NCBI GenBank assembly: GCA_026387475.1
Contig: JAPLLN010000049.1
Coordinates: 16,556 to 80,555, forward strand
Length of the DNA: 64,000 bases
Direction: 5' to 3'
Source of the DNA: Candidatus Omnitrophota bacterium
GTDB taxonomy: Bacteria; Omnitrophota; Gorgyraeia; Gygaellales; Profunditerraquicolaceae
Of this stretch, positions 1-64,000 are shown piece after piece. How positions within the stretch are numbered: position 1 is the first letter of the stretch; each line of letters begins with the position of its first letter. The position numbers and the translations under genes were made by a program. The notes beneath the pieces are model-generated. The model searched no databases and had not been told where the DNA came from. It saw nothing but the letters and a program-made list of their open reading frames with translations.

Positions 1-3000
1 ATCTTGCACCTTGCTTAGTCTTCGCGCTTCTGGCATCCGAAATATTGACCTCATGATTTGATTTGTCAAAAAGCGTAAGGTCACTGACATTCATTCTTGC
101 TAACCCTGCAACCACGTTGATATTGATAAAGTCAAATCCTGAGATGTCTTGCCTTAAGAACGGCAGGCTAAGAGTAGTCTCGGGTATTGACTTATCAAGC
201 AGATATGCCACCTTTAAGACAGTTTCTCCTTTGCGGGTTTTCTTGGAATCAAATATAACGGATATCCGCTCTTCCCCTTCAGAGCTAACAATCCTCGCGC
301 TGACGATTGTTTTTCTATCGGGGCTAAACTCTATTACCATGATCCAATCTTCATGGCCTTTAATCTTCTGGCTTGATTCATCGATCCAGGCGACGACATC
401 TTTCAGATTCTTCTCGGTTAACGCGGACCCACTTCTTACATAAAAACCGTTATCATTATAGTAATACTTACGCTTTAACGATAAGCCTTCATTTGTTTTC
501 TCCCCAAAATCTATTACGGCCATACCCGACATCTGGATACCGTTTACAACCAGCGGACGTCCAAAGAACTGCACTGTCTCTTCTCCGGGGTTAGTCTCAA
601 TGCCGTATCTCCTTATTACCTTTCCTTTGTCCCTGTTTTCTTCGAACTTCGTTCCTTTTACATACCCCCTGTCTTCAACCACCATTACCGTCATAGGTTT
701 GCCATCAAGTCCGGGATAAATAACTGTTTTCGGAGTCACATAAGAACGGAAACGTATGACTCCTAATTTACCGCCAAGCTCGGGATAATCACGCGTCTCT
801 GAACCAGTCTCATTGTTCTGGGAATCGCGCTGGATCAAAGCGATAGTCTTTTTGTTTAAATCAATACGTCCGGTCTCATCGCCTTCGCCGTAAGTCTCGA
901 TTGTAACCGCCCTCGCCTTCAAAACCTTACCTTTGTAATCATTGCGCGGCACATACAAGACAACATCATGCTCTTTCCCGCCATTAAGAGCAACTCTCGT
1001 CTTAAACACTACTGCCCATCCGATAAGTTCTCCCTCTTCTCCGGTAACAGGATTATACGCGTATAAATTGGAGATCTCTTTCCCGGCGAATTCCGGCTTC
1101 CATTCTCTTGCAGACATACGGGTAGCAAAAGGCATATCATCCCTATCATAGACCATCCCTAAGTTCTCCTGATAAACGGAATCCTTCGGGCTACCCTTCA
1201 TATAAAGCCTCAACAGCCTGTAACCGGATGCGCCCAGGCGCAGCAATCTTATCTCTCCGCTGTCAAATTTCTTGGCAAATTCAGCGTAATTCTTGTAGAC
1301 ATCATTAGGTAATACGAAATAGCCTTTTCCTGCAATACCGTTGGCAAGCTCGGCATCGGTAAGTTTAGGCATCCTAACCATCAGATGCTCAGCGCGTATA
1401 TCATTCATTACTTCATCGCCTAATTTATTGAATTCAATGGTAGCGCCGTTGACATAGCTGGTCAGGAGAGGATTAAACCCGCGCTTCTTTAATGACTTAC
1501 CGAGTTCGGAATTGAATGATGCATTTCTATACCAGAGGACTTCTTCATAAGCATCGCGCACTTCATTGAAATTGGAGTCAATAAACCACGGATACCAAGC
1601 TCCGGACTCATTGGTTTCAGGATGTCTGTTGCCGGGATAAGGATTATGAATGGAGTAAACCGGATTATTTCTATCGGTATGCAGGTCTACTACCATTTCA
1701 CGGGTCAGGCGCGTCCTCAAAGTGCCCCTAAGCGGATCAGGAACATTGCTTAAGGCAACCACAGGCTTATTACCTGTCTTCAGGGTTCCCTTTGTAAAAT
1801 CTACCTGTGCCCTTAGCGCCTCTTCGGGAACGCCGATTAAAGCATAACCCTTCTTATTGAAATTAGATCTCTCGGCGGTCATCCCGCGCTCATAAAGAAC
1901 GGCTAACGCCGGCTCTCCCTTGACGTAAACCGTGGAGATATTCGCCCTAAACCCGTCAGGTAAAACGCGTCCGGCCAAGAGTACCGCCATCTCTCTCTCG
2001 GTGAACATCCTGAACGACCCGCGATTCCCGCCGATAGGCATAGTATAGAACTCGCGGCCTAACTCCAGCATCAACAACTTGCCTTCTAATCCTAATACCA
2101 ATTTCCCGTTCTTACCTTTATAATTGACTAATTCATAGCTGTAAGCTATGCGTCCGTTAGCGTCAATTACCGGCCTACCCTTATAATCTTTGACCTGATT
2201 CCCGCGGACAAAACCGCGGATAAGCGCATCAGTTAAATCCTGCGCATTCATATACTCCAAGCCGGCATTCCTGTCCTGCACCGCGGCCAGGCCGCTGATC
2301 AATCTCGGCGCTATATCATTGATATACTTAAGCCCGGGCTGGACGAACCCGACAAAATCCCCGTCTATTAATACGAGCGCTTCATTCATTTCTTTCGGGC
2401 ATTCGATAACCTGATAAAGCCCCGGACGATTAACCACCAGAGTAATATACTTAGGCCCTCTTCTTAATTCCATGCCATAGGCCTTTATCTTCTGATTGAC
2501 CGCTGCTAACGCAACTTCGTTTTCCAAAATGCTCGTCTTAGCCAAATCTATCGGATTAAGTATTCTGATAGTCTTGCCATCCAGACCGTAGCCTAAACCT
2601 AAGCCAGAATCCAACGCCGCGATATGCTCTTCGTTTAACGGCGCCCAATTGAGCACCCGGCCTATTGTTCCGTCGGCAAATACGCCGCGGGAAGTCTTGA
2701 GCCGTTCGCCTCTCTCTTTAAATTCAGGCACGGAAACAATATCCTGTTTACCGAGCAGCTTGCTGTTAAAGAATTTTGTGATCTCCTGAGTAGTAATATC
2801 GCTAAACTTGGAAGGCCTGACTATAACGTAGCCGTTCTGATCAAACGCCGTCTGCGGAGCAAGTTTAAACATGGTCTTAAGCACAGTGGCGGGAGAAATG
2901 CTGACTGACTGATAGCTTGCATTCGCCTGCGCCATACCCTGATCACCTGACATCATGCCGACATACAATTTATATTCAGCCCATTTCCTTACTCCGACTC

Positions 3001-6000
3001 CGGCTGTCTGCGGAGTAGCTATTCTTTCTATTTTCACATCCGGTATAGCAATCTGCGGAAGACGGATATACCTCTTTAATTCATTTTTCCTCTCCGGGTC
3101 ATTAGCCCAATCAGTCCAGAATTTCTTGTAGGTATCCCAAGTAAGATTCCTCTGGTCAGGGATGGTAAAGAGCGGGTGATCCTGCTCATCCCTGATCTCC
3201 CCGCCAATAGAAACGCTGTTACCGTAAGCCTTTTTGTCTCCAAATTCTACTACCGCCGGGATAAGCACCCGCTTACCCTGTACCATATGCCATTCTGCAA
3301 ACGGCTCCTGCCAAATAAGCACTGTCCCGCGCTTCAGCGGGAATGAACCTTTTTCAAGTTCGATCTCCTGATCGCTCTTAAGCGTAACCGTAGGCAGACG
3401 GTCTAAGTCGCTGCGATTAAAGCTGTAGAAACTCCGGGTAAGACAAATAATCTTCATTACCGGCGCGCGGAGCACTGACGGAAGATTCTTATCTTTCGAG
3501 ATGATTGGCTGTTGGGCGCGCAACGCAGCGTCTAAAGCAGCCGAGGCATAACTAGGGATTATCTTACGATGTCGTAAAGGATCATGATAAAGAGGATAAG
3601 GCGTAGATGTGGATTCCTCGATGGCAAAACCCATATCCATCGGAGATTCGATATAGCTAACCTTGCCGGTATAATCATCTGTGGCTGCGCCGAATTTCTG
3701 GGTCATACCGATGAGATAACGCGGCCCGTTATTCAGAGCTTCGACAGAAAGAATAGAAGGCATAGTCTTATCTTCCTGCATAAGGCCATAGGCGGTAAGG
3801 TATTTTTCCGCGCCCTTTACAAAATAACGCTCCTGGACAGCGAAATCGCGCTTATGAGTCTTATAATTGTAGCGGATGATTATCTTTGCCTCTCCCCAGC
3901 GCAACTGAAAATAGCTGCAGTCAGGCTGCGGGTTATAAATCGCCTCAAAATACATCATACGCAGGTCTTCCGATTCAATTACCACCACAGGATAGAATTT
4001 ATTGAATAATTTCTCCAGCGGCTGGACCGGGTCAGGGACTATCCAGCGCTCACCGTCAATTTCGAATTCCGGAACATCCACGCCGATACCGACCTTTCCG
4101 AAATTAATACCCGGTGAGAAAATATTAAGATGAAACCCGTTTTTATTGCGTTGCGGATAGATAAGCCCGCCTTCGCGAAGCTCTCTGTTCATAAAATGGC
4201 GCTGATATGTCCATTCGCAAAGCTTATCCATAATGTAATAAGCGGCGAGCGGAGGATAGGCAGTGCCACTTGCTATACCTTCAGCGGCAAGCGCAACGCT
4301 AGCAGCGTCTCCCAGCAGTCCGTTTGCGCCGATGCCGCCGGTAAGGCCTCCGCCGAAATTAAAGTTATGTATTATCGAACCGCCTAAATAATGCAGGTTC
4401 AGGCTTATGTCAAAAAGCACAAACTGGGTACGCGGGTCATCGGCTTTAAGTTTGCGCGCCATCTCTATTTTCTTCTGAAGGTCAACGAGAGAATTATTGA
4501 TATAATTGTGCATATGGGTGAGAAGGACTTCTGCTTTTCCCGGATCAAATGCGCGGTGCCTGAATTCATTAAGCGCCCCCACCGGTTTATCCATGCGGGT
4601 TCCCAGAATCATAGGATTGGTCCTGCTTTGAGTAAAACCATACCACATGGTTGAGGCCAGCGACTTCTTGCCCAGAGGAGTAAACCAATCATGGCCGGTC
4701 GGCTTGCCAAAACCAGTAGCATAGGGGAATGTGCCGTCTTCATTAGCGGTACCTTCTACCTCGCGGGTAAGCTGATCCGCGATAGTATTATCGCCAATCT
4801 TACGCAGGGCGGCGACCATAGAAAGAGTAAATTCCGGAGAGACCATGCGGCCGTCTTCCTTCTCTCTCCCTTCAGTCCTCCCGGTAGCTACCTCAACACC
4901 ATCCAAGCCCTTATTCCCGCGCCTGGCTGCCAATCGCCCTTCATCATTTGTATAATCCAACCCGCCTACGTATCTTTCGTTATATTTTATTCTTCTTACC
5001 CTTGCTTCCTGGATCGTATCATGCAGGAGGCGGGAGGCATTAACTCCTCTGACTCCGAGGAGCCTCTCGACATCATTGGCGTTTTCAGTGCTTAAGACTA
5101 GCCACGGGGCAATATCCGAAGCAAAGGTATCATCAAACCTGTTTTTAGTCTCCTCGAAACCGCGCGCCAGATACCAGCGTCTTACCCTATGATCAATAAG
5201 CGTCGTCTGTATCCCAAATATTTCGCTGACGTATTCCTTATAAGCCAAAGAGTTCCTTATGAAATGATTAATCCCGTAACGGCCGTCTTTATCGCCGATA
5301 GTCCACTCCAGGCGCCGGATTAATTCCGGAGAGTTACGTATCCCTAATGCGCTCCCTTTTTCGCGCAATAATTTTATGAGGTTATTCAGAAACGCCCGGC
5401 TTGAGACGCTCTGTTCGGTAGAATAATATGTGCTTAATCTCTCTTTGCCGTATTCATCTATTCTAAAGGTACGCAGGCCGCCGTAGGCAGGACTGCGCGG
5501 GTCAGTATTCTGCAGACCCATCAAATAATCGGCAAGCTGCCAGGCGAAATTAACGAAAGCCGTATCCTGCGCGGTGTAATTATTCTTGTAATACAGATAC
5601 CTTGCTATTGAGTTCCCGAACCAGGCATTCTGCCCGGCATCCTGTTTCTTCTCCCAGACCTCGCCAAACCTAAGGCTGATGCCGTTAGGAAGTCCGAATT
5701 TACCGAGATAATACTTCTGATAAATTTCAATCATAGAAGCTGCATGCTCAAATTCTCCGCCTTCCACACAATCAATGATTGCCAGCGCCGCGTCGTAGGT
5801 AACCAGGGTCTCCATCAAGCGCGGGTCATCCGGGTGGCTAAGCACTAAGTTGGCCCAGATTTCACGCAGCTTCTTATCAGTCTTGTTCTGCTGCAGACTC
5901 TTCTTTAATTCACCTAATTGATCCTTAAGCGCTTCTAATCTCTTATTACGGTCTGTCACAGCTAATCTCTTGTCCAGGCTAAAGGCGTTCATGTACTGCG

Positions 6001-9000
6001 ATAACGCCTTTGTTGCTTTTATCGCTTCCGGAGTAGGCAGGCCGGCAACCTTTGCCTCCAGCTCCATGACCTTGGCCTGCGTAACCTGCCTGTCTTTCCT
6101 TATTTCAGAGATGAGCGCATTATAGCTTTTATCCAAAGCATCTATGCTGGCGACTAATTTTACTTTTAACGGATTAGCGGCCAATCTCTTGACCATCTCC
6201 GCCCTGTCTTTGGCTAATTTTTCAATGGCATTCAGCTGATCCTGTTCGCGGAACTTATACCAATCAAGCTCCTGGCGGGCATCAGCCAGCTTCTTATTTG
6301 CTGCTTCGACAGCTTGGTCTACGGCTTGAGGAGTTACTGATCTGGCTTGAACTGCAGGTTTTGCAGCGGGTAAGCTGACAGGGGCCTGTTGAGCATCCCC
6401 AACAATATTCAATCTCTGCCCGATCACCAGCCTATTCGAATGCTCGTTAAAAATGTGCATATTGTATTTAAATATATCCCTCCACTGGACATTGTATTTT
6501 GCGGCTATTGAATACAAGGTTTCTCTCGGCCGGACTTCGTGGGATATAGGCTTATTGACCAACTTATGAGATACAGGAGGAAGGATCTCTCCCGGAGCGC
6601 CGGGCACGTTCAAGGATGCGTTGGCATCTTCAGCTTTAATTAAGGCCTTAACGGCAACTCTGTTTTCGTCAGCCTTGATTTTTGCGTCGGTTATCTGCAC
6701 AATGTTAGTTGCGGGTTGAGTTACTAATTCTACTGAATTGGTCGGAGTAATGATCGGTGCGGTAAGGACATTAGTGGTTATTGTTGCGGCAGCGACTAAA
6801 TTAGTGGTGGTTTGGCGTAAGCCGGAGAAGAGATTCATGAATCTTTCGATAATTCCCGGAGGACCTGTAGCCATAACCGGCCCGGCTAAACGATGCGCTG
6901 CGTTAGTTTCAACTGATGCCACTTTACCTGTTTGAGTTAAATCCGGAGTAACAATAATATTAGACGGCGGTACTACTTTGGCTGCGGGAATATTATTAGT
7001 ATTAGTAACAGCGGGTACGGGAACAGGTGCAACAGGTATCTCCTCTGCCGCGCCGGCGTTCGGGCCGGTTAACGCCGCCAAAGGTGAAAGCAGATATCCC
7101 ATCGCATCAGTAGCTATCCCTAAAATATCTATTCCGGTGATATTATAAATTAACGCAGCTTCAAGCTGGCCCCAGGAGATAGCGCCCAGGTTATGCTGGG
7201 TATCTTCCAAGGCCATGGCAATTACGTTTATCGGCTCGCCGACCAGGCGGACCGCATCCTGCAACATAGGAACTGAACTCTGATAATTCGCCATTTCATG
7301 GCCGATATTAATAACAGCGGCGATTTCCGCGCCGATCAAAGACATATACCAGAAGGAATTGCCGAATCTGCTTCCCTCTAATAACCACTGGGCAAGGTAC
7401 GGATGCCCCTGATTTGCATAATGACGGGCAATAGCTACACCCACTCCCTGCCCGGCCTTATAAATATTCCAGGACTCTGACGGATGCCTGGCAACAACCG
7501 CAAGATAGGCTAATAATGCCAAAGGTGAAGTTAAAGTAAAGGCCAGCGCCAATACCGCCGGAGCTAAACGATAAGTAATCTTGTTATTGAATCTATTCAA
7601 GAACGGCTTCTTCGCAGCCATAAAGCGCTGCTCCATTAATTTTACTAATCCCGGCCTGCCGCCGGCATTCACAATACCCTGCTCAAGCATATCTCTGACG
7701 AGATCGCCCGATACTTCCTTATTCTTAAACGCATCCAGCAGTCTGCGAGCATCAGTTGTTACGCGGTTTGAATTGTATCTGTTCTTCGCCAGGATATCCT
7801 GCAGGGAATTATAAGTCGATTTAATAGAAATAAGCTTCAGGCCCATGACGATCGACGCCAACCTGATAAATTCGCTTAAGGTATGCGGTAAGCCCCAGTA
7901 TAAACTGTCATTAACATGAAGAGGGAGGCCTAAAACCATTAATACATTATTGGCAAAGACGCTGCTTACGAATATCATCAATCCTCTGCCTGCGGCAAAT
8001 CTGACGATACCGGATACGGTAGGCGCGAATAAGGCCAATTTTGTTGCGGTAGCTTTAATAGCATAGCGCTTTGCGCCGGCTAATACTATTTCCTCGCCAA
8101 ATAAGGCTGCTTCTTTATCGACTTTCTGTTTAATCTCCTGGTCTCCGGCAAGGTAGCTACGGGCAAAATCAGCATAGTCGAGGTATCTCCAGGTATAATC
8201 CCAGAAGAAATTCCAGACTACCTCGACAAGATAACGGATACCTAAGCCCATGGCTGCGGCAGTTAAGACAGCGGAAAGACTAACGCTTGTAGAGAGCGCC
8301 GTAAGAACTGCGAATGTAACAGCGGTCACAAGCGGCAGGGGGGTCTTGAATATCTTATTTACCGCAACATATAATGAAGACTTCGGTGTCTGATATTCTT
8401 TATTGTGAACAGCGCGTAAGGCTAAGGCTTCGGTCTTATCTAATTTAAACGCCGCAAGGCCTAATCCGTAGAATATCCTCGCGTCCTTGCCCGCTCTTAT
8501 ATTCTTAATGTCTCTGGCAAGCAAGGCTATGCCAACCATTACACCTGCAATGAGGAAAATCCCCAGTAATATAGTAGGCAATAGTAATATAGCAGGTACT
8601 GTTGGCGCTAGCTTTACTGCTAGAGGGGCAAGGTATTCAGAAATTGCCACTCTTAACACAGGCATAAAATATTTGAGTGTGTAGATAAAACCAATTAAGA
8701 GAGATGCATGCCAAACCAAAACCGAGCCATTTTTGGTCGTTAATTTAGTTTTTAACGTGGTTCCAACACTAACAGGAGAAGAGCTATTGGTTCTTCTCGA
8801 TGCCACCCTATCTTTAATGACCTTAATTGCTTTCTCCGGATTCACGCAGCCCTTTCCAAGTTTGCCTTCTAAGAAATAGCTATCTTTTAATGGCGTTGCT
8901 GTATCAATTATCACATTTATAGCTTCTGAAGACGCTAACGAATGATCTAGTGATAGCAAATTAGCGGCAAGGGCACTAACTTGGGGAGCAGCGAAAATAA

Positions 9001-12000
9001 ATGCTGAAGCATCGATTCTTACCACGGGAATAAAAGGATAACGCAAATTAGCTGCAATGTTAACTGTAGAAGGAGCGGCAACGCTAACGTAACTACCATA
9101 ATTAGAGAATTTAGCTTTACATTCCCCCCTACTGTCTAATCCGGCTACCGCAATCACCTCTTTATATGCCGCTGGATAAACAGGGATATCCATATTATCA
9201 CCGCCGTTAGCGGCAATAACTACCACACCCTTAGACTGAAGTTGTCTGATTAATTCGTGAGCATTCTCGTCTTCATTATATTCGTAGAAACTGGTATTTA
9301 TTATTACAGGGAGCGTTGGATTGCTGTTTTTAAAATCTAGAACCATTTTTAAGCTCCTCAAAAATCTATCGCGATTAAATTCGAGATGCATTGATTCCAA
9401 TTTTGTACAAATAGCAAAGATCTCCACTATATCTTCAAATCGCTTATTTCCTTTTTCAAGTGACCATCTATATAACTCCCCATAATTCCTCCAATAGTAA
9501 TCCTTACTTCCCTGTTTTATAGAATAATTTCTTAGGAGATTGAGTAATTCATTGCGCACCCCTTCTTTAATACTTGAAAAATCTTTACTGTTTTTAATTC
9601 CAACTATTACTCCACTATCACCAACAGCTGAGATATTTATCGGGATAATCTCGCAGTCATTATTTCTCTCCCGGATTACTTTAGCAACCAATGTACCGTT
9701 AAGATGCCCGCCGAAGTTATAGAAGAATATCGAGTTAAATGGAACCAAAAAGTTATTACCATACTTCGGTTCGGTAATCTTTAATAAGCTATCCCACAAT
9801 TGAGTCTTTAGATCGTATTTTGTATCTCCCATGTATTTTTCCCCAAAACTATGGCTGAGACCAATACCAAATGTTGATAACGTTCCAGAATCAATAATAA
9901 ATACGGTTACCTTTCTCCTATTTTCTTTTCCACACCCGCTAATTAAAGATGTACCTCCAAGGGCAAACATGGTTGTTGCGCCAATAAACTGTCTGCGGCT
10001 CATGCTCAATCCCGCCACCGCCGCGCCGACTTTAGTCTCAACTGAATTCAACGGACTTGAGGTCTTGTCCGCCGAACCGGTGCCCATAGACGCTTCTGCC
10101 TGCCCTAATGGTAACAACCCCTGAACAGAGTCACCACCCCTTACTCCTTCTTCTCCTAATCTGGCTCTCGCTAACAAATTCATAATTAATACCAATATAT
10201 CTTCCCTAGCTTGAACAGAAGGAATAAAGGTGATTTTACGTTTTTCACTGGCAAAGTCAGGGCTCTGTTTAAACCCTCTTGTCAATTCCACACCAAAATG
10301 TTCTGCGACTTCTGCTGGAAATTCTTCAGGAGCGTCATGGGAATCCTTTTTGCCAGCGGTAAGCATATTCATCCACTCTTTAGCCCAGGCGCCACCTAAT
10401 TTCCCAAGGAGTTCAACGTTAGAGATCTCAAAAGGTTTTCCGGTTTCAAGGTCATCTATTACGGTTATCCTTGATAAAAGCAAGGCATTGTGATATGCGC
10501 CGAGCATGGCATCGCCAATTTCATCCTCAGTAATAGGGTCTAAGGGGTGGGTAGAATCTTTTCTGTTCCGGGTTAGCTGAGAACTCGAAACACCCAAATC
10601 CAGAAGCACAACGTTTCCGTCAACATTAACCCCGAAATTATGGAATTTATTGTCTGAAACAATAACCCCTCTGCGGGCCATCTCGATATAAATCTCATAT
10701 GCCTTTCTCAAGATATCCACGCCTATGGCGTATTTACGTTCAAAATTACCATTGCCCAAATAAGCAAAAATGCCCTTACCTTCTGACAGATCCACTAAGT
10801 AATGCAAGATAGTCCGTACCTTTTCCTGATAAATCTTACCATCGCTAAGCAGCACAAATGGTGCGGTCAATCCTCCTAATCTTTCTTGCATAAGGATGTA
10901 ACTTCCGAGCTCAATACTACATTCAGCCGGATTTTTAGGAGTTTTGCGTACAATATTAAGGTTGGGATCTACCTCAACAACAAACTCTGCAGAAGCAGAT
11001 ATCCTGCGCTCAGGCACGAAATTCATCATTGCCTTATACACATGCCCTTCTTCAATCCCGAGGATTTTTGTCAGCAAATCATCAATCTTATATAGCAATG
11101 ACTGGAGGCACAACTTGCAAAAATCATCCCGATTTCCGTCTTGATAGACATTCATCAGATGATGGGCGTCCCGCTGGACGCTTTCGCTAAACTTCTGGCG
11201 TTCACTGTTAAGAACATTCTTTATATAACCATAGAACCTGGCTCCATATTCTGCCTGCACACCGGCGTTAGGACATTGTCCTTGCTCATTTAACATCGCG
11301 CCAAGATATTCTCTTCCCTTTTGCGTAACTGCCAACATATCAATTGCCCAGCGATGATACGGACTTAAACGTGTAATACCTTGAGCGAAACAGGCACCCA
11401 GGGAAATATTATTGTCGTGGGCATAGCTGTTATGCAAATTTGCGAATATCTCCGCCCAGCGTTTCATCTCTATAGCCCTACGATCCGGAGCAAGCATGCG
11501 GTAACTAATGCTTAGGTAGTCTTCATAAAAACTTCTGGTAAAATAAATATGGCTTTTGCCATCAGGACTAAAATACGAAATAGCGGAGACCAAATTTTCA
11601 AGGTCTTTAGCGTCATCGGTAATCGGGAAACCAAATAACGCGCCCACCCCTTCATTAACTACATGTAAAACATAATTCTCACGATTAAGAGGAACTTCCA
11701 GCCCGATAAAGCCGTAATATGCTTTCACGGCTTTCCAGTCAACTACATCAGGGTTAATAATAGTCGTTATATCATCTTCAAATCTGGCTAGCCTGGTCTT
11801 AAGGGCAGCGATTCTAAGGTTGAATTCCGTACCCTGCATATTCGGACCATGCAGACAGAGGACCCATAACTTAGAAGCTACTTCGGTAAGGGCTGCCGGC
11901 GAAGAGGCGTCTTTCTTTTTTTGATCAAGGATTACTTTAACTTTCCCTATTCCCTTGATTATCTCGAATAACAGCACACAGTCTTTGTCGGCCTTAGTAA

Positions 12001-27000: not shown

Positions 27001-30000
27001 CCGTAGCATAAGTAGTATTAACTCCATTAATATCCTGAAGCTGAATCTTTCCTTTTTCATATAAAGAAACTCCTCCTAAAACGCGATGTTCGGCATTATC
27101 CGCCCAGAGAGGAGTAGTATTTACGGAATTGATCTCACCTGTTTTCGGATCAGTACCGAACCCTAATAAGCCTAAACCGTTAGAAAAAGTAGCGAGACTA
27201 CCTGTATGTTCATATTTAAACGCAGGTTCGCTGGTCAAGCGCACTGCCCCCTCATCCACATGAATCGTACCGTTTCCGGAAGTACCCGAAGACGGTAATA
27301 CACCGTTAGCAAACGAGAAAACCTCTCCGGCAATTTTTAAGGCCGGAAGTGGAGTAGAATCCGTTCCCTGATAATAGTTGCCGTAGCCGTAAACCCGGAC
27401 TTCTGCTACCGCATTTCTAAACTCTTGGGTTCCGTATTTTGCAACCGCCTGACTAAAATATTTTCCCTCAATTTCGCTATTTTCGCGATTCCAATTCCAC
27501 TTGGTCTGGCCTTTTTCAGCAACAGGTTTACCACCACTGCCTAACACTACTTCATATAAATTCTTAGTATGATCTATTACTAAACGCTGGCCTATGCTTA
27601 CATCAAATCCCGTATTCTTGTCTTTGCCTAAATTCAGCCAAAGAAGTTGATTATCCGGACCACCCACATATTTTTTCCTGCCATCAGTAACTACCGCCTG
27701 TATATTCTGTCCTGCCAAAGGAGTAATTCCGAAACTATCCTTGGAATTGATTTCAAAAGTGCCGTTTCCAATACGGGTGACCACTCCCTTATCACTACGG
27801 AAGAAAGCTATAAGCTTGCTGTCATTCAGGCCCCAAACAGTATCCTGACGAGTAAGACCATTCTTATCCTTGACAGTAACTGTGCCTCTATTAACTCTTT
27901 CCGCAGATGCCCCTACTGTATGCCAGGAATAGTCTGCCCAAAGCAGAGAGTTATCAAAAGTAGCTTTTCCGTTATTTATCTGAAAGGCTAAAGGCACTTC
28001 GCCGCGCGAGATAATAATATCACTACTGCCAGGCATAACTCTATCTGTTACCCTGACCGCACCGTGAATAGCCAAAGCTAAAGCAGAACCACCCTTACCT
28101 TCAGTTTTTGAATTTCCGGGAGCGAAACTCCAGGTCTCCGGGAAAATAAACGCCAAGGCTGTTGCCGACCTCCCGTCTCTCATTACGGCGTATTCTTTAA
28201 TTTTATTAGATTCATTATATGTAGCAGGAGAATACTCATTCCTTCTTAAATACTGCTGCGCTAAAGCGTCGGTGTAAGTATTCCACCCTCTAAAGCTCTT
28301 CCCGCTTAAACTGCCTTCATATACTTTAACCCAATGGTCGATGTCGACCTTGCGCTGGAATGATTCCTGTAAATTCTTATTTTGATAAGATACCCACGAA
28401 CCTGACATTTTGTCTAGTAACTTATCCGCAACCCAAGTGTTCTTTGCCCCGATAGGCTCGAAACCCAGAGGATTTTTCGCAGTTGCCGATACAATCGTAA
28501 TCCCTTCGCCACCGATCTTGTGATCCCAGAAATTAATTCCCTTCTCATAGCCCGCCCAAGAATAGCGCTCCGGAGTCCCCGGGGTGTAATATTTTGCGCC
28601 GGGTAAATCCTTAGCTAATAGACCGTTCCAACTTACCTGCATTGTGCCGCTAAAAATATTAATTTTGTCGCTATATTTAGATAGACTGCCTAATACGTAA
28701 TTTTCGTAGGAGAGCGGAGTGCCGGTTTCAGCCCCGATTCCTGAAGTATATTTTCCCTGAGGTAGAAGAAGGTTAGTGCTGGCAAAGGTGGTGAAGTTAC
28801 GCGGAGATTCATATCTTCCTTGCGGGTTTAACCCAAACTGTATGCCCAGCATCTGAATCGGTTCACGGTTGATGGCAATAGACCCATTAGAATCTATTGT
28901 TCTAATAACGGTTTCGCCGCTCCAATATTTTGAATTAAAAGCAATGTCTCTGGAGCGTCCGGTAGAATAAAAAGGAACCGGCTTAATATCAACGCCTGCG
29001 ATATTACGAGACAAACTTGTAAAAGGCACCACTCCGCCTTCGTATCCTACGACTGGAGTTTTAAATTGAATTTTTTGATCGGTGAGCGTAGATATCCCAT
29101 CTGCGGTAAATTGTTCGCCATGAATATGTATAAGAGGATTTTTAGCGATAGCTCCCGGGCCTATGGAAGAAATTAACTTATTCTGAATATCTTCTACTTT
29201 AATAAAGGCCCTTTCGGGCATTACCCCTGTTACCTGAAGCCCGTTCTTGACAGCGGAATAGGATTGCCCGGCCTGCGCGATATTTGAAAAATTCATCCCA
29301 AAATAATTAACATAGTCTTTTCCTATGCGATTAGCTGCGGGGCTTACTAGATCATTATTCTGCGCGGACGGGGCACCTCCTATATAACCGATGGAATCTC
29401 CGGGATTCAAAGTAATCGCCAACTGGTCTCTGTTGTTAAAGATAAACCATTTAGGATTATCTATTGTATATCTGCCCGGGGATAAAACCGCTGCCTTAGC
29501 GATATCTTCCGCGCTGCTTTCAGGACCGACTTTCCCCTGTTGCAGGCTATTAAGCATCCTGAAATTGATAGCGTGGTCGGTTTTATTCTGGCTTTCTCCG
29601 TAAGCAAAAATCCTGTCTTCTGCATTTCTGCCTACGGCTAAATTTAACGCCGAGAAAGGTAACGGTTCGCTTGTCTTCCACCACCGGCTGCTCGGCATAT
29701 TGATTGTAGTATCGCCGACGGTTAATTGACCGGGAGTTGCTGACCCATTTCTTAAAGAGAACATTACTTGATTAGGATTAACCATTCTCCACGCTGAATT
29801 ATCGTGATTCCCATACCAGAGCCCTCCCCTTTCATCCTGATATAAACCAGTTCCAAAGAGTACGTTGGGGTTAGCCATATTATGAGTAAAAGTAAGAACA
29901 TGCGGGGTATCTTGAATTACATTTATTCCTCCTATAGTCTGTATCTGCGGTTCCAGTATGCCGCCTTCTTTTAGCATCATCCTCCAGGTAACAGGCGTGC

Positions 30001-31889
30001 CATCGGCGCTGGTTGTGGCCAACATTCTACTATTCTCCCAGGCTTCTATGGCACTGTTTGAATCCTGAAATACGGGAACGTTTATGCCGTTAGCATTTGC
30101 ATAATTAGCTACCTGAATATCAGGATAGAAATCGGAACGGTGGGCATACGCATTATTTGCCGGCAGGATTTCCGCATCTCCGTTACTAATTAGATTACGT
30201 AAAGGCACAACTCTTGATGGGGTTAGATCGTTTACATCACTATATATATTTACATTATCTCCGACTAATTTTACCCTACCACCCGCGGGAGTCATCCCGG
30301 CAACCCTACCTTGATTCCAAAGTTCTTGCAAGTTGCTGTCTGTTAAAGAAGACACTGCTGGTATTTGCGTTTCTTGCTGTGGCTGTATAACCTGCTGTAT
30401 CTCCTGCGGCGCCTGCACAGGCATTGCAATGGACTGCGTCAAATCGTTAGGATATCTATCCGCGATCCTTTCAGTTGCCAGCTCTCTGACAGGAAGGCCG
30501 TTATTGTATTCAATGTAACGGAAATCAGCACCCTGCGGGATGGTTGTCGAACCCGTGAAGTTAGCCGAGAGATCGACCGGCAAAGAAGGTAAAGAAGTAA
30601 CCGGCTGCTGAAGCGAGAGCGACGGCTGAATGGACATCGGCTGCGAAGCTAAATTTGACGAAATGGGTTGAGCTAAAGGCGCATTAAAATTGTTAAGTTG
30701 ATTATTGAAGTTAAAATCAGCCATATTCTGGTTAAGCGGGTTGGACAAAGATGCAGTGGAGTCAAAGTTATTCATCGCGGGATTATTGATGTTATTAATA
30801 AAATCCATCCCGACTGCGCCCGTGAGGCCCAGCGGAGTGTTAACCAAACTAAGTGAGCCATCGAAACTAGGCATTGCCGTAGGTACAACTGTGCCTGCCC
30901 CGATCATCCCAGGAGCATCATAAGTCGGGGCAAATTGCGCTCCAAAATCGGCAACAAATGGTTGGCTTGCCATCTCATCCATGGCTTGGAATGACTGCTG
31001 ATCTGCCTGGTTCCAATCGCTCTGCGAGCCGTTATCTACGGCAAACACTCCTTCGCCTTCCTCATCCGCGCCCATGACCTTCTTAGCTTCTGCCTCGCTT
31101 AATGCTTCCATCCCTGCCCCCAGTTTCTCCACCAGGGCGTTTCCGGAGAACTTCTCCTGGAACTTATCCAAAGGCAGATACTTTTCAGTATGGTTATCGC
31201 TGTAATAAACCTTGCCATCGCTGACGCGGGTGACTAAAACGTAGTGGCCGGGATTAAGGTGGGCAATAAATGGTGTCAGCTCTTGTATATTGGATGTCAG
31301 GATCTTGACCGCATAAAGCTTGTGGTTAAAGAATTCGCCGGCGCGGGATAATGCGTATAATGAGTTCTTGATGACCTTGGGATTACCTTCCGGCTTGACC
31401 ACATCATTTAAAATATCGGTAGTCAGGGCAAAGACCGCGATATCCTGCTCCTGCACCTGCGCGCCCTTATAACCCAGATAATCAAAAAGGGCCCTTGAAC
31501 CGCAGGGCTTGCCCATCAACCAGTTGTAAATCTCTTCTATTCTGGCTTTGGATATATTTAACGGCTTGTCTAATTGTATGGTCAGGGTAGGTGAAAGCTG
31601 TATTGAAGTTATTTTCTTTCCGGATATTTCAGTGAGGATATTTTTGATCGCCAGAGGGACTGCGATATCGTGCTGCCCGCCCGGGATGACAGGAGCGAGA
31701 GAATAATTAAGCCCAGGCTTCTGCCAGAGAACGCGCCAGTCATACTCCATTGCCTGCGCCGGGATCTCCGGTAAAAAAACAGCCACCACGATAAAGGCGA
31801 CTATTCTTATCCAGGTCTTGAAGCTGGATTTGAAAGGAGCCTTCTCTTCGTGCTGGCCGATCTCGCCTTCTGGGTTTGTGGTCTTCACT
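1..31889 (-). CDS. Giant multidomain protein, partial (3' end beyond the window start); more than 10,600 codons visible. N-terminal signal/TM segment, then repeats and peptidase-like, REC-like, subtilisin-like, TM, LysM and coiled-coil modules.
   Basis: ATG at 31889 (MEKVKTTNPEGEIGQHEEKAPFKSSFKTWIRIVAFIVVAVFLPEIPAQA, a hydrophobic signal-like segment), with an in-frame upstream ATG at 31982. Hand translation of the minus strand from 31982 down to about 15,700 and from about 10,200 down to about 600 met no stop; the span between was sampled only at the REC-like (about 12.0–12.3 kb) and M24-like (about 13.6–14.5 kb) modules. The ORF track shows only short (<=203 aa) plus-strand ORFs across 1–31,900 and omits ORFs without an in-window stop (the edge serine recombinase is also omitted), consistent with a single open minus-strand frame running off the edge. 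Confidence 0.8.
6410..6550 (-). other. LysM-like peptidoglycan-binding motif inside the giant ORF, followed by a coiled-coil segment (about 5,900–6,400).
   Basis: VRPRETLYSIAAKYNVQWRDIFKYNMHIFNEHSNRLVIGQRLNIVG (LysM pattern). A heptad-rich segment follows: ...ELDWYKFREQDQLNAIEKLAKDRAEMVKRLAAN.... Confidence 0.4.
8950..10010 (-). other. Subtilisin (S8)-like module inside the giant ORF, preceded by an internal twin-arginine / lipobox-like sequence.
   Basis: In-frame ...LSMSRRQFIGATTMFALGGTSLISGCGKENRRKVTVFIIDSGT... (RRxFIG Tat-like motif, hydrophobic stretch, L-I-S-G-C lipobox-like, then the D-S/T-G Asp motif of S8). Downstream is ...NGGDNMDIPVYPAAYKEVIAVAGLDSRGECKAKFSNYGSYVSVAAPS...RIDASAFIFAAPQVSALAANLLS (an S8 Ser-region-like segment). 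The upstream frame stays open through this signal-like sequence. Confidence 0.45.
11990..12340 (-). other. CheY-like receiver (REC)-like domain inside the giant ORF.
   Basis: VLILVVDDNPHDAYFAIRGVRKLLEASGITATFEEASSLGTAVTRIKDQNKPKFDLVISDFHLLGPTALTLLKEAPEIKDIMVIRSV. This gives the DD pair, an Asp in the DLVISD context, and an (I/V)R(S/T) strand, which is the REC fold pattern. Confidence 0.5.
13640..14450 (-). other. M24 (pita-bread fold; Xaa-Pro / methionine aminopeptidase-like) peptidase domain inside the giant ORF.
   Basis: Translated motifs VVIDFGAQKGEYNNDMTRAFWVG (D...D metal ligands), GHFTGLAGHEG (GHGxGxxxHE) and GMIFTIEPLV (FxxEP). Their order and spacing match the M24 family. Confidence 0.6.
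19400..19900 (-). other. Caspase/CHAT/gingipain-like (clan CD) His–Cys dyad domain inside the giant ORF.
   Basis: Translated segment AQVIVIGGHGTSESVKLSSSSELNLSNVGRLREISDRLAQGGVIVLESCSTGEGKG. It shows hydrophobic strand–GHG, then 41 residues, then hydrophobic strand–ESCSTG, the characteristic clan CD His/Cys spacing. The His codon is at about 19743–19745 and the Cys codon at about 19622–19624. Confidence 0.5.
26000..28300 (-). repeat. Intragenic tandem repeats of about 290 aa inside the giant ORF (at least 2 clear copies, probably a degenerate third).
   Basis: DNA-level near-repeats about 875 nt apart. Example: 26430–26526 (ttagcgaacgagaaaacatctcctgcgatttttaatgtcggaag...) versus 27305–27410 (ttagcaaacgagaaaacctctccggcaatttttaaggccggaag...). 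A second pair is 26250–26320 versus 27120–27200. Translated units share ...LYEV(V/K)LG(S/A)(G/N)GKPV...NSEIEG(K/R)Y(F/Y)S...R(V/I)YGYG(N/E)Y(Y/K)QG...LP(A/T)LKIAG(E/D)VFSFANG...(L/M)LGFG(T/V)DPKTGEINS(V/I)NT(T/V)PLW. Confidence 0.55.
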
Positions 31890-32209
31890 TTTTCCATATT
31901 AGTATTATTACCTATATGCAAAGAGGGGAAAAACAGTTTTCCCCTTACCCCAGCTTCTTCATTATGAGCTTCGTGATTTTCGGTCGTCATATTGGAAAAG
32001 TTTTTATTTAGTATTTGTAAAACTATTTATTAAGCCATTAAATAAAAAAACCGAGCTGTAGAATCCACAACTTACGTCGGTATTCGGCAGCCCGGCCATC
32101 CTAAAACTACACCAAAATTTTTTGAGGACCCGTGGCTTTGCGCCCCTGCTTTTCAGCAGGTTTGCCCTTATCGTTTTCCGTGGCTTTACTCTGTATCAAT
32201 TACATTTAA

Positions 32210-32237
32210 AGTATATAATATAATCCGTCGCTGTCAA
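32210..32237 (-). promoter_or_regulatory. Sigma70-like promoter for the giant gene (TTGACA-N16-TATACT on the minus strand).
   Basis: The reverse complement of 32205–32240 reads cTTGACAgcgacggattatattaTATACTttaaa. The -35 is at 32232–32237 and the -10 at 32210–32215, which implies a 5' leader of about 220–315 nt. Confidence 0.45.
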
Positions 32238-32390
32238 GTAAAAATGTGAGTATTTTTGGTAGCGTTTTCTTTCCGGGAATTGATGTTAATGCAGTGATTT
32301 GAAGGGCTTTGCTTCCAGCCAAAAAACGCTGAGATCTTAAGTTTCAATCGAAGGAACTCCTCCCCAACCGATCGTTAAAATACCCTGATA

Positions 32391-32436
32391 AAGGCTAAAA
32401 ATGGCGCCCTTGATTTCATCGCGTTAGGCGCCATTA
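32391..32436 (-). terminator. Rho-independent terminator after the 888-aa gene.
   Basis: A 9-bp GC-rich stem AATGGCGCC/GGCGCCATT (32400–32408 and 32427–32435), followed on the minus strand by TTTTTAG. Confidence 0.6.
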
Positions 32437-32439
32437 ATT

Positions 32440-32472
32440 CAGATTGGACATTAATTTTCCAGATTGGACATT
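32440..32472 (-). promoter_or_regulatory. Tandem pair of the 13-nt motif CAGATTGGACATT (minus-strand sense AATGTCCAATCTG), between the stop of the 888-aa gene and its terminator.
   Basis: Copies at 32440–32452 and 32460–32472. The 45-bp context TTAATTCAGATTGGACATTAATTTTCCAGATTGGACATTAATCTGG is nearly identical to the 35351–35391 context. Confidence 0.5.
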
Positions 32473-32497
32473 AATCTGGGCAGCAATTCTTAAGATT

Positions 32498-35164
32498 TTA
32501 CTTTATTTTACCCGTAATCAAGCCGACTGCTAACTGCCTATCCTTTCTCGCGTCCTCGATATTCCCTAATTTTGCATTAGCTGAAGAGCGAAATCCGAGG
32601 GCCTTGTCGTTTTTAGGCTCATATTCTAGGACTTTAGTAAAAGTCTCAACTGCACCTTGATAATCGCGCGCATAAAATAACTGTTTTCCTTGTTCATAAT
32701 AATCTTGGGCGGCTTTAGCATCTGTTTGTGTTTGACTGGAGTCAGCGGTTGGTTTGTTTACAGGCGAAACCCAAAATCTATCCGGTACTATCAAGAGATT
32801 ATTGTCTTTCAACTGTATAATCTGATCACTGCTATTTATAGGATTATGGACATCGGTCAACGGTTCCGGCTTTATAGTGAACACAGCGCCATTTTCAAGG
32901 GTAATCTTTTGTTCTCTTGTTGAACTTGCTGGCGAACTTAATTCTACTTGCGGCCCCGGAGCTGCCGCGGGAACGATTGCGGAAACGGTTGGCACAGCAG
33001 GCGCTACCGGACTCACTGCAGCCGGTTGCGGTAGAGCGGCCACGGATTTGTGCGCAGCAAGGCTGGCTTCTCCAAGAACTCTCTCAAACTCCGGTTGAAA
33101 GTTCCCACCCAAGGCTTGCGTTGCCGCCACATCTGACCAGGCATCATCATAATTATGCAACAGGTAATTCGTTATGGCGCGGCCATTGTAACTGGCTGAG
33201 TCGCCCGGATCAAGCTTTATGGCTTCGGTAAAACCGGCTTTAGCTTCTTCATTCTTTCCTAAATAAGCCAATGCATCCGCGCGGTTGTAATGCGTTTCGG
33301 CTAATCCGGGATCAAGTTTTATCGCTTTATCAAAATTAGCAATAGCTGTGGCTTGATCAAATTTATTATTATAGGCAACACCCCTGTTATTAAACGCAAT
33401 GGCATCGTTGGGATTCATCCCGATAGATCTATCATATTCGCGGATTGCCTCATCATACTTACCTTCCATGAAAAAAGAGTCACCTGTCAGCCTTCCTTCC
33501 CTGGCTTGCTCAATTTTATCTTTAGGAGCTGCCGGACTCACTGCAGCCGGTTGCGGCAAAGCAACACCCGGAGGCGAAGATACTATGGGTATTGATTTGG
33601 AGCTAACAGCGGGAGCATTTGTCTGGCCTGATCCCACCGACGGCGCTGCAGACAAACGATCCAAAGCCTCCGATGGAATTCCGTATGGAAGATCATCTTG
33701 CGGCATAGAAATCTTAGATACTGGAGCCACCGGCGTAACGGCCGGCGCAGCCGCTAAAGCAGGCCCAGTTACTGCTGCGGCTTGCACAAGAGCAGGAGCC
33801 AACGGCTGTTGATCTAAATTATCGAGGATATCGGCCGGACCTGCAGAACCCCGAGTATAAGGAGCATATACTGGTTCAGCTACTACTGGGGCACTTACAG
33901 CTGCCACAGGGACGCTTGCAACTGCGGGGACCGGATCGTAAACATACGTACGTCCCGACGGATAAGTATAGGTAGCTACCACTGGAACAGCCGGCGCTGG
34001 ATTCTTATCATATACATACCGCCTGCCTGAAGGATAAACCCCGGAGTCAGTCAGCAGATAAGGCATCTCTGAATTTTTGTTTTCATTAGTAACTGCATAA
34101 ACTGGAATATTTTTTGTCATTGTCGCTGCGAAAGTCGCTACCGGAGCAGGTTTTTCTTCTATAAATGTTGCCGCAAAAGTCGCTACCGGAGGCTCCGGGA
34201 TACTGCTTCCTGCGCGATTAGCCGTATAGACCTCGCCAGAATATCTCTGGGCTTCGCGAATATCATTGAATGTCCTACCGGCAACTTCCCAGGTATTAGG
34301 CGCTCTCTCAATAATCGAATAGTCCCCTGCTCCGCCGGCCGGCTTAGACTGCTCTACCGTAAACGTCGCTGCTGGCGCCGGAGATACAACGTCTTTCGCG
34401 CTAAGCATTACATTCGGATAATAGTTATTTATTTTGTCAATCTGATAAGGCGTATCCCCTATAGGTTTACCGCCCTTGAACAACCAATGCTCATATTGCA
34501 TCTTATCAAGGTTTGTTGCTGACATTGCTCCGTTAAAATCCGGCTTAGGCGGTTCGGGTATCTTATAACCGTGGGCTGAAATTGTGCCGGGGACAGGATC
34601 CCCGATTGAAATCGGAGGCCCGGTAATACCAAATGAGGTTTGAATAGGATCCATATACTGCGCTGCGTTGATCGTCGGCAACGGTAATTGCGCCATATCC
34701 GGAAGCGGCGTTGTGGCATAAAGCACATCTGACTGGGGAAGAGAAAAAGAAGGAAACGCAGGATTGATATTATTGGTGATGTCGAAAGAGGCAAGCTGCG
34801 CAGAATTATCGACCTGCATATATCCGCCGGCATCAATATATGCGGGCGGCAAGAATGGTTGCTGCGCAGGCATCTGTTCAGTAAGACTAAAAGGAGCGAC
34901 AGCCGGCGCCTCCTGCGGTAAACTCGGCATAACCGCGTAAGAATCATCAAAAGCGGGTGTCACCTCTGGCCCCAAATTGTATACCTCTTGCGTTACCTCC
35001 GGAGAATAGTAATTCGTATCAGCCATCGATTCCTCGTTCTCCGCGCGCAGGATCCCGGTCAGAAAAAAGCTAGCAATAAACATGAAGCCGATTGAAATTA
35101 AAACTTTGCTGTTTTTGTGATTATTCATGAGTCGGCCCTCCTTGGATAAATAAACAACTGTCAA
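32498..35164 (-). CDS. Large secreted or membrane-anchored protein (888 aa) with TPR repeats and Pro/Ala-rich internal repeats.
   Basis: The ORF track gives an 888-aa ORF. It has an N-terminal hydrophobic anchor (KVLISIGFMFIASFFLTGIL). Repeats PAPVATFAAT (x2), YPSGR(R/T)YVYD (x2) and LPQPAAVSP(A/V)AP (x2, with a DNA direct repeat about 525 nt apart near 33010 and 33535). TPR-like stretches include NPNDAIAFNNRGVAYNNKFDQATAIANFDKAIKLDPGLAETHYNRADALAYLGKNEEAKAGFTEAIKLDPGDSASYNGRA and the C-terminal AQDYYEQGKQLFYARDYQGAVETFTKVLEYEPKN. Confidence 0.75.
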   Translation of the reverse strand: MTVVYLSKEGRLMNNHKNSKVLISIGFMFIASFFLTGILRAENEESMADTNYYSPEVTQEVYNLGPEVTPAFDDSYAVMPSLPQEAPAVAPFSLTEQMPAQQPFLPPAYIDAGGYMQVDNSAQLASFDITNNINPAFPSFSLPQSDVLYATTPLPDMAQLPLPTINAAQYMDPIQTSFGITGPPISIGDPVPGTISAHGYKIPEPPKPDFNGAMSATNLDKMQYEHWLFKGGKPIGDTPYQIDKINNYYPNVMLSAKDVVSPAPAATFTVEQSKPAGGAGDYSIIERAPNTWEVAGRTFNDIREAQRYSGEVYTANRAGSSIPEPPVATFAATFIEEKPAPVATFAATMTKNIPVYAVTNENKNSEMPYLLTDSGVYPSGRRYVYDKNPAPAVPVVATYTYPSGRTYVYDPVPAVASVPVAAVSAPVVAEPVYAPYTRGSAGPADILDNLDQQPLAPALVQAAAVTGPALAAAPAVTPVAPVSKISMPQDDLPYGIPSEALDRLSAAPSVGSGQTNAPAVSSKSIPIVSSPPGVALPQPAAVSPAAPKDKIEQAREGRLTGDSFFMEGKYDEAIREYDRSIGMNPNDAIAFNNRGVAYNNKFDQATAIANFDKAIKLDPGLAETHYNRADALAYLGKNEEAKAGFTEAIKLDPGDSASYNGRAITNYLLHNYDDAWSDVAATQALGGNFQPEFERVLGEASLAAHKSVAALPQPAAVSPVAPAVPTVSAIVPAAAPGPQVELSSPASSTREQKITLENGAVFTIKPEPLTDVHNPINSSDQIIQLKDNNLLIVPDRFWVSPVNKPTADSSQTQTDAKAAQDYYEQGKQLFYARDYQGAVETFTKVLEYEPKNDKALGFRSSANAKLGNIEDARKDRQLAVGLITGKIK

Positions 35165-35249
35165 CTTATATTAAGTTTATCCTATATAGCAGGGGTATTC
35201 AAGAGTAGATCGTGATAAAAAGGAAGCGTTTTCGTGCGGGGAGCTTAAC

Positions 35250-35311
35250 AAAAAAGGAAGGGGCAGTGAAGCTATTTTCGCAAGCCGCGGGACGACTTTT
35301 GAGCCCCTTCC
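35250..35311 (-). terminator. Putative rho-independent terminator after the 965-aa gene.
   Basis: Arms GGAAGGGGC (35256–35264) and GCCCCTTCC (35303–35311), followed on the minus strand by a run of 6 T. The loop is long at about 38 nt, so confidence is moderate. Confidence 0.45.
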
Positions 35312-35356
35312 TAAATTTATCTTACTGCCAGATTTATCAATTAAACCGCTTTAATT

Positions 35357-35391
35357 CAGATTGGACATTAATTCTGCCCAGATTGGACATT
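35357..35391 (-). promoter_or_regulatory. Tandem pair of the 13-nt motif CAGATTGGACATT overlapping the stop codon and last codons of the 965-aa gene.
   Basis: Copies at 35357–35369 and 35379–35391. The stop codon (35368–35370) lies inside copy 1. The C-terminal NVQSGQN is encoded across copy 2. Confidence 0.5.
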
Positions 35392-38265
35392 CGTAAATGA
35401 CTGATTGTCAATAACTGTATACACTTTCCCCGAACTAGGGTTAGTTAATGTTAGGACTGATCCGGGTTCTTTAGGCAAAATAGTATTCACGCTGCCAACA
35501 GGAAGGTCGCCCTGGTAAACAACCGCCCTGCCATCTTTATAATCTAAGGTAACTTTCAGTGGCCCATGTTTAACTATGCCGTATTTGGGGTCGTTTTCGG
35601 TTGTAGTAAGATCATAATTCCCTGGTGCGATTTCAGCAGCTGCGTTATTCAGAGTGACTATTACAGGTTTACTAGCATCCGGTATAGACTGGGTTGGCTC
35701 AAAGAAGGAACTAGGAGCACTTGGCGGTATGGTGACGGCAATAGGGATCTGATTTGATTTTCCAGCGTCGTAGCCGGGTATCGGTACCGTAGTTAGGGTT
35801 TCAGAAGGCTGCATCACTTGCGGAGTCCTCGCTAAATCAGTTAGCGGCGGCGCGAGCGAGTCTCTGCTGGCAAACTCGGGAGTAACCGGTAAAGGCATCG
35901 GCTTTATGGGCAGCGTTCCCCAATTAAACGCCTCCGCATCAGCATCATTCCTCTCTAAGGCGTTGGACCTAACATAAACATCAGTTCTTCCGGTAACCGA
36001 ATTATAGATAGGAAAACGAGTCTCCGGGCCATTATAGTCGCGAGGCACCAATTCATATAATACTTTATCGGTTCCTTCCTTGTAAATGGGCTGTCCGGAG
36101 ACCCAAGAACCGCCTTCGGGAGCCAGATTTGGATCATAGACGACAGTAGCGACTGCCGGCTGATTCGGCGATACGGCTGAAGGGCTTACACGATTCTGCT
36201 CGAAGAAATTAACAGGTCCCGGAGATTTAAAGTCCTTCCATTTTGCCTCAAATTCTGCTACGGTCGGTTTTGTCGCTGGGTCAAACGGATCTCTTATCTT
36301 TGCCGGGGGTTCGTTTGGATGCTGAATCTGATATGCAGAATCTTTCAACCATTGACCAACATTCTCTGCGGCTTTTGTAACAGGAGAGACTGCACCCCTT
36401 TCTCCCCAAGAATCCTGCGCTTGTTTTGTCAGGTTCTCTAAATACTGTTCTTTTTTAACATCCTGCTCAGCTCTCATAGAAACGGGGAGCGGCGCTAATG
36501 TCTTTCCTTCTCCTTCGGGGCTTACTATCGGCGCCTCTGCGAAGGAGCTCGGATTACGCAAGGGAACATAAAGCTGCTTTGGTTTTGCTGAGTAGTCAGC
36601 AGGTACCGGCACCGTGGTTAGACCTTGCGAAGGCGGTTCTACCGTAGACGGCCGAGAGCCGGTGAGACCGGCTTCGAAAGAATCAACTGTTTCAGGTATG
36701 CTTACAGGAGCCGGATTGAATAGGCTTTGTGAAATTACCGGTAAAACCGGTAGCCCTGCATCAACTTCTGATGGCGGAGAAATATTCGGTTTAAACTCCA
36801 ATGGCCGTATTAAACCAACAGGCGCTTTCACCTGATAAAGCTTCTCATCTGGTAGACCACTACCCGGAGGGCCTGCAGTATTTATTTTATCAATAAAATC
36901 AGACGCGGATGCTTGAGGAGTCCCGCCCGGAAGGCCTAAAACTGCTCCAGTATTATTAATCTGCTCCTGCAAACCGGAAGAAATGCTCGGCTTATAGCCT
37001 CCTTCTTCCAGATTGAAACCCACAGGATACTCTGGTTTATTAGAAAGATAGGCTTCGGATAGTGCCGGATATGGCTGCGAAACTGCCGGAAGCGGCTGGC
37101 TTACCTGCTGCGCAGTTGATTGGGGTAGAGAATAACCGGACCATGTCCTAGCGTCTTCCGGAGAAGCGCCATTTCTTATCGCAGATTCGTATTGCCATTG
37201 CGGAGTATTCCACGCCGGCGCCTGTGAAGTAGCAGCTTCCTGCGCCTGCGGAAGAATCATAGGAAGAGGCGGATTAATATTATACGTCTTGACGGAAATT
37301 GGAAGAAGACTCTTTCCCTCCCAATCCGACGGAAGCTGTTCCATAGGATATTCGGGATACGAAACAGTCAACCCAGAAGGGGTTGTGGTCCGAATCGTAG
37401 CATTAGTATCACCTTTACCGGTAACTACCGGAGCTTCTATTTCCGGGGTTTCTCCTGTGCGCAAACCCAACCAATTACGGCCGGCGCCATCAAGCTTAGT
37501 CTGCTTAACTCCTGATGACATAGTTTCATAGCTGGTATTCAAGTCTAATTTATGAGCAGCTAAACTCCCCAGCGAACCAGTTACATTATACGCTCCGCTA
37601 AATGCCTGATTAATCACATACCTGTCCATCATACCTTTACCTTCGGTCATCTCGCTTGCCGCGATACTTAACAGATGGGAAGGAATACCTTGCACCAAAT
37701 CGCCTAAGGCGGCTTTTGAAACAGATCCACCGGCAAAATCTCCGGCCATACCTGCGGCAAGGCCGACCCACGGGCTATACTCACCCTTACTATTCGAAGC
37801 AGCATATATAATTCCGCTCTTGACTATACTCTCCGGTATGGCTCCGGGACTACCGCTGATCAACCCCGAACCCAAACCCGTTCCTAATGAACTTATCCCG
37901 GAGATAGCCTGGCCGCCCCAGCCGTAATAATTACCCATCGCCGATATTCCATAACTCAACTGGCCGGTGGCAAGATTAGAGGCATAACTATTCCCCCACG
38001 AACCAAGGGCGCTCATCGCGCTGAAATTGCTAAGATTCCCGCCGCTTGAAATCGCGCTTGAAGCCGCGCTCCCGGCAACAGAAGAAGCCACACCTATGGC
38101 TGTCCCCACGGCAAAAGTCCCTGCGTCAAAACTATCTGTCTTGCCGCCGCCGGCGGTAGAACGGGAGGCAAACGCCTTTGCGGGTAAAGAAAAGGATAAA
38201 GCGAATGCGCAGGCTAAACATACCGCGCTAATTTTTAATATCCTCATCCTTTTCATTTTAATCAC
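35368..38265 (-). CDS. Large secreted protein (965 aa). Signal peptide, then a Gly/Ser/Ala-rich N-terminal region, then Pro-rich segments.
   Basis: The ORF track gives a 965-aa ORF. It starts GTG(M)IKMKRMRILKISAVCLACAFALSFSLPAKAFA, a classic signal peptide. A long low-complexity G/S/A region follows (SSVAGSAASSAISSGGNLSN...). It is co-oriented with the Tad operon upstream. Confidence 0.75.
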   Translation of the reverse strand: MIKMKRMRILKISAVCLACAFALSFSLPAKAFASRSTAGGGKTDSFDAGTFAVGTAIGVASSVAGSAASSAISSGGNLSNFSAMSALGSWGNSYASNLATGQLSYGISAMGNYYGWGGQAISGISSLGTGLGSGLISGSPGAIPESIVKSGIIYAASNSKGEYSPWVGLAAGMAGDFAGGSVSKAALGDLVQGIPSHLLSIAASEMTEGKGMMDRYVINQAFSGAYNVTGSLGSLAAHKLDLNTSYETMSSGVKQTKLDGAGRNWLGLRTGETPEIEAPVVTGKGDTNATIRTTTPSGLTVSYPEYPMEQLPSDWEGKSLLPISVKTYNINPPLPMILPQAQEAATSQAPAWNTPQWQYESAIRNGASPEDARTWSGYSLPQSTAQQVSQPLPAVSQPYPALSEAYLSNKPEYPVGFNLEEGGYKPSISSGLQEQINNTGAVLGLPGGTPQASASDFIDKINTAGPPGSGLPDEKLYQVKAPVGLIRPLEFKPNISPPSEVDAGLPVLPVISQSLFNPAPVSIPETVDSFEAGLTGSRPSTVEPPSQGLTTVPVPADYSAKPKQLYVPLRNPSSFAEAPIVSPEGEGKTLAPLPVSMRAEQDVKKEQYLENLTKQAQDSWGERGAVSPVTKAAENVGQWLKDSAYQIQHPNEPPAKIRDPFDPATKPTVAEFEAKWKDFKSPGPVNFFEQNRVSPSAVSPNQPAVATVVYDPNLAPEGGSWVSGQPIYKEGTDKVLYELVPRDYNGPETRFPIYNSVTGRTDVYVRSNALERNDADAEAFNWGTLPIKPMPLPVTPEFASRDSLAPPLTDLARTPQVMQPSETLTTVPIPGYDAGKSNQIPIAVTIPPSAPSSFFEPTQSIPDASKPVIVTLNNAAAEIAPGNYDLTTTENDPKYGIVKHGPLKVTLDYKDGRAVVYQGDLPVGSVNTILPKEPGSVLTLTNPSSGKVYTVIDNQSFTNVQSGQN

Positions 38266-38456
38266 TACCTTTCGTTGGTAATCTGCGTTACCCCGGGCTC
38301 ATACTGCTCGCCCTGGCCGAATGTATCCGCGGTCTCGCGCGCGCGCTCGTGGAATGCCCGCTGCAAAAATATGCGCATCCCGATAAAAGCGCCCAGCACG
38401 ATCAAAACCAATGCCACATATTCAATCAACCCCTGCGCCCTAATGTTTGGCTTCAT
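38265..38456 (-). CDS. flp: Flp/Fap-family pilin-like protein (class III signal peptide).
   Basis: 63 aa: MKPNIRAQGLIEYVALVLIVLGAFIG.... It has the G-x(2-4)-EY motif followed by a hydrophobic helix, and shares the motif with the other small ORFs in this locus. Confidence 0.55.
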   Translation of the reverse strand: MKPNIRAQGLIEYVALVLIVLGAFIGMRIFLQRAFHERARETADTFGQGEQYEPGVTQITNER

Positions 38457-39237
38457 AATCCACCGCTATGTTAGTGACGCTCTTGCCTAAATCCGGCAAT
38501 TCTTTCTCAAAAGTAACCTGGGATAACCCGATTTTACAGGTATCATTACGGTTATTAGAAAATACCAGCTCTTTCACTGCCGCGCGGGTATTCTTTACGC
38601 CTGCCATCGGCACTTGCGCAAGGGGGCTTTCGCTCTCCAACTTCCACCCCCGGAGGACCATATTATTCTTATAAAACAAAACAACTTCAGCTAATCCGTC
38701 CTTGCAGTAATAATTCACCGATTGCCCGCCGGGCCCTTCTATGAGATTTATCAATACCGCTGCCGGATAAACCGGAGCAATATCTTTTTTAGGCTTAGCC
38801 AGGAGGCGGGTTTCGCCTGCCGCCCCGGGCTCTTCTTTTATTTTACCGCGGGAGACCGTAAACCTGGTCTTGCCGTCTTGGAAATATTGCGCCGGAGGAA
38901 ATACGATGATAATACGCTCCTCTCCGTTATCAAACGCCAGCATATTATCTATAACAGCGGCATTAGCCGGCGGAACATTCTTACCTAAATTAATTTCTCT
39001 CCAATTAGAAGCAACGAGTTGTTTGCGGTAGAAATTTTTTACCGCATCCCCGCTTTCATTAGTTACGTAATAGGTAAAATGCTGCTTTGAGCCGGCGATC
39101 AACCTGTCCTCTTCTATTGTCTTCCGGGCCCCGTATGGCACCGGGGTAGAGGCCTGCCCCCACCAATCAGCATAAAGCCAGCTAACCTGAAAAAGGGTTA
39201 TAATAATCAATGCTAATAAAGTACGCTTACCTGACAT
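38440..39237 (-). CDS. Secreted hypothetical protein (265 aa) within the Tad locus.
   Basis: ORF track. N-terminal signal-like segment MSGKRTLLALIIITLFQVSWLYA. It is co-oriented and tightly packed between the tadG-like and flp genes. Confidence 0.55.
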   Translation of the reverse strand: MSGKRTLLALIIITLFQVSWLYADWWGQASTPVPYGARKTIEEDRLIAGSKQHFTYYVTNESGDAVKNFYRKQLVASNWREINLGKNVPPANAAVIDNMLAFDNGEERIIIVFPPAQYFQDGKTRFTVSRGKIKEEPGAAGETRLLAKPKKDIAPVYPAAVLINLIEGPGGQSVNYYCKDGLAEVVLFYKNNMVLRGWKLESESPLAQVPMAGVKNTRAAVKELVFSNNRNDTCKIGLSQVTFEKELPDLGKSVTNIAVDYEAKH

Positions 39238-39246
39238 TTTATCTCC

Positions 39247-40650
39247 TTACTTACCCGTCGTGCTAAGCTTATCCGTATCGATAATATCCGAGTCAAATTC
39301 CATTCTCGGCGGGTATATTTGACCGCCCTGCTGGCCAATATTTCCCTGAAAACTTACCAAGCTGTAACTATAAATATCCGGATACGCGGTCTGCCAGAGG
39401 CCCAAGTCCGTTCCCTCGTGATGTTGATGGGTGTGAACCGTAACAAAGCGTTCATTATCCCAGGGCTTTACGTCGTTAATCCAACAGATAATATCCAGCG
39501 CGTCTCCTTCGCTATCTTTTGTCGAACGCTCCGGCATTAATCCGGCTTCAGCCGCAACAAGCAGGGCGATCATGGCGGGGATTAAAGCGATCGCTGCCAG
39601 CACCGCTGCATTACCTACCCCTGCCGACGCCTGGCCTGCTGCAGATAAGTTGCACGCAGCTACATAACCATCTGGAAATGGTTTGCCACATTGAATCACG
39701 GCAAGAGCGAAAAACTTAGCAGCAGTCCTATATGCCTCACCAGCTGCAATCATATCTGCCTTAGCGCTCAAACCCAGGCCTAAAATAGAGGCTAAATCCG
39801 CTAACTCCACGGCTAACGGAAATACGCAAACCTGTAAATCAAAGGTATCCGGTTTTTCAATCGTCGAGTTTATCTTCACAAAATGGCCCCTGTCTTGTCC
39901 GTCTTTCCACGGATAAATATATTCATCCGGAGGGGTGTCTTCTTTAGCCAGATTAGAGATAGAAGTCAAAAACTCACTGAAGCTCCCCTGATAATCACGT
40001 TTTTTATCCGGATCAGTTACATCTTCGGGCGGGTCTCCGCTCCTTAATTTGTTCCCTATCCCGCTGTTGGCAAAAGCAAAGGTATAAGAATAACCCTTGG
40101 CATAATTGTGTTGTTTTTTCGCAGTCTCGCGTATCTTCAAATAGGTGAAATACTGGCCTGTCCAGAAACCCAGAACAGCGAGATTTAAAGCTATGATGAT
40201 CTTAGTAAAGCTTGCTAACTCTGCAGCGGATGCGACTGCTGCTAAGTTAGCCACACCAGATTTTGCTAAACCAATAGGAGCAGCGCAACAGGCTGCTCCT
40301 GTCGCTATTATGCCGGCTGCCGTGGCTTGATTTGCATAGGTTTGCGCAAATGCTAATTTTATCAGTGCCGTAGCAAAAGATACGCTAAAAGAAGCGTAAA
40401 ACATCCAGTATTTTGCTTCTAACGTGCTATTACTCTGGGCAATGCCGTTAAATAAGCTCGCCATAGTCGAGCCTCCGGCGAGCGCTCCGGAGTCTGCGGC
40501 GTTAGCCCCGTAAGTCTTGGTCATCGCCACCTTACTTAAATTCACCGAGACCATCGCCATAATAATGAGCACAACCAACACGATGATAAATATCGGGACC
40601 ATCTGGCCCTGTTCATACCTGAATTTATTTTTGGAAAAATTTGTAAACAT
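39247..40650 (-). CDS. tadG: TadG-like pilus assembly / minor pilin-like protein (467 aa).
   Basis: N-terminal segment EQGQMVPIFIIVLVVLIIMAMVSVNLSKVA resembles the TadE/G-like N-terminal helix. Its position after the tadE-like genes matches canonical Tad locus order. Confidence 0.45.
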   Translation of the reverse strand: MFTNFSKNKFRYEQGQMVPIFIIVLVVLIIMAMVSVNLSKVAMTKTYGANAADSGALAGGSTMASLFNGIAQSNSTLEAKYWMFYASFSVSFATALIKLAFAQTYANQATAAGIIATGAACCAAPIGLAKSGVANLAAVASAAELASFTKIIIALNLAVLGFWTGQYFTYLKIRETAKKQHNYAKGYSYTFAFANSGIGNKLRSGDPPEDVTDPDKKRDYQGSFSEFLTSISNLAKEDTPPDEYIYPWKDGQDRGHFVKINSTIEKPDTFDLQVCVFPLAVELADLASILGLGLSAKADMIAAGEAYRTAAKFFALAVIQCGKPFPDGYVAACNLSAAGQASAGVGNAAVLAAIALIPAMIALLVAAEAGLMPERSTKDSEGDALDIICWINDVKPWDNERFVTVHTHQHHEGTDLGLWQTAYPDIYSYSLVSFQGNIGQQGGQIYPPRMEFDSDIIDTDKLSTTGK

Positions 40651-40662
40651 CGCCGCCCTTCC

Positions 40663-40911
40663 TTACTTCACTATAACCTTATTCTCAGTAAGCGCCTCCG
40701 GGACATAATTCCAACTCACGGGCTGAATGTAGTCGTCTTTACCTGTCCCGGCAGTAACGCGCGTATTATTGTAAGCGACCTGGCGTTTGATCATCTGATT
40801 ATTAAACCAGAACCAGATATTCACCATCCCGCCGAGGACAATGACCAGGATGATAAACGCCATCACTGTCTCAATGGTCCCCTGTCCTTTATTATTGCGC
40901 GCGCTCCTCAT
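40663..40911 (-). CDS. TadE/TadF-like pseudopilin (82 aa).
   Basis: MRSARNNKGQGTIETVMAFIILVIVLGGMV... has the G-x4-E class III signal-like motif plus a TM helix. Confidence 0.5.
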   Translation of the reverse strand: MRSARNNKGQGTIETVMAFIILVIVLGGMVNIWFWFNNQMIKRQVAYNNTRVTAGTGKDDYIQPVSWNYVPEALTENKVIVK

Positions 40912-40912
40912 T

Positions 40913-41572
40913 TTAATGCCCGGGTGTATACCACGTCCGGCCCCTTTCTACTTCTGTGCCTGTCGCAGCCTCGCTATACCGGTACTGGTGCGTATTCGGA
41001 TCGTAATAAACTCCCTGCGTAACTGTCCAGAGAGGCTTATTATCTTTATCTACTAGAGTGGTGGTGATAGTATCTTTTAAAGTCGAGGAGCGGATATTGG
41101 TAATGCCCGCCGCATCCTCCTGCTTACGCGTGCTCTCTTTAAATTGCGTATCTTGAGAAGTCGTTACGTTCTGCACGCTCCCGATATCTTTAAGATTAGG
41201 GGAATAATTATCGTTTACTTTGTAATAATTAGCGCTCTCTCCGGCGCTCCCTACTTCGGGGACCGACCATAGGACGCTGGCGTTGGCATTAGTGGTCTGG
41301 GAACTTCCTTTTCTGAAATACCCGGAGATATCCGCGTCTCTCCTATTCTCTAAAAGCGAGAGCTGTACCGAGCCTCCGCCTGCCGAAGGCGTATTGATCC
41401 CGCCGTAGTTAGCTATCTGCAGCGCTTCGCGGAAGGTGCGCATCTGCACATACTGCAGGTCATTGGCGCGGCTTAAATAAGAGAGGAGGATGCCGAAGAT
41501 GACCAGTATAAGGCTGCCGAATATTGCCAGCTCTAACAATGCCTGCCCTCTTATGTTCCTACCACGTATCAT
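40913..41572 (-). CDS. tadE: TadE-like pseudopilin (219 aa).
   Basis: MIRGRNIRGQALLELAIFGSLILVIFGILLSYLSRAN matches the TadE-like N-terminal pattern (G-x4-E followed by a hydrophobic helix). Confidence 0.5.
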   Translation of the reverse strand: MIRGRNIRGQALLELAIFGSLILVIFGILLSYLSRANDLQYVQMRTFREALQIANYGGINTPSAGGGSVQLSLLENRRDADISGYFRKGSSQTTNANASVLWSVPEVGSAGESANYYKVNDNYSPNLKDIGSVQNVTTSQDTQFKESTRKQEDAAGITNIRSSTLKDTITTTLVDKDNKPLWTVTQGVYYDPNTHQYRYSEAATGTEVERGRTWYTPGH

Positions 41573-41581
41573 TTTAGCCCC

Positions 41582-41992
41582 CTACTGCTGCTGTTCGGTA
41601 TTGCTGGACGTATTCGAACTCTGATAAACAACGCCGGAATCCGATAAAGCTGCCGAGACCCCGGTAGTATCGATAATCCTGCGCGTATCCACCACATTGG
41701 AACTTGAACTGGATTGCGCGACTTCATTTAAACTGATAGCTCTGGCTCCTCCCAACATATCTATAGAGGTCATATTCGAAGCAGAATTAGAAGTGCTGTT
41801 GCTTGAGACTATGGCATTGACATAATAATCCGCAGCCTGCATCTGGTTCCCGCCGCCGATAAAATTATCCGCCATATCCTTGACCTGCCCCTGAAAAGAG
41901 CGCTTGATATAGGTGCTCATCGCAAACAAAACAATAGCGATGATCCCGAAAATAATGCTGTATTCCAGAACTGAAGCGGCTCTTTTATTCAT
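41582..41992 (-). CDS. flp: Flp-like pilin with a Ser/Thr-rich C-terminal extension (136 aa).
   Basis: MNKRAASVLEYSIIFGIIAIVLFA..., with an S/T/N-rich tail. Confidence 0.5.
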   Translation of the reverse strand: MNKRAASVLEYSIIFGIIAIVLFAMSTYIKRSFQGQVKDMADNFIGGGNQMQAADYYVNAIVSSNSTSNSASNMTSIDMLGGARAISLNEVAQSSSSSNVVDTRRIIDTTGVSAALSDSGVVYQSSNTSSNTEQQQ

Positions 41993-41994
41993 TT

Positions 41995-42324
41995 CTACCT
42001 CAAAGGTTCCTGATCCACGCTTAAAACATTCTCAACGCGGTTAGTCTGCTGCAGCGTGTTGGCGCTGGACTCATAAATGCTCCGGTTCGTGCCGTTTATC
42101 TCCTGCTCGTAACTTGACCCTTTTTCATTCACCTCGCGGTTTATGGTGATATCCGAGATAGTCGCGCCCGGAGAATAACTAACCGCCCCGATCTGCTCGG
42201 CGCTTGTCTTGATCTTTCCCTGTATCCCGCCCTTTAAGTATATCTGCATACCGACGAGCGCGGCGACCAGAATACAGATAAAGACCGCGTACTCCACCAG
42301 GCTTTGGGCGCTATTTCTCATCAC
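41995..42324 (-). CDS. flp: Flp-like pilin (109 aa).
   Basis: MMRNSAQSLVEYAVFICILVAALVGMQIYLKGG.... Confidence 0.55.
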   Translation of the reverse strand: MMRNSAQSLVEYAVFICILVAALVGMQIYLKGGIQGKIKTSAEQIGAVSYSPGATISDITINREVNEKGSSYEQEINGTNRSIYESSANTLQQTNRVENVLSVDQEPLR

Positions 42325-42325
42325 T

Positions 42326-42487
42326 CTACCTCTTAGTCTCGTCCAGCTCGGTCTGCACCTGTTTAAAACGGGCGTTTACCGAGCGCTGCATATAAACATA
42401 CATCGCCACGAGTGCCGCGGAGACTATCATGATCAGCATCGCGTACTCTAACAAACTCTGGGCTCTTTTCCTTAAGAAGATTTTCAT
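42326..42487 (-). CDS. flp: Flp-like pilin (53 aa). Not in the ORF track because it is under 60 aa.
   Basis: Hand-translated: MKIFLRKRAQSLLEYAMLIMIVSAALVAMYVYMQRSVNARFKQVQTELDETKR. ATG at 42485–42487 and stop at 42326–42328. Confidence 0.5.
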   Translation of the reverse strand: MKIFLRKRAQSLLEYAMLIMIVSAALVAMYVYMQRSVNARFKQVQTELDETKR

Positions 42488-42503
42488 CGCGGCCCCTTTC
42501 ATT

Positions 42504-42662
42504 TTACTGCTTCATTCCGGAAATGATCCCGGAGGCCTTATTAAAATATTTCTGAAAAGCGTTCTTAATGTTATCCTTAAATCCCGCGGCGATCACCGCC
42601 GCAAGGACCACTATCATGATAATGGCGTATTCCGCTATACTTTGAGCCCGGTGGTCTTTCAT
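42504..42662 (-). CDS. flp: Flp-like pilin (52 aa). Not in the ORF track.
   Basis: Hand-translated: MKDHRAQSIAEYAIIMIVVLAAVIAAGFKDNIKNAFQKYFNKASGIISGMKQ. Confidence 0.5.
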   Translation of the reverse strand: MKDHRAQSIAEYAIIMIVVLAAVIAAGFKDNIKNAFQKYFNKASGIISGMKQ

Positions 42663-42663
42663 C

Positions 42664-43536
42664 TTACTTGCCTCCGATAGCGAATGCCGCGCCCTTCATA
42701 AACTCTAGCAGGATCGGCGCGCCTATTACTATGCCGATGACCGGCAGAATACAGAAGATGAGCGGAATAAGGATCTTGATCGGCGCCTGTAAGGCGAATC
42801 TCTCCCCGCGGTGGAAGCGCATCATGCGCGTGTCTTCCGACAAGATCATGAACGCCTCGGCAACCGGTGTCCCCATCCTCTCTGCCAGGACCAGCGTCTG
42901 GACAAACGAGCTTACTTCCGGAATATTCAGGCGCTTGGACATATCTTTTAAAGCCTGCGAGCGGGACTTACCCCATTTGATCTCTTCCAAGACAAATGCC
43001 AGCTCTTCCATCATCGGGTTCATCGGCGTTTTATCGATGACCCACTTGACCGCGGTGGTAAAATCCAACCCCGCTTCAACGCAGAGGCCCAAAAGATCGA
43101 CTGTCTCCGGCAAGAGGCGGGCAATGGCGTATTTGCGCTGGGCAATTTTGCGCTTCACGATTATATCCGGAATCATATAACCTAACAAAAGCGCAAAAGC
43201 GAATTCCCAGATCTGCGGCTTGGCAAGCACAAAATAAGCGGCAACACAAAGAACAGCCATGAGTATAATTTTCAAGTTAAAGAATTCTATGGCGGTAAAA
43301 CGTAAGTGCGCGGCATCCAATTTATTCTTCAAATCCAGGTCAAGATGCAGTTTCTCCAGTATCTGGCGCGAGAAAGGTATAACCTTGGTCAGGAAATTAT
43401 GCAGGCGCACCTTCTGCACCTTCTGTTCAGCGTCGGGGAGCGTGAGCCTGCGGGTAGCGTACGCCGGCGAAGAAAGTATCGAGGCTACGATCAACCCCGC
43501 GCTTAAAATGATCAGGCCGTAAATGGCAAAAAGCAT
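42664..43536 (-). CDS. tadC: Type II secretion F-domain inner-membrane platform protein, TadC-like (290 aa).
   Basis: GspF-like segment ...LPETVDLLGLCVEAGLDFTTAVKWV...ALKDMSKRLNIPEVSSFVQTLVLAERMGTPVAEAF.... It is the second of two adjacent GspF-like genes. Confidence 0.7.
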   Translation of the reverse strand: MLFAIYGLIILSAGLIVASILSSPAYATRRLTLPDAEQKVQKVRLHNFLTKVIPFSRQILEKLHLDLDLKNKLDAAHLRFTAIEFFNLKIILMAVLCVAAYFVLAKPQIWEFAFALLLGYMIPDIIVKRKIAQRKYAIARLLPETVDLLGLCVEAGLDFTTAVKWVIDKTPMNPMMEELAFVLEEIKWGKSRSQALKDMSKRLNIPEVSSFVQTLVLAERMGTPVAEAFMILSEDTRMMRFHRGERFALQAPIKILIPLIFCILPVIGIVIGAPILLEFMKGAAFAIGGK

Positions 43537-43548
43537 TAAATCTCCCTC

Positions 43549-44412
43549 CTATATCTTGATGATGCTGAACTTGCGTATTAAAACCATCCCCACAACCTGC
43601 AAGATTAGCGCAACGATCAAAAGCGTCCTTCCGGTGTCGCTCTCAAGCATGATGTCAAAATGATGTTTATTGTTCATAATGACCCAGACAAAGAATATCA
43701 GCGGTAAAATTGACATGATGATGCCCTGCATCCTGCCCTGAAGAGTAAGGGTCTTGATGCTTTCTTTCAGCTTGCGATTATCGCGTATAGTAGTAATAAG
43801 ACGGCTGAAAACCTTGGTCAGGTCGCCGCCGGTTTCACGGGCGACTAAGACCGAATTTACTACCAGGCTTAAGTCTTCCATCTGCATTCTTTTATCCAAC
43901 CGCCTCAAGCTCTCTTCAAGGGTGATACCCATGCGGTTCTCCCTGACTAAAAGGCCGATCTCCTGGCCCATGGGCGCGGGCATCTCCTCGACGAGGACTT
44001 CAAATGCCTGCAAGAGGCTTAAGCCGCCTTTCAGGGCGCTGGAGAGAATCATGATCGAGTCGATAAGCTGATCGTAAAATTTCTTTCTGCGCTGCGCGTC
44101 CCTTATCTTTAACATCATATTCGGGATAGCTAACCCCACAAACGCGCCGGCAAACGCCCCCAGCCAGTTACTGGCGAGGATATATCCGAGCGTGCCCAGA
44201 ACAGGCGGAAGGATATAATAAAGCATGATTATCCTGCGCGGACTCTTGTCATAGGAGAACATATCGTCGAGTTTTTTCTCGATGACCCGCTCCTTTTCAT
44301 CGTGCCAGTCCCGCGCCTTTTCCTCGACCTTGGGCGCTCCCGCCATAGTCAAGAGCACAATGGAAGCCGCCACTAAACCGACAATAACTAAAAATAATAT
44401 GGCCAAAGACAT
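43549..44412 (-). CDS. tadB: Type II secretion F-domain inner-membrane platform protein, TadB-like (287 aa).
   Basis: GspF-like segment ...LSSALKGGLSLLQAFEVLVEEMPAPMGQEIGLLVRENRMGITLEESLRRL.... Confidence 0.7.
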   Translation of the reverse strand: MSLAILFLVIVGLVAASIVLLTMAGAPKVEEKARDWHDEKERVIEKKLDDMFSYDKSPRRIIMLYYILPPVLGTLGYILASNWLGAFAGAFVGLAIPNMMLKIRDAQRRKKFYDQLIDSIMILSSALKGGLSLLQAFEVLVEEMPAPMGQEIGLLVRENRMGITLEESLRRLDKRMQMEDLSLVVNSVLVARETGGDLTKVFSRLITTIRDNRKLKESIKTLTLQGRMQGIIMSILPLIFFVWVIMNNKHHFDIMLESDTGRTLLIVALILQVVGMVLIRKFSIIKI

Positions 44413-44443
44413 TTACCTTGTCTCCTTTCGCAACAATTTTAAA

Positions 44444-44767
44444 TTACCAGCTGCCTTCGCTGTTCAGCGACCCTGTGTTCTGGGTCGTATCGCGGTTCTG
44501 CGACTGGTTGGTGCTGCTTGTGGTGTAGGCATTAGTCCCGCCGACGACATTCTCCGTCGAATTTACGCTTGAATAAGTCGTAGTATTCGCGGTCGACCGG
44601 GTCGGAGAATACTGTTCGCCGATCTGGTCACTCGCTTCTTTCACCCGCCCCTGAAGGCCGCCTTTGATATAAGACTGCATCATGATAAGCGCCCCCACCA
44701 CCACGCCGATTATTACCGCGTATTCGAGCGTACTTTGGGCCTTTCTTTGTTTTAAACGGATAAACAT
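44444..44767 (-). CDS. flp: Flp-like pilin (107 aa).
   Basis: MFIRLKQRKAQSTLEYAVIIGVVVGALIMMQSYIKGG.... Confidence 0.55.
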   Translation of the reverse strand: MFIRLKQRKAQSTLEYAVIIGVVVGALIMMQSYIKGGLQGRVKEASDQIGEQYSPTRSTANTTTYSSVNSTENVVGGTNAYTTSSTNQSQNRDTTQNTGSLNSEGSW

Positions 44768-44797
44768 TTTGTCCTCCCTGTCTGCCGATAGGCAGGC

Positions 44798-45154
44798 TTA
44801 TTGTCCCGAACTGTTGACAGAAAGCGTCTGCTGCTCCCTGGTAACGTTAGTCCGCTGATTGGTAGTCTTGCTTACGCCGCCACCCAAGGACTCACCTTCA
44901 CTCTCGTTACTGGACTGTTGAGTCTGGGCATTTGACTGCACATAATACGGCTCATACTGCGAAGTATTGAAAGTAAGCGTATTCCCGCCGACGGACCCGC
45001 CGGAACCCCGGGCATCCACCACGTCCTTAATGCGGCCCTGTAATCCTCTCTTGATATAGACCTGCATCGCGATAAACGCGCCGACGACAATGGCGAAAAG
45101 TATGGCGTACTCTGCCGTGGTCTGCGCCCTGCTCCTGTTCATTTGGATAAACAT
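44798..45154 (-). CDS. flp: Flp-like pilin (118 aa).
   Basis: MFIQMNRSRAQTTAEYAILFAIVVGAFIAMQVYIKRG.... Confidence 0.55.
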   Translation of the reverse strand: MFIQMNRSRAQTTAEYAILFAIVVGAFIAMQVYIKRGLQGRIKDVVDARGSGGSVGGNTLTFNTSQYEPYYVQSNAQTQQSSNESEGESLGGGVSKTTNQRTNVTREQQTLSVNSSGQ

Positions 45155-45200
45155 ATTTCACCCCCCTTGATTTGTTTTAAAAAACTAATTTCCGCCGAGA

Positions 45201-45359
45201 TTCATGTTCTGGACCTTGGTATCCATCTTGGTCGATACCCCTTCCAGAGAACTCTGAACCTTAGTCCCTACCAACCTGGATGCTATGATCACCGCTGCCA
45301 CTATCGCAGTCAGGATGATCACATACTCCAGAGTTGACTGCCCTTTTCTTTTGAACATC
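45201..45359 (-). CDS. flp: Flp-like pilin (52 aa). Not in the ORF track; first gene of the pilin run.
   Basis: Hand-translated: MFKRKGQSTLEYVIILTAIVAAVIIASRLVGTKVQSSLEGGYRPRWIPRSRT. RBS AGGAGG lies upstream (reverse complement of 45366–45371). Confidence 0.45.
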
Positions 45360-45815
45360 TTACCACCTCCTAAGTTTGTACTGAAGATCCTCTAAAAAAA
45401 GAAAAACCGCGCTACCGCCAATTGGAATTCTGCTTGTCGGTAACCCGGTTCCTACAAAGACAAATCGAACTTGTGACGAGCAGCGTCCCGTGGCCATGCG
45501 CATCCACTACCTCCATAGCGGAATTGCTTTCTTGCTTGTCGTCCTTCGTTAATTCTTTACCTATATTGTATTTAAAATATATCATTAATAGAGGTAAGTG
45601 TCAATATTATTTAGGGTTTACAAGAAAGCGGTTTCGAAATTTCGCGGCAGAATTAACTTTCTAACCCCGCTGATTAAAAGAGTTTACCTAACAATCCGGG
45701 CTATCCGAAATAAGCCAATATTCCCTCATCCCAATAACCACCCCCACCCCAATAAACCACCCCAACACCCAATCCCCTGACACTCAGTTTTAAGCAGTTT
45801 CCACCCCGAAATAAT

Positions 45816-45892
45816 AATGTCCAATCTAGATATTGACAAGATTGGACATTAGTGATATACTTTTCTTGAGCTTAAAAATGTCCAATCTGGAG
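45816..45892 (+). promoter_or_regulatory. Promoter/operator for the plus-strand DDE gene. TTGACA-N17-TATACT embedded in a palindrome of the 11-nt motif, plus a third motif copy abutting the RBS.
   Basis: AATGTCCAATCTA (45816–45828), then gaTATTGACA (-35 at 45833–45838), then AGATTGGACATT (45839–45850, the inverted copy filling the spacer), then TATACT (-10 at 45856–45861). A further AATGTCCAATCTG at 45877–45889 is followed by GGAG at 45889–45892 and ATG at 45898. Confidence 0.55.
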
Positions 45893-45897
45893 TAAAT

Positions 45898-47679
45898 ATG
45901 GGTATTGTACATAAACTGATCCCCCAAATAAAAGACTTCATTTTAGAGCAGAAAAAGGCTGACCCAAAGATCAGCTGCCGCAGCCTCTCTGACCTTATTG
46001 ATGAGAAATTCCAGATCCAAGTCTCTAAATCCAGCATTAACGCTATATTCAAGGGATCCGGGCTTAGCATGCCTGTAGGGAGGAGTTCAGAAGGAAAACG
46101 CAAGCTGCGTATCGAAGCCCCTGCTCTGTTGCTTTCCGCGCCTGCGCCTGAACCCGAGCCGGCTCCTGAACCGGTCATTGAAAAGCCTGTTGAGCCCGCG
46201 CCTGAACCAATAATTGCAAAACCTATCGAACCTATGCCTGAACCGGTCATCGAAAAACCTGCTGCTCCGGCGCCTGAACCCGAACCGGCTCCTGAACCGG
46301 TCATTGAAAAACCTGCTGCTCCGGCGCCTAAACCAATAATCCAAAAGACTTTTAAGGAGTTTGAAAAAGTAGAATTTACCGAAACGCCGAGCAGCGGAAT
46401 CATACTCTTAAAAGCGGCGGATTATCTTATCAACGGAAATTACGACGCAGCCGAGATCATCAAAAAAAGGCTTAACCGCTCCGGCGGCAATCTCCCCGCC
46501 CAAACCGAGGCTTTTACCTTTTCCCAATTACCGAATTCCCTGCCGGCAAACCTTGAGCCCATAACCGGCATAAGGATGAGTCCCGAAGACCTGGATAATT
46601 ATGCTCAAGAGATAAATTCCGTTAAGACCTTGACGCTTGATATTTCCCGCGTAATAGCCAACTGCCTTGAAGAGGTGCGCTGCATAAAAGTTATACTCTC
46701 CGACGGAAACTCCTTCTACCTGGATGCCCAGATGCACTCCATCTGGTCCACCCCGCACATCCCTTACGATTTTTCTTCGACTGCGTCCGATATCAAACGC
46801 AGCGTTAACGATTACTTCTTCGCCGGAGAGCCCATCTCTTTATTTATGGCACCGGGCTATGATACACCCTCTAAAGACCTTTTTAATTTTATCGCCGGAA
46901 TGGAAGGGGTAAATAAAAAAATAACCCGCCTTACCGTCTGCGGGAACAGGTTCGAGGATATGGATACTGTCGCGATAGACGCACCCAAGAAGTATTATTA
47001 TATCTTCGGCGCCTGGCCGTGGCAGTTTGTAGGCGCGCGTAAGGTCAAGAAGATCGGCGAGTTTAAACCTTACCGTTCGCAGGTCTTAAAAAAAGACGCG
47101 CTTTGCGCCGAGCTTGATATAGATTTCATCAACCCCGAAACCAAAGAAGCGATCAACTTAAAGGGGTGCGCTTTAAAAATGAGCCCTGCGGAAAAGACCA
47201 GGCTGATCATTTTAAGCAACCTTACCGGCGAAAAAGCCCTACCCGCGGCTTTATGCGAGGCATATTTATCCCGCTGGCCGAATTTAGAAGAAGCCTTTCA
47301 GGATTACAGCCGCAAGATCGAACTCTTTACTTATACGGCGGAGGCCCGAGCCTTTTTCAGCCCGGAACATTTCAACTTGGAAGGCATCCCTACCCTAAAA
47401 GATGCCAAGACCGTAGCCGCGAATTATCTATTTACCCTGGATTCATTCCTTAAATGGCACCTTTTGCCGCAAGGGTATGAAAAACAAGATTTCACGGTAA
47501 CTGGGGCTCGTTTTTACGATTTAAAAGTGAACCTTAAAAAGGAAGGGAACTGTGTGGCGGTAAATTTCCAAATTCCTCAAGGATACGCATACCTTAACGA
47601 CCTGCAATACCTCTGCCGCCGCCTCAACGAAAGATTTATCCGCTTGAGCGACGGCCAGCGCCTCTGGTTCAATTCTTAG
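45898..47679 (+). CDS. DDE-type transposase-like protein (593 aa) with an N-terminal HTH-like region and a Pro/Glu-rich repeat linker.
   Basis: N-terminal segment KISCRSLSDLIDEKFQIQVSKSSINAIFK is HTH-like. The linker repeats APEPVIEKP(A/V) about 5 times. The C-terminal half has VILSDGNSF (D), MAPGYDTPSKDLFNFIAGMEG (D) and AYLSRWPNLEEAF (Y-x2-R-W-x3-E-x2-F, an IS4/IS1634-like third catalytic motif). No terminal inverted repeats were recognised flanking it. Confidence 0.5.
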   Translation: MGIVHKLIPQIKDFILEQKKADPKISCRSLSDLIDEKFQIQVSKSSINAIFKGSGLSMPVGRSSEGKRKLRIEAPALLLSAPAPEPEPAPEPVIEKPVEPAPEPIIAKPIEPMPEPVIEKPAAPAPEPEPAPEPVIEKPAAPAPKPIIQKTFKEFEKVEFTETPSSGIILLKAADYLINGNYDAAEIIKKRLNRSGGNLPAQTEAFTFSQLPNSLPANLEPITGIRMSPEDLDNYAQEINSVKTLTLDISRVIANCLEEVRCIKVILSDGNSFYLDAQMHSIWSTPHIPYDFSSTASDIKRSVNDYFFAGEPISLFMAPGYDTPSKDLFNFIAGMEGVNKKITRLTVCGNRFEDMDTVAIDAPKKYYYIFGAWPWQFVGARKVKKIGEFKPYRSQVLKKDALCAELDIDFINPETKEAINLKGCALKMSPAEKTRLIILSNLTGEKALPAALCEAYLSRWPNLEEAFQDYSRKIELFTYTAEARAFFSPEHFNLEGIPTLKDAKTVAANYLFTLDSFLKWHLLPQGYEKQDFTVTGARFYDLKVNLKKEGNCVAVNFQIPQGYAYLNDLQYLCRRLNERFIRLSDGQRLWFNS

Positions 47680-47736
47680 GGACACCCTTCAATCCAAAGC
47701 AGGGACACCCTATATGCCAAAGCTGAGGGTGTCCCC
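47678..47736. repeat. REP-like palindromic elements: AGGGACACCCT x2 direct plus an inverted AGGGTGTCCC, forming a hairpin at 47701–47735.
   Basis: 47678–47688 and 47701–47711 are direct copies. 47726–47735 is the inverted copy. This is the same 10–11-mer as the hairpins at 48294–48328 and 48684–48718. Confidence 0.6.
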
Positions 47737-47783
47737 AAAAGAAAATTTTTAGTTAGATTTGCCCTACTTCTTCGTCTATTGTA

Positions 47784-48284
47784 TTGGAAGGAGATGATTC
47801 TATGCCTAGGGGAGCGAGAATACTTTTAAGGAACGTGCTGTACCATATTATAAACCGCGGTAATCAAAAAGAACGGATATTCCTGGAAGGATCAGACTAC
47901 CAGGAATATTTACGAATATTAAAACACTATAAATGCAAATTTCGATTCAAGGTTTTCGGATATTGTCTAATGCCAAACCATGTCCACATAATGCTGGAGC
48001 TAAAGAATCCCCAAGACTTGGCAAAGATAATGCAATGCTTGACCCAAACTTATACCAAATGGTTCAACAAGAAATATGAAAAAGTCGGACACTTATGGCA
48101 GGGTAGGTTTAAAAACATGGTGATACAAAAAGATGATTACTTGATAAATTGTATATCTTATGTGGAAGCGAACCCTGTGAGGGCTGGCATAGTTAGGTTT
48201 CCAGCAGATTATTGCTGGAGCAGCTATAAAGACAGGGTATTTGGGAATAAAAATGCCTTGCTGGATTTACCCGATTCAACTTAA
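47784..48284 (+). CDS. IS200/IS605-like HuH tyrosine transposase (REP-associated tyrosine transposase-like, 166 aa).
   Basis: YHIINRGNQKERIF...GYCLMPNHVHIMLE (HuH motif H-V-H)...ISYVEANPVRAGIV (catalytic Tyr region)...YCWSSY. It is flanked on both sides by GGGACACCCT/AGGGTGTCCC hairpins, the REP-transposon-like arrangement. Confidence 0.7.
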   Translation: MEGDDSMPRGARILLRNVLYHIINRGNQKERIFLEGSDYQEYLRILKHYKCKFRFKVFGYCLMPNHVHIMLELKNPQDLAKIMQCLTQTYTKWFNKKYEKVGHLWQGRFKNMVIQKDDYLINCISYVEANPVRAGIVRFPADYCWSSYKDRVFGNKNALLDLPDST

Positions 48285-48293
48285 ATAAGTACC

Positions 48294-48328
48294 GGGGACA
48301 CCCTGCCGATTAGCTCCAAGGGTGTCCC
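48294..48328. repeat. REP hairpin GGGGACACCCTgccgattagctccaAGGGTGTCCC. It also sits between the convergent 3' ends of the tyrosine-transposase gene and the DUF192-like gene.
   Basis: Perfect 10–11-bp arms at 48294–48304 and 48319–48328. Confidence 0.6.
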
Positions 48329-48669
48329 TAAATAATGGAAAGGAGATCGCCTTTAGAAGTCCGGGCGGATTGGATGGTACCGACGGGAAGCTCAATAACG
48401 CAGGCGGCGCGAAGGAATACCTTGCTTAGCCTTGCGGGCTTTAATGCAGGCACTACGCCTACCACATAATTATTTTTATCCATAAAAAGCAAATCAATAG
48501 GAAATCGCATAAAAAAAGTATGTATCGAGTTGCAGGGCCGCAGAATCAAAGCCTCTCCCGCAGGAAATTCTTTTCTCCCCAAAAGTCCTTTTACCCTTGC
48601 CAAAATATTATCTGCCATAACCGCCTTATTTGCTAATATGGTATTTTTACTTTCATTGCTTATTTTCAT
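48328..48669 (-). CDS. DUF192-like (COG1430) small protein (113 aa).
   Basis: ...ILRPCNSIHTFFMRFPIDLLFMDKNNYVVGV... resembles the DUF192 core IHTxGMxFPIDxxFLD. It is bracketed by REP hairpins. Confidence 0.5.
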   Translation of the reverse strand: MKISNESKNTILANKAVMADNILARVKGLLGRKEFPAGEALILRPCNSIHTFFMRFPIDLLFMDKNNYVVGVVPALKPARLSKVFLRAACVIELPVGTIQSARTSKGDLLSII

Positions 48670-48683
48670 ATATTTGGTTAGCT

Positions 48684-48718
48684 GGGGACACCCTACCGAT
48701 TAGCTCCAAGGGTGTCCC
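48684..48718. repeat. REP hairpin GGGGACACCCTaccgattagctccaAGGGTGTCCC.
   Basis: Near-identical to 48294–48328, with one loop substitution. Confidence 0.6.
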
Positions 48719-48723
48719 TGGTT

Positions 48724-50880
48724 TTACTGGGCGCGGAAGATGTCTTCCGGCAGAGGGATGCCTTTGATCCTGAATTCATTGATAAACGACGGGACATAAC
48801 CGGTAGCCTGGAAATCTCCCAGGACATTATGCTCCTTATCCATCCCGGTCTGCTTAAACATAAAGATATCTCTTAAATCGATGTGCGACTCATCCTTCAT
48901 CCCGCAGACCTCAGTGACCTGCAATATCTTGCGGCTGCCGTCGGAGAGGCGGGCGGTGTGAATGATCATGTGTATGGCGGAGGCGATCATCTCGCGGATG
49001 GCCCTGATAGGAAGTTCTATCCCGGACATAAGTATCATGGAGTCAAAACGGGTCAGGGCGTCCTGTGTAGAGTTGGCGTGCACCGTAGTCATCGAGCCGT
49101 CATGGCCGGTATTCATCGCCTGCAACATATCCAGGGTCTCTACTCCGCGGCATTCGCCGATGATTATCCTGTCGGGGCGCATTCTCAAGGTATTCCGGAA
49201 AAGGTCTCTTATGGTGATGGCGCCCTTGCCTTCGATATTCGGAGGACGGGATTCCAGCCGGATCCAGTGATCCTGATGCAGCTTTAGTTCCGCGGCATCC
49301 TCAATAGTGACGATCCTCTCGTTATTCGAAATAAACGCCGAAAGTATGTTTAAGATCGTCGTCTTACCGCTACCCGTACCGCCGGAGACAATGATATTTT
49401 TTCTACAGGTGACCGCAGCCTGAATAAAATCCGCCATTGCCTTGTTTAAGGTGCGCAGTTCGATCAACTCTTCGGTCTTAAATCTTTCTTTGCGGAATTT
49501 CCTGATAGTCAAAGACGGCCCGGTCAAAGATAGCGGAGGGATAATGGCGTTAACGCGCGATCCGTCGGGCAGGCGCGCGTCAACCATGGGTACCGACTCG
49601 TCAATCCTTCTGCCGATGGGCGCTATAATGCGCTCAATGACTATTTTTACCTGCTCGTTAGAGATAAATTTCTTGCTGGTAGCCTCGATTTTTCCCCGGC
49701 GCTCGATATAAACCTCGTCTTTGTTGTTGACCATGATATCTGTTATCGTCGGGTCAGCGAGCAGGTCTTCCAACGGCCCGAGGCCGAGCGCCTCATCCAG
49801 CATTTCTTTGACTAACTTTTTACGCACATCGGGTGAAGTAATAAAACTCCCCGCCTCCTCCGTGAGAAAATTCGTGACCATGACCTCGGCCTTATCGCGC
49901 AATTCTTTATTCTTTTTGGAATCGCTAAATGCCTTGGAGTCAAGGCGCTTTAAATTTAATTCTTCTATCAAGCGGGCGTGTATTCTGCGTTTAAGCCTTA
50001 TAATCTCGTCCGCCTCTTCGTAAGGATCGGGCCCGATAAGCGCTTCGGTCAACCCCTCCTTCTGCCAAAAATCGCCGCTCTTGGCCAACGTGCCTTCTTT
50101 TAATTTTAAGGCGTCTATCTCGGCGTGTTCGATATAAAGTTTTTTATTCGTGGTCAATTCATGGGCGAATTCCTTGATGGCCAAAGATATCTTTGACCTG
50201 GGGCTATCCAATATCACCGGAATGCTCTGATTGATCGCCTGGCCCGTAATGCGTCCCTCCGACGGGATGCGCGCGACGATATCGACCGGTAAAGAAACGC
50301 GCACCTCATGCCAGCTTATACTGGATAAAGACTCCGCGCGGTTTAAGACCACCCTGACCATAGAGAGCGGGATATGCATAAATTGCAGGGTATCCAGCGC
50401 CCACTTAGTTTGGTAGACCGAGAGCACATCCGGGGTCACCACAAATAAAACCAGGTTCGCCTGATTCAATACGCCGGCGAATGTCTCGGTGAAGATCTTT
50501 CCCGCGTCGATTATGATGTAATCGTAATCTTTATCGTAGAGCGTAAAAACGCTTTTTATCAATTCAGGGTCAAGATGAGGGGATTGTTGCGGGCGCAATA
50601 CAGCGGGAAGAAAACTGATCCCCAGGCCCGGGGCAGTGGAAAGAAAATCTTTCTTGACCACTGATTCGGGATTTCTTTTTATCTGGGCCATCAGGTCCAC
50701 CATGGCCTTCTGGGGCTTTAAATTCAGCATGTGGGCCATGTCGCCCGCGCCAAAGGTATCCAGGTCTATAAGACAGACGCGCTTGCCTTCGTCTTGAGCA
50801 AGGCTCACGGCGAGATTGGCGGCGACCAGGGTTTTACCCACGCCGCCCTTAGTGCTGAATAAGACGATTCTCTGGGACAT
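48724..50880 (-). CDS. cpaF: Fusion ATPase (718 aa): N-terminal ParA/MinD-like (CpaE/TadZ-like) domain plus C-terminal CpaF/TadA secretion ATPase.
   Basis: N-terminal MSQRIVLFSTKGGVGKTLVAANLAVSLAQDEGKRVCLIDLDTFGAGD is a deviant Walker A of ParA/MinD type. C-terminal ...VSGGTGSGKTTILNILSAFI...VTIEDAAELKL...IIIGECRGVETLDMLQAMNTGHDGSMTTVHANS is CpaF/VirB11-like. Confidence 0.8.
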   Translation of the reverse strand: MSQRIVLFSTKGGVGKTLVAANLAVSLAQDEGKRVCLIDLDTFGAGDMAHMLNLKPQKAMVDLMAQIKRNPESVVKKDFLSTAPGLGISFLPAVLRPQQSPHLDPELIKSVFTLYDKDYDYIIIDAGKIFTETFAGVLNQANLVLFVVTPDVLSVYQTKWALDTLQFMHIPLSMVRVVLNRAESLSSISWHEVRVSLPVDIVARIPSEGRITGQAINQSIPVILDSPRSKISLAIKEFAHELTTNKKLYIEHAEIDALKLKEGTLAKSGDFWQKEGLTEALIGPDPYEEADEIIRLKRRIHARLIEELNLKRLDSKAFSDSKKNKELRDKAEVMVTNFLTEEAGSFITSPDVRKKLVKEMLDEALGLGPLEDLLADPTITDIMVNNKDEVYIERRGKIEATSKKFISNEQVKIVIERIIAPIGRRIDESVPMVDARLPDGSRVNAIIPPLSLTGPSLTIRKFRKERFKTEELIELRTLNKAMADFIQAAVTCRKNIIVSGGTGSGKTTILNILSAFISNNERIVTIEDAAELKLHQDHWIRLESRPPNIEGKGAITIRDLFRNTLRMRPDRIIIGECRGVETLDMLQAMNTGHDGSMTTVHANSTQDALTRFDSMILMSGIELPIRAIREMIASAIHMIIHTARLSDGSRKILQVTEVCGMKDESHIDLRDIFMFKQTGMDKEHNVLGDFQATGYVPSFINEFRIKGIPLPEDIFRAQ

Positions 50881-50883
50881 TGG

Positions 50884-52569
50884 TTATTCTAAACGGTAGC
50901 TTACAGGCACCTCTACCCACAGATCTGCCTGCTGTATTGTGGGCGGGAATGGCGGATAGCTGGAAACACTCTTGGCGACATTCACTGAATTATCGTCGAG
51001 GACTTTATACCCCGAAGAAGAACTGACTGATACGTCAAGCAACTGACCTAAATAAGAAAGGTGAAGTTTTAATTTTGCCGTGCCTTCAAAACCCGACTGT
51101 TTTGCCGAAGCCGGATAAATAAGATTATCCAAAATCCTGCGCTGGACAACAGCCGCGTAATTCCTGATATTCTCCGGGATCGCCATGGCGGGCGCGGAGA
51201 CTTCTGCCTGGACCTTGGAATCTGCCACAGGCATAGAGGTAGTTGTTTTCTTTGCCGTCGCCTTGATCGCCTTGACAATAGCCGGAGTAAGGGTTACAAA
51301 CAGCTCCGTATCCCCGCGGTTTCCCGCTCCGCCGCCGGTGGACTTGACGGTCTGCCTGAACATTGCGCCCAAAATAGGTATATCGCTGAAGAACGGGGTT
51401 TTTCTTACCTGGTCTTCTTCTTTCTGTTTGATCAACCCGCCGATCAGCAAAGTCTGCTCGTCATTAAGATAAAGTTCGGTGGTGAAATTACGCTTGGATA
51501 AAGGATAAGCCTTGGCAGTAATGGAAGTGGTGGTCCCGATAGTCTCCGCTTCTCCGACTTCGCTTACCTGGACATAAACCGAGAGCTTGATCCTGTTGTC
51601 TTCAGTCACCGTCGGCTTGACCTTCAGCTTGATGCCGAATTCTTTATATTCTATCTGCACGCCGCTGTTTACCTGTGTAGTAAAAGTTGAGAACGTAGGT
51701 TTTTCTCCGCCGACAAACATCTCCGCTTCTTTCCCGCTCTGGCAAGTCAGCCTCGGCCGGCTTAAAATGCGCGCCTTCCCGTCCCTTACCAAGGCATCCA
51801 GCGACCAGGTAAATGCCGCGCGTCCGTAATTGGATATCTGGAATAATTTATCCAGGTGCGAGCCCGTAAAAGTGCGCGTAAACGATTCGGTAGACCCGGG
51901 ATTAGCCCCGCCTGCGGTAGCGGTCACTGTTGTCGCGCCCACGCCGGGTATCCCGGGAGAGCCGATTTCGGTAACCGTAATATTCCCCGGCCAGCTGAAA
52001 CCCAGAGTGCTCGTCGAATCTTTATTCATCTCCAGGACCTGCACGTCGATCTCTATCGAGGTCTCTTCTTCCTTTATATTGATCAGGTCGACTGTCTTGG
52101 CCTTTAAAGTGCCCAGCGCCGTCGCTATTCTTTCTTTGTCCGCCGCGGTCTTCACAGCACCCAAAAGCATGATCTTATTTTCTTCGTCCGCTGCCCGGGT
52201 ATAAACATTAGGCAAGTCCAGGTCTTTTATTATTGCGTCCACCCGCTCCTTGATCACATCCATATTCTCGATTACGACTTTTACTTTATAAGACTGCTCG
52301 CCGAAACCGTCCCAGATGACCAGGGTAGTCGTCCCTAATGATTTAGGATTGATGGTCACTTCGTTTTTATTCACGTTGGCTACATCCGCGACATTAGGGT
52401 TGCCCACTACGACGCGGTAGGCGTTATTTACCGCCACCACCTTAGGTTCTCCCATATACACCTTAAGCACTTCCGGATTCTCGTCGCCGACTAAGGCGTA
52501 ATTGCATAAAGGCAGGAACGCGTTAAGACAAAACATTACGAAAATTCCGAGCAGTAATTTGTTTTTCAT
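50884..52569 (-). CDS. cpaC: CpaC/RcpA-type secretin (561 aa) with a C-terminal TonB_C-like domain.
   Basis: N-terminal pilus-formation region ...GEPKVVAVNNAYRVVVGNPNVADV.... Secretin core ...ARILSRPRLTCQSGKEAEMFVGGEKP...LLIGGLIKQ...IPILGAMF...TELFVTLTPAIV. The tail YPASAKQSGFEGTAKLKLHLSYLGQLLDVSVSSSSGYKVLDDNSVNVAKSVSSYPPFPP matches the TonB C-terminal pattern YP..A...g.eG.v.v.f.i...G.v..v.v..SSG...LD..a..av....fpP. Confidence 0.75.
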   Translation of the reverse strand: MKNKLLLGIFVMFCLNAFLPLCNYALVGDENPEVLKVYMGEPKVVAVNNAYRVVVGNPNVADVANVNKNEVTINPKSLGTTTLVIWDGFGEQSYKVKVVIENMDVIKERVDAIIKDLDLPNVYTRAADEENKIMLLGAVKTAADKERIATALGTLKAKTVDLINIKEEETSIEIDVQVLEMNKDSTSTLGFSWPGNITVTEIGSPGIPGVGATTVTATAGGANPGSTESFTRTFTGSHLDKLFQISNYGRAAFTWSLDALVRDGKARILSRPRLTCQSGKEAEMFVGGEKPTFSTFTTQVNSGVQIEYKEFGIKLKVKPTVTEDNRIKLSVYVQVSEVGEAETIGTTTSITAKAYPLSKRNFTTELYLNDEQTLLIGGLIKQKEEDQVRKTPFFSDIPILGAMFRQTVKSTGGGAGNRGDTELFVTLTPAIVKAIKATAKKTTTSMPVADSKVQAEVSAPAMAIPENIRNYAAVVQRRILDNLIYPASAKQSGFEGTAKLKLHLSYLGQLLDVSVSSSSGYKVLDDNSVNVAKSVSSYPPFPPTIQQADLWVEVPVSYRLE

Positions 52570-52574
52570 ATTTT

Positions 52575-53471
52575 TTATTTGTATACGGGGACCCTCTCCT
52601 TCTGAAGGCCATGATATACTTCGATGAAACTTATAGGTTTAGGCTCATCCGCTCTTTGCTGCGGAGGCATGACATACTGGAAAAGAGTATCCCATGTCGC
52701 TAATTGCGTGGGCTCGACCTTGGCATCCGTCGGAGAGCGCAGGACCAGGCGTATCTTACCCTGCTCCTGGACAAAAGACAAAAGGCCGGCCTCCTTGGGC
52801 GAAAGCGCCAAAGTTATCAGAGCAGAGGACTCGGTCGCCTGCTGCTTGCCGTATCTGGCAAGCTGTTCCATTGCCGGGGCTGTTCCGCCTGTCTCCTGGC
52901 CTACGGCAAGTATCAAGACATTCTGGAAAAGAGGTATAGAGGTAAGCTGCGTCACGGGCCTGCCTTCGACAACTTGTATCGGGATATTTACCAGCGCGAT
53001 GACATCGACATAGTCTCCGGCTTTGATCATCCCGACGAGTGTTGAGGCGTTATCCGCGACGATCGTTATAGCGCGCTTGCCTACGGGAGTAAGAGAGGCG
53101 AGATCGCCGGAACGCTTAAAAGAAAGTTTGTCCAGCGTTACCTGTTCGCCTTTTGATATAGGAGCGACCGTAAGCATGCCGGATATTCTGTCCACGGACT
53201 TGACCGCCCCGCCTTCTACGCGGTTATTGGGGACTATTTTTGCTTCCAGCCAATCGGGGTCGATCACGACTCCCTGCGCGATATCTTTTTTAGCAATCAG
53301 CACCGGGGTCTGGTTCGCCTGAATAGCTTCCAGTTCCTGTTTGGCGCGCAATCTGGCGGCGCGGTTCTGCTCGTCAAGGTAAACCTTGATCATAAATATC
53401 GCGATCAACGCCAGGCCGATACCGATGATAAGTATTATCTGCTGTTTCTGCAGTTGAATGGGTAGGCGCAT
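52575..53471 (-). CDS. cpaB: Flp pilus assembly protein CpaB/RcpC (298 aa).
   Basis: N-terminal TM anchor, then SAF-like segment ...VLIAKKDIAQGVVIDPDWLEAKIVPNNRVEGGAVKSVDRISGMLTVAPISKGEQVTLDKL. Confidence 0.7.
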   Translation of the reverse strand: MRLPIQLQKQQIILIIGIGLALIAIFMIKVYLDEQNRAARLRAKQELEAIQANQTPVLIAKKDIAQGVVIDPDWLEAKIVPNNRVEGGAVKSVDRISGMLTVAPISKGEQVTLDKLSFKRSGDLASLTPVGKRAITIVADNASTLVGMIKAGDYVDVIALVNIPIQVVEGRPVTQLTSIPLFQNVLILAVGQETGGTAPAMEQLARYGKQQATESSALITLALSPKEAGLLSFVQEQGKIRLVLRSPTDAKVEPTQLATWDTLFQYVMPPQQRADEPKPISFIEVYHGLQKERVPVYK

Positions 53472-53472
53472 A

Positions 53473-54375
53473 TTATTTTATTTTCCCTTCGTAGATCTCG
53501 ATGCGGGCGGAGCTGGAGAGCTTCCCGACGAGGTCATCAAGCTTCTGCTGCTGTTTTAGAAAGGTCAGCCCCTTCTTGATATCTTCCCACATGTCCGTCA
53601 GTGATTTTTGCTGTCCGCCTTTTTTGGCTTCCAGCTTAATGATGCAATAACCGTCGGGAGTCTTAAATACCGAGCTTACGCGGCCTACGTCCAGCGTGTC
53701 CGCGAAAGCCACCGCGTCAAACTGAACACTCTTAGTACCTTTCTTAACGTAGCCGAGGTCTCCGCCGTTCTTGGCGCTTGCGCTCTTAGACTTTTCTTTG
53801 GCCAGGCTGGCGAAATCAGCGCCCTGCAAAAGCTGGATAAGAATATCGCGGGCATCCTGCTCCGACCCGACGACTATCTCTCTGATCTCTCTCTGTTCAG
53901 GGTCTTTCAACTGATCCTTATATTTATTGTAATAGTCTTCGATCTCGGCGGAGCTGACATCCGTAGTCTCGGCGATCTGTTTGACCAAGACCATCAGCAG
54001 AAGTTCCTGGCGGGTCTTCTGCAAAACGCGCGTAACGTCTTCGTTGCGGTCAAGCCCTTTATCCGCCGCGTCCTGCGCCAGAAGCGTGCGCCGGATCAAA
54101 TCGTTTTTAAGATGATTTACTTTCTGTTCCTTGGTGGTGATCTTTAACTCCGGCTTATCCTCCGGGACGCTGGAGTTGTATACGTTGATATCCTGATCCA
54201 GGTCGTCCTGGGTAATGACCTCATTATTTACCTTAGCCACTACCGTGCCTGATTTCACTTCCGAACCAAGCGATATATTGACAGCCGCTTTCTTCCCTTG
54301 GAAGAGGCCGATCTTATCGCAACCGGTCAGCGATACGGCAATGAACAGCGATACTATAAAGATGAATACTCTCAT
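53473..54375 (-). CDS. Parvulin-type peptidyl-prolyl isomerase (PrsA/SurA-like, 300 aa), lipoprotein-like signal.
   Basis: MRVFIFIVSLFIAVSLTGC (lipobox). Parvulin segment ...ASAKNGGDLGYVKKGTKSVQFDAVAFADTLDVGRVSSVFKTPDGYCIIKLEAKK. Confidence 0.65.
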   Translation of the reverse strand: MRVFIFIVSLFIAVSLTGCDKIGLFQGKKAAVNISLGSEVKSGTVVAKVNNEVITQDDLDQDINVYNSSVPEDKPELKITTKEQKVNHLKNDLIRRTLLAQDAADKGLDRNEDVTRVLQKTRQELLLMVLVKQIAETTDVSSAEIEDYYNKYKDQLKDPEQREIREIVVGSEQDARDILIQLLQGADFASLAKEKSKSASAKNGGDLGYVKKGTKSVQFDAVAFADTLDVGRVSSVFKTPDGYCIIKLEAKKGGQQKSLTDMWEDIKKGLTFLKQQQKLDDLVGKLSSSARIEIYEGKIK

Positions 54376-54392
54376 TGATCCTCCGATTAAAG

Positions 54393-54635
54393 TTATTCCT
54401 TTTTGATTTCGTTGATGATCTTGATCAGAAGCTGGGCGATCTTGGCGATGATGTAGAAAAAGAAGAAAAAGAAAGCGTAGACCCCCAGAATGATCAAGCC
54501 CATCCAGCGCGGATAACCCTGGGCCAGGCCTAAGGTTATGGAGATGCCGCTGACTAAACCGAAAAACAAAAAAATCCAGGCCGCAATTTTAACTACGACA
54601 CTGGATACCTGTAAGAATTCTAGATGCTCGCGCAT
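54393..54635 (-). CDS. Small 2-TM membrane protein (80 aa).
   Basis: ORF track. Hydrophobic segments IAAWIFLFFGLVSGISITLG and GLIILGVYAFFFFFFYIIA. Co-oriented with its neighbours. Confidence 0.4.
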   Translation of the reverse strand: MREHLEFLQVSSVVVKIAAWIFLFFGLVSGISITLGLAQGYPRWMGLIILGVYAFFFFFFYIIAKIAQLLIKIINEIKKE

Positions 54636-54700
54636 TACCCCTCCTTATATTATCTAAATTTTAGCGTAAACTCGAAAAAATGCAAGAAAAATTTTGATTT

Positions 54701-56773
54701 TTATTTTTTCAGTTCCTTTTCCTTTTGCGCTATCCTTTGGGAGAGTTCAACATCCTGCGAATTATAAAGTTTAGCCTCTGCGAGAAACCTTCGCGCCTCT
54801 TCGGCGCGGTTAGTCGCGGCATAAAGGCAGCCTAACTGGTAACAGGCGGAGGCGTTTTTCTTCTTCAGTTTATTGGCCCGTAAAAGCGCTTGCTCTGCCG
54901 GCTTATATTCCTTGAGCGCGATCAAAGATTCCCCCAGATCAGTTAAAATCTCGGCGTTCTTGGGCATAAGGAGCGCGCCTTTGCGCAAATTCTCAAACGC
55001 ATCCTGCGCCAGACCCTTACGCAACGCTACTCTTCCCAGCACGTGAAAGGCCTCGGCGCAATCAGGCATGATGCGCAGCGCCTCGCGGGCTTCGCTAACT
55101 GCTGCGGCGTCTTCCCGCAGAAGGTCCAAGAACTTAGCCCGCTTAATATAAGGTAAAGGATAGATGTGCCTGATACCCAGAGGCTTTAGATCTGCGGACA
55201 GGGCGCCGTATTTGCTAAAATTTATGCCGAATTTATCGATCAGGTCTTTGTTAGCGGCTTCTTTCTTTAAAAATACCGCGGCTGATTCGTCAAAGAATAC
55301 CAGCCTCCATTGCGCATCCGCGTAGATGACCCTGGCTAAGGCGGGAAAGTCCGTGGACGAGCCCGTAAATATTGCAGCGCCGATATTGTACTTCTCTTCT
55401 ATCGCCTTAAAGGTAGGCGCGCTCCCTTTCATGGCGTCCATGTATTCTTTAAAGAACTCCGGGCCGTAGAACTCGGTGCGTCCGTCGATAAAAACCCTTT
55501 TGCGCGGATAGGCCTTCCCGATAAGGTATGCCCCGGAATTAAAATCATTGAAGATATTCGCCTGAATATTGTTGTCCAGGATAAACTCGACCGCCTTCTT
55601 AGGATAGCGCTTCTCATTGATGCCTATATGCTGACTCATAAACTTACCGGAATCAAAATCGTAGTAGCTTCCGACAGAGATGCTGTCTATTCTGCACCAG
55701 ATCCAGAAAATAAAAAGAACGGCCAGAACATTACGGATCAAGAAATACGCCGCTATGCGCCATGCCTCCCGGCCCTTGAGGCGCTTTTCCAGGAAATTCA
55801 AAAGAGGCGCGCCGTAAATCACGATAACGGTGAATGCGGCAAAGACAAAGAACATGACATTGCGCTGCGTAAGCGCGAATAAGAAAAAGGCCAGCGTCAA
55901 CACCGCGTCCGCAGGCTTGATCTTCTTAAAATTTAGCGCGAGGACCGCAAAACACAGTAAAACAAACCAATAAAAATAATTCCAGGAAAAATTATGCAGC
56001 CCGAATGTCGGGCGCAGCTCCTGGATATATTCAAAGAATATATTCGCCCTCCCGGCCAAGGCCTCTTTGAGGACAAATGCCGGATAAAGAGCGCCCCTTA
56101 ATCCGTTTGGATTTATAAGACAGGCAGCTAAGCTGGCGGCAAAAAGCAGCCAACCCTGGCGGCTGGAGCGCCTGAAGATCAAAATGAGCAAAGGCCCGAG
56201 GAAAAAGTATCCGTGAAAATTTACCCATAACGCCTGCAACGGGATCAGCAGCCAGATGATCTTCTTGTTGGGATAGAACTTCAAAAGATAGAGAAAGAAA
56301 CCGAAAAATAAAACGCTGAAAATATCCGGACGGATATTAAAACGGCTGGATGAAGCTGACACGGCCAGAAACAAAAGCAACGCTATTTCAAAATAATTCT
56401 TTATTTTCTTGCGCGCGACGAGGAATAGGATAAAAAAAGCGAAAAACAAAGCGTAGCAGGAAAAAAGTATGAGCCCTTCGGCGTGGGCAAAGTTATAGAT
56501 CAGATAGGAAAATAGCTGGAAGAGCGGCTCGTGGTCGACCCAGGGTTGAGCGGGAAGAGTAAAAGAGAAAATATCGTGCAGGGGGACGGCCTTATTCTGC
56601 CAGATGAGCTCCCCGCTTTTAAGATGGAGCCAGATGTCCAGGTCGAATATGGCCAGGTGGCTCATGATAAAGATCAGGCAGAAGACGCTGATAACGGCAA
56701 GCGCGCCCAGGAGCTTATCCAGCCTGAACCCTATCCTCTTCGCGTCTTGGAAATTGATCATAAGGTATAACAA
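54701..56773 (-). CDS. Polytopic membrane protein (690 aa) with a C-terminal TPR domain; function unknown.
   Basis: Many predicted TM helices in the N-terminal roughly 350 aa. C-terminal TPR-like repeats: ...AEAFHVLGRVALRKGLAQDAFENLRKGALLMPKNAEILTDLGESLIALKEYKPAEQALLRANKLKKKNASACYQLGCLYAATNRAEEARRFLAEA.... Confidence 0.6.
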   Translation of the reverse strand: MLYLMINFQDAKRIGFRLDKLLGALAVISVFCLIFIMSHLAIFDLDIWLHLKSGELIWQNKAVPLHDIFSFTLPAQPWVDHEPLFQLFSYLIYNFAHAEGLILFSCYALFFAFFILFLVARKKIKNYFEIALLLFLAVSASSSRFNIRPDIFSVLFFGFFLYLLKFYPNKKIIWLLIPLQALWVNFHGYFFLGPLLILIFRRSSRQGWLLFAASLAACLINPNGLRGALYPAFVLKEALAGRANIFFEYIQELRPTFGLHNFSWNYFYWFVLLCFAVLALNFKKIKPADAVLTLAFFLFALTQRNVMFFVFAAFTVIVIYGAPLLNFLEKRLKGREAWRIAAYFLIRNVLAVLFIFWIWCRIDSISVGSYYDFDSGKFMSQHIGINEKRYPKKAVEFILDNNIQANIFNDFNSGAYLIGKAYPRKRVFIDGRTEFYGPEFFKEYMDAMKGSAPTFKAIEEKYNIGAAIFTGSSTDFPALARVIYADAQWRLVFFDESAAVFLKKEAANKDLIDKFGINFSKYGALSADLKPLGIRHIYPLPYIKRAKFLDLLREDAAAVSEAREALRIMPDCAEAFHVLGRVALRKGLAQDAFENLRKGALLMPKNAEILTDLGESLIALKEYKPAEQALLRANKLKKKNASACYQLGCLYAATNRAEEARRFLAEAKLYNSQDVELSQRIAQKEKELKK

Positions 56774-57153
56774 AAAACTGGTAGCCCTAATCGAAAACAG
56801 GTGGAACGAAATTGTATCCGAATTAGGACAACTATATCAGTTCAATGAGCTTTGCAGCTCGTTAACTATAAGTAATTAAACCGATTATATCAAATATGGA
56901 TACCAAGTCAATAAGGAAATCTTATAGCGGGTAAGAAAAGATGCTGCAAAGCGGAGCACAGGAGAGAATTTTAGCGGAAGATGAAGCACGATAAGAAGTT
57001 AGGGCAAAAACGGGCTATGTCGTTTATGTCGCAAATAACTGAAGGCACCGCAGGATTAGACTGCTTCTTATGATTTGAACTACTTTAGTAGGGTCTTAGC
57101 AGTGAGAGCCAATATATACAATTATATAAAAAGAGGTATTAGGAAAGAATGTT

Positions 57154-57768
57154 TTACTGTGCTTCTTCTACTGACATAGATAACGTTTTGATATTCGGGA
57201 GACCAATTCGGTTTAAATAAGAAAAAAATCGTTGTGAAAGGCGTTCGCGGAACAATTCATTTATCGTTGCAAGATAGAATTTTTTATATTTTTCCTCAAA
57301 ATAACAGAATGGAACTGAATAGTGTATTTTGAAATCAATGACCATTTCAGGAATCTGAAGAGCTACATCACTATGAAGAAATTGATATCGTGGGTCGCTA
57401 TTCTTTTTAATGAATTTCCACAAGTCGCTTCCAATATTTACGGGTTTGACTGAAAACAATTCTTTTAAGTGTTCGCCCTGTTTTACAAGTTCAGCTGGAA
57501 ATGCTGGAAGAATTAAAATATTGGGCAGGTATTGATTGAATTCGATTAACCCTTCGGGGGTAGGTTTCGCTACTTTCTTCTTTTCTCCTTCTTCAAGGTC
57601 ACAGTCTTGACTAATAACAATGACATAAGGAAATTTTAAGTCAACTTGGGCGCTACCTTTTCCAATAATATAAAATTGTACATCCCTTAATATGTCGCCC
57701 TGACATATCCTTTGACAATTGTGCTTCTCATAAACGGTTGTTATTTTGCTTTTCAACATATCCAACAA
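57154..57768 (-). CDS. Hypothetical protein (204 aa); third gene of the XRE-adjacent cassette.
   Basis: ORF track. No recognised domain (…CQGDILRDV…YVIVISQDCDLEEGE…). It overlaps the upstream 71-aa ORF by about 40 nt. Confidence 0.5.
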   Translation of the reverse strand: MLDMLKSKITTVYEKHNCQRICQGDILRDVQFYIIGKGSAQVDLKFPYVIVISQDCDLEEGEKKKVAKPTPEGLIEFNQYLPNILILPAFPAELVKQGEHLKELFSVKPVNIGSDLWKFIKKNSDPRYQFLHSDVALQIPEMVIDFKIHYSVPFCYFEEKYKKFYLATINELFRERLSQRFFSYLNRIGLPNIKTLSMSVEEAQ

Positions 57769-57943
57769 CGTGAGCAGTAGCTCTGCTTAAAATATATCTC
57801 CGATTTTTTACAGCATCAGCAAAATTACCGATAGCTACTTCTGCGCTTGCCTCGTTTCCTATATCTTGATGAACTGTTTGAGAAAAACCTGCTCCAGTCG
57901 TTGATTGAATAAAATAATTATAAGCAATCAGATAATCTTCCAT
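57728..57943 (-). CDS. Small hypothetical protein (71 aa); middle gene of the cassette.
   Basis: ORF track. Tightly packed: its start abuts the stop of the 252-aa gene at 57944. Confidence 0.4.
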   Translation of the reverse strand: MEDYLIAYNYFIQSTTGAGFSQTVHQDIGNEASAEVAIGNFADAVKNRRYILSRATAHVVGYVEKQNNNRL

Positions 57944-58702
57944 CTACTCTACCTCCATTATCTCTCTCAAGCCATCTTTTATGCTCTTTTCAAATAACCC
58001 ATCTGCTTCATCATTAAATCTCTCAATACAGTCAAAAACATTACTTTCGTTAAAATCCTGTGTAAAAAAATCAAAATCTAATATAAATTCTTTTCGTCTA
58101 ATTTTTGCAGGAAATTCACTATTAATAAAACCATACGTAAAATTGACTTTATAATCATCGTGATTTATTACAACTTGGCTCATCGCTCTCGATACATCTT
58201 CTTTATTATCGAGAAATTTGTTTACTACATAAGTTAATGAAGAATCAATGTGTCGCCCCCATTCAAATGGATTACCCGTTTCTAAACGTATTTGATTTAT
58301 ATATCTTAAACCTAATCGATTATATTTAGACGGTTTGTAGAGTTCAATAAAAGACGCGATTACTTTTTTAGTAATAGTATCGAACTCCGTAAAATGTTGA
58401 TATTTAAAAAACTCTATCGATATATGATTGAAGGTGAGGCTTATCTTTTTTGTCTTATTTTCATCAAAGAAAATGTAAATAGGGTATTCTTTTCTCTCAT
58501 CTATCATTTGAGCCTTATTTACAGTAGCTTTATATTCTACTAAATTATTTACTTCGCGTTTCGGAAAGACACCGCTTACTTTTGCAGTAAAGTTATCTGC
58601 ATTTTGCTTTAAAGCGTGTTCGGCTATCGGGGCAAAATCAATTCTGCAGATAACGTTCGTGAGGAAGTTTTTCTTATAAATTATTTTTTTAGGCTTGGGC
58701 AT
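57944..58702 (-). CDS. Hypothetical protein (252 aa); first gene of the cassette. N-terminus resembles what I recall of the uncharacterised TIGR04255 family (unverified).
   Basis: MPKPKKIIYKKNFLTNVICRIDFAPIAEHA.... A candidate promoter TTGATA-N15/16-TATAAT lies just upstream on the minus strand (around 58735–58765). Confidence 0.5.
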   Translation of the reverse strand: MPKPKKIIYKKNFLTNVICRIDFAPIAEHALKQNADNFTAKVSGVFPKREVNNLVEYKATVNKAQMIDERKEYPIYIFFDENKTKKISLTFNHISIEFFKYQHFTEFDTITKKVIASFIELYKPSKYNRLGLRYINQIRLETGNPFEWGRHIDSSLTYVVNKFLDNKEDVSRAMSQVVINHDDYKVNFTYGFINSEFPAKIRRKEFILDFDFFTQDFNESNVFDCIERFNDEADGLFEKSIKDGLREIMEVE

Positions 58703-58854
58703 CTTATTTAACTGGAAGTCACTACTATAGGAGAATTATAACATTGTAGAAGAAAATATCAATTAAAATTATTATGGCAAATAGGCTTGCCCGAAATAAT
58801 ACAGGGAACCACTGCAACATCTTTACTCTTTAGTTTTATTCCGGAGGATTCAAA

Positions 58855-59130
58855 CTATAAATTATTTTCAGCTTCTTTGATGAACCTGCTTAATGGTAGA
58901 TTTAACGCCATAGCTATTTTGTATCCGACACCAATCCCCATATCTACCTTGCCCAATTCGATTTTACTGACATAAGTGCGATGTATCTCCGCCATATCAG
59001 CAAAATTCTCTTGGGAAAGATTCAGCTTGTGGCGTCTTCTTCTAATAGCAATCCCAAGCTCCTGCCTGAATTTTTTAGTCTTGATTTGTCTTTCCATAAG
59101 GTTTATAATCTCATAATGTAGCCTATTCAT
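58855..59130 (-). CDS. XRE-family helix-turn-helix transcriptional regulator (91 aa).
   Basis: ...LGIAIRRRRHKLNLSQENFADMAEIHRTYVSKIELGKVDMGIGVGYKIAMALNLPLSRF... is the HTH_XRE pattern. Confidence 0.7.
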   Translation of the reverse strand: MNRLHYEIINLMERQIKTKKFRQELGIAIRRRRHKLNLSQENFADMAEIHRTYVSKIELGKVDMGIGVGYKIAMALNLPLSRFIKEAENNL

Positions 59131-59198
59131 CTACATACGATAGTCTACAAAATATAAGACGAGTAACCTTGTATTTTCCAAAAGGAAATGGAGAGATT

Positions 59199-59960
59199 AT
59201 GAATAAATTATTAGTGCTGTTCGTTGCTTCATATTTTATTGTAATTGAATTCCTTTATGCTGCCCCTGTGGATGTGCCTACAGTAATTCAGGGTCTGGAA
59301 GGTAACATCTTCAAAGATAAAAAATTAGGCATAGCACTATCAATAGCTGGTGAAACAGATTTTTTAAGTTCAAGAAAATTAGATGAGGCAGATTGGTGGG
59401 GTGGTGGCACTTCAAAAGTAAAAGGTCAATTTTATACCACCAAGATAATCCTAACAGTTATCAATAAATTTGATATTTATGGTATTTTCGGGAAAGCAGA
59501 GAATTTGGAATCCAGAGATGCACAAGGAGGTAGCACTAAACCTAAAGATAAGCTTACTTGGGGTGCAGGATTAAGTATGCCTATTTATGAATGGAAGAAT
59601 TATGGTATTAAGTTTTTTGCTGATACGAAATACAGGGCAGTAAATAATATTGACTATAATAGCAATATTCAACAACCTCCTTCCCTGACTGGCGATATCC
59701 TGCCGAAATTTCTGGTGGATTGGCAAGAATGGCAAGTTGCTTTTGGCGCAGCCAAGAAATTTAAGTATTTTATGCCTTACGGTGGTCTTAAGTATTCTGA
59801 TTTCAAAGAACTTAGTGGAGATAGAGCTAACTATGCTGACACTAATGTTGGAATATTTGTTGGTTGTGCTATAACTCCAATAAAGGAATTTTCTGTTGAC
59901 TTGCAGGTTCGCGTTGTTGACGAAACAGCAGTTGCAATAAAAGCTACTTATAAATTTTAG
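59199..59960 (+). CDS. Secreted beta-barrel outer-membrane-protein-like protein (about 253 aa from ATG 59199; the ORF track starts at 59169).
   Basis: RBS GGAGAG lies 4 nt before ATG 59199. Signal peptide MNKLLVLFVASYFIVIEFLYAAPVD. Alternating amphipathic strands and a C-terminal ...AIKATYKF with a terminal aromatic residue, an OMP beta-barrel signature. Confidence 0.55.
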   Translation: MNKLLVLFVASYFIVIEFLYAAPVDVPTVIQGLEGNIFKDKKLGIALSIAGETDFLSSRKLDEADWWGGGTSKVKGQFYTTKIILTVINKFDIYGIFGKAENLESRDAQGGSTKPKDKLTWGAGLSMPIYEWKNYGIKFFADTKYRAVNNIDYNSNIQQPPSLTGDILPKFLVDWQEWQVAFGAAKKFKYFMPYGGLKYSDFKELSGDRANYADTNVGIFVGCAITPIKEFSVDLQVRVVDETAVAIKATYKF

Positions 59961-60076
59961 GCATAAAGAGAACTGGACTGCTCGAGACATAAAGGATACT
60001 CCGGACGACATAAGAAAAACGCTTCCTCTCGATAATTTACCTCCCATTCTTCCAAACTACCCCGTAGAAATATCGC

Positions 60077-60104
60077 TTGACAAAAGTGAACGCGTATGTA
60101 TAAT
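60077..60104 (+). promoter_or_regulatory. Near-consensus sigma70 promoter TTGACA-N16-TGTATAAT upstream of the MerR-like gene.
   Basis: TTGACA at 60077–60082, extended -10 TGTATAAT at 60097–60104, RBS AGGAG at 60114–60118, ATG at 60125. Confidence 0.5.
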
Positions 60105-60124
60105 TTAATAAACAGGAGATTGCT

Positions 60125-60994
60125 ATGGAATATGACTGGAATAATGCACGGCGAAATTACATTTACTACGAAGCGAGCGATTACAGCGTAGCTAAAGAGC
60201 TTTATCCGCTCCTTCATAAACCCTTCCTGACCCTGAAGAAGGTCGAGAATATCATTGATGATATTACCTACCGCAAAATCAATCTTTGGTGCAATGACGA
60301 GTTAGTCTCTGATTCAAGAGAAGATAACGATGCCGGTTGGCGAAAATTTTCGTATATTGATATCGTTAAGCTTCTGCTTATTACTGATTTGAGAAAATTT
60401 AATATGCCAATTGATGATATTAAAACCATCATCAACAAGGTCTCACATACAATCTTTACTCAACTCGTCAAACCTACGACAATAAGGGTGTTAGAGTTAG
60501 AATACTTTTATCTAAAGGCGCAGAGCGGGAACAGAATAGCTCTGCTCATAGATTTTAAGAAAGAGCCTATCGTGGTCTTCGGAACAGAAGCAAAGACAAT
60601 GGTAGATTATCAGGCAATCCGAAAAGCTGATTCTCCGCTCTTGATACTTCCCTTCTTCTCTTACGTTCAGAAAATAGCCGGTCTTTCAAATCATACGATA
60701 TCCATAAATGAGAAAACGTCAATGAGTGATGTAGTGCTCAAGCGTTTCTACGCTCCATCTTCACAGGAACAAAAGATTATAGGCTTGATTAGAAATAAGG
60801 GCTACGAAGAAATTGCTATCAAGCGGAGCAATAACGACGCAATCGTTATCAAAACGAAACACAGGGAAAGCGGGAAATTCACCGATAAGGATGTCATTGA
60901 CTTGATAAATAAACGAGATTATCAAAGCGTAACAGTAATAACGGACAAAGGGCAGAAAGTCGCTCTGATTCAGGAAGCAAATATAAAGGTTTAG
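60125..60994 (+). CDS. MerR-like HTH domain protein with an uncharacterised C-terminal domain (289 aa).
   Basis: ...DITYRKINLWCNDELV...FSYIDIVKLLLITDLRKFNMPIDDIKTIIN resembles the MerR HTH plus dimerisation-helix pattern. A strong promoter and RBS lie upstream. Confidence 0.5.
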   Translation: MEYDWNNARRNYIYYEASDYSVAKELYPLLHKPFLTLKKVENIIDDITYRKINLWCNDELVSDSREDNDAGWRKFSYIDIVKLLLITDLRKFNMPIDDIKTIINKVSHTIFTQLVKPTTIRVLELEYFYLKAQSGNRIALLIDFKKEPIVVFGTEAKTMVDYQAIRKADSPLLILPFFSYVQKIAGLSNHTISINEKTSMSDVVLKRFYAPSSQEQKIIGLIRNKGYEEIAIKRSNNDAIVIKTKHRESGKFTDKDVIDLINKRDYQSVTVITDKGQKVALIQEANIKV

Positions 60995-61079
60995 TGTATC
61001 GAGAACAACTCGGACTCTAATCCTTATTATTTAACCGTTCGCGGAGAGTATCGGTAACGAATCGGGCTCTACGTTTTAA

Positions 61080-61277
61080 GTGGAGCCTACTATGCTCTCC
61101 GTTGAACAGTGCAAGAAATATCTACCGGCGGGGAAATATACCGACGAAGAGATTGAACGAATGCGGGATGAACTCTATCAGGTCGCAGAAATTTTAGTCG
61201 ATGATTTTATTAAACAAAGTGGTGAAGCAAAAAAGTTTGTTAGATTTTCGACTTCATTTGCGTCAATTCAATTATAG
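61080..61277 (+). CDS. Small hypothetical protein (61–65 aa; likely start ATG 61092).
   Basis: ORF track. GGAG at 61082–61085 lies upstream of ATG 61092 (MLSVEQCKKYLPAGKYTDEEIERMRDELYQVAEILVDDFIKQSGEAKKF...). Confidence 0.4.
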   Translation: MEPTMLSVEQCKKYLPAGKYTDEEIERMRDELYQVAEILVDDFIKQSGEAKKFVRFSTSFASIQL

Positions 61278-61303
61278 TAGAGCATAAAAAAGGAGCGCGA
61301 GAT

Positions 61304-61999
61304 ATGAATATTAAAAGACTTATAGCAAGAGAGGGTCTTGTTTTAGTTGGAATTGTAGCAGCAGGAGCATTCCTAACCTTTTTGGGCTCTTGTCTTGAAA
61401 ATTCTATCGCGCATAAATATAAAATACCTTATGAAGATGTCGTTTGGGACGATGATTTAGAAAAAATAAAAGCGAATATTTCCAAGATGGACGCCATCGG
61501 AGTATCTGCAAATGAGATTGACAAATATTTATTATCTGAAGGGTTAACGCTTAAAGAAGCAAATAAATTATGCTTAAGACCAAAGCGTGATTATTATAAA
61601 GAGGAAATTCAAGGCAAGCAACCTCAAGTAGATTTATCTTCCTATTCCGATGAAGAACTTATGAAAATAGTTGGTTTCAGCCAAAAGGAGCAAGAGGCGC
61701 TCAAAGAATTGCGGGTTATCAGAGAAAAGTATCCTGAATATAAGGATTTGGACGACGTTACGCTGGTCTCTAAATTAGGACAAAGATTTCCTCAATATCA
61801 AAGCGTGAGCCAAGTCATAACCTCAATAACTCATCCTGCGATTGTGCGAAAGAAAACGAACATTTCCACAAAAATTATCGCATCTATTACACCTAAAATG
61901 GGTTCGTTGGGGGTTTTTATCTTGATTTTGGGTTATCCATTATATCTACTGTTCAGATTTATTCTATGGGCAAAAAGAACATTAAAAGCAGGAGCGTGA
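61304..61999 (+). CDS. Membrane protein (231 aa); paralog A of a tandem pair with conserved N- and C-terminal TM segments.
   Basis: RBS AAGGAG upstream. N-terminal MNIKRLIAREGLVLVGIVAAGAFLTFL and C-terminal ...GVFILILGYPLYLLFRFILWAKRTLKAGA are shared with the next gene. Confidence 0.6.
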   Translation: MNIKRLIAREGLVLVGIVAAGAFLTFLGSCLENSIAHKYKIPYEDVVWDDDLEKIKANISKMDAIGVSANEIDKYLLSEGLTLKEANKLCLRPKRDYYKEEIQGKQPQVDLSSYSDEELMKIVGFSQKEQEALKELRVIREKYPEYKDLDDVTLVSKLGQRFPQYQSVSQVITSITHPAIVRKKTNISTKIIASITPKMGSLGVFILILGYPLYLLFRFILWAKRTLKAGA

Positions 62000-62002
62000 G
62001 GT

Positions 62003-64000: not shown

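Follow-up and report, generated by a model that had tools for sequence, protein, structure and literature searches.

The window analysed here is a stretch of 64,000 nucleotides from contig JAPLLN010000049.1 of a Candidatus Omnitrophota bacterium. Exact translation of its minus strand reveals a frame that runs from 32026 to base 1, the left window edge, where it is still open (32,026 nt, 10,675 codons, 0 stops). From the base composition, the chance of 10,675 stop-free codons is approximately 1e-280; the remaining two minus-strand frames contain 45–120 stops per 3 kb over the same span. Codon usage in the open frame correlates with that of neighbouring genes in 11 of 11 3-kb tiles (r = 0.61–0.87), with values of about 0 for the shifted frames. 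This uniformity implies one coding frame without frameshift. The sequence-only reading, which had seen a single stop-free frame of more than 31.8 kb and a single giant gene, is thus borne out on both counts: in-frame stops and frameshifts are absent, and the codon signal continues through all tiles. DNA repeats within the ORF are limited to two weak pairs (72–75% identity, at 26.2–27.6 kb), and the repeat check gave no sign of collapse.

The starts given by that reading (31982 and 31889) required correction: the candidates are ATG 31990, ATG 31897 and GTG 31888. Comparison with approximately 70 homologues, whose N-termini take the form M-x(15-25)-FKSSFKxWIRVVAF and place the start of the giant gene, favors ATG 31897. 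From this codon the ORF comprises at least 10,632 codons, encoding at least 1.16 MDa within the window. The product is a giant, as had been claimed, but 10–11 thousand residues is not exceptional within Omnitrophota, for which 5,761 proteins of at least 10,000 residues have been reported (maximum 147,155).

Features of the giant gene, its leader and the upstream pilus/secretion locus, listed from right to left in the window.
Feature	Position	Strand	Basis
Tad/Flp-type pilus/secretion locus, upstream of giant gene	38440..56773	-	Pfam scans
IS200-like element inside Tad/Flp locus	45898-48284	+	Pfam scans
Divergent second c-di-GMP-I-type aptamer	45434..45538	-	R1, 19.9 bits
Terminator-like hairpin AUGGCGCC...GGCGCCAU + UUUU, 3' of upstream TPR gene	32397..32434	-	direct sequence reading
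Sigma-70-like promoter TTGACA-N16-TATACT	32210..32237	-	11/12 consensus matches
c-di-GMP-I-class riboswitch aptamer	32082..32175	-	Rfam RF03167, 76.6 bits, gathering score 59, E = 2e-16
Putative intrinsic terminator (expression platform)	32044..32096	-	fold and related leaders
Short upstream ORF or RNA element, conserved	31898..31990	-	present in related loci
Giant ORF	1..31897	-	stop-free frame, coding signal in every 3-kb tile, homologue-placed start
N-terminal signal-anchor helix, aa 67-85 (numbered from 32026)	31772..31828	-	hydropathy peak
C39-type cysteine peptidase domain	31058..31660	-	Pfam PF03412, 23.9 bits
Internal repeat region, aa 1215-2040, about three units of ~285 aa, 27-49% identity	25907..28384	-	self-BLAST
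M24 (Xaa-Pro peptidase-like) domain	13646..14059	-	Pfam PF00557, 62.4 bits
First cluster, ~4 hydrophobic helices, aa 6204-6488	12563..13417	-	Kyte-Doolittle scan
Twin-arginine/lipobox-like internal signal, aa 7343-7365	9932..10000	-	read from translation
Subtilase (S8)-like module	8807..9919	-	Pfam PF00082, 35.8 bits
Second cluster, ~4 hydrophobic helices, aa 7819-8172	7511..8572	-	Kyte-Doolittle scan
LysM peptidoglycan-binding domain, aa 8496-8541	6404..6541	-	Pfam PF01476, 32.9 bits vs gathering score 20.9

The protein begins with a signal-anchor segment (WIRIVAFIVVAVFLPE) that is nearly invariant among homologues; because the C39 domain is positioned after this anchor, it is predicted to face outward. 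Two residues of the C39 domain, Cys in KPCGS (aa 175) and His in GHYVLV (aa 261), are invariant in 32 sequences. Its core is modelled by AlphaFold2 at pLDDT 85–95, and the top Foldseek matches are the peptidase domains of PCAT, LahT and ComA (target TM-scores 0.62–0.72). In predicted fold and in its conserved Cys/His pair the domain agrees with those of PCAT1, LahT and ComA (MEROPS family C39); unlike the PCAT-type enzymes, the domain has no fused ABC transporter and heads a giant protein.

Past the N-terminus, all that is recognisable is the M24 domain, the subtilase-like module, LysM, two helix clusters (called by a simple and crude Kyte-Doolittle hydropathy scan) and one repeat region. The M24 domain matches prolidases in the PDB (E = 3e-10) and contains the metal-ligand motifs IDFGAQKGEYNNDMTR, HFTGLAGHEG and FTIEP. 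The subtilase-like module matches PDB subtilisins and reaches 68 bits with the NCBIfam mycosin model, which is under that model's cut-off; it has both the Asp (IIDSG) and the His (GGHLNGT) motif, and in a pairwise alignment the catalytic Ser falls on Ile (SGTSMAAPH versus SAFIFAAPQ), so that the module is probably inactive. Self-BLAST identifies aa 1215–2040 as the sole internal repeat region of the visible protein, and it has only two related proteins among 1.84 billion representatives. For about 90% of the giant protein, homologue searches returned no detectable match; functional inference accordingly rests on four small domains, one of them seemingly catalytically dead. Together, the C39, M24, subtilase-like and LysM domains and the helices suggest a multi-enzyme protein or polyprotein that is anchored in the membrane and directed at the cell wall.

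Over its first 280 residues, which span the signal anchor and the C39 peptidase, the protein is 51–62% identical to over 100 proteins of Omnitrophota. Almost all of these likewise extend past the end of their contig and have Tad-like pilus/secretion genes upstream. The N-terminal module matched 43 proteins, every one a C39-containing Omnitrophota fragment, and 80 genomic loci, in almost all of which the ORF continues past the 10-kb flank. Save for a few mislabelled bins, these proteins and loci come from Omnitrophota MAGs, in agreement with the lineage guessed by the sequence-only reading. Giant membrane-protein genes are already known in tiny, host-dependent Omnitrophota, and their location beside a secretion/pilus locus has been described (West-Roberts et al. 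2023, bioRxiv 10.1101/2023.11.21.568195; Nielsen & Lui 2026, bioRxiv 10.64898/2026.06.07.730766). Judged by its sequence, the gene is a member of this published class, with a signal anchor and C39 head directly downstream of a Tad/T2SS-like locus. With the C39-headed (PF03412) group it shares its lineage, an N-terminus in which the C39 peptidase comes after a signal sequence, membrane helices within the protein, the presence of peptidases, a sequence-unique body and a position just 3' of genes for secretin, GspE/F-like proteins, RcpC, a Rotamase_2 PPIase and small class-III-signal pilins; both have IS elements in the vicinity. It differs from the published genes in that the window shows no more than its first 10,632 residues. 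Domain scans of these residues gave no match to SecA_DEAD, glycosyltransferase, methyltransferase, NUDIX, dockerin or TSP3; any counterparts of the SecA-like domain and downstream PilZ genes published for the class would lie beyond this window, which ends inside the gene.

Multiple peptidase domains and two internal membrane-helix clusters raise the question of whether the ORF encodes a polyprotein – an "operon in one frame", inserted into the membrane at multiple points and cut by C39, other or signal peptidases into many proteins instead of working as a single 1-MDa molecule – as was also considered by West-Roberts et al. (bioRxiv 10.1101/2023.11.21.568195). The Tat/lipobox-like signal SRRQFIGATTMFALGGTSLISGC immediately before the subtilase-like module would fit, as would the mosaic body, a few modules of which recur at other positions in other giant proteins. 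However, neither cleavage sites nor products have been described, the serine is seemingly missing from the subtilase-like module, and a Tat signal inside a polypeptide cannot act in the usual way; we regard a polyprotein as possible but rather doubtful. The matter concerns the fate of the product after translation and is compatible with the conclusions on the gene and its riboswitch.

The sequence-only reading favored a pilus-associated adhesin or host-interaction protein. Linkage to the Tad locus stands (see below), but the enzyme, LysM and membrane-helix domains speak against a classical repeat adhesin. Type I-secreted adhesins of the LapA/SiiE type are likewise very large and surface-associated, and in some bacteria c-di-GMP controls such a giant adhesin (LapA). 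These proteins carry tens to hundreds of near-identical Ig-like repeats and a C-terminal secretion signal, whereas the giant protein described here is almost non-repetitive, N-terminally anchored, enzyme-containing and linked to a Tad-like locus.

The hairpin that closes the upstream TPR gene indicates that the giant gene is a separate transcription unit. The promoter-like site proposed by the sequence-only reading was confirmed as a strong sigma-70-type match, and the related loci, even those lacking an aptamer, have TTGACA and a TATA-type -10 at the equivalent place. The long leader that had been proposed is also present, and is more exactly described as a putative c-di-GMP riboswitch with terminator, after which comes a short upstream ORF that is conserved.

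The aptamer scores 90.2 bits against our own covariance model (R1). Pairs in P2 and P3 are 98.2% paired, with compensatory changes, a value attained by none of 500 shuffles, and the positions taken as the ligand pocket read G/A/C, like canonical c-di-GMP-I. All 20 related loci tested have an Rfam riboswitch match; of the 77 loci with enough upstream sequence, 66 have an aptamer no more than 600 nt from the gene start, and a further five have one 1.2–3.5 kb upstream. The 5' arm of the terminator, CCGGGCUGCCG (32095–32085), doubles as the 3' strand of helices P3/P1 in the aptamer; U7 (32050–32044) comes after the 3' arm, CUACAGCUCGG (32061–32051). The hairpin has a folding energy of -20 to -22 kcal/mol and is part of the minimum-energy structure predicted for the entire leader without ligand. 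A terminator sharing the aptamer 3' strand is found in 71 of 72 related leaders, where 91.9% of cells are paired (16–43% with the partner slid) and compensatory swaps (U-A/C-G, G-C/A-U) occur. Structure and covariation together show the predicted aptamer and terminator to be mutually exclusive, and the riboswitch probably controls whether the giant gene is transcribed at all. Since the aptamer 3' strand alternatively pairs into a terminator with a U-run, binding of c-di-GMP should permit read-through; both the ligand and the ON direction are what we infer. Without ligand, the terminator would form and transcription would halt about 160 nt past its start; with c-di-GMP bound, the aptamer would keep the shared strand and RNA polymerase would continue into the gene of more than 32 kb. 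We found no report in the literature of a link between a riboswitch and a giant gene, and neither West-Roberts et al. nor Nielsen & Lui mentions any riboswitch.

The best Rfam model, RF03167, is a GGC variant class set apart from canonical c-di-GMP-I, and the copy before the pilin gene (see below) has CGCAUGGCC instead of CGCAAAGCC; these observations could suggest another ligand, or an OFF switch. Yet all 72 giant-gene aptamers have A, rather than the model's G, at the variant-defining position, and all 72 retain the pocket G and C. Moreover, canonical RF01051 scores best in four of 20 loci, 16 more canonical-clan matches are hidden merely as lower-scoring overlaps, and building the terminator on the 3' strand of the aptamer itself is standard for an ON switch, all of which makes another ligand or an OFF switch unlikely.

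A c-di-GMP-responsive ON switch thus remains the preferred reading. With c-di-GMP-I (GEMM-I) riboswitches (RF01051, clan CL00126) the element shares P2 with a GNRA loop, P3, the canonical pocket nucleotides, location in a 5' leader ahead of a surface, adhesion or pilus gene and a transcription-terminator platform; attachment would be switched on at high c-di-GMP. Bc2, for example, is a c-di-GMP-I ON switch before a collagen-adhesion protein gene of Bacillus thuringiensis (PMC4933901). Differences from the known examples are the host phylum, the size of the regulated gene, the slightly higher score with the GGC-variant model, the presence of copies in several units of one locus, and further conserved leader elements downstream. 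The latter comprise the short upstream ORF with its invariant GGGGUAAGGGG (31951–31941), a hairpin (31945–31924) and AUAUAGGUAA (31917–31908). Of 67 loci, 65 have an upstream ORF of about 25–33 codons whose G-V-R-G core does not vary at the nucleotide level; in 35 of these it is read in a different frame from the giant ORF, and in this window the two share a frame and are fused (MTTENHEAHNEEAGVRGKLFFPSLHIGNNTN).

The locus upstream is of Tad/Flp type, as the sequence-only reading had recognised. It encodes a TPR protein, a PPIase, RcpC, a secretin with TonB_C, a fused ParA-like/T2SSE ATPase, DUF192, Flp and pilin-like proteins, two T2SSF proteins and TadE/G-like proteins. The genes lie on the minus strand, but the co-oriented run that had been described is broken by the plus-strand IS200-like insertion. 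TadB/TadC homologues are upstream on the same strand in 42–47 of about 51 loci with enough flank; the co-localisation is conserved and not incidental. The second aptamer, which has no Rfam match at E <= 1, comes with its own promoter-like site and terminator and precedes a gene for a 57-aa Flp pilin (45358–45185). Higher-scoring equivalents precede Flp pilins at three other loci (L043, L044 and L072). The related aptamer before the pilin gene, here and elsewhere, supports co-regulation of pilus and giant gene.

Loci of this kind can decay, as the closest relative, L001, shows with its truncated aptamer and an ORF that switches frame; nevertheless, an assembly artefact (chimeric join or collapsed repeat) or an unexpressed, decaying pseudogene is most improbable for the present ORF, given that 10,675 stop-free codons can neither arise nor persist by chance, codon usage is gene-like and uniform throughout, long repeats are absent, promoter, aptamer, terminator and start region show no damage and fit the family consensus, and the same kind of ORF recurs in dozens of independent assemblies.

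We consider it likely that the giant ORF is the 5' part of a genuine Omnitrophota giant gene of the C39-headed class, forming its own riboswitch-controlled unit and encoding a cell-wall-directed product. The product would have an N-terminal anchor, with the bulk of the protein lying outside the cytoplasm, and would combine C39, M24 and probably inactive subtilase-like modules with LysM, two helix clusters and thousands of residues without relatives. Together with the co-regulated Flp pilus, it would most likely help the bacterium to attach to host or prey cells and attack their envelope, which is the published hypothesis for the C39-headed class of Omnitrophota giants.

Exact six-frame analysis shows that a single minus-strand frame runs from position 32026 to base 1 (32,026 nt, 10,675 codons) with no stop codon; the second-longest open stretch within the window is 2,928 nt. 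An open frame of more than 31.8 kb and 10,600 codons running off the window edge had been proposed from the sequence-only reading, and exact translation bears it out, although the starts placed there at 31982 and 31889 were some 8 nt off: the in-frame ATGs lie at 31990 and 31897. Given the base composition, a stop is expected once per 17 codons, and the chance of such a run is of the order of 1e-280. Codon usage matches that of eleven neighboring genes in every 3-kb tile (r = 0.61–0.87), as against approximately zero in the shifted frames, which on the same strand carry 45–120 stops per 3 kb. DNA repeats are limited to two weak pairs (72–75% identity, 26.2–27.6 kb). On the basis of the stop-free run, the uniform codon usage and the near absence of repeats we conclude that the giant ORF is one frame that codes without a break, and nothing points to a collapsed repeat; as far as sequence can answer it, this speaks against the frameshift or assembly collapse considered earlier. 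Stop-codon reassignment was ruled out, all three stop codons being absent from the frame and present at normal density in the shifted ones.

From the ATG at 31897 the visible product comprises 10,632 residues (1.16 MDa), a lower bound because the ORF leaves the window. No exact match to the 50-mer at bases 1–50 was found among GTDB genomes and JGI metagenomes, nor did an exact look-up of an 888-aa neighbor protein return a match; for the ATPase of the locus the only records are two short Logan contigs (SRR25046532 and SRR20698639). With at least 10,632 residues visible, the product exceeds the 10,000-residue threshold of Nielsen & Lui (bioRxiv 10.64898/2026.06.07.730766); the core set of giant proteins of West-Roberts et al. 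(bioRxiv 10.1101/2023.11.21.568195) comprises those of more than 30,000. As to its description as among the largest bacterial proteins, 5,761 proteins of at least 10,000 residues, with a maximum of 147,155, are reported for the Omnitrophota, and within this phylum a product of 10,000–11,000 residues is unremarkable.

Residues 44–900 of the giant ORF match 43 proteins, all with PF03412; those with a named source are almost all Omnitrophica/Omnitrophota entries titled "C39 domain-containing protein, partial". Identity is 51–62% and confined to the first ~280 residues. A profile of the N-terminal module (signal anchor plus C39) matches 109 places in GTDB genomes, and the best 80 of these 109 lie in Omnitrophota metagenome-assembled genomes, save a few bins labelled otherwise. 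In 76 of these 80 related loci the ORF runs off the fetched DNA; where a full 10-kb flank is present it is still open after ~3,600 codons. The earlier suggestion that such genes are known from Omnitrophota is borne out by these matches and by two preprints describing the same kind. West-Roberts et al. place C39 beside a signal peptide at the N-terminus of Omnitrophota giant proteins and report the same gene set ahead of their genes, while Nielsen & Lui recognize a PF03412 architecture group of 24 members and find secretion or pilus flanks at 13 of the 14 largest cases.

The window gene shares with this C39-headed class an Omnitrophota genome, an N-terminal signal sequence followed by C39, a T2SS/Tad-like locus ahead (secretin, GspE/F-like, RcpC, Rotamase_2 PPIase and small proteins with class-III signals) and multiple transmembrane helices, the last judged in the window by crude hydropathy. 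Because the gene set ahead and the N-terminal C39 match the published description, and because Tad synteny is conserved, the gene is, as judged from sequence, a further case of the published kind. Domain scans detected no SecA domain in the visible 10,632 residues; in the class, a divergent SecA_DEAD/SecA preprotein-binding domain and downstream PilZ genes are reported towards or after the 3' end. The narrower label "Archaeovorin", the name of one class of Omnitrophota giant genes, was dropped: of its domain set (glycosyltransferases, methyltransferases, glycosyl hydrolases, NUDIX) none was detected in the visible part, which yielded only C39, M24, S8-like and LysM domains, and we therefore file the gene under the broader C39-headed group.

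The locus upstream contains, together, the Tad/Flp components Flp pilin, TadB/TadC, a TadA-type ATPase, the RcpA secretin, RcpC and TadE/G-like pseudopilins. The co-localization with a Tad locus noted from sequence alone extends to the relatives: in 42–47 of ~51 related loci with enough flank (out of 80), TadB/TadC homologues are found upstream in the same orientation. No A24-type match to the prepilin peptidase TadV was found among the ORFs scanned (assigned ORFs of at least 100 aa). Two unusual fusions occur in the machinery (48724–52569, minus strand): a secretin with a C-terminal TonB_C domain, and a T2SSE/TadA ATPase with an N-terminal ParA/CpaE-like (TadZ-like) domain. The co-oriented run described earlier holds for the Tad genes, which are on the minus strand, but is broken between DUF192 and the pilin promoter by a plus-strand insertion (45898–48284). 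This carries an IS200-like Y1 transposase (47784–48284) and a 593-aa ORF with PEPEPAPEP-type repeats and no Pfam match; the same transposase adjoins the same ATPase and DUF192 genes on the SRR20698639 contig. Between 57000 and 64000 the GC-content falls from ~0.48 to 0.34–0.40, genes change to the plus strand, and most have no Pfam match (exceptions are a MerR-type HTH and a DUF7365 coiled coil). The stretch may be foreign or mobile DNA at the border of the Tad locus.

Features of the giant gene, its leader and the upstream locus. Nucleotide positions are those of the window; residues are numbered from position 32026.
Feature	Position	Strand	Remarks
Hairpin and U-run	32434-32397	-	3' of TPR gene
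Promoter-like TTGACA-N16-TATACT	32237-32210	-	
c-di-GMP-I-clan aptamer	32175-32082	-	Rfam RF03167, 76.6 bits (gathering score 59), E = 2e-16
Terminator 5' arm CCGGGCUGCCG	32095-32085	-	Aptamer 3' strand
Terminator 3' arm CUACAGCUCGG	32061-32051	-	Complementary to CCGGGCUGCCG
CAGCUCGG	32058-32051	-	Inside terminator 3' arm
U7	32050-32044	-	Directly after CUACAGCUCGG
Signal anchor	N-terminal module	-	WIRVVAFIVVAVFLPE, nearly invariant in homologues
C39	aa 223-299	-	Pfam
M24	~aa 5990-6127	-	Pfam, 62.4 bits
S8	aa 7575-7716	-	Pfam
LysM	aa 8496-8541	-	Pfam
TPR protein; Rotamase_2/SurA-like PPIase; RcpC; secretin with TonB_C tail; ParA-like/T2SSE ATPase fusion; DUF192	Upstream of giant gene	-	Pfam
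Three Flp/pilin-like genes; two T2SSF; TadE/G-like; two large unannotated or TPR proteins	Beyond DUF192	-	Pfam, ORF reading
Promoter-like TTGACA-N17-TATATT, then divergent c-di-GMP-I-like aptamer, then terminator-like hairpin and U-run	45395-45603	-	
Divergent aptamer	45538-45434	-	Own model, 19.9 bits; CGCAUGGCC in place of CGCAAAGCC
AGGAGG site, then 57-aa Flp pilin ORF (MFKRKGQSTLEYVIIL...)	ORF 45185-45358	-	

Profile searches and structure prediction, both put forward earlier as checks, recovered C39, M24, S8 and LysM and a modelled C39 fold, but no usable model of the internal repeat unit (mean pLDDT 32, from an alignment of its three internal copies only). The C39 module has the features of the peptidase family: a papain-like fold and the catalytic Cys and His, as judged from Pfam, alignment and predicted structure. 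Both residues (in KPCGS and HYVLV) are invariant in homologues, and an AlphaFold2 model built on the homologue alignment (core pLDDT 85–95) finds its structural matches in the double-glycine peptidase domains of LahT, PCAT1 and ComA (target TM-scores 0.62–0.72). Unlike C39 peptidases fused to ABC transporters, which cut double-glycine leaders, the window C39 has no such fusion, and Pfam scans found no ABC transporter domain in the visible protein or its neighbors. The M24 module conforms to the pita-bread domain with its five metal ligands (D, D, H, E, E): all ligand motifs can be read from the sequence, and the Pfam alignment takes in just the last two thirds of the model, on its C-terminal side. 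In the S8 module the Asp and His motifs are kept, yet Ile (in AFIFAAP) stands opposite the catalytic Ser of GTSMAAP in the alignment; the Asp-His-Ser triad of the subtilases appears incomplete, and the module is best called subtilase-like and probably inactive. Directly before it, more than 7,000 residues into the protein, is a twin-arginine plus lipobox-like sequence, SRRQFIGATTMFALGGTSLISGC (9932–10000, minus strand; aa 7343–7365), which suggests either a once-separate lipoprotein gene, now fused, or internal processing.

Nine hydropathy peaks, obtained by a crude method, fall into three groups: the N-terminal anchor and two clusters of ~4 helices (aa 6204–6488 and 7819–8172). If the helix number is even in both clusters, every large segment would face outward, on one side of the membrane, a topology that fits LysM. 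By self-comparison the visible protein is almost non-repetitive, with only about three units of ~285 residues (aa 1215–2040), and on this ground, together with the scarcity of DNA repeats, the reading as a classical repeat adhesin was rejected. The last 975 residues have no match in 5.8 billion proteins, aa 1200–2100 only two among 1.84 billion representatives, and the first 4,957 residues none in a PDB sequence search; beyond residue 450, a tblastn comparison of the whole protein with the 80 related loci yielded no more than seven matches to modules, all scattered, and an NCBIfam scan added only weak peptidase and LysM matches. At the level of sequence comparison the rest of the visible protein has no detectable relatives. 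One more giant gene whose body is almost without relatives is, by itself, unsurprising for this phylum; the leader provides more.

Because a hairpin with a U-run ends the TPR gene and is followed by a promoter-like site, the giant gene appears to be its own transcription unit. The promoter and long leader recognized earlier stand, and the leader is found to hold an aptamer of the c-di-GMP-I clan (CL00126); a lower-scoring Rfam match to another model of the same clan was suppressed as an overlap. A covariance model built from the window and 18 related leaders placed an aptamer ahead of the C39 ORF in 71 loci (47.8–106 bits), that is, in 71 of the 77 with enough upstream sequence, the remaining 3 of the 80 having too little to be counted. 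In 66 loci no more than 600 nt separate it from the start, and in five it is 1.2–3.5 kb upstream; in six loci the aptamer is deleted, while promoter and remaining leader are kept. All 20 related loci tested against Rfam match, the best model being RF03167 in 16 and canonical RF01051 in four. Of the cells in the aptamer helices 98.2% are paired, a value reached by none of 500 shuffles; six pairs have changed on both sides, five among the six P2 pairs, with a GGC..CGC / GGU..CAC swap among related loci.

The window and nearly all 72 aptamers share the segments GG(C/U)AAAC, C(G/A)C-A-AAGCC and U(G/A)C-CGAA, and the flanking G and C of the pocket are kept as well. RF03167 is the model of the GGC variant, reportedly defined by Weinberg et al. 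in 2017; a substitution of G for A in the middle of the pocket is presumably what "GGC" means. At this position the model consensus is CGCGAAGC (G), as against CGCAAAGCC (A) in the window and A in every one of the 72 aptamers. Despite a score well over the gathering threshold, the element was not classed as a GGC variant proper, since the defining G is A throughout. The G, A and C of the window pocket are those we take to be G20, A47 and C92 of Vc2. The pocket reads as canonical, which makes c-di-GMP the likely ligand.

The 3' strand of the aptamer is also the 5' arm of a terminator hairpin (-20 to -22 kcal/mol), an overlap shared by 71 of 72 leaders. Folded without ligand, the whole leader has this hairpin in place of aptamer helix P3 in its minimum-energy structure. 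Across leaders 91.9% of cells in the terminator arms are paired, compared to 16–43% when the partner is slid, the arm register being anchored on each sequence's own fold, which favors pairing somewhat. Compensatory swaps are seen at two positions (U-A 19 / C-G 14; G-C 33 / A-U 4). Because aptamer and terminator compete for one strand, we infer that the riboswitch is an ON switch, in which ligand binding should prevent termination. Without ligand the terminator would form and transcription would abort after ~160 nt; with c-di-GMP bound, the aptamer would keep the shared strand, permitting read-through into the giant gene. The same ON logic applies to Bc2, the riboswitch before a collagen-adhesion gene of B. 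thuringiensis (PMC4933901). Such a switch makes economic sense: an abort after so short a transcript would spare the cell the making of a protein above 1 MDa, and of its 32-kb mRNA, when neither is needed.

Three further elements follow the terminator. Directly after it is a conserved box, CUUA(R)UAA-N4-6-GUUUUACAAA (CUUAAUAA...GUUUUACAAA; window 32014–32036, minus strand), present in nearly all related leaders and kept even where the aptamer is deleted. A short upstream ORF of ~25–33 codons occurs in 65 of 67 loci (window 31898–31990, minus strand), 55–125 nt after the aptamer in related loci; its core, G-V-R-G, is the nucleotide-invariant GGGGUAAGGGG, with a U-rich stretch after it. In 35 loci the frame of the short ORF differs from that of the giant ORF; in the window and about a dozen others the short ORF is in frame and open, which is why the giant frame here reaches the ATG at 31990. 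The short ORF may be read either as a peptide or as an RNA element. AUAUAGGUAA is found a few bases 5' of the main ATG.

Also in the vicinity is a motif, TTAATGTCCAATCTG, present as a tandem pair in the interval from the TPR gene to the giant-gene promoter (32441–32472) and again as the palindrome AATGTCCAATCT...AGATTGGACATT beside the IS-like insertion (45815–45850); a similar sequence, AAATGTCCAATCTGA, occurs upstream of the promoter in one related locus (L012). It may be the end of a mobile element or a REP-like repeat. The closest relative, L001 (positions 9735–9818 and 13143–13195), is 76% identical over the N-terminal module. It has lost the 5' half of its aptamer between two direct repeats of AAAGCCACGG, each of which the window also has, and its giant ORF changes frame after ~1,100 codons; this copy may be decaying, or its assembly may be wrong.

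A second, divergent aptamer precedes an Flp pilin in the window. This call, a side observation, draws on a score of 19.9 bits with our own model and on the parallels in related loci, Rfam returning nothing at 45.1–45.9 kb even at E ≤ 1. Clearer copies lie before Flp pilins in three related loci (L043, L044 and L072), and an equivalent precedes the pilin in L001. Strong c-di-GMP-I-type aptamers with terminators are also found before other large ORFs just upstream of the C39 giant gene (L014 78–201; L028 1481–1585), the ORFs being of 2,089 and 2,499 aa with N-termini ...AWAREGN.... That related aptamers precede both Flp pilins and other large ORFs suggests that several units of the Tad/giant-gene locus answer to the same signal. 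Control of this breadth agrees with the PilZ genes next to, and GGDEF domains inside, other giant genes (West-Roberts et al.). We lean, by a modest margin, towards a wider proposal: the Omnitrophota attachment/attack locus (Flp pilins, other large secreted proteins and the C39-headed giant gene) would be a c-di-GMP riboswitch regulon with its own aptamer–terminator ON switch per unit, plus a second layer of control in the giant-gene leader (the short upstream ORF with GGGGUAAGGGG and the CUUAAUAA...GUUUUACAAA box).

Full-text searches of literature outside subscription (Omnitrophota with riboswitch; Velamenicoccus archaeovorus with c-di-GMP) returned no paper linking riboswitches to giant genes, and the word "riboswitch" is absent from both giant-gene preprints; as far as searched, the link is unreported, and it is readily testable. 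Few known genes are as large as the giant genes of Omnitrophota, whose role and control are standing questions. The useful result is a sensor of a well-understood kind, a c-di-GMP-I-class riboswitch, apparently wired as an anti-terminator, ahead of the giant gene here and at 71 of 77 related loci with enough upstream sequence. It would tie giant genes to the second messenger by which other bacteria govern surface attachment, and makes the timing of their expression a testable question. If the regulon is true, it would supply the first defined signal for the expression of a bacterial giant gene, and an experimental handle on when and why such proteins are made.

Follow-up and report, generated by a model that had tools for sequence, protein, structure and literature searches.

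A giant open reading frame (ORF) on the minus strand of the 64-kb Omnitrophota window, the whole stretch of DNA analysed here, carries deep within its coding sequence a peptide that resembles a twin-arginine (Tat) lipoprotein signal, followed by a subtilisin-like (S8) module. The question raised by this locus is how a sequence of N-terminal type came to lie in the middle of such a protein, and whether it still directs export there.

The signal and its module lie within one uninterrupted frame

We find that the frame of the ATG at 10003-10001 is open end to end. The giant ORF (1-31990, minus strand, partial) has a stop upstream at 32029-32031 and its first ATG at 31990. From there it stays open past window position 1, so that it comprises at least 10,663 codons and ends outside the window; no stop directly precedes the internal signal, in agreement with the earlier note, which had read the frame as continuing through this peptide. 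The encoded domains are, in order, a borderline Peptidase_C39 match near the N-terminus (21.7 bits; cutoff 22), Peptidase_M24 (60.8 bits), the signal with its S8-like module, and LysM (31.3 bits).

Three hydrophobic helices (aa 6412-6481) are followed by a weak response-regulator receiver-like module, a cytoplasmic domain type (12095-12325, minus strand; Response_reg 18.7 bits, E 0.002, below cutoff), and a protein-kinase-like module lies directly upstream of the signal (10120-11203, minus strand; homologues P0061-P0076). The latter matches profiles in the kinase catalytic-loop region (E 0.02-0.2), with Pfam PIP49_C, AceK and ABC1 matched in 4-5 of 8 members, and is common to many other large proteins, where its downstream neighbours differ. 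An SSP tripeptide (in KTSSPLNS; 10052-10060, minus strand) marks the upstream border of the signal-S8 cassette and an SSSPVSVG linker (8762-8785, minus strand) the downstream border; SSP occurs 8 times in the giant ORF vs 1.9 expected, always within aa 6138-7737 and mostly adjoining module borders. Of the hydrophobic helices that come after the S8 module, the strongest, ILLGIFLIAGVMVGIALLA (8516-8572, minus strand), is a proposed return transmembrane segment; further helices lie downstream at aa 7887-8166.

An internal Tat-type lipoprotein signal

The putative signal, MSRRQFIGATTMFALGGTSLISGC (9932-10003, minus strand), starts at residue 7330 of the ORF and not at the N-terminus, where Tat signals are located. 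Within MSRRQFIGATTMFALGGTSLISGCGKEN we recognize a Tat-type motif, SRRQFI (9983-10000), then a weakly hydrophobic stretch rich in Gly and Thr, and a lipobox, LISGC (9932-9946). SRRQFIG agrees with the consensus (S/T)-R-R-x-F-L-K and precedes an uncharged run of 17 residues whose total is +3.25 kcal/mol on a crude Hessa scale that takes no account of position; I-S-G-C, of the form [LVI][ASTVI][GAS]C, closes this stretch, which basic residues precede. The lipobox Cys (9932-9934) is residue 7353, as compared with the first ~40 residues of the precursor in lipoproteins. The combination of RRxF[IL], uncharged stretch and lipobox is found once in the ORF vs 0.0005 times expected per residue-shuffled ORF, and a positively charged flank, GKENRRK (9911-9931, minus strand), follows the hydrophobic stretch and resembles a Sec-avoidance region when its features are compared with those in PMC5449189.

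The earlier note's description of a Tat lipoprotein-like signal is borne out by these elements and not by profile scores, since the excised signal falls below the cutoffs of both Tat HMMs (TIGR01409, 14.1 vs 16.7 bits; Pfam TAT_signal, PF10518, 12.1 vs 22.7 bits). Homologous internal signals from two other large proteins, P0089 (24.5 bits) and P0153 (26.1 bits), pass TIGR01409. No Tat-type N-terminal signal was found on the other ORFs of the window, and a literature search returned no paper on Tat in Omnitrophota.

The S8-fold module is probably a pseudo-protease

The module that follows (8804-9910, minus strand) is assigned to the subtilisin fold by HMM, BLAST, alignments, AlphaFold and Foldseek. 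Its Asp motif, TVFIIDSGT (9881-9907), comes 8 residues past the lipobox Cys, right after the signal as the earlier note had it, and Peptidase_S8 (PF00082), the profile search proposed there, scores 37.5 bits on the excised segment against a cutoff of 21.8, with only profile positions 113-279 of 288 matched. PDB subtilisins match the module with E 2.5e-10. An AlphaFold2 model from a 67-sequence alignment has a pLDDT of 75.8 and a pTM of 0.73, with pLDDT >90 across 190 residues of the predicted core, and the top 50 PDB matches to this model in Foldseek are all subtilases (E ~1e-12, probability 1.00). A helical insertion of ~110 aa is located at ~9320-9652.

Three alignments show that Asp38 (9890-9892) is the only catalytic-site residue retained. 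The His column is occupied by Asn102 (9698-9700), the oxyanion Asn column by Gly268 (9200-9202) and the Ser column by Ile336 (8996-8998; Ala334 by pairwise HMMER alignment). A His is present 2 residues upstream, and a Ser 1-3 residues upstream, of the respective canonical columns. The Ser-region noticed earlier some 300 residues on, DASAFIFAAPQVSAL (8969-9013), is indeed the homologous region, 293 residues beyond the Asp, and lacks the catalytic Ser itself. The module thus has neither the Asp-His-Ser triad nor the oxyanion Asn and is probably an S8-fold non-peptidase homologue; because His, Ser and oxyanion Asn are lost, a separately exported protease, as suggested in the earlier note, is most likely not what is encoded here, and binding or scaffolding is the most likely role of this copy.

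Stand-alone relatives begin with a signal in the same place

The best 150 representatives include 37 members of the family, and 25 of these are stand-alone proteins in which an N-terminal signal lies 5-15 residues ahead of the same strand. As in the giant, a lipoprotein signal stands directly ahead of the VTVF(I/L)LDSG strand. One of them (P0108), which reads ...IGGC followed by GKPKRQVTVFILDSGV, is encoded by a complete gene of 375 aa that is preceded by in-frame stops and lies between AT-rich flanks; further stand-alone proteins have the lipoprotein signal placed likewise (P0079, P0074, P0211 and L014), and P0211 stands among ordinary genes. The junction thus has counterparts as separate genes elsewhere, and these identically placed N-terminal signals support the capture of a former separate gene, the first of the two origins considered in the earlier note.

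The giant's S8 module and the stand-alone lipoprotein subtilases form a clade separate from generic S8 proteins. The stand-alone proteins (P0108, P0079, P0074, P0066, P0068, P0211 and L014) belong to the same subfamily, are membrane-anchored, and have an order in common with the giant: signal, 5-15 residues, VTVF(V/I)LDSG, HGS, AAAGNDN, YPAAY, GTSFAAPRV, then transmembrane helices. They differ in being separate genes of 375-680 aa, in having mostly Sec-type signals and in that most of them retain the catalytic triad; moreover, nothing in the giant ORF corresponds to the C-terminal multi-helix and HEAT-like part of P0211. P0108 has the same catalytic substitutions and the same insertion as the giant's module, which suggests a maintained pseudo-enzyme subgroup.

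The internal signal recurs in other giant proteins

An internal RRxF(L/I) signal ahead of an embedded S8 module is also found in five large proteins (P0135, P0152, P0089, P0153 and L091), mostly of several thousand residues and including a complete 5,675-aa gene (P0152). The lipobox Cys is retained in four of the five and is missing in P0153. Although S8 module identity among these giants is only ~29-38%, conservation of the internal signal across the six is at least that of the module. RR signals accompany 6 of 12 embedded S8 modules and 1 of 28 stand-alone ones (p = 0.0014), counts that are not phylogenetically independent, as bootstrap values in the family tree are ≤13% and the recurrence could come from one ancestral fusion.

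A strong transmembrane helix follows within 200 aa of the S8 module in 5/5 proteins with the signal vs 0/3 without it (n = 8, Fisher p = 0.018). The upstream neighbours of internal signals are of cytoplasmic types: Response_reg in P0135 (75.8 bits), cytidine deaminase in P0153, and the receiver-like and kinase-like modules here. On the same crude scale, the hydrophobic stretches of the RR-type signals sum to +3.3 to +5.9 kcal/mol vs -3.5 to +1.8 kcal/mol for the family's Sec-type signals, and in the alignment basic residues come after the hydrophobic stretch of the RR-type signals. The same buried signal in five other giants suggests that it probably pushes the S8 module across the membrane.

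A proposed export signal that works in place

We consider it fairly probable that the captured signal is kept in the giant as a working internal export signal, or signal-anchor, that places the S8 module outside, a reading absent from the earlier note. A gene for a membrane-anchored, lipoprotein subtilase-like protein, its own signal peptide included, would have entered an Omnitrophota giant gene by in-frame capture, signal and S8 module together forming a cassette between SSP linkers, and in this mechanism continued function would be the reason why the signal was retained. Coming after receiver-like and kinase-like modules of cytoplasmic type, the RR motif would keep the chain on the inner side of the membrane; the weakly hydrophobic stretch would cross it with its N-terminus inside and its C-terminus outside, the S8-fold module would end up beyond the cytoplasmic membrane, and the chain would return through the next strongly hydrophobic helix. 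For the export step, the Tat pathway is suggested by the (S/T/N)RRxF(L/I) motif, by the low hydrophobicity of the stretch and by the basic residues that come next. Several observations count against this reading: the scores of the excised signal in both Tat HMMs; the position of known internal Tat signals, after which come the last transmembrane segment and a cofactor-binding domain, where ~3,300 residues and several helices follow here; the low GC and degenerate catalytic site of this copy, in which the cassette could be decaying; the possible origin of all recurrences in one ancestral fusion; and the small sample (n = 8) behind the co-occurrence of signal and transmembrane helix.

Compatible with this explanation, and adding to it, is the possible though rather doubtful further step of polyprotein processing, in which Lgt would lipidate Cys7353 and signal peptidase II would cut before it. 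The N-terminal product would then be anchored through the former signal helix, and the C-terminal product, which begins with the S8-like module, through its lipid. A lipobox of the form (L/I/F)-x-(G/S)-C is present in 5/6 RR-type internal signals at a module identity of ~30%, the ORF has no lipobox besides LISGC in 10,663 aa that include 23 Cys, and a related protein that has lost the hydrophobic stretch (P0086) still retains GCGRKPEKQ; moreover, West-Roberts et al. (bioRxiv 10.1101/2023.11.21.568195) suspect that smaller polypeptides are produced from the giants by cleavage. Set against this are the missing Cys in P0153 and a literature search that yielded no earlier bacterial example of an internal signal peptidase II site.

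The broader proposal, in which giant proteins of Omnitrophota and related PVC bacteria use internal Tat-type lipoprotein signals as functional elements, with Tat exporting a folded mid-chain module as a loop and signal peptidase II then cutting at the lipidated lipobox, is one we regard as unlikely. If true, the product of the giant gene would be a membrane-processed polyprotein, each piece of which has an anchor of its own; bacterial signal peptidase II would act in polyprotein processing, and the lipobox would be the first defined cleavage point in these giants.

It is improbable that the signal is a neutral scar, a fusion leftover with no role in a cassette that is decaying as a whole in this genome. 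Three of the four catalytic-site residues are lost (the triad His and Ser and the oxyanion Asn), the signal scores under the Tat HMM cutoffs, and the S8 module is the lowest-GC stretch of the ORF (GC 0.374, falling to 0.319, vs a mean of 0.460; 16 of the 25 windows lowest in GC lie here), so that the cassette could be decaying in this copy. However, the frame is intact and the core is predicted with high confidence, the signal is at least as well conserved as the module in the six giants and co-occurs with a return transmembrane segment, and the substitutions and insertion shared with P0108 suggest maintenance.

The second origin raised by the earlier note, an internal translation start, we judge quite improbable. 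ATG 10003 would then serve as a second start within the giant mRNA, and its product would be a lipoprotein of its own, at least 3,334 residues long or, if cut later, consisting of the module alone. An in-frame ATG does coincide with the first signal residue here and in P0135 and P0152, and anti-SD pairing upstream of ATG 10003 reaches -9.5 kcal/mol, which ranks in the top 1% of 186 in-frame ATGs and within the range of real genes in the window. This pairing, however, stems from a G-rich linker that codes for Gly/Ala and lacks the canonical AGGAG of most genes in the window; in P0152 a GGAGG lies just 2 nt from the ATG, the Met is missing in 3 of the 6 homologous internal signals (Ile in P0089 and L091, Pro in P0153), and promoter-like sites are not in excess over shuffles, which had more. 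Finally, an artefact in which misassembly or a stop-removing sequencing error joined two genes is almost certainly not the explanation, as we found no evidence in its favour, open frame extends from the junction for ~22 kb upstream and 10 kb downstream, the beginning of this giant gene is also present in independent Logan assemblies, and other genomes have the same arrangement, the complete 5,675-aa gene among them.

Comparison with known systems

Internal signals are familiar from the viral polyproteins of flaviviruses and pestiviruses, in which they send the following segment across the membrane and signal peptidase may cut; these rely on the eukaryotic ER translocon and signal peptidase I. 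Our literature search found no bacterial counterpart with a lipobox.

In bacteria, the in-place export signal proposed here resembles that of the dual Sec-Tat membrane proteins (Tooke et al. 2017, PMC5449189), which have an internal RR motif directly before a low-hydrophobicity transmembrane stretch, basic residues past that stretch, Sec-type helices upstream and a cytoplasmic N-terminal side; all of these are found in the giant, with hydrophobicity judged on the crude summed scale. In the dual Sec-Tat proteins the Tat-dependent helix is the last and the exported C-terminal domain binds a cofactor (PMC5449189), whereas in the giant a cofactor-less S8 fold lies mid-chain in >10,000 aa, is followed by several helices and ~2,900 further residues, and is preceded by a signal that also has a lipobox.

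The S8 module itself has its best NCBIfam match in the mycosins, S8 proteases of type VII secretion (TIGR03921), which have a similar plan of signal, S8 domain and C-terminal membrane anchor. The score of 67.1 bits lies well below the cutoff of 278.75, the giant has no type VII context, and its S8 module has lost the catalytic residues.

As a whole, the ORF resembles the archaeovorin-type giants of Omnitrophota (West-Roberts et al. 2023, bioRxiv 10.1101/2023.11.21.568195). These authors place S8 domains near N-termini, and the words "lipoprotein" and "Tat" have zero occurrences in their text; in a 2026 preprint (10.64898/2026.06.07.730766), internal signal-peptide calls were deleted as chunking artefacts. 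A divergent SecA DEAD helicase domain has no match in the 10,663 aa encoded within the window, the C-terminal part of the gene being outside it. The likeness to the archaeovorin-type giants lies in the source, an Omnitrophota MAG, in an ORF of >10,000 aa with many transmembrane helices, in a C39-like domain near the N-terminus (borderline, as given above) together with further peptidase domains, S8 included, and in the Tad/type II secretion/pilus genes that adjoin the giant ORF.

An internal signal in a single giant ORF

We find that the minus-strand frame of ATG 10003 is uninterrupted on translation and runs off the window start, with its first ATG at 31990 and no stop from there to position 1, giving an ORF of at least 10,663 codons in which the first residue of MSRRQFIGATTMFALGGTSLISGCGKEN is residue 7330. 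The earlier note placed this signal inside one giant ORF, and that placement stands: there is no stop just upstream that would make the segment a separate gene, the nearest being at 32029-32031, and since the frame is open far upstream of MSRRQFIGATTMFALGGTSLISGCGKEN, the signal is internal. The ORF corresponds to the 'Archaeovorin' type of giant protein (West-Roberts et al. 2023, bioRxiv 10.1101/2023.11.21.568195). The start of the same giant gene is also present in independent Logan assemblies, and protein-query searches of GTDB genomes or JGI metagenomes return no close orthologues. Four Pfam domains are found along the ORF, namely a borderline Peptidase_C39 near the N-terminus, Peptidase_M24 (creatinase/aminopeptidase fold; window 13645-14056, minus strand; 60.8 bits), Peptidase_S8, and a single LysM peptidoglycan-binding repeat (6400-6538, minus strand; 31.3 bits).

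The leader of the giant gene contains a complete riboswitch layout (32054-32237, minus strand), comprising a promoter-like site, TTGACA-16-TATACT (32237-32210; 11/12 matches), a full-length c-di-GMP-I-GGC variant aptamer, RF03167 (32175-32082; 76.6 bits versus 59), and a terminator-like hairpin with a T-run (32072-32054); no SD is visible upstream of ATG 31990. The aptamer is also present in Logan contig L088, and is not found upstream of the P0152 giant gene in locus L003; riboswitches go unmentioned in both papers on Omnitrophota giants. Directly upstream of the giant gene (38440-54375, minus strand) lie Tad-domain, two T2SS-F, pilin-like (Class_IIIsignal), T2SS/T4P ATPase and TonB-family genes, in agreement with reports that giant genes lie close to secretion and pilus systems; exact look-up of six neighbouring proteins gives Tad, type II secretion F and pilus ATPase annotations. 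Between the pilus genes, an ORF of ~160 aa (about 47784-48284, plus strand) has a Pfam match to Y1_Tnp (IS200/IS605-type transposase), as listed in the gene table for the corresponding Logan contig (equivalent to L087 731-1213).

The signal itself (9932-10003, minus strand) consists of RRxF[IL], an uncharged stretch and a lipobox, a combination that occurs once in the ORF, compared to ~0.0005 expected per shuffled ORF, and its lipobox is the only one in an ORF with just 23 Cys. The excised signal peptide is the best match to both Tat-signal HMMs, yet falls below threshold, at 14.1 bits for TIGR01409 (cutoff 16.7) and 12.1 bits for PF10518 (cutoff 22.7); two homologous internal signals pass TIGR01409, with 24.5 and 26.1 bits. 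The Tat-score check of the earlier note thus gives neither a clear pass nor a clear fail for the window copy. RR-type signals have weak hydrophobic stretches (sums of +3.3 to +5.9) followed by basic residues, compared with the strong stretches of subfamily Sec-type signals (-3.5 to +1.8), and they are more common in embedded copies, that is, inside large proteins, than in stand-alone genes (6/12 versus 1/28, p = 0.0014, the cases being phylogenetically non-independent). All other ORFs of the window lack an N-terminal Tat-type signal. Literature searches returned nothing on Tat in Omnitrophota or on bacterial internal lipoprotein signals, and the text-searchable papers on these giants contain no mention of Tat or of lipoprotein signals.

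The S8 module has lost most of its catalytic residues

The module that follows the signal (8804-9910, minus strand) matches Peptidase_S8 with 37.5 bits (cutoff 21.8), only over the C-terminal half of the profile, confirming the subtilisin-like module of the earlier note. Its best NCBIfam match, mycosin, is far under the cutoff of that family, and mycosin and dentilisin PrtP are both ruled out by score as the identity of the module. Searching 1.84 billion representatives exhaustively with HMMER reveals a distinct subfamily with the motifs VTVF(V/I)LDSG, HGSxVA, AAAGNDN, YPAAY and GTSFAAPRV; word-indexed protein searches gave nearly all generic S8 proteins, and a single subfamily member, P0211.

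Two independent MAFFT alignments, the first of the module with its subfamily and the second with 66 generic S8 proteins, agree on the active-site columns: the Asp is kept (Asp38), the His column holds Asn102, the oxyanion Asn column Gly268, and the Gly-Thr-Ser columns Ala-Phe-Ile334-336. The HMMER pairwise alignment moves the Ser column by two positions and still finds no Ser. AlphaFold2 with an alignment gives a confident core (pLDDT 75.8, pTM 0.73, 190 residues at or above 90), with low confidence in two insertions and in the loop expected to hold Ser, and the top Foldseek matches of this model are subtilisins only; a single-sequence AlphaFold model (pLDDT 34) is uninformative. Because of the HMM match and aligned residues, together with the AlphaFold2 model and its Foldseek matches, we assign the module to a real S8 fold with a predicted dismantled active site. 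The stand-alone homologue P0108 has the same long helical insertion and likewise lacks the His, Asn and Ser, which looks more like a maintained subgroup of pseudo-enzymes than like decay in one copy. Judged from its residues, the module is most likely not a protease, and 'protease' is an unsuitable label for this domain in annotation.

Recurrence of the cassette in other giants

The same internal arrangement, an RR-type signal before an S8 module, is found in five further large ORFs. P0135, a 1,063-aa fragment, has two receiver domains and then SSSPV-MSRRNFIGTMFAGVASANMLQGC...ATVFILDSG; P0152, a complete 5,675-aa gene, reads MNRRQFLAGAMMFPLAGILGGC...VTVFVVD; P0089 (3,357 aa) carries ITRREFLKKLGLTTVGLVISSYLPSC and P0153 (5,154 aa) carries SRRDFLKDVATVVGGLALLPVASYIG, the latter with no Cys; and L091, located on a 269-kb contig and longer than 2,819 aa, reads ASSPT-INRREFLKNISLVGLGLVTTIQFPGC...VVVFILDTG. 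The embedded copy in P0101 has an internal lipoprotein-like signal of the Sec type, and those in P0088 (the same protein as L007, from an Omnitrophota MAG), P0126 and P0086 have no signal, although P0086 still reads GCGRKPEKQ. The modules of the other giants are just 29-38% identical to that of the window, and the RR motif, stretch length and, except in P0153, lipobox Cys persist. Upstream neighbours differ, being kinase-like in the window giant, receiver domains in P0135 and a deaminase in P0153; signal and module therefore behave as a unit set in varied contexts. In L008, a Planctomycetales MAG locus (CAYZIY010000023.1), an ORF open across 12.5 kb (more than 4,180 aa) contains a subfamily S8 module whose N-terminal half appears rebuilt and which follows a Sec-like hydrophobic segment; the module is therefore embedded in giants outside Omnitrophota too.

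Origin and borders of the cassette

Of the 150 best representatives, 25 belong to the subfamily as ordinary proteins of 250-680 aa, in which an N-terminal signal, in several cases with a lipobox, ends 5-15 residues before the first strand. P0108, for example, reads ...MAIVIGGC|GKPKRQVTVFILDSGV and P0079 ...MLNGC|GSKSKEKVAVFVLDS, as the window module reads ...TSLISGC|GKENRRKVTVFIIDSGT. P0108 is a complete gene, with upstream in-frame stops and AT-rich non-coding flanks, P0211 is flanked by unrelated housekeeping genes, and L014 is a stand-alone Planctomycetota lipoprotein. Separate relatives with an N-terminal signal before the same strand support the proposal that a former stand-alone lipoprotein gene was fused in, and since a signal peptide arises sensibly only at an N-terminus, parsimony favours capture of a stand-alone gene into the giant. 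The sequence downstream of the module does not resemble the C-terminal part of P0211, and we therefore drop capture of a whole gene including its tail. A neighbour-joining tree of the family is star-like (bootstrap ≤13%) and leaves one versus several fusions undecided.

The tripeptide SSP, often as (A/S)SSP(V/I/L/T), occurs 8 times in the ORF, compared to 1.9 expected, always within residues 6138-7737 (8762-13579, minus strand), and most copies adjoin module borders: before and after a receiver-like module, just before the signal and just after the S8 module. SSP borders also flank the cassette in P0135, P0088, P0086 and L091, and SSP may serve as a linker, mark a recombination joint or be cut by a protease. 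Such an arrangement would mean that giants grow by in-frame capture of complete genes, signal included, between SSP linkers.

The S8 module is also the lowest-GC part of the ORF (0.374 overall, minimum 0.319, versus a mean of 0.460, sd 0.032), with 16 of the 25 lowest GC windows and low GC3; this trough coincides exactly with the module and is deepest over the helical insertion. A recent foreign origin was considered as its cause and dropped: the closest stand-alone relative, with 43% GC, shares only 30% identity. The trough could stem from relaxed constraint or from the Lys/Asn/Ile-rich insertion.

Topology, processing and internal initiation

A strong transmembrane helix is indicated within 200 aa after the module in 5/5 embedded copies with a preceding signal (best 19-residue window -3.6 to +0.14 kcal/mol), compared to 0/3 signal-less copies (at least +5.6; Fisher p = 0.018 for co-occurrence), and in P0088 the signal-less module directly precedes P-loop kinase-like sequence. 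Upstream modules are of cytoplasmic types in all cases examined, which is consistent with an N-in, C-out orientation. We find that the signal most likely acts in place as an internal export signal rather than marking a separate product; of the separately exported protease suggested by the earlier note, export survives in this recast form, and the protease most likely does not, the catalytic His and Ser and the oxyanion Asn being lost. Cys7353 would then mark a topology switch, and possibly also a cleavage site. Cleavage at the lipobox, with a candidate site before Cys7353, may possibly occur, conservation of the Cys being the sole argument for it.

An internal translation start at ATG 10003 would instead yield a separate product, and its computed pairing of -9.5 kcal/mol is in the top 1% of in-frame ATGs; however, the pairing sequence codes for a Gly/Ala linker, the junction has 1 promoter-like site nearby versus 2.2 expected, and Met is absent in 3/6 homologous signals, so that such a start is possible but unsupported. 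Most window genes are preceded by a clear AGGAG or GGAGG; ATG 10003 has only GGCGGGATTGAGC.

Upstream of the signal, a ~350-aa module (10120-11203, minus strand) is common to many large proteins (P0061-P0076, P0143), with invariant LGG, K-x-x-NFG, V-L-x-D-L-G-like and RRITFIP...EEIL..IM motifs. It matches no Pfam family at cutoff, is weakly similar to the protein-kinase catalytic-loop region, and appears to be a kinase-like family, not yet described, that is confined to these giants.

Relation to known systems

For Omnitrophota giants of 10,000-100,000 residues, which cross the membrane dozens of times, neither the mode of insertion nor the occurrence of processing into smaller pieces is settled. 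In two published surveys, cleavage points were not definable or internal signal-peptide calls were discarded as artefacts (10.1101/2023.11.21.568195; 10.64898/2026.06.07.730766), and one pipeline deletes such calls by design (10.64898/2026.06.07.730766). The Tat and lipoprotein signal, of a type usual at N-termini and conserved here in the interior of several giants, provides a concrete, testable handle, as it predicts the membrane side that the module faces and indicates one candidate cleavage site, before Cys7353; internal signal calls are better left unsuppressed in topology pipelines.

Internal Tat signals and giant Omnitrophota proteins are each already known; the variant that combines both is new. 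In dual Sec-Tat membrane proteins, internal Tat signals are governed by weak hydrophobicity, an RR motif and following basic residues (Tooke et al. 2017, PMC5449189), and the window signal shares all three features. It differs in that the helix is not the last, the domain is no cofactor protein and a lipobox is present, and would extend this small known class to a non-cofactor, non-C-terminal domain.

Follow-up and report, generated by a model that had tools for sequence, protein, structure and literature searches.

The locus and its 13-bp boxes

The window, a stretch of 64,000 nucleotides from a metagenome-assembled genome of a Candidatus Omnitrophota bacterium, carries on its minus strand a giant ORF (1 to 31990, more than 10,660 codons) that runs off the left window end; the minus strand is a single open frame from 32026 to that end (more than 10,675 codons). 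A conserved promoter (32210 to 32237, minus strand; TTGACA, 16 nt, TATACT) precedes this giant gene, and its leader contains a c-di-GMP-I-GGC riboswitch aptamer (32082 to 32175, minus strand; scoring 76.6 bits where the gathering score is 59), which is also present in seven related loci and is followed by a terminator-like hairpin at 32054 to 32072. Upstream on the same strand lie the gene of an 888-aa TPR protein (32498 to 35164, with its likely start at the ATG at 35126, after AAGGAGG) and the 3' end of a 965-aa ORF. On the plus strand a 593-aa protein, REG, is encoded at 45898 to 47679, and a RAYT gene with REP hairpins adjoins it.

A 13-nt motif, AATGTCCAATCTG, recurs among these genes. 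The seven copies at three loci described in the sequence-only reading were confirmed by a motif scan; five are exact (32440-32452, 32460-32472, 35357-35369 and 35379-35391 on the minus strand, 45877-45889 on the plus strand), and two carry one mismatch each (45816-45828, plus strand, and 45838-45850, minus strand). This number is not random: seven matches at up to two mismatches compare with a mean of 1.52 and a maximum of 5 in shuffled sequence, none of 100 shuffles reached seven, and by simple arithmetic chance would supply about 0.002 exact 13-mers. The box is asymmetric, with the invariant core AATGTCCA..CT. Nearly all copies are in sense orientation relative to the local genes, which counts against an operator, as a pure DNA operator would not need such an orientation.

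Two of the three groups are tandem pairs. In the first, pair A, the stop codon of the 888-aa ORF (32498-32500) precedes the copy at 32460 to 32472 by 26 nt, and the copy at 32440 to 32452 follows at 20 nt start-to-start; an intrinsic terminator of hairpin and U-run (32395 to 32435, minus strand) comes after the pair. The conserved giant-gene promoter lies about 200 nt downstream of pair A. In pair B, the copy at 35379 to 35391 belongs to the final codons of the 965-aa ORF and is translated as N-V-Q-S-G, and the copy at 35357 to 35369, 22 nt start-to-start from it, overlaps the stop codon (35368-35370). Pair B is likewise followed by a predicted terminator with a U-run (35249 to 35312, minus strand), whose loop carries a conserved GTCCCG and whose hairpin type is common to nine loci. 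The surroundings of the two pairs, previously called near-identical over 45 bp, are indeed alike over about 45 nt, but with a 2-nt indel, and the strictly identical part comprises 23 bases (32434-32456 and 35351-35373).

The third group occupies the promoter and leader of the 593-aa gene, as had been noted before. A near-consensus sigma-70 promoter is predicted at 45833 to 45861 (plus strand; TTGACA, 17 nt, TATACT with a TG extension, 11 of 12 hexamer positions matching). The distal copy, AATGTCCAATCTA (45816 to 45828, plus strand), ends 4 nt 5' of the -35 box and has one mismatch. An inverted copy, which reads AATGTCCAATCTT on the minus strand and also has one mismatch, fills the promoter spacer; its 13 positions are 45838-45850 and not 45839-45850, as given earlier. 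The proximal copy (45877 to 45889, plus strand) lies 21 nt 5' of the ATG and covers about +9 to +21, counted from the predicted start of transcription; its 3' end enters the Shine-Dalgarno sequence GGAG.

Conservation of the boxes and of the 593-aa protein

The comparison with relatives showed that the motif is conserved across the candidate phylum Omnitrophota. At about 21 nt before the ATG, the proximal copy is found in all 62 non-redundant loci homologous to the 593-aa gene (protein identity 37-82%), and its ATGTCCA positions never vary. The distal copy is present in 50 of the 62, usually 7-9 nt 5' of TTGAC, and in nine an inverted copy sits after the -35 box and before the proximal site; this spacer copy is invariant in the relatives L001 and L002. 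A TTGACA and a TATACT-like box are kept at the equivalent position in about 60 loci. Among close relatives the DNA directly upstream has diverged, but the promoter sites have not changed. Across the whole family, the motif brackets the predicted core promoter of the 593-aa gene.

The family of the 593-aa protein has more than 300 members, almost all of them single-copy, and in at least 20 loci its gene keeps the same position in the Tad pilus cluster, with DUF192/cpaF on one side and the pilin genes on the other. The protein consists of a helix-turn-helix (HTH, residues 9-53), a disordered Pro/Glu-rich linker of 90 aa (about 60-150) and a domain resembling Tn5 transposase (about 160-593). The HTH is the most conserved part, with 12 invariant residues in 62 aa as compared with 27 in 444 aa C-terminally; it resembles the HTHs of transposases and paired domains, and Foldseek matched it to the paired domain of Pax5/Pax6 with a probability of 1.0 over about 60 residues. 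For the full-length and the C-terminal models alike, Tn5 transposase was the only significant fold match. Six Tn5 structures head the ranking for the C-terminal 444 residues, the best five with E-values of 1e-4 to 1.5e-3, and the match is collinear over about 440-460 columns, albeit at a TM score of only about 0.25. No transposase model in Pfam or NCBIfam matched the protein, and a profile-profile comparison with the IS50 family found nothing. With a Foldseek E-value of about 1e-4, this TM score and empty HMM and profile comparisons, the modelled link to transposases is weak.

The active site was assigned by motif and topology, not by residue-level structural alignment. On this basis, the invariant Ala318 stands, in a strand-A-P-G-Y context, at the expected place of the second catalytic Asp, where IS4 transposases have D-x-G-Y. 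The invariant acidic residues include D276, E465, E475 and D515, and a Y-x2-[RH]-W...EE...K stretch is reminiscent of the YREK signature. Because its likeness to Tn5 is one of fold only, the expected place of a catalytic Asp is taken by Ala, and the gene is single-copy and syntenic, the protein looks like a domesticated, probably inactive transposase. The earlier label of a DDE protein is only partly right.

A search of 185,579 species genomes for tandem pairs returned 18 loci against about 0.2 expected by arithmetic, 12 of which are in records titled Omnitrophota or Omnitrophica. The boxes of such pairs are 17-30 nt apart, sometimes 40-65 nt. In at least 16 loci the stop codon that ends the Tad operon is followed by the start of the pair at 0-30 nt, and the next gene encodes a homologue of the giant protein's N-terminus at every locus with enough downstream sequence; no pair was found at the three loci where tadC is followed by a different gene. 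This layout, with the end of the Tad operon, the pairs and the giant gene, recurs in distant relatives. In the window, the 888-aa TPR gene has pair B upstream and pair A downstream; it is absent from the relative L001, which has one triple cluster of the motif instead. The giant frame had been missed by the sequence-only reading, and both distal pairs are therefore also upstream of large genes. The distal pairs are located 5' of a terminator and at a variable distance of 189-376 nt from the giant-gene promoter, which is unlike a classical operator and counts against that reading. What had been described as an unusual operator between stop codon and terminator is correct in position, but is better seen as the boundary between the Tad operon and a separately promoted, riboswitch-controlled giant gene.

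The box as a probable operator, and alternatives

Judged from sequence, we consider it somewhat better than an even chance (roughly 0.55) that the box is the operator of the domesticated transposase encoded at 45898-47679, which would repress itself and be linked to control of the giant gene. The 593-aa protein is the most likely candidate to recognize AATGTCCAATCTG, because the motif is conserved across Omnitrophota, brackets the promoter of its gene and marks the Tad/giant junction. The earlier idea of an operator has thus gained comparative support, from the proximal and distal copies as well as from the HTH. According to the proposed mechanism, the 593-aa protein would bind the promoter sites and act as an autorepressor, through occlusion, a roadblock effect or the bridging of the two flanking sites. 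The tandem pairs would delimit the Tad pilus operon, at its last gene, from the region that controls the giant gene, and in the window genome the second pair would precede an inserted TPR gene. With the 593-aa protein bound at the pairs, its level would then help to set the expression of the giant and TPR genes, beside the c-di-GMP riboswitch, and the pairs might act as distal operators, by bridging to the protein's own promoter 10-13 kb away, or as a boundary or roadblock.

Instead of the 593-aa protein, another conserved Omnitrophota DNA-binding protein could occupy the box, with the 593-aa gene merely a target and, together with the giant gene and parAB, part of its regulon. Copies far from the 593-aa gene, namely at yidC/parA loci, in L014 and in L007, where the motif precedes a kinase-domain protein with a length of at least 1064 aa, would agree with this. 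We nevertheless think it unlikely: the motif is at the 593-aa promoter in every homologous locus, sites that bracket or overlap a core promoter are typical of autoregulation, and the loci compared show no other DNA-binding gene in consistent linkage with the sites. Furthermore, the 593-aa protein itself has a highly conserved transposase-type HTH, and IS-element proteins with such an HTH bind repeats beside their own gene.

Copies within the coding sequences of yidC and parA, next to dnaA, are the basis of a further alternative. In L008, 12 copies at 21- or 30-nt spacing run in frame through a parA loop; pairs in either orientation are found inside the variable periplasmic domain of yidC (L013, L016 and L019), and the 3' tail of parA in L104 has a palindromic double site. 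A plain transcription-factor model explains such arrays and pairs poorly, and their location in tolerant coding segments suggests that chromosomal position outweighs promoter proximity. The box could accordingly be a chromosome-organizing or centromere-like site, whose clusters in an origin-proximal domain (yidC-parA and the Tad/giant locus) are bound by the 593-aa protein or another one, anchoring or bridging the DNA, for example to the polar Tad machinery via the long and rigid Pro/Glu linker, with autoregulation as a side function. The direct vicinity of yidC-parA-parB to dnaA is in line with this, as is the distance of about 75 kb between the regulator locus and dnaA on one contig of 646.8 kb; in V. 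archaeovorus the Tad locus lies at 12-30 kb of the chromosome record (PMC10066038). However, the sites outside promoters are a small sample that was chosen by the motif itself, and of the four origin loci one lacks the motif, while the matches in two others are weak and possibly coding coincidences. Canonical parS-like sites in L013 and L016 mean that an ordinary ParB/parS system is present there, and the tight link of the pairs to a downstream giant gene fits regulation better. We regard a chromosomal role as rather improbable.

Far less probable is a role of the motif in RNA, where it would read AAUGUCCAAUCUG and serve an RNA-binding protein or small RNA as a 5'UTR or 3'UTR element through which translation of the 593-aa gene, and the stability or termination of the Tad-operon transcript, would be controlled. 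The sense orientation of most copies would suit such a role, as would the proximal copy in the predicted 5'UTR and the distal pairs, which lie between stop codon and intrinsic terminator and are therefore probably transcribed. The equally conserved distal promoter copy, however, precedes the -35 box and, in the ancestral order, is turned towards a RAYT gene of opposite orientation, which places it outside the sense transcript; inverted copies are conserved as well, in the promoter spacer, in L059 and in antisense within yidC. As these copies would be absent from any sense transcript, the 3'UTR element proposed earlier is disfavored. No conserved secondary structure was found around the motif (z about -1.8, mostly due to terminators, and -0.4 for the leader), and no Rfam family matched the motif regions. 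Least credible is a function as recombination sites, at which a transposase-like recombinase that is still active would invert, excise or insert cassettes at the Tad/giant locus: the in-place inversion of the 593-aa gene and its promoter that sets the window's clade apart from most other Omnitrophota, the TPR gene between direct motif pairs and its absence from L001, and the Tn5-like fold with its invariant acidic residues are set against Ala318, a single-copy syntenic gene with no inverted copies at its far end in the window scan, inversion breakpoints that do not coincide with motif copies, and close relatives that share the arrangement, with no switching seen.

Relation to known systems

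The preferred operator reading has close counterparts in transposases and transposase-encoded repressors that bind terminal repeats over their own promoter, such as InsA of IS1, OrfA of IS911, IS30 and Tnp/Inh of Tn5. Common to both are the transposase-type HTH and sites directly upstream of and overlapping the own promoter, and the tandem short sites recall the ends of Mu, Tn7 and Sleeping Beauty with their multiple sites. In contrast to these elements, the 593-aa gene is not mobile and keeps its syntenic position in the Tad cluster throughout the phylum, there is no inverted repeat at its other end, sites also occur kilobases away at host genes, and the catalytic Asp has apparently been lost. 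With the Tn5/IS50 transposase itself (IS4 family, PF01609 DDE_Tnp_1), the protein shares the fold and the YREK-like stretch, but it differs in lacking HMM and profile similarity, in the low TM score, in the Ala and in its additional N-terminal paired-like HTH with the Pro/Glu linker.

Transposase-derived DNA-binding proteins are well known from eukaryotes, with CENP-B (from pogo), the Pax paired domain (Tc1/mariner) and FHY3/FAR1 (Mutator). By analogy, a DDE-transposase scaffold may have been kept here for sequence-specific binding of host DNA, with an HTH like that of Pax5/Pax6, and CENP-B boxes also occur in arrays; the 593-aa protein, however, is bacterial, has a catalytic domain of Tn5-like lineage and is linked to a pilus/giant-gene cluster, and its function is predicted. 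In bacteria, transposon proteins have been domesticated as TldR, the TnpB-derived nuclease-dead repressors, and in the RAYT/REP system. These too are single-copy, host-recruited transposon proteins with short dispersed DNA sites, but TldR is RNA-guided, whereas the 593-aa protein combines an HTH with a DDE-like fold, and RAYTs are HUH/Y1 enzymes acting on REP hairpins and not on a linear 13-bp box. Finally, the operators of global regulators of the KorB/ParB type vary in their distance from promoters, and parS sites lie near parAB. The box is similar in its few identical sites, found near promoters, hundreds of base pairs away and inside genes near parAB; it is asymmetric, unlike the 16-bp palindromic parS, its candidate binder is outside the ParB family, and it occurs together with parS-like sites and a ParB of canonical domain content.

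The box at the promoter of the 593-aa gene

Exact copies of the 13-bp box AATGTCCAATCTG (with AATGAGCAATCTG as an example of a core mutant) lie on the minus strand of the window at 32440, 32460, 35357 and 35379 and on the plus strand at 45877, and copies with a single mismatch are found at 45816 (+) and 45838 (-). At two mismatches or fewer this makes seven matches against 1.5 expected, a number that none of 100 shuffles gave, and all copies are confined to three places in the 64 kb. Their positions relative to the open reading frames agree with the description in the sequence-only reading. That reading also ascribed a near-identical 45-bp context to the two distal loci; about 45 nt are indeed similar, and the run of full identity within them is 23 bases.

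The 593-aa gene (45898-47679 (+)) is preceded by the promoter TTGACA-17-TATACT at 45833-45861, which carries a TG extension and matches the sigma-70 consensus at 11 of 12 positions. In the window, the 3' end of the distal box copy is located 4 nt upstream of the -35 box, an inverted copy fills the promoter spacer, and the proximal copy lies about 9-21 nt past the predicted start and reaches into the GGAG ribosome-binding site. Two relatives whose proteins are about 80% identical have these three copies unchanged, and in both of them the DNA directly upstream has diverged. From a metagenome scan, 80 loci encoding members of the 593-aa family were fetched and the counts were made on the non-redundant set. 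The proximal copy is present in 62 of 62 loci; as a rule, 21 nt separate it from the ATG downstream, and the first base of TTGAC lies 41-45 nt ahead of it. The distal copy is present in 50 of 62, usually 7-9 nt upstream of TTGAC, and an inverted copy between the two sites in nine. ATGTCCA is invariant in every promoter copy found, and positions 9, 10 and 13 vary, giving AATGTCCA[A/G/T][T/A]CT[G/A]. Among the orthologues, the sites bracket or overlap the core promoter of the gene at a fixed spacing to the -35 box. Sites that bracket a strong core promoter are typical of autorepressed regulators and of transposase genes.

The 593-aa protein as a probable domesticated transposase

The 593-aa protein has the same sequence as a hypothetical protein encoded on a 106,617-nt contig of a Candidatus Omnitrophica MAG. 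It has more than 300 relatives, mostly with 40-48% identity and essentially all from Omnitrophota metagenomes or MAGs. Clusters of the family comprise 1-6 members on 1-3 contigs, compared with up to 612 for Tn5-type transposases in the same retrieval. In at least 20 loci the gene holds the same slot, between DUF192/cpaF and the pilin genes, and in most genomes it is co-oriented with the Tad genes. When 45816-47679 is compared with L028-L036 and other related loci, the gene and its promoter are seen to be inverted in place in the clade of the window (the window, L024, L027 and L041) relative to the collinear order of most Omnitrophota; the breakpoints of this inversion are not at box copies. 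The neighboring RAYT gene (47784-48284 (+)) adjoins the 593-aa gene in many Omnitrophota loci, albeit not in all, and is accompanied by REP-like hairpins (GGGGACACCCT...AGGGTGTCCCC) at 47696-47737, 48294-48329 and 48683-48724. The box itself was rejected as a REP element, the REPs here being these different hairpins that flank the RAYT gene.

Searches of the 593-aa protein against Pfam (E ≤10) and NCBIfam (E ≤1) returned just weak helix-turn-helix (HTH) matches (HTH_32, E 0.014; IS630 HTH region, E 0.024), and there was no match to DDE_Tnp_1 (PF01609) or to the NCBIfam IS4 models. With hhalign, the family alignment gave probabilities below 1% against both the Tn5 sequence and a 28-member IS50-family alignment, and homology to Tn5 at the sequence level was dropped. 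An AlphaFold2 model built with 56 homologues is confident (pLDDT 82 overall, 88.6 over residues 150-593) and consists of a three-helix HTH at residues 9-53, a Pro/Glu-rich disordered linker at residues ~60-150, and a large alpha/beta domain into which a beta-rich segment is inserted. Foldseek against the PDB yielded Tn5 transposase as the sole significant match of both the full-length and the C-terminal model (E ~1e-4, probability 0.97-0.99), with an alignment that is collinear over ~440-460 columns at a TM score of just 0.19-0.26. For the HTH, the match is to the paired domain of Pax. As profile-profile comparison with the IS50-family alignment finds nothing, the putative link to Tn5 is one of fold only.

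The best-conserved region of the protein is the N-terminal HTH. In the family alignment, D276, W460, E465, K473 and E475 vary little or not at all, and E464 is conserved as well. IS4-family transposases possess a D-x-G-Y/F motif after the fourth strand. Following the predicted fourth strand of the 593-aa protein (313-316), A318-P-G-Y321 is invariant, with alanine in 56 of 56 sequences, and the nearby D322 is aspartate in 44 of 56. A complete D-D-E triad is not conserved, since alanine stands at the expected second aspartate, a position that was placed by motif and secondary-structure order. No box copy lies downstream of 47679 in the window, and a mobile IS with terminal repeats was ruled out, as there are no inverted box copies beyond the 593-aa gene and the gene is single-copy and syntenic. 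The protein thus fails as an active IS4-family transposase with respect to HMM and profile matches, terminal inverted repeats, copy number and the second aspartate, and model and sequence together suggest that it is probably a domesticated transposase that has lost catalysis. Its linker, of the PEPEPAPEPVIEKP type, is encoded by imperfect tandem repeats of 54-72 nt at 46138-46340 (+) and varies widely in length among homologues, whose sizes range from 526 to 724 aa.

Box pairs between the Tad cluster and the giant gene

Overlooked in the sequence-only reading, a single open frame of over 10,675 codons occupies the minus strand between 32026 and the left end of the window; its ATG is at 31990. 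Because of this frame, all genes from 56773 down to 1 share one direction, save for the 593-aa gene and the RAYT gene, which are located inside the Tad cluster on the opposite strand. The Tad pilus genes come in the order TPR, PPIase, RcpC, secretin, CpaE/F, DUF192, then pilins, TadB, TadC and a TadG-like gene, and they are followed by the genes for the 965-aa protein and the 888-aa TPR protein and by the giant gene. The giant ORF (1-31990 (-), more than 10,660 codons) leaves the window at its left end; the N-terminal 2000 aa of its product give only a borderline Peptidase_C39 match, and this N-terminus is kept in other Omnitrophota (36-57% identity), always adjoining the Tad cluster. Within the cluster, a leader of ~215 nt (45362-45604 (-)) separates a near-consensus promoter (45604-45576) from the Flp-type pilin gene; three relatives have this leader in almost unchanged form, and Rfam gives no match for it even at E 0.5. 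The corresponding place between the regulator and the pilin genes is taken in the related locus L029 by a c-di-GMP-I riboswitch (11730-11854). At the other end, G+C falls from ~0.48 to 0.34-0.40 over 56000-64000, where most genes are without a family match and a MerR-type HTH gene lies at 60125-60994; this region may be a foreign island.

The 965-aa ORF ends within the pair at 35357-35391 (-), after which come a terminator and then the 888-aa TPR gene. The second pair (32440-32472 (-)) comes after the stop of that gene, and downstream of it are found a terminator predicted by folding (~32400-32435), a conserved promoter (32237-32210 (-)), a c-di-GMP-I-GGC riboswitch (32175-32082 (-), 76.6 bits), and a terminator-like hairpin (32054-32072) before the giant gene. 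The promoter region of the giant gene (32210-32237, GAAAGCGCTACC...TTGACAGCGACGG...TATACT) is itself strongly conserved. The TPR gene with its own pair and terminator (32498-35391) is absent from the 80%-identity relative L001 (880-1035), in which a single three-copy box cluster is followed by a terminator of the type seen after the 965-aa ORF and then by the promoter region of the giant gene. From this comparison, the TPR unit looks like a cassette that was gained or lost between two box clusters.

One genome per species, 185,579 genomes in total, was scanned for two box copies 4-14 nt apart, which gave 18 loci against ~0.2 expected by arithmetic; 12 of the record titles name Omnitrophota or Omnitrophica. 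The matches outside Omnitrophota (L006, L010, L012, L020 and L022) were set aside, several of them, judged by eye, being part of tandem repeat tracts with a 7-mer unit (AATCTCC, for instance). The tandem pair had no match among 2.9 million viral contigs, and a phage or viral origin was rejected on that ground. When these loci and those of the metagenome scan are combined, the pair starts 0-30 nt past the stop of the last Tad-operon gene (TadC, or a homologue of the 265-aa or 965-aa protein) in at least 16 loci, and the product of the next gene, wherever the sequence extends that far, is homologous to the N-terminus of the giant protein (36-57% identity); no pair was found in three loci where an unrelated gene follows tadC. 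The pair and the conserved promoter of the giant gene are 189-376 nt apart, and the stretch that separates them contains REP hairpins or terminators. Since the links to the stop and to the next gene hold while the promoter distance varies, the pair is, by this synteny, tied to the boundary between the Tad cluster and the giant gene rather than to a fixed promoter-proximal position.

A riboswitch (c-di-GMP-I or c-di-GMP-I-GGC) precedes the giant-gene homologue in seven further loci (L009, L011, L015, L017, L029, L057 and L100), and no mention of it was found in the Omnitrophota papers searched (open-access papers and preprints). REP hairpins are also scattered through the Tad/giant intergenic regions of relatives. 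The hairpin that follows the pair (35255-35312 (-)) combines, in nine loci (the window, L001, L011, L029, L033, L036, L044, L054 and L057), a covarying G-rich outer stem with a large loop in which GTCCCG is invariant. It may be more than a plain terminator, namely a small structured RNA or what remains of a REP. A small-RNA promoter between the 35357-35391 pair and this hairpin (TTGACA-16-TAGAAT in L001) was discarded, as it would place the predicted start within the stem of the hairpin at other loci; the element was left as an ordinary A-tract/U-tract terminator.

Possible roles of the box

We think it somewhat better than an even bet (roughly 0.55) that the 593-aa protein binds the box, regulates its own gene and is connected with the regulation of the giant gene. 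By analogy with transposases that act on repeats beside their own gene, it would bind through its HTH and would repress its own strong promoter. At the distal pairs it could act on the giant and TPR genes by way of a distal operator, by the bridging of sites, or as a boundary. The synaptic complex of Tn5 bridges two ends. A different binder of the box is an unlikely explanation. The association of the box with the promoter of the conserved HTH protein is invariant, and the box is also associated with the Tad/giant-gene boundary and with yidC/parA.

The latter association comes from four loci of the genome scan that are yidC-parA-parB clusters. In L008 (5144-5432 (-)), twelve box copies with a spacing of 21 or 30 nt lie in frame in a surface loop of ParA (soj), where they encode MSNL-type repeats of ~100 extra residues, so that a DNA motif array is borne inside an essential gene. 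In L019, the variable periplasmic domain of YidC contains three copies in sense orientation and the parA tail one more, and the yidC genes of L013 and L016 each carry an antisense pair. In four more loci, obtained via YidC homologues, yidC-jag-parA-parB adjoins rpmH and dnaA-dnaN-gyrBA, which is the origin region. Among these, the parA tail of L104 contains a double site that is palindromic, L103 and L106 show just weak matches within parB that are possibly coding coincidences, and one locus has no box copy; in L106 (1-6337), gyrA and gyrB carry inteins according to precomputed annotation (Intein_splicing and LAGLIDADG matches). On a 646.8-kb contig, the regulator lies ~75 kb from dnaA. A parS centromere was excluded, the box being asymmetric and unrelated to the 16-bp palindrome TGTTNCACGTGNAACA; canonical parS-like sites coexist with it, as separate sites, in L013 and L016. 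A protein-coding repeat was likewise excluded, as copies occur in differing frames and on both strands (L009, L019 and L013).

The sites embedded in yidC and parA are poorly explained by a simple operator model, and they motivate the alternative that the box serves chromosome organization, which we consider rather improbable. Beyond the promoter and junction positions, there is only a handful of copies (at most one mismatch) in ~0.8 Mb of related loci, and a DNA uptake sequence (DUS/USS), expected about once per kb on both strands, was rejected on density. More speculatively, the 593-aa protein could be a bacterial counterpart of CENP-B that binds the origin-side parA/yidC arrays and the Tad/giant boxes and organizes or anchors an origin-proximal domain; selection would then have forced box arrays into parA and yidC coding sequence beside the origin. 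This is distinctly improbable, but if true it would couple segregation or the cell cycle to the deployment of a predatory pilus and a giant protein in ultra-small bacteria.

The sequence-only reading had considered, besides an operator, an RNA element at the 3' end of the two large transcripts. As the distal copy at the regulator promoter is untranscribed and inverted copies exist, the arrangement argues for recognition in DNA and not in RNA. Folding z-scores around the box are unremarkable, and Rfam, searched at the gathering threshold and at E ≤0.5, gave the c-di-GMP riboswitch at 32082-32175 as its sole match, so that a known RNA family was dismissed; an RNA element is very unlikely. The least credible reading of the box is a recombination site.

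Omnitrophota are uncultivated and mostly ultra-small, and they are regarded as predators or parasites whose tools are Tad pili and giant proteins (PMC10066038; bioRxiv 10.1101/2023.11.21.568195). The Omnitrophota papers searched (open-access papers and preprints) cover the Tad cluster and the giant ORFs, and neither the control of these genes nor the 593-aa protein or the box is described in them. The box is phylum-wide and position-specific, and it can be used as a simple sequence tag for Tad/giant-gene junctions and regulator targets in metagenomes. Regulation by the 593-aa protein would amount to a concrete and testable circuit, made up of the box, an apparent domesticated Tn5-like transposase as its candidate binder, and the c-di-GMP riboswitch ahead of the giant gene. 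Eukaryotes offer well-known cases of DDE transposases that the host has recruited as sequence-specific DNA-binding factors, but to our knowledge few examples exist in bacteria. The 593-aa system would work like a transposase or repressor that acts on repeats over its own promoter, and like the transposase-derived DNA-binding proteins of eukaryotes.

Follow-up and report, generated by a model that had tools for sequence, protein, structure and literature searches.

Conserved secretion or pilus loci situated upstream of giant genes in Omnitrophota have been reported to contain rcpC, a Rotamase_2 PPIase and "many small genes with class III signal peptides" (bioRxiv 10.1101/2023.11.21.568195), and Tad complexes have been reported in Velamenicoccia and found to be expressed in V. 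archaeovorus (PMC10066038). This type of locus was already outlined by West-Roberts et al. 2023 and Seymour et al. 2023, and the one presented here, contained in a 64-kb window (the whole stretch of DNA that was analysed) from a Candidatus Omnitrophota genome, is a further example. Its phylum and gene set are identical to those of the published giant-gene loci, including the LiM locus of V. archaeovorus: a secretin, a CpaF/GspE-like ATPase, two GspF/TadBC proteins, rcpC, the Rotamase_2 PPIase and many class III signal-peptide genes are held in common, and the published loci also lie upstream of the giant gene, as here. The accounts of these loci make no mention of a CpaE-CpaF fusion, of a clade-wide lack of peptidase at the locus, of a conserved HTH/Tn5-like gene with a 13-mer motif or of two placements of tadBC.

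We put the probability at roughly 85% that the region is a Tad-type (type IVc, Flp) filament machine, kept by Candidatus Omnitrophota directly upstream of giant surface-protein genes. Between 38265 and 54375 the minus strand carries, according to gene calls and profiles, the genes of a PPIase, CpaB, a secretin, the fused CpaE-CpaF, TadB, TadC, two TadE-like proteins, one TadG-like protein and eight small pilins. An earlier sequence-only reading had proposed a Tad/Flp locus in canonical order; its core is upheld and its gene order and coordinates agree with the re-analysis, but the order is not strictly canonical, as cpaE and cpaF are fused and tadB-tadC lies inside the pilin array. This last placement is found in this sub-lineage only, the pair being located at the end of the array in most relatives. 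The genes form two co-directional transcription units, each preceded by a near-consensus sigma-70 promoter-like site; in a promoter scan of 19 kb the three best matches head unit 1, unit 2 and a 593-aa gene located between them.

Unit 1 (56.9 to 48.3 kb, minus strand throughout) encodes the envelope machine. Downstream of the promoter-like site P1 (56884..56911, TTGACT-16-TATAAT with extended -10, 11/12 matches) the first gene specifies a membrane protein of 690 aa that is polytopic and has TPR repeats at its C-terminus (54701..56773), found in some relatives only, and is followed by a small membrane protein of 80 aa (54393..54635), kept upstream of the PPIase in most relatives. The PPIase itself is a SurA/PrsA-like parvulin with a lipoprotein-like signal (53473..54375, Rotamase_2 E 7.7e-17), after which come CpaB/RcpC (52575..53471, PF16976 E 2.7e-20, TIGR03177 143 bits vs a cut-off of 71) and the CpaC/RcpA secretin (50884..52569, PF00263 E 1.5e-39), which has a T2SS-T3SS_pil_N domain at its N-terminus and a fused TonB_C domain at its C-terminus. 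In the next protein, of 718 aa (48724..50880), a CpaE/TadZ-like MinD-type ATPase (residues 1-250) is fused to a CpaF/TadA motor ATPase (residues 350-708), an arrangement common to all 80 relatives; the N-terminal half is of MinD/ParA type, and the C-terminal half matches T2SSE (PF00437, E 1.3e-64) and the solved Caulobacter CpaF (E 1.7e-116). A DUF192 protein (48328..48669) follows cpaEF directly, as it does in nearly all relatives.

Unit 2 (45.6 to 35.4 kb), also on the minus strand, starts from the promoter-like site P2 (45576..45604, TTGACA-17-TATATT with extended -10) and a leader of ~215 nt. Its first gene encodes the Flp-like prepilin pil57 (45185..45358, 57 aa, MFKRKG/QSTLEY, the slash marking the predicted cut), a candidate major pilin, followed by two prepilins of the mid-size class, one of 118 aa, which has the motif YIKRGLQGRIK and a tail rich in Ser, Thr, Asn and Gln (44798..45154), and one of 107 aa (44444..44767). 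The T2SSF platform proteins TadB (43549..44412, PF00482 E 5e-19) and TadC (42664..43536, PF00482 E 1.4e-15) separate these from a Flp-like prepilin of 52 aa (42504..42662), the Flp-like pil58 (42326..42487, 53 aa, or 58 aa if the start is at 42502), the mid-size pil109 (41995..42321, 108 aa) and another mid-size prepilin of 136 aa (41582..41992). For pil58 and pil109 the most likely starts, judging by Shine-Dalgarno position, orthologues and an independent gene call, are the second ATG at 42487 and position 42321, respectively. Next are a 219-aa TadE/TadF-like pseudopilin (40913..41572, G/QALLEL), recognised in the motif scan and without a match in the Pfam search, an 82-aa TadE-like pseudopilin (40663..40911, G/QGTIET), a TadG-like protein of 467 aa (39247..40650), a 265-aa secreted protein whose position is conserved among relatives (38440..39237) and a 63-aa Flp-like prepilin (38265..38456), whose place behind the 265-aa gene, as the final pilin, is conserved. 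The unit ends with a 965-aa secreted Gly/Ser- and Pro-rich protein (35368..38265), followed by a tandem pair of motif copies (35358-35389) and by a terminator-like hairpin. Further downstream on the same strand, a c-di-GMP-I-GGC riboswitch aptamer (32082..32175) occupies the leader of the giant gene, which starts with an ATG at 31990 and whose product has at least 10,663 aa.

The identification of the small genes as pilins required several lines of evidence. The window was scanned in six frames with a regular expression made up of [AGS][QASN]x-x-[LIVAMT]-E-[YLTF..] and a hydrophobic 20-mer behind it. Exactly 10 matches resulted, all on the minus strand at 38.2-45.4 kb, which correspond to the eight Flp-like and two TadE-like ORFs. 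The proposal of at least eight Flp-like paralogues is borne out, and three of them are shorter than 60 aa (57, 52 and 58/53 aa). In all eleven prepilin-like proteins a leader that is short and basic precedes [AG]/Q-[ST]-x-x-E-[YL], and a hydrophobic helix comes next; two of the eight pilins (AQGLIEY, AASVLEY) deviate from the motif first suggested, [AG]-Q-[ST]-x-[LIA]-E-Y. The Pfam search that had been recommended supported T2SSF and Tad (PF13400, 29.8 bits vs a gathering threshold of 22.3 for the TadG-like protein), but TadE (PF07811, 19.6 vs 22.9 bits for the 82-aa protein) and Flp_Fap fell below threshold, the latter for all eight pilins (best 18.9 vs 32.2 bits). Class_IIIsignal (PF04021) in turn recognises pil57 with 27.2 bits (threshold 23.7) and 38 of 111 clade pilins, vs 15 for Flp_Fap, and the pil57 orthologue profile matches the solved Flp pilins 8u2b and 8u1k (E 9e-4). 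The leaders are more like the class III signals of archaea, which have Gln at +1, than like the Pfam Flp model. A lack of conservation in the small ORFs had been named as a possible refutation; they are in fact syntenic and conserved in 80 Omnitrophota loci, were independently called in other assemblies, are mostly preceded by Shine-Dalgarno sequences and, compared with the closest relative (L003), show dN/dS of 0.14-0.33 (0.02-0.08 for machine genes), and must therefore be real genes. It is on the Class_IIIsignal model, the match to solved pilins, synteny and dN/dS that the pilin assignment is based.

The absence of a prepilin peptidase from view was confirmed for the window: Pfam found no Peptidase_A24 in any plausible gene, no GxGD[VA]K-type signature was present in any frame, and the only open frames with at least three TM segments are TadB, TadC, TadG, the 690-aa TPR membrane protein and an 888-aa TPR protein. 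An A24 peptidase is likewise missing within 10 kb of cpaEF in all 80 relatives, and processing of the pilins is therefore assumed rather than shown. We propose that a prepilin peptidase of the A24 aspartyl family, with its gene at another site in the genome, would cut after Gly/Ala, leaving Gln1 and Glu5, and that a CpaF hexamer acting on TadB/TadC would then polymerise a single major pilin by way of CpaB and the secretin. The remaining paralogues and the TadE/G proteins would serve as minor or priming subunits. Gene order suggests that the major pilin is probably either the 57-aa product of the first gene or one of the mid-size, Ser/Thr-rich class. The filament may be used for attachment to host or prey cells, and probably works with the adjacent 965-aa, TPR and giant proteins, the link to the giant protein again being drawn from gene order.

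The same genes could be read as a T2SS-like pseudopilus, that is, a piston which exports or deploys the 965-aa and giant proteins and in which the pilin-like proteins are pseudopilins. West-Roberts et al. call the locus type II secretion-like (bioRxiv 10.1101/2023.11.21.568195), the genes of the secreted 965-aa protein and of the giant protein are strictly syntenic with it and point the same way, and a total of eleven prepilin-like genes is reminiscent of T2SS with their sets of several pseudopilins. We nevertheless consider this unlikely, since the ATPase is of CpaF/TadA type and not GspE (TIGR03819 337 bits vs 56 for GspE and 48 for PilB), the platform consists of two separate proteins, TadB and TadC, the locus has CpaB but no GspC/L/M, the small pilins are Flp-sized and match Flp structures, and a polypeptide exceeding 10,000 aa is itself unlikely to pass through a secretin.

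Returning to the filament machine, the number of pilins had been considered high for Tad systems and a possible source of antigenic or functional variation. Eight is indeed high against model Tad systems but ordinary for this clade, because the 80 related loci, which have the same architecture, each carry 6-13 prepilin-like genes. As for variation, the paralogues are old, being only 25-52% identical within the genome and each having a syntenic orthologue in distant species, which argues for division of labour and against recent antigenic variation. The two stretches between the units were both described as insertions, which is correct for a REP-associated tyrosine (Y1) transposase (47784..48284, plus strand, NF047646 78.8 bits vs an 80-bit cut-off) with its REP-like palindromes (GGGACACCC .. 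GGGTGTCCC, 47678..47736, more copies at 48294-48329 and 48684-48719), a true insertion relative to L003. For the 593-aa gene (45898..47679, plus strand) it was ruled out, this being a locus member conserved in about 55 species, which in this lineage runs opposite to the operon. Its product combines a transposase-type HTH (matching HTH_33, HTH_32 and HTH_Tnp_Tc3_2), a Pro-rich linker and a predicted Tn5-like C-terminal fold, for which Tn5 transposase chains are the sole significant PDB fold matches (Foldseek E 2-3e-4, prob 0.94-0.97, ~450 aligned columns), and, as a further resemblance to Tn5/IS4-family DDE transposases, has a YREK-like motif, Y-x2-R-W-x3-E-E-x-F. Unlike these, it is single-copy, syntenic and vertically inherited, with a TM-score of just 0.26, no sequence-level match to DDE Pfam families or PDB chains, no terminal inverted repeats and a candidate second catalytic Asp (D322) that is Asn or Ala in 8/64 members. 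In the region 45816..45891 (plus strand) the promoter of the gene (TTGACA-17-TATACT at 45833-45861) is bracketed by three copies of a conserved 13-mer, AATGTCCAATCT, the last of which adjoins the ribosome-binding site.

Such a gene fixed beside the array, with an orientation flipped at least 3-4 times independently, would suit a system in which paralogues are swapped or switched to alter the filament surface, possibly aided by the 593-aa protein, as would the faster non-synonymous evolution of the pilins (3-8 times that of machine genes) and the mid-size class ranging from ~2 to 8 copies between species, with tandem alternating duplicates (e.g., L081, L027). This seems quite improbable given the age of the paralogues. 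In addition, neither silent nor partial pilin cassettes turned up, the 593-aa gene and the pilin promoter have no inverted repeats on their flanks, and the orientation is identical in four independent assemblies of this species. That the locus is decaying and non-functional in this genome is barely credible: the Y1 transposase with its REP elements and the opposed 593-aa gene do part cpaEF-DUF192 from the pilin genes and the peptidase is not in view, but every ORF is intact and evolves under purifying selection, a strong promoter-like site of its own precedes the pilin unit, the split also occurs in the closest relative and other species with the 593-aa gene as a conserved resident, and absence of the peptidase from the locus is clade-wide.

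As a Tad-type filament machine, the locus shares with the Cpa system of Caulobacter crescentus and the Tad/Flp system of Aggregatibacter actinomycetemcomitans the CpaF/TadA motor, the CpaE/TadZ-type MinD ATPase, TadB/TadC, CpaB/RcpC, the CpaC/RcpA secretin, Flp-size pilins with Glu5-Tyr6 and TadE/F/G-like pseudopilins. The loci of those two species encode their own peptidase (CpaA/TadV) and 1-3 flp genes. By comparison, the present locus has eight pilins but encodes no peptidase, its CpaE-CpaF fusion lacks a receiver-like domain, a TonB_C domain is attached to the secretin, the +1 residue of the pilins is Gln instead of Ala/Ser/Val, and four pilins have Ser/Thr-rich tails of 50-80 residues. 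The leader type, [KR]-G/A followed by Q-[ST]-x-x-E, is that of archaeal EppA-dependent (Epd) pili (PF04021, formerly DUF361), and in Methanococcus the +1 Gln is essential for EppA processing (PMC4390842). Unlike in Epd pili, the other components (secretin, CpaB, CpaE) are those of a diderm bacterium, with an ATPase much nearer CpaF than FlaI or archaeal GspE (393 vs about 140 bits). Tad-type machines at a predator contact site are represented by the Kil apparatus of Myxococcus xanthus and the Tad pili of Bdellovibrio-like predators, and Omnitrophota TadB/C group with Bdellovibrionales homologues and RcpA with myxobacterial ones (Seymour et al. 2023). In contrast with the Kil and Bdellovibrio systems, the present machine has a proposed link to a giant protein and a large pilin set, both specific to Omnitrophota.

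Listing and translation of the ORFs between 36 and 57 kb of the window reproduced exactly the minus-strand gene order proposed in the sequence-only reading, whose observation of a Tad/Flp pilus locus is confirmed and whose interpretation is supported with several corrections. The order runs through genes for a PPIase (53473-54375), CpaB (52575-53471), the secretin (50884-52569), a 718-aa CpaE-CpaF fusion (cpaEF, 48724-50880) and a DUF192 protein (48328-48669), all on the minus strand, and then reaches two plus-strand genes (47784-48284 and 45898-47679) lying between the DUF192 gene and the first pilins. After this pair come three small pilin ORFs, TadB, TadC, a run of four pilin ORFs, two TadE-like ORFs, a TadG-like ORF, the gene for a 265-aa secreted protein and the last pilin ORF (38265-38456, minus strand), beyond which lie genes for a 965-aa protein and an 888-aa TPR protein, followed by the giant ORF.

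From genome assemblies, 80 loci encoding a CpaE-CpaF protein with 59-96% identity were retrieved, nearly all of them labelled Candidatus Omnitrophota, and mapping the window proteins onto these related loci revealed the same cluster throughout. The shared core consists of a small membrane protein, PPIase, CpaB, secretin, CpaE-CpaF fusion, DUF192 protein and a homologue of the 593-aa plus-strand ORF, together with the pilin array, two TadE-like genes, TadG, the 265-aa protein, the last pilin and TadB/TadC. Two layouts can be distinguished: most species have tadB-tadC at the cluster end, and the window, its closest relative (L003) and the loci L015 and L065 have them within the pilin array. Complete loci hold 6-13 prepilin-like ORFs, so that the eight pilins of the window, previously considered a high number for Tad systems, are ordinary for this clade.

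The assembly machine is supported by curated family models. The ATPase half of the fusion matches PF00437 in Pfam (E 1.3e-64) and the solved Caulobacter CpaF (8rkd, 9e24; E 1.7e-116), its best family is TIGR03819 at 337 bits, under the 373-bit cut-off, and models of the GspE and PilB types fit it far less well than those of the TadA type. The TadZ/CpaE part of the 718-aa protein (residues 3-250) matches CbiA, ParA, AAA_31 and MinD, and this CpaE-like part is fused to CpaF without a receiver-like N-domain. TadB and TadC match PF00482 (E 5e-19 and 1.4e-15, above Pfam thresholds), bearing out their earlier T2SSF assignment; the secretin matches PF00263 (E 1.5e-39, above the Pfam threshold) and carries a pil_N domain, and CpaB scores 143 bits with TIGR03177, above the NCBIfam equivalog cut-off. 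These genes do not fit a type II secretion system: GspE models reach 55-59 bits versus 337 for TadA, the platform consists of two short T2SSF proteins and not a three-domain GspF, and the leaders are of the Flp/class III type and not the N-methyl-Phe leaders of GspG-K pseudopilins. Family models gave no matches to GspC, GspL or GspM.

Several other features of this region were observed. All relatives have two fusions in common, namely the CpaE(MinD-like)-CpaF protein (48724-50880, minus strand) and a TonB_C domain at the secretin C-terminus (50884-52569, minus strand). The DUF192 protein lacks a signal peptide, and nearly all related loci have its gene after cpaEF; no link between DUF192 and pili was found in the literature, and the idea that it is a hidden peptidase is unsupported by family models or by the literature. 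The first gene of the assembly unit encodes a 690-aa protein (54701-56773, minus strand) with about eight TM segments and C-terminal TPR repeats, which could, given the Ser/Thr-rich pilin tails, be a pilin-modifying enzyme; its matches concern the TPR part only, and it was therefore rejected as a peptidase or glycosyltransferase.

The identification of the pilins is less straightforward and takes a different route from the one originally suggested, as all eight fall under the Flp_Fap gathering threshold (best 18.9 versus 32.2 bits). Eight ORFs have the G/A-xxxxEY leader and the size of Flp pilins, and when all six frames of the 64-kb window were scanned for the leader motif followed by a hydrophobic helix, exactly ten matches appeared, these being the eight pilins and the two TadE-like ORFs. 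The first pilin, of 57 aa (45185-45358, minus strand), is the one pilin of the window to exceed the Class_IIIsignal threshold, and a profile built from 34 of its orthologues matches the solved Flp pilins 8u2b and 8u1k (E 9e-4). It is on the leader scan, the Class_IIIsignal model and the match to Flp structures that the assignment rests. Among 111 pilins of the clade, Class_IIIsignal matches 38 and Flp_Fap 15; that the archaeal class III model outscores the Flp model is due to the Gln at +1 in the leader consensus, [KR]-[AG]↓Q-[ST]-x-[LIVA]-E-Y. In archaeal EppA substrates a +1 Gln is an essential hallmark (PMC4390842), and in this respect the leaders look archaeal. Concerning the pseudopilins, the N-terminus of the TadG-like protein matches PF13400 above threshold (29.8 bits), the TadE assignment of the 82-aa ORF falls just short (19.6 bits, threshold 22.9), and the 219-aa ORF has no Pfam match, a typical G↓QALLEL leader and a syntenic position.

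These small ORFs are old, separately maintained genes, for which several lines of evidence can be given. Orthologues of every one of them occupy corresponding positions in species with a CpaEF of only 61-73% identity, dN/dS values against the closest relative are 0.14-0.33 for the pilins (0.02-0.08 for the machine genes), most are preceded by a Shine-Dalgarno sequence, they were also predicted by an independent gene caller in a different assembly of this species, and the pilin paralogues of the window share only 25-52% identity with each other. Lineage-specific tandem expansion was found in the mid-size pilin class only (100-136 aa), whose members have a common Y-I-K-R-G-L-Q-G-R-I-K segment and Ser/Thr/Asn/Gln-rich tails.

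The reported absence of a prepilin peptidase from the window was upheld by Pfam searches of all plausible genes and of 10,000 residues of the giant ORF, which gave no A24 domain, and no GxGD-type signature is present in any frame of the window, where the only polytopic open frames are those of TadB, TadC, TadG and the two TPR proteins. Signature and multi-TM screens likewise found no TadV/CpaA (Peptidase_A24) within 10 kb on either side of cpaEF in the 80 relatives. Any prepilin peptidase of these genomes would therefore systematically lie outside the locus. Among the matches listed from published supplements, K02278 does not occur and K02654 (pilD) occurs in at least two genomes.

The two plus-strand genes had both been taken for insertions, which proved correct for one of them only. 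The shorter one (47784-48284) encodes a 166-aa REP-associated tyrosine transposase of the Y1 type (RAYT; PF01797, E 4.8e-18; NF047646, 78.8 bits versus a cut-off of 80), and REP hairpins (GGGACACCC/GGGTGTCCC) lie on both sides of its gene. This transposase is missing from the closest relative, and at least ten other species have a homologue with 50-68% identity in the same intergenic position. A further hairpin of this region (47678-48719) is located beyond the DUF192 gene. The 593-aa ORF (45898-47679), which carries the GenBank locus tag NT088_02830, is in turn a conserved single-copy resident of the locus: about 55 loci carry a full-length homologue between the DUF192 gene and the first pilin. 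More than 300 homologues were found, with all but one of the source-named ones belonging to Omnitrophota, and they are annotated at most as hypothetical or HTH-domain proteins, save for one repeat-based name.

The 593-aa protein is modelled with confidence by AlphaFold, pLDDT being 82 over the full length and 89 over the C-terminal domain, and significant PDB fold matches are confined to Tn5 transposase chains, with low TM-scores (0.26); at the sequence level there is no match, and a DDE triad has no confident assignment. The N-terminal HTH domain, residues 1-60 of the 593-aa protein, matches families of the transposase type in 42 of 64 members. Between species the homologues (495-844 aa) differ widely in the length of a linker, which in the window is a Pro-rich stretch of the PEPAPEP type encoded by imperfect 54-77-nt tandem repeats (46138-46340, plus strand). 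A tentative reading, to which we assign a probability of about 0.3, is that this is a domesticated transposase, fixed in the Omnitrophota Tad locus and acting through a 13-mer, AATGTCCAATCTG, so as to serve either as a co-regulator, controlling both the pilin unit and the surroundings of the giant gene, or as a catalyst of rearrangements there.

The gene points in the direction of the operon in 49 of 55 loci and is opposed to it in six, including the window. A site-specific invertible switch was rejected: no inverted repeats flank the gene in the window or in 48 loci, and its orientation is the same in four assemblies; the nearest neighbours of inverted loci are not themselves inverted, meaning that several independent inversions (at least 3-4) have taken place, and these are evolutionary events. 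Nor does the gene fit an active insertion sequence of the IS4/Tn5 family, as terminal inverted repeats of at least 13 nt are lacking around the gene in every one of the 48 loci, its syntenic position is fixed and its divergence parallels that of CpaEF.

The 13-mer, through which such a domesticated transposase would act, brackets the -35 box of the 593-aa gene and abuts its ribosome-binding site in dozens of species, the layout of motif, TTGACA, 17 nt, TATAxT, motif, GGAG and ATG being kept across species. In related loci 64 exact copies were counted in 1.32 Mb, where about 2.5 would be expected, most of them no more than 100 bp upstream of the 593-aa homologue, with a modal position of -19 on its coding strand. 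The window contains seven copies of its core, TGTCCAATCT: three surround the 593-aa promoter and ribosome-binding site (45818-45888), two in tandem are found at the stop of the 965-aa gene (35358-35389) and two more in tandem just past the 888-aa gene (32441-32470). The tandem copies are about 21 nt apart, right behind the stop codons, and each pair is followed by a hairpin; with a pair on both sides, the 888-aa TPR gene is thus flanked by a direct repeat of about 40 bp. A metagenome scan for tandem pairs of a 10-mer gave 120 loci, mostly unrelated repeats and only four Omnitrophota tad loci; in the metagenomic loci L103, L104, L111 and L169 there are 2-3 tandem copies just after TadC or the next gene. 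We infer that the 13-mer is probably the operator of the HTH protein, though it may have a role at the RNA level.

Over 19 kb, the three strongest matches to a sigma-70 promoter lie upstream of the 690-aa gene, the first pilin and the 593-aa gene, and many relatives have a similar extended -10 promoter before the first pilin. In the pilin-unit leader (45359-45575, minus strand, about 215 nt) a hairpin precedes a U-run (GGCGGUAGCGCGGUUUUUCUUUUUUU), suggesting attenuation; a riboswitch was rejected here, with no Rfam match at E <= 1 and a fold z-score of only -2.2. The leader of the giant ORF does contain a c-di-GMP-I-GGC riboswitch aptamer (32082-32175, minus strand; RF03167, 76.6 bits versus a gathering threshold of 59), 90 nt upstream of the ATG (31990), and a promoter-like TTGACA-16-TATACT site, read by eye, is located about 60 nt upstream of the riboswitch. 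The giant ORF itself (2-31990, minus strand) has its start codon at 31990 and runs beyond the window edge without a stop, so that its product has a length of at least 10,663 aa. Pfam searches of 10,000 residues of this product yielded just three domains: Peptidase_M24 (approximately aa 5978-6115), Peptidase_S8 (7563-7704) and LysM (8484-8529).

On the other flank, between 56.9 and 64 kb, G+C content falls from about 48% to 34-40% and the genes are unrelated to the locus, including those for a TIGR04255-family protein, an XRE-type HTH protein, a MerR-like protein and several unknowns. In 15 other samples the 60-64 kb part turns up again on contigs of its own, about 5.5 kb long, suggesting that the island is mobile. 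Where the window has this low-GC island, the closest relative and most others have a divergent three-gene set upstream of the locus, one protein of which, beginning with MAVKILIVDDDPD, looks like a response regulator, judging from its N-terminus.

Omnitrophota are ultra-small, uncultured and probably predatory or parasitic bacteria, and the leading candidates for the means by which they grip and attack host cells are this Tad locus and the giant proteins next to it. Tad complexes have been described in most Velamenicoccia and are expressed in V. archaeovorus (Seymour et al. 2023, PMC10066038), a conserved secretion or pilus locus was reported upstream of giant genes (West-Roberts et al. 2023, bioRxiv 10.1101/2023.11.21.568195), and a 2026 preprint likewise has pilus and secretion genes flanking giant genes; the locus of the window is, in the light of these three accounts, another instance of the published type. 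The same accounts make no mention of the CpaE-CpaF fusion or the TonB_C secretin, of the lack of a peptidase in the locus throughout the clade, of the old pilin paralogy, or of the resident transposase-like gene and its motif. What can be added to them is a precise parts list, with evidence for the many tiny pilin genes being real and old, with archaeal-looking leaders and with a peptidase that is never in the locus, along with three testable regulatory handles: two strong promoters, the conserved, putatively transposase-derived HTH protein with its 13-mer, and the c-di-GMP-type riboswitch of the giant gene. Current views of these systems are in this way refined and not overturned.

Follow-up and report, generated by a model that had tools for sequence, protein, structure and literature searches.

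A Tad-type secretin with a C-terminal TonB_C domain, conserved among Omnitrophota

Within a stretch of 64,000 nucleotides from a Candidatus Omnitrophota contig (JAPLLN010000049.1; this whole stretch is hereafter called the window), we found a CpaC/RcpA-like secretin of 561 residues, which is part of the Omnitrophota Tad (type IVc) pilus or secretion machine, and whose last ~95 residues are a genuine TonB_C domain. A first-pass annotation of the window had proposed a secretin with a TonB_C-like C-terminal tail, and this was borne out by Pfam, NCBIfam, AF2 modelling and Foldseek. A literature search returned no description of a secretin-TonB_C fusion, which is apparently undescribed; databases annotate the secretin and TonB_C halves separately. 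A public protein (P0001) is 100% identical to the secretin and bears the NCBI name 'TonB family protein [Ca. Omnitrophica]', a name that hides the channel in surveys of Tad systems and inflates the counts of 'TonB'.

The coordinates of the gene, its domains and its neighbours are collected in Table 1. The protein resembles RcpA and CpaC in its pil_N domain, which is typical of these secretins, in its secretin core, and in an operon that includes CpaB/RcpC, CpaE/CpaF, TadB/TadC and Flp-like pilins. The P. aeruginosa homologue of the pil_N domain binds a beta-hairpin of RcpC. Both the Secretin and TonB_C families pass their Pfam cutoffs, whereas residues 103-165 gave just a weak, sub-threshold match to a YscD BON-like domain, and the Pfam scan of the secretin gave no match to the N0/STN or AMIN domains of T2SS/T4aP secretins. 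The signal peptide, whose family consensus ends in ...YAxD, is the least conserved of all segments of the protein. In a sequence search of the PDB, the solved structures nearest to the secretin core were the A. caldus secretin (8JVB/9WFD) and P. aeruginosa RcpA (8ODN), and all these alignments stop at residue ~436-440 of the query. The region that follows the secretin core is not a helical S-domain of the T2SS/T3SS kind, but a linker predicted to be disordered and then the TonB_C fold.

Table 1. The secretin gene, its domains and the neighbouring Tad genes (positions are those of the window)
Feature	Position	Strand	Basis and remarks
Tad-type secretin + C-terminal TonB_C gene	50884..52569	-	ORF list, ATG start, 561 aa + stop; Pfam/NCBIfam
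Signal peptide, ~residues 1-25	52495..52569	-	MKNKLLLGIFVMFCLNAFLPLCNYA: basic n-region, hydrophobic core, A-x-A-like cleavage site
pil_N beta-sandwich, residues 32-98	52276..52476	-	PF13629 (T2SS-T3SS_pil_N), 53 bits; AF2 pLDDT ~90
Second periplasmic alpha/beta (N3/BON-like) domain, residues 103-165	52075..52263	-	AF2 alpha-beta-beta-alpha-beta, pLDDT ~90
Secretin core, residues 259-433	51271..51795	-	PF00263, 135.7 bits vs cutoff 27.5, full profile coverage
Flexible tether, residues 434-465	51175..51270	-	AF2 pLDDT ~30-34
TonB_C module, residues 466-561	50887..51174	-	Extra N-terminal helix 466-482 + Pfam core 482-560
Pfam TonB_C core, residues 482-560	50890-51126	-	PF03544
CpaB/RcpC alignment-complex protein	52575..53471	-	Directly upstream; TIGR03177, 143 bits vs cutoff 71; Pfam RcpC + SAF
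SurA-like PPIase lipoprotein	53473..54375	-	Lipobox LTGC; Pfam Rotamase_2, Rotamase, SurA_N_3
CpaE(TadZ)-CpaF(TadA) fusion ATPase	48724..50880	-	Directly downstream; MinD/ParA-type residues 3-250, T2SSE 365-647
TadB	43549-44412	-	Pfam T2SSF
TadC	42664-43536	-	Pfam T2SSF
Flp-like pilins	44798-45154, 44444-44767, 41995-42324, 41582-41992	-	Sub-cutoff Flp_Fap + Class_III signal matches only
Other Tad components together	41582..45154	-	Gene order kept in related loci

Several lines of evidence converge on the identity of the tail. The Pfam profile PF03544 matches it with 50.9 bits (gathering cutoff 24.6, E=2.1e-13) over profile positions 2-79 of 79, and the NCBIfam profile TIGR01352 (tonB_Cterm) scores 47.0 against a cutoff of 27.1. 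A profile of the tail, compared with the solved TonB C-terminal domains, gave a full-length match to that of H. pylori TonB (5LW8/6SLY, E=5e-9). The AF2 model of the tail (pLDDT 94.5, pTM 0.83) has an alpha-alpha-beta-beta-alpha-beta topology of the TonB/TolA type, and its top 26 Foldseek matches in the PDB are all C-terminal domains of TonB, TolA, HasB or FusB, the best being 6SLY (TMq 0.78). The first reading had also held that the closing ~90 residues fit the TonB C-terminal signature, and the motif (YPxxA...GFEGTAKLKLHL...SSSGYKVLDD...YPPFPP) is indeed present at residues 485-543. The YP pair opens the domain, with Y485 found in at least 90% of 70 family members and P486 invariant; Y471, Q476, R478, G496, G508, S519-G520-Y521, D525 and Y538-P-P-F-P542 are likewise invariant or nearly so, and SSGY..LDD...YPPFP is a signature of the subfamily. 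A mere low-complexity extension is ruled out by the profile matches, the high-confidence fold and the Foldseek result, and a LysM-like wall-binding fold received no support from Foldseek.

The fusion is kept in the Omnitrophota relatives of this secretin, and the nearest outgroups are without the tail. It was present in all of the 120 best homologue clusters and in 80 of 80 GTDB species loci (the best 80 of 286 relatives), and the named sources of tail-bearing homologues are Omnitrophota in every case. A query from which the TonB_C domain had been removed still retrieved tail-bearing secretins, down to ~39% identity, and in the nearest outgroup secretins (Armatimonadota and others) the C-terminus lies 4-23 residues beyond the secretin domain. 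With a top-residue fraction of 0.72 and no gaps, the tail is comparable with the other folded domains of the secretin, and is under selection as they are. The tether has the highest variability after the signal peptide (top-residue fraction 0.37). Over 257 family members it has a median length of 26 residues (range 8-349) and is rich in E, K, A and S, with 7% Pro; here it comprises ~30 residues, which are predicted to be disordered from their AF2 pLDDT. With a median net charge of -1, the TonB_C module is close to neutral. Secretins of the family carry one or two copies of it, and the same TonB_C subfamily is found in Omnitrophota as stand-alone arrays of 3-7 copies, such as P0135, a signal-peptide protein made of five tandem modules alone. 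This variable number of modules, together with the P0135 array, agrees better with a modular binding domain than with a force transducer.

The order of the Tad genes is kept across the 80 related loci, where the CpaB/RcpC gene was found in 77, the CpaE-CpaF fusion gene in 78 and the PPIase lipoprotein gene, at the same position, in 73; the conservation of the PPIase at this locus was also recorded by West-Roberts 2023. The operon around the secretin also has TadE/G-like proteins, and a giant ORF (>10,675 aa) lies just downstream of the Tad locus in the same direction. Further products of the locus are a 965-aa secreted protein, an 80-aa membrane protein and a DUF192 protein. We rejected the view that a 593-aa plus-strand ORF is an insertion that splits the locus; it lies at the same position in 59 of the 80 loci and is inverted here.

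Genes for accessory factors were sought in the same neighbourhoods. Neither the window nor the conserved neighbours of the 80 loci include TadD-like or OmpA-like lipoproteins, no CpaD-like gene is conserved near the tail-bearing secretins of these loci, and no pilotin-family match was found among the neighbours. An 888-aa TPR protein encoded downstream was considered as a TadD and rejected, as it lacks a lipobox and greatly exceeds TadD in size. Four conserved neighbours of the secretin, namely the PPIase, CpaB, the 80-aa membrane protein and the DUF192 protein, were also searched for a partner box, defined as a short conserved motif within an otherwise variable terminus. No box lacking a known partner was found in these four proteins; the sole box-like element is the C-terminal hairpin of CpaB, the known partner of which is the secretin N-domain.

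Secretins need accessory factors, such as pilotins and wall anchors, which vary by system; for Tad machines, these factors are the subject of ongoing work. RcpA has a short C-terminal tail, the last four residues of which bind the TPR pilotin TadD in a contact that is essential for assembly (PMC10499894), and in Caulobacter a belt of the peptidoglycan-anchoring CpaD encircles the barrel wall of CpaC (PMC13170226). Accessory belts at this site of the secretin are therefore known and variable. The first-pass annotation had suggested that the tail anchors or gates the channel. Anchoring or docking is plausible because of these two precedents, but direct gating is unlikely, because the C-terminus would by homology lie outside the barrel, the linker is predicted to be disordered, and neither a membrane anchor nor a motor-binding motif nor a nearby ExbB/D gene was found as a source of energy.

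Our proposal, to which we give a little less than an even chance, is that the tail is a passive in-cis module that docks the channel to a periplasm-exposed envelope partner, perhaps by beta-strand addition. Judging from RcpA, the alignment with which reaches only residue ~440, each of the ~13-15 secretin subunits would present one tail outside the barrel, just under the outer membrane, and the assembled channel would be ringed by a crown of TonB_C modules. We infer that such a crown would be passive, with no input from the proton-motive force, and would hold the channel to its envelope partner by adding a strand to a short peptide of that partner; beta-strand addition to peptides is the established binding mode of the TonB_C/TolAIII fold (PMC12204202). 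The tail may then do in cis what the TadD pilotin or the OmpA-like CpaD belt do in trans, be it in assembly, localisation or anchoring. Against this docking proposal, the gene for a pilotin or an anchor could lie in another part of the genome, the 888-aa TPR protein downstream has to be borne in mind, and a module that comes in tandem arrays would be at least as well suited to peptidoglycan or another polymeric ligand as to a particular peptide partner.

Other explanations of the fusion have to be weighed against docking. Mis-assembly, a frameshift or read-through into an adjoining tonB gene, giving a fusion with no function, is a general possibility in metagenome-assembled genomes and has just that in its favour; the same uninterrupted architecture is found in hundreds of independent assemblies from at least 80 species, the tail is free of gaps and includes invariant residues, and cpaEF starts only a few nucleotides past the secretin stop codon. 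The conservation of the fusion thus effectively refutes an artefact, whose probability we regard as negligible. It is also very improbable that the tail is energised, that is, that it pairs with an inner-membrane Ton/Tol-like motor, through a heterodimer with a TonB C-terminal domain or through ExbD, and that the proton-motive force then opens or remodels the secretin. TonB C-terminal domains can dimerise, and TonB3/PocAB is required in P. aeruginosa for the assembly and localisation of type IV pili, but the features of a transducer are missing here. TonB and TolA transducers have an N-terminal transmembrane helix with an SHLS motif, which engages ExbBD or TolQR, and a long domain II that spans the periplasm (PMC12204202), whereas the secretin N-terminus has neither an SHLS motif nor a TonB-type membrane anchor, a cleavable signal peptide being followed by the secretin domains, and the protein has no Pro-rich or helical domain II, its tether being too short for the periplasm. 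Neither ExbB/ExbD genes, nor TBDT genes, nor a second TonB_C module outside the secretin were found in the window or in the 80 related loci (for ExbB/ExbD, among their conserved neighbours). Lacking a membrane anchor, a Pro-rich spacer and a nearby ExbB/D, the secretin-borne TonB_C therefore cannot transduce the proton-motive force by the known TonB mechanism.

If the tail binds passively, its ligand might be the cell wall or a cargo rather than an envelope protein. A crown that binds peptidoglycan and so fixes the secretin to the sacculus, in the manner of the PilQ AMIN domains or that proposed for the OmpA-like CpaD belt of Caulobacter CpaC, is possible, though in our view rather unlikely. 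A link to peptidoglycan is commonly needed by Tad and type IV pilus secretins, the secretin and its conserved neighbours lack OmpA-like and AMIN domains, and the short tether would hold the module close to the interface of outer membrane and peptidoglycan; the copy numbers, one or two on secretins and 3-7 in stand-alone arrays, are reminiscent of multivalent wall-binding modules, and Kaserer et al. are said to have reported in 2008 that the C-terminus of E. coli TonB binds peptidoglycan. However, the structural matches of the fold are all C-terminal domains of the TonB/TolA type, with no LysM, OmpA_C, SPOR or AMIN among them, the module is roughly neutral, and the binding established for this fold is strand addition to peptides. 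That same mode of binding, by which TonB_C and TolAIII bind short peptides at the N-terminus of diverse partners (TBDTs, TolB and phage g3p among them), would allow the tails to catch a Ton-box-like strand on the giant protein, on the 965-aa secreted protein or on minor pilins. The Tad locus lies directly upstream of the giant ORF in the window, and published work reports this arrangement as conserved in Omnitrophota and proposes that it serves the function of the giant proteins. One might then speculate that the crown is a Ton-box receptor, an unpowered TonB-type domain working 'in reverse', anchored at the outer membrane and holding or handing over cargo, which would couple the Tad/T2SS-like apparatus to the export or surface display of that cargo. 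Yet the tails are expected outside the barrel, away from the lumen through which substrates pass, and no box motif was found in the conserved neighbours; we consider a role in catching cargo improbable and give little credit to a receptor of this kind.

To our knowledge, nearly all other known cases of the TonB/TolA C-terminal fold are the working ends of inner-membrane force transducers. Omnitrophota would offer a phylum-level clade in which the channel and its accessory appear to be one protein, the accessory having borrowed this fold, and in which the fold may be seen as a stand-alone, unpowered adaptor. The fusion also provides a handle on the positioning and stabilisation of Tad secretins, in a machine that adjoins giant genes and is believed to be the basis of the predatory or parasitic life style of Omnitrophota. 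Were the tails to bind cargo, this machine would be physically linked to the display of giant predation-associated proteins.

The locus itself is the one described upstream of the giant genes of Omnitrophota (West-Roberts 2023; Seymour 2023), which comprises gspD, gspE, gspF, rcpC, a Rotamase_2 PPIase and pilins with class III signal peptides, and all of the members named there are seen in the window. Neither study mentions a TonB domain on the secretin, and a 2026 preprint lists 'TonB-domain' flanking genes that it does not recognise as part of the secretin. Within the Tad family, the Omnitrophota secretin differs from RcpA in that a tether of ~30 residues and a folded TonB_C domain follow the secretin core, and no TadD/CpaD-like gene is conserved nearby.

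The tail itself is like the C-terminal domains of TonB, TolA, HasB and FusB in its above-cutoff family match, its YP motif and its alpha-beta-beta-alpha-beta fold, and is closest in structure to that of H. pylori TonB, with which it shares the extra N-terminal helix. It differs from TonB and TolA in its location, on an outer-membrane channel rather than on an inner-membrane helix that engages ExbBD or TolQR. The STN domain ('Secretin and TonB N-terminus'), found as the N0 domain of secretins and as the signalling domain of TBDTs, is the only textbook connection of the terms 'secretin' and 'TonB'. It is N-terminal and is not a TonB_C; despite its name it is unrelated to the fusion. The N0 domain of PilQ resembles the signalling domain of FpvA, and an interaction between TonB3 and PilQ has been speculated upon. 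The S-domain of GspD with its pilotin, the AMIN domains of PilQ and the CpaD belt are, as is proposed for the tail, additions that serve to localise or stabilise a secretin or to anchor it to the wall. These and TadD have another fold and origin than TonB_C, which is borne in cis at the C-terminus, whereas the AMIN domains lie at the N-terminus, and CpaD and TadD are lipoproteins in their own right. S-domains and the tip of RcpA are found at the C-terminus, outside the barrel, as we propose for the TonB_C tail.

The ORF in which the first-pass annotation had read a TonB_C-like domain after a secretin core begins with a signal peptide followed by the secretin domains, and only a few nucleotides separate its stop codon from the next gene. 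The Pfam search proposed at that stage found T2SS-T3SS_pil_N, Secretin and TonB_C, all above gathering cutoffs (Table), and the tail covers positions 2-79 of the 79 of the PF03544 profile. The NCBIfam model TIGR01352 (tonB_Cterm) also matches (47.0 vs cutoff 27.1), and the tail motif residues first quoted are found in the ORF as written. A low-complexity tail is ruled out by the TonB_C match above cutoff. The NCBIfam secretin equivalog models GspD, PilQ, MshL and SctC give partial matches, all below cutoff.

Structural comparison points the same way. A profile built from 33 tails and compared with solved structures aligns full-length with TonB C-terminal domains (CTDs), best with that of H. 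pylori TonB (5LW8/6SLY, E=5e-9). The structure prediction called for by the first-pass annotation bore out a TonB/TolA-type fold: the AlphaFold2 model, made from the tail alignment (pLDDT 94.5, pTM 0.83), has the topology helix, short helix, strand, strand, helix, strand, and its first 26 PDB matches in Foldseek are C-terminal domains of TonB, TolA, HasB and FusB only. The best of them is H. pylori TonB-CTD 179-285 (TMq 0.78, 100/100 columns aligned), of which even the extra N-terminal helix is aligned with the secretin tail. The alignment with the closest solved secretins (A. caldus 8JVB/9WFD and P. aeruginosa RcpA 8ODN) stops at query residue ~436-440; TonB CTD structures match the tail separately, and no solved structure holds secretin and TonB_C together, the halves matching separate entries. 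Residues 435-462 have a pLDDT of ~30 in the full-length model, and the tail module is therefore predicted to hang on a disordered tether.

The fusion is conserved in related Tad secretins. PF03544, PF13629 and PF00263 occur together in all of the best 120 clusters of homologs, which reach down to 44% identity, and all named sources among these clusters are Candidatus Omnitrophota. The best 80 of 286 relatives (GTDB, one genome per species) all match the query through residue 559-561, and these 80 loci have a single TonB_C module each, in every case on the secretin. Judged per column by the top-residue fraction, the tail (0.72, gap-free) is as conserved as the N-terminal domains (0.69-0.70) and nearly as conserved as the secretin core (0.79); the linker varies (0.37). 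Among the tail residues that are invariant or almost so are Y471, Q476, R478, the TonB 'YP' motif Y485-P486, G496, G508, S519-G520-Y521, D525 and the subfamily-specific Y538-P-P-F-P542. A junction query, running from the end of the secretin domain through the tail, recovered 33 clusters at E<=1e-30 from a library of 50%-identity representatives, and 293 at E<=1e-10; of the best 150 matches, the majority are 510-570 aa proteins aligned in a single stretch spanning the junction. That the fusion is an artefact is extremely improbable.

We also searched outward from a divergent member (P0247), using its secretin portion without the tail. Down to ~39% identity, the tail is present in essentially all full-length relatives. 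Most of the few relatives lacking a PF03544 label are short fragments, two of which (P0334 and P0337) were confirmed to break off ~30 residues past the secretin domain; P0325 is full-length and unlabelled, yet has a divergent tail detected by the tail HMM (E=3e-19). The nearest outgroups, at 37% identity and below, end 4-23 residues past the secretin domain, as canonical RcpA does with its short end, and include an Armatimonadota 'pilus assembly protein N-terminal domain-containing protein'. By these sequence comparisons, the tail therefore marks the Omnitrophota clade of Tad secretins. A few records labelled 'uncultured Planctomycetales', 'bacterium' or (one cluster) archaeon are provisionally read as loosely labelled or mis-binned.

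Of the 257 proteins collected that combine secretin and tail, 240 have a single module and 17 carry two; the tether is 26 aa long at the median (range 8-349) and is rich in E, K, A and S, with only 7% Pro, and the module has a median net charge of -1. Two tandem modules are seen on the Omnitrophota Tad secretins P0118, P0128, P0143, P0144 and P0185, and P0130 (874 aa) has a very long tether. In P0190 and P0209, K/E-rich extensions of up to ~500 aa follow the module. Closely related TonB_C modules also form secretin-free tandem arrays among public homologs, with 3-7 modules each in P0135, P0198, P0200, P0222, P0230 and P0257, and in some of these only a signal peptide precedes the modules. The Omnitrophota protein P0135 has a signal peptide and five modules, each with an SSG..LD...PYPFPF signature shared with the secretin tail; P0198 (candidate division KSB1) has seven modules, P0222 five, P0230 four, and P0257 joins an M56 (BlaR1-type) peptidase domain to four. 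Such arrays are hard to reconcile with force transduction.

Features of the secretin and of its surroundings in the window
Feature	Position	Strand	Remarks
Secretin ORF	50884..52569	-	ATG start, 561 aa
T2SS-T3SS_pil_N (Pfam)	secretin residues 32-98		53 bits
Secretin (Pfam)	secretin residues 259-433		135.7 bits
TonB_C PF03544 (Pfam)	secretin residues 482-560		50.9 bits vs cutoff 24.6, E=2.1e-13
SurA-like PPIase	53473..54375	-	lipobox LTGC
CpaE-CpaF ATPase	48724..50880	-	718 aa; CpaE/TadZ-like MinD/ParA (residues 3-250), CpaF/TadA T2SSE (365-647)
IS200-like Y1 transposase	47784..48284	+	PF01797; adjoins 593-aa ORF
593-aa ORF	45898..47679	+	PAPEPEP/VIEKP repeats; no Pfam match
965-aa protein	35368..38265	-	secreted, Pro-rich; no Pfam match
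888-aa protein	32498..35164	-	signal peptide, multiple TPR repeats
Giant stop-free frame	2..32026	-	at least 10,675 codons; runs off window start
Low-GC island	~56800..64000		34-40% GC vs ~47% elsewhere; mostly unannotated proteins, XRE-type HTH protein, MerR-type regulator

The secretin gene lies within a complete Tad (type IVc) locus on the minus strand, comprising a small membrane protein, the PPIase, CpaB/RcpC (TIGR03177, 143 bits vs cutoff 71), the secretin, the CpaE-CpaF ATPase, DUF192, Flp-like pilins, TadB and TadC, more pilins and a TadE/G-like protein. The CpaE-CpaF fusion, present in 78 of the 80 related loci, is therefore a second clade-typical fusion of the Omnitrophota Tad machine. 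The lipobox PPIase is directly upstream of cpaB in 73 of the 80; it has no counterpart in model Tad systems and may serve the secretin as a dedicated chaperone or accessory. Where the window has the low-GC island, many related loci encode a FIST sensor, a histidine kinase and a response-regulator-GGDEF protein upstream of their Tad genes. The 593-aa ORF is ruled out as an insertion splitting the locus, being at the same position in 59 of the 80, usually in the direction of the tad genes (it is inverted in the window); the transposase is at the same place in 20 of them.

The giant frame, which reads in the direction of the Tad locus and lies directly downstream of it, corresponds to the Omnitrophota 'giant genes' published as following a T2SS/Tad-like locus, and the Tad locus of the window is the conserved 'type II secretion-like' locus preceding them. 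West-Roberts 2023 lists there gspD, gspE, gspF, rcpC, a Rotamase_2 PPIase and class III signal-peptide genes, and Seymour 2023 handled the same system as a Tad complex and analysed its RcpA phylogeny; neither mentions a TonB domain. The tail could be a cargo receptor tied to the neighbouring giant protein, which we consider improbable. The N-terminal 1000 aa of the giant ORF have a marginal Peptidase_C39 match (23.9 bits vs cutoff 22), and the 888-aa TPR and 965-aa proteins between it and the Tad genes were not found, either of them, in the 8-kb flanks of the 80 related loci.

Tad secretins elsewhere offer another comparison. In P. aeruginosa, the last four RcpA residues insert in a groove of the TPR lipoprotein TadD, which encircles the barrel as a ring and is required for the secretin to assemble (PMC10499894). 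The Caulobacter TadD ortholog is dispensable, and the OmpA-like lipoprotein CpaD is modelled there as a spoke-like belt tying CpaC to peptidoglycan (PMC13170226). Accessory belts outside Tad secretins are therefore real, matter for function and can stand in for one another in evolution. Near the secretin in the window and the related Omnitrophota loci there is no conserved gene resembling TadD or CpaD, and the secretin itself ends in a folded adaptor. We propose that the 13-15 tails would form a built-in crown on the channel, docking it to an envelope partner without energy input, most likely by the beta-strand addition usual for the TonB_C family, and taking over what belt proteins do elsewhere in assembly, localisation or anchoring. 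We favour this passive, belt-like docking tentatively. Of the earlier suggestion that the tail could anchor or gate the channel, it retains the anchoring; direct gating is unlikely, as the tail is expected outside the barrel, on a flexible linker.

A close rival, possible though rather unlikely, is that the crown anchors the channel directly to peptidoglycan. The varying copy number of the module and its occurrence in tandem arrays would suit such an anchor; the fold matches of the tail and the neutral charge of the module argue against it. Energised gating through a separate motor seems very unlikely: neither the 64-kb window nor the conserved neighbourhood contains ExbB/D, a TonB-dependent receptor or a second TonB_C gene. 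As for a partner in passive docking, the conserved neighbours of the locus hold no orphan 'box' motif, and their only conserved terminal element is the CpaB C-terminal hairpin, whose known partner is the secretin N-domain (PMC12307814).

Both halves of the protein are already annotated separately in public, and the locus itself is published; our full-text literature search found no description of the fusion. NCBI names the secretin and its relatives 'TonB family protein', which hides the outer-membrane channel in Tad surveys; at JGI their name is 'pilus assembly protein CpaC'. The NCBI naming is probably behind the 'TonB-domain' genes that a 2026 Omnitrophota preprint reported beside pilus loci and did not recognise as the secretin. 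The novelty is a Tad secretin with a cis-fused TonB_C adaptor, whose function we infer, and not a new principle; the architecture is clean, conserved and testable, and the phylum poorly understood.

Three parts define TonB and TolA: a membrane helix at the N-terminus with an SHLS motif engaging ExbBD/TolQR, a middle domain spanning the periplasm, and a C-terminal domain that binds its target by beta-strand addition (PMC12204202). The secretin protein has only the last of these, and instead of the others a signal peptide at its N-terminus and a short tether that is not Pro-rich. Nor is the fusion connected with the STN ('Secretin and TonB N-terminus') domain, which Pfam does not find in the protein. 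The secretin is a member of the TonB_C domain family, not a TonB.
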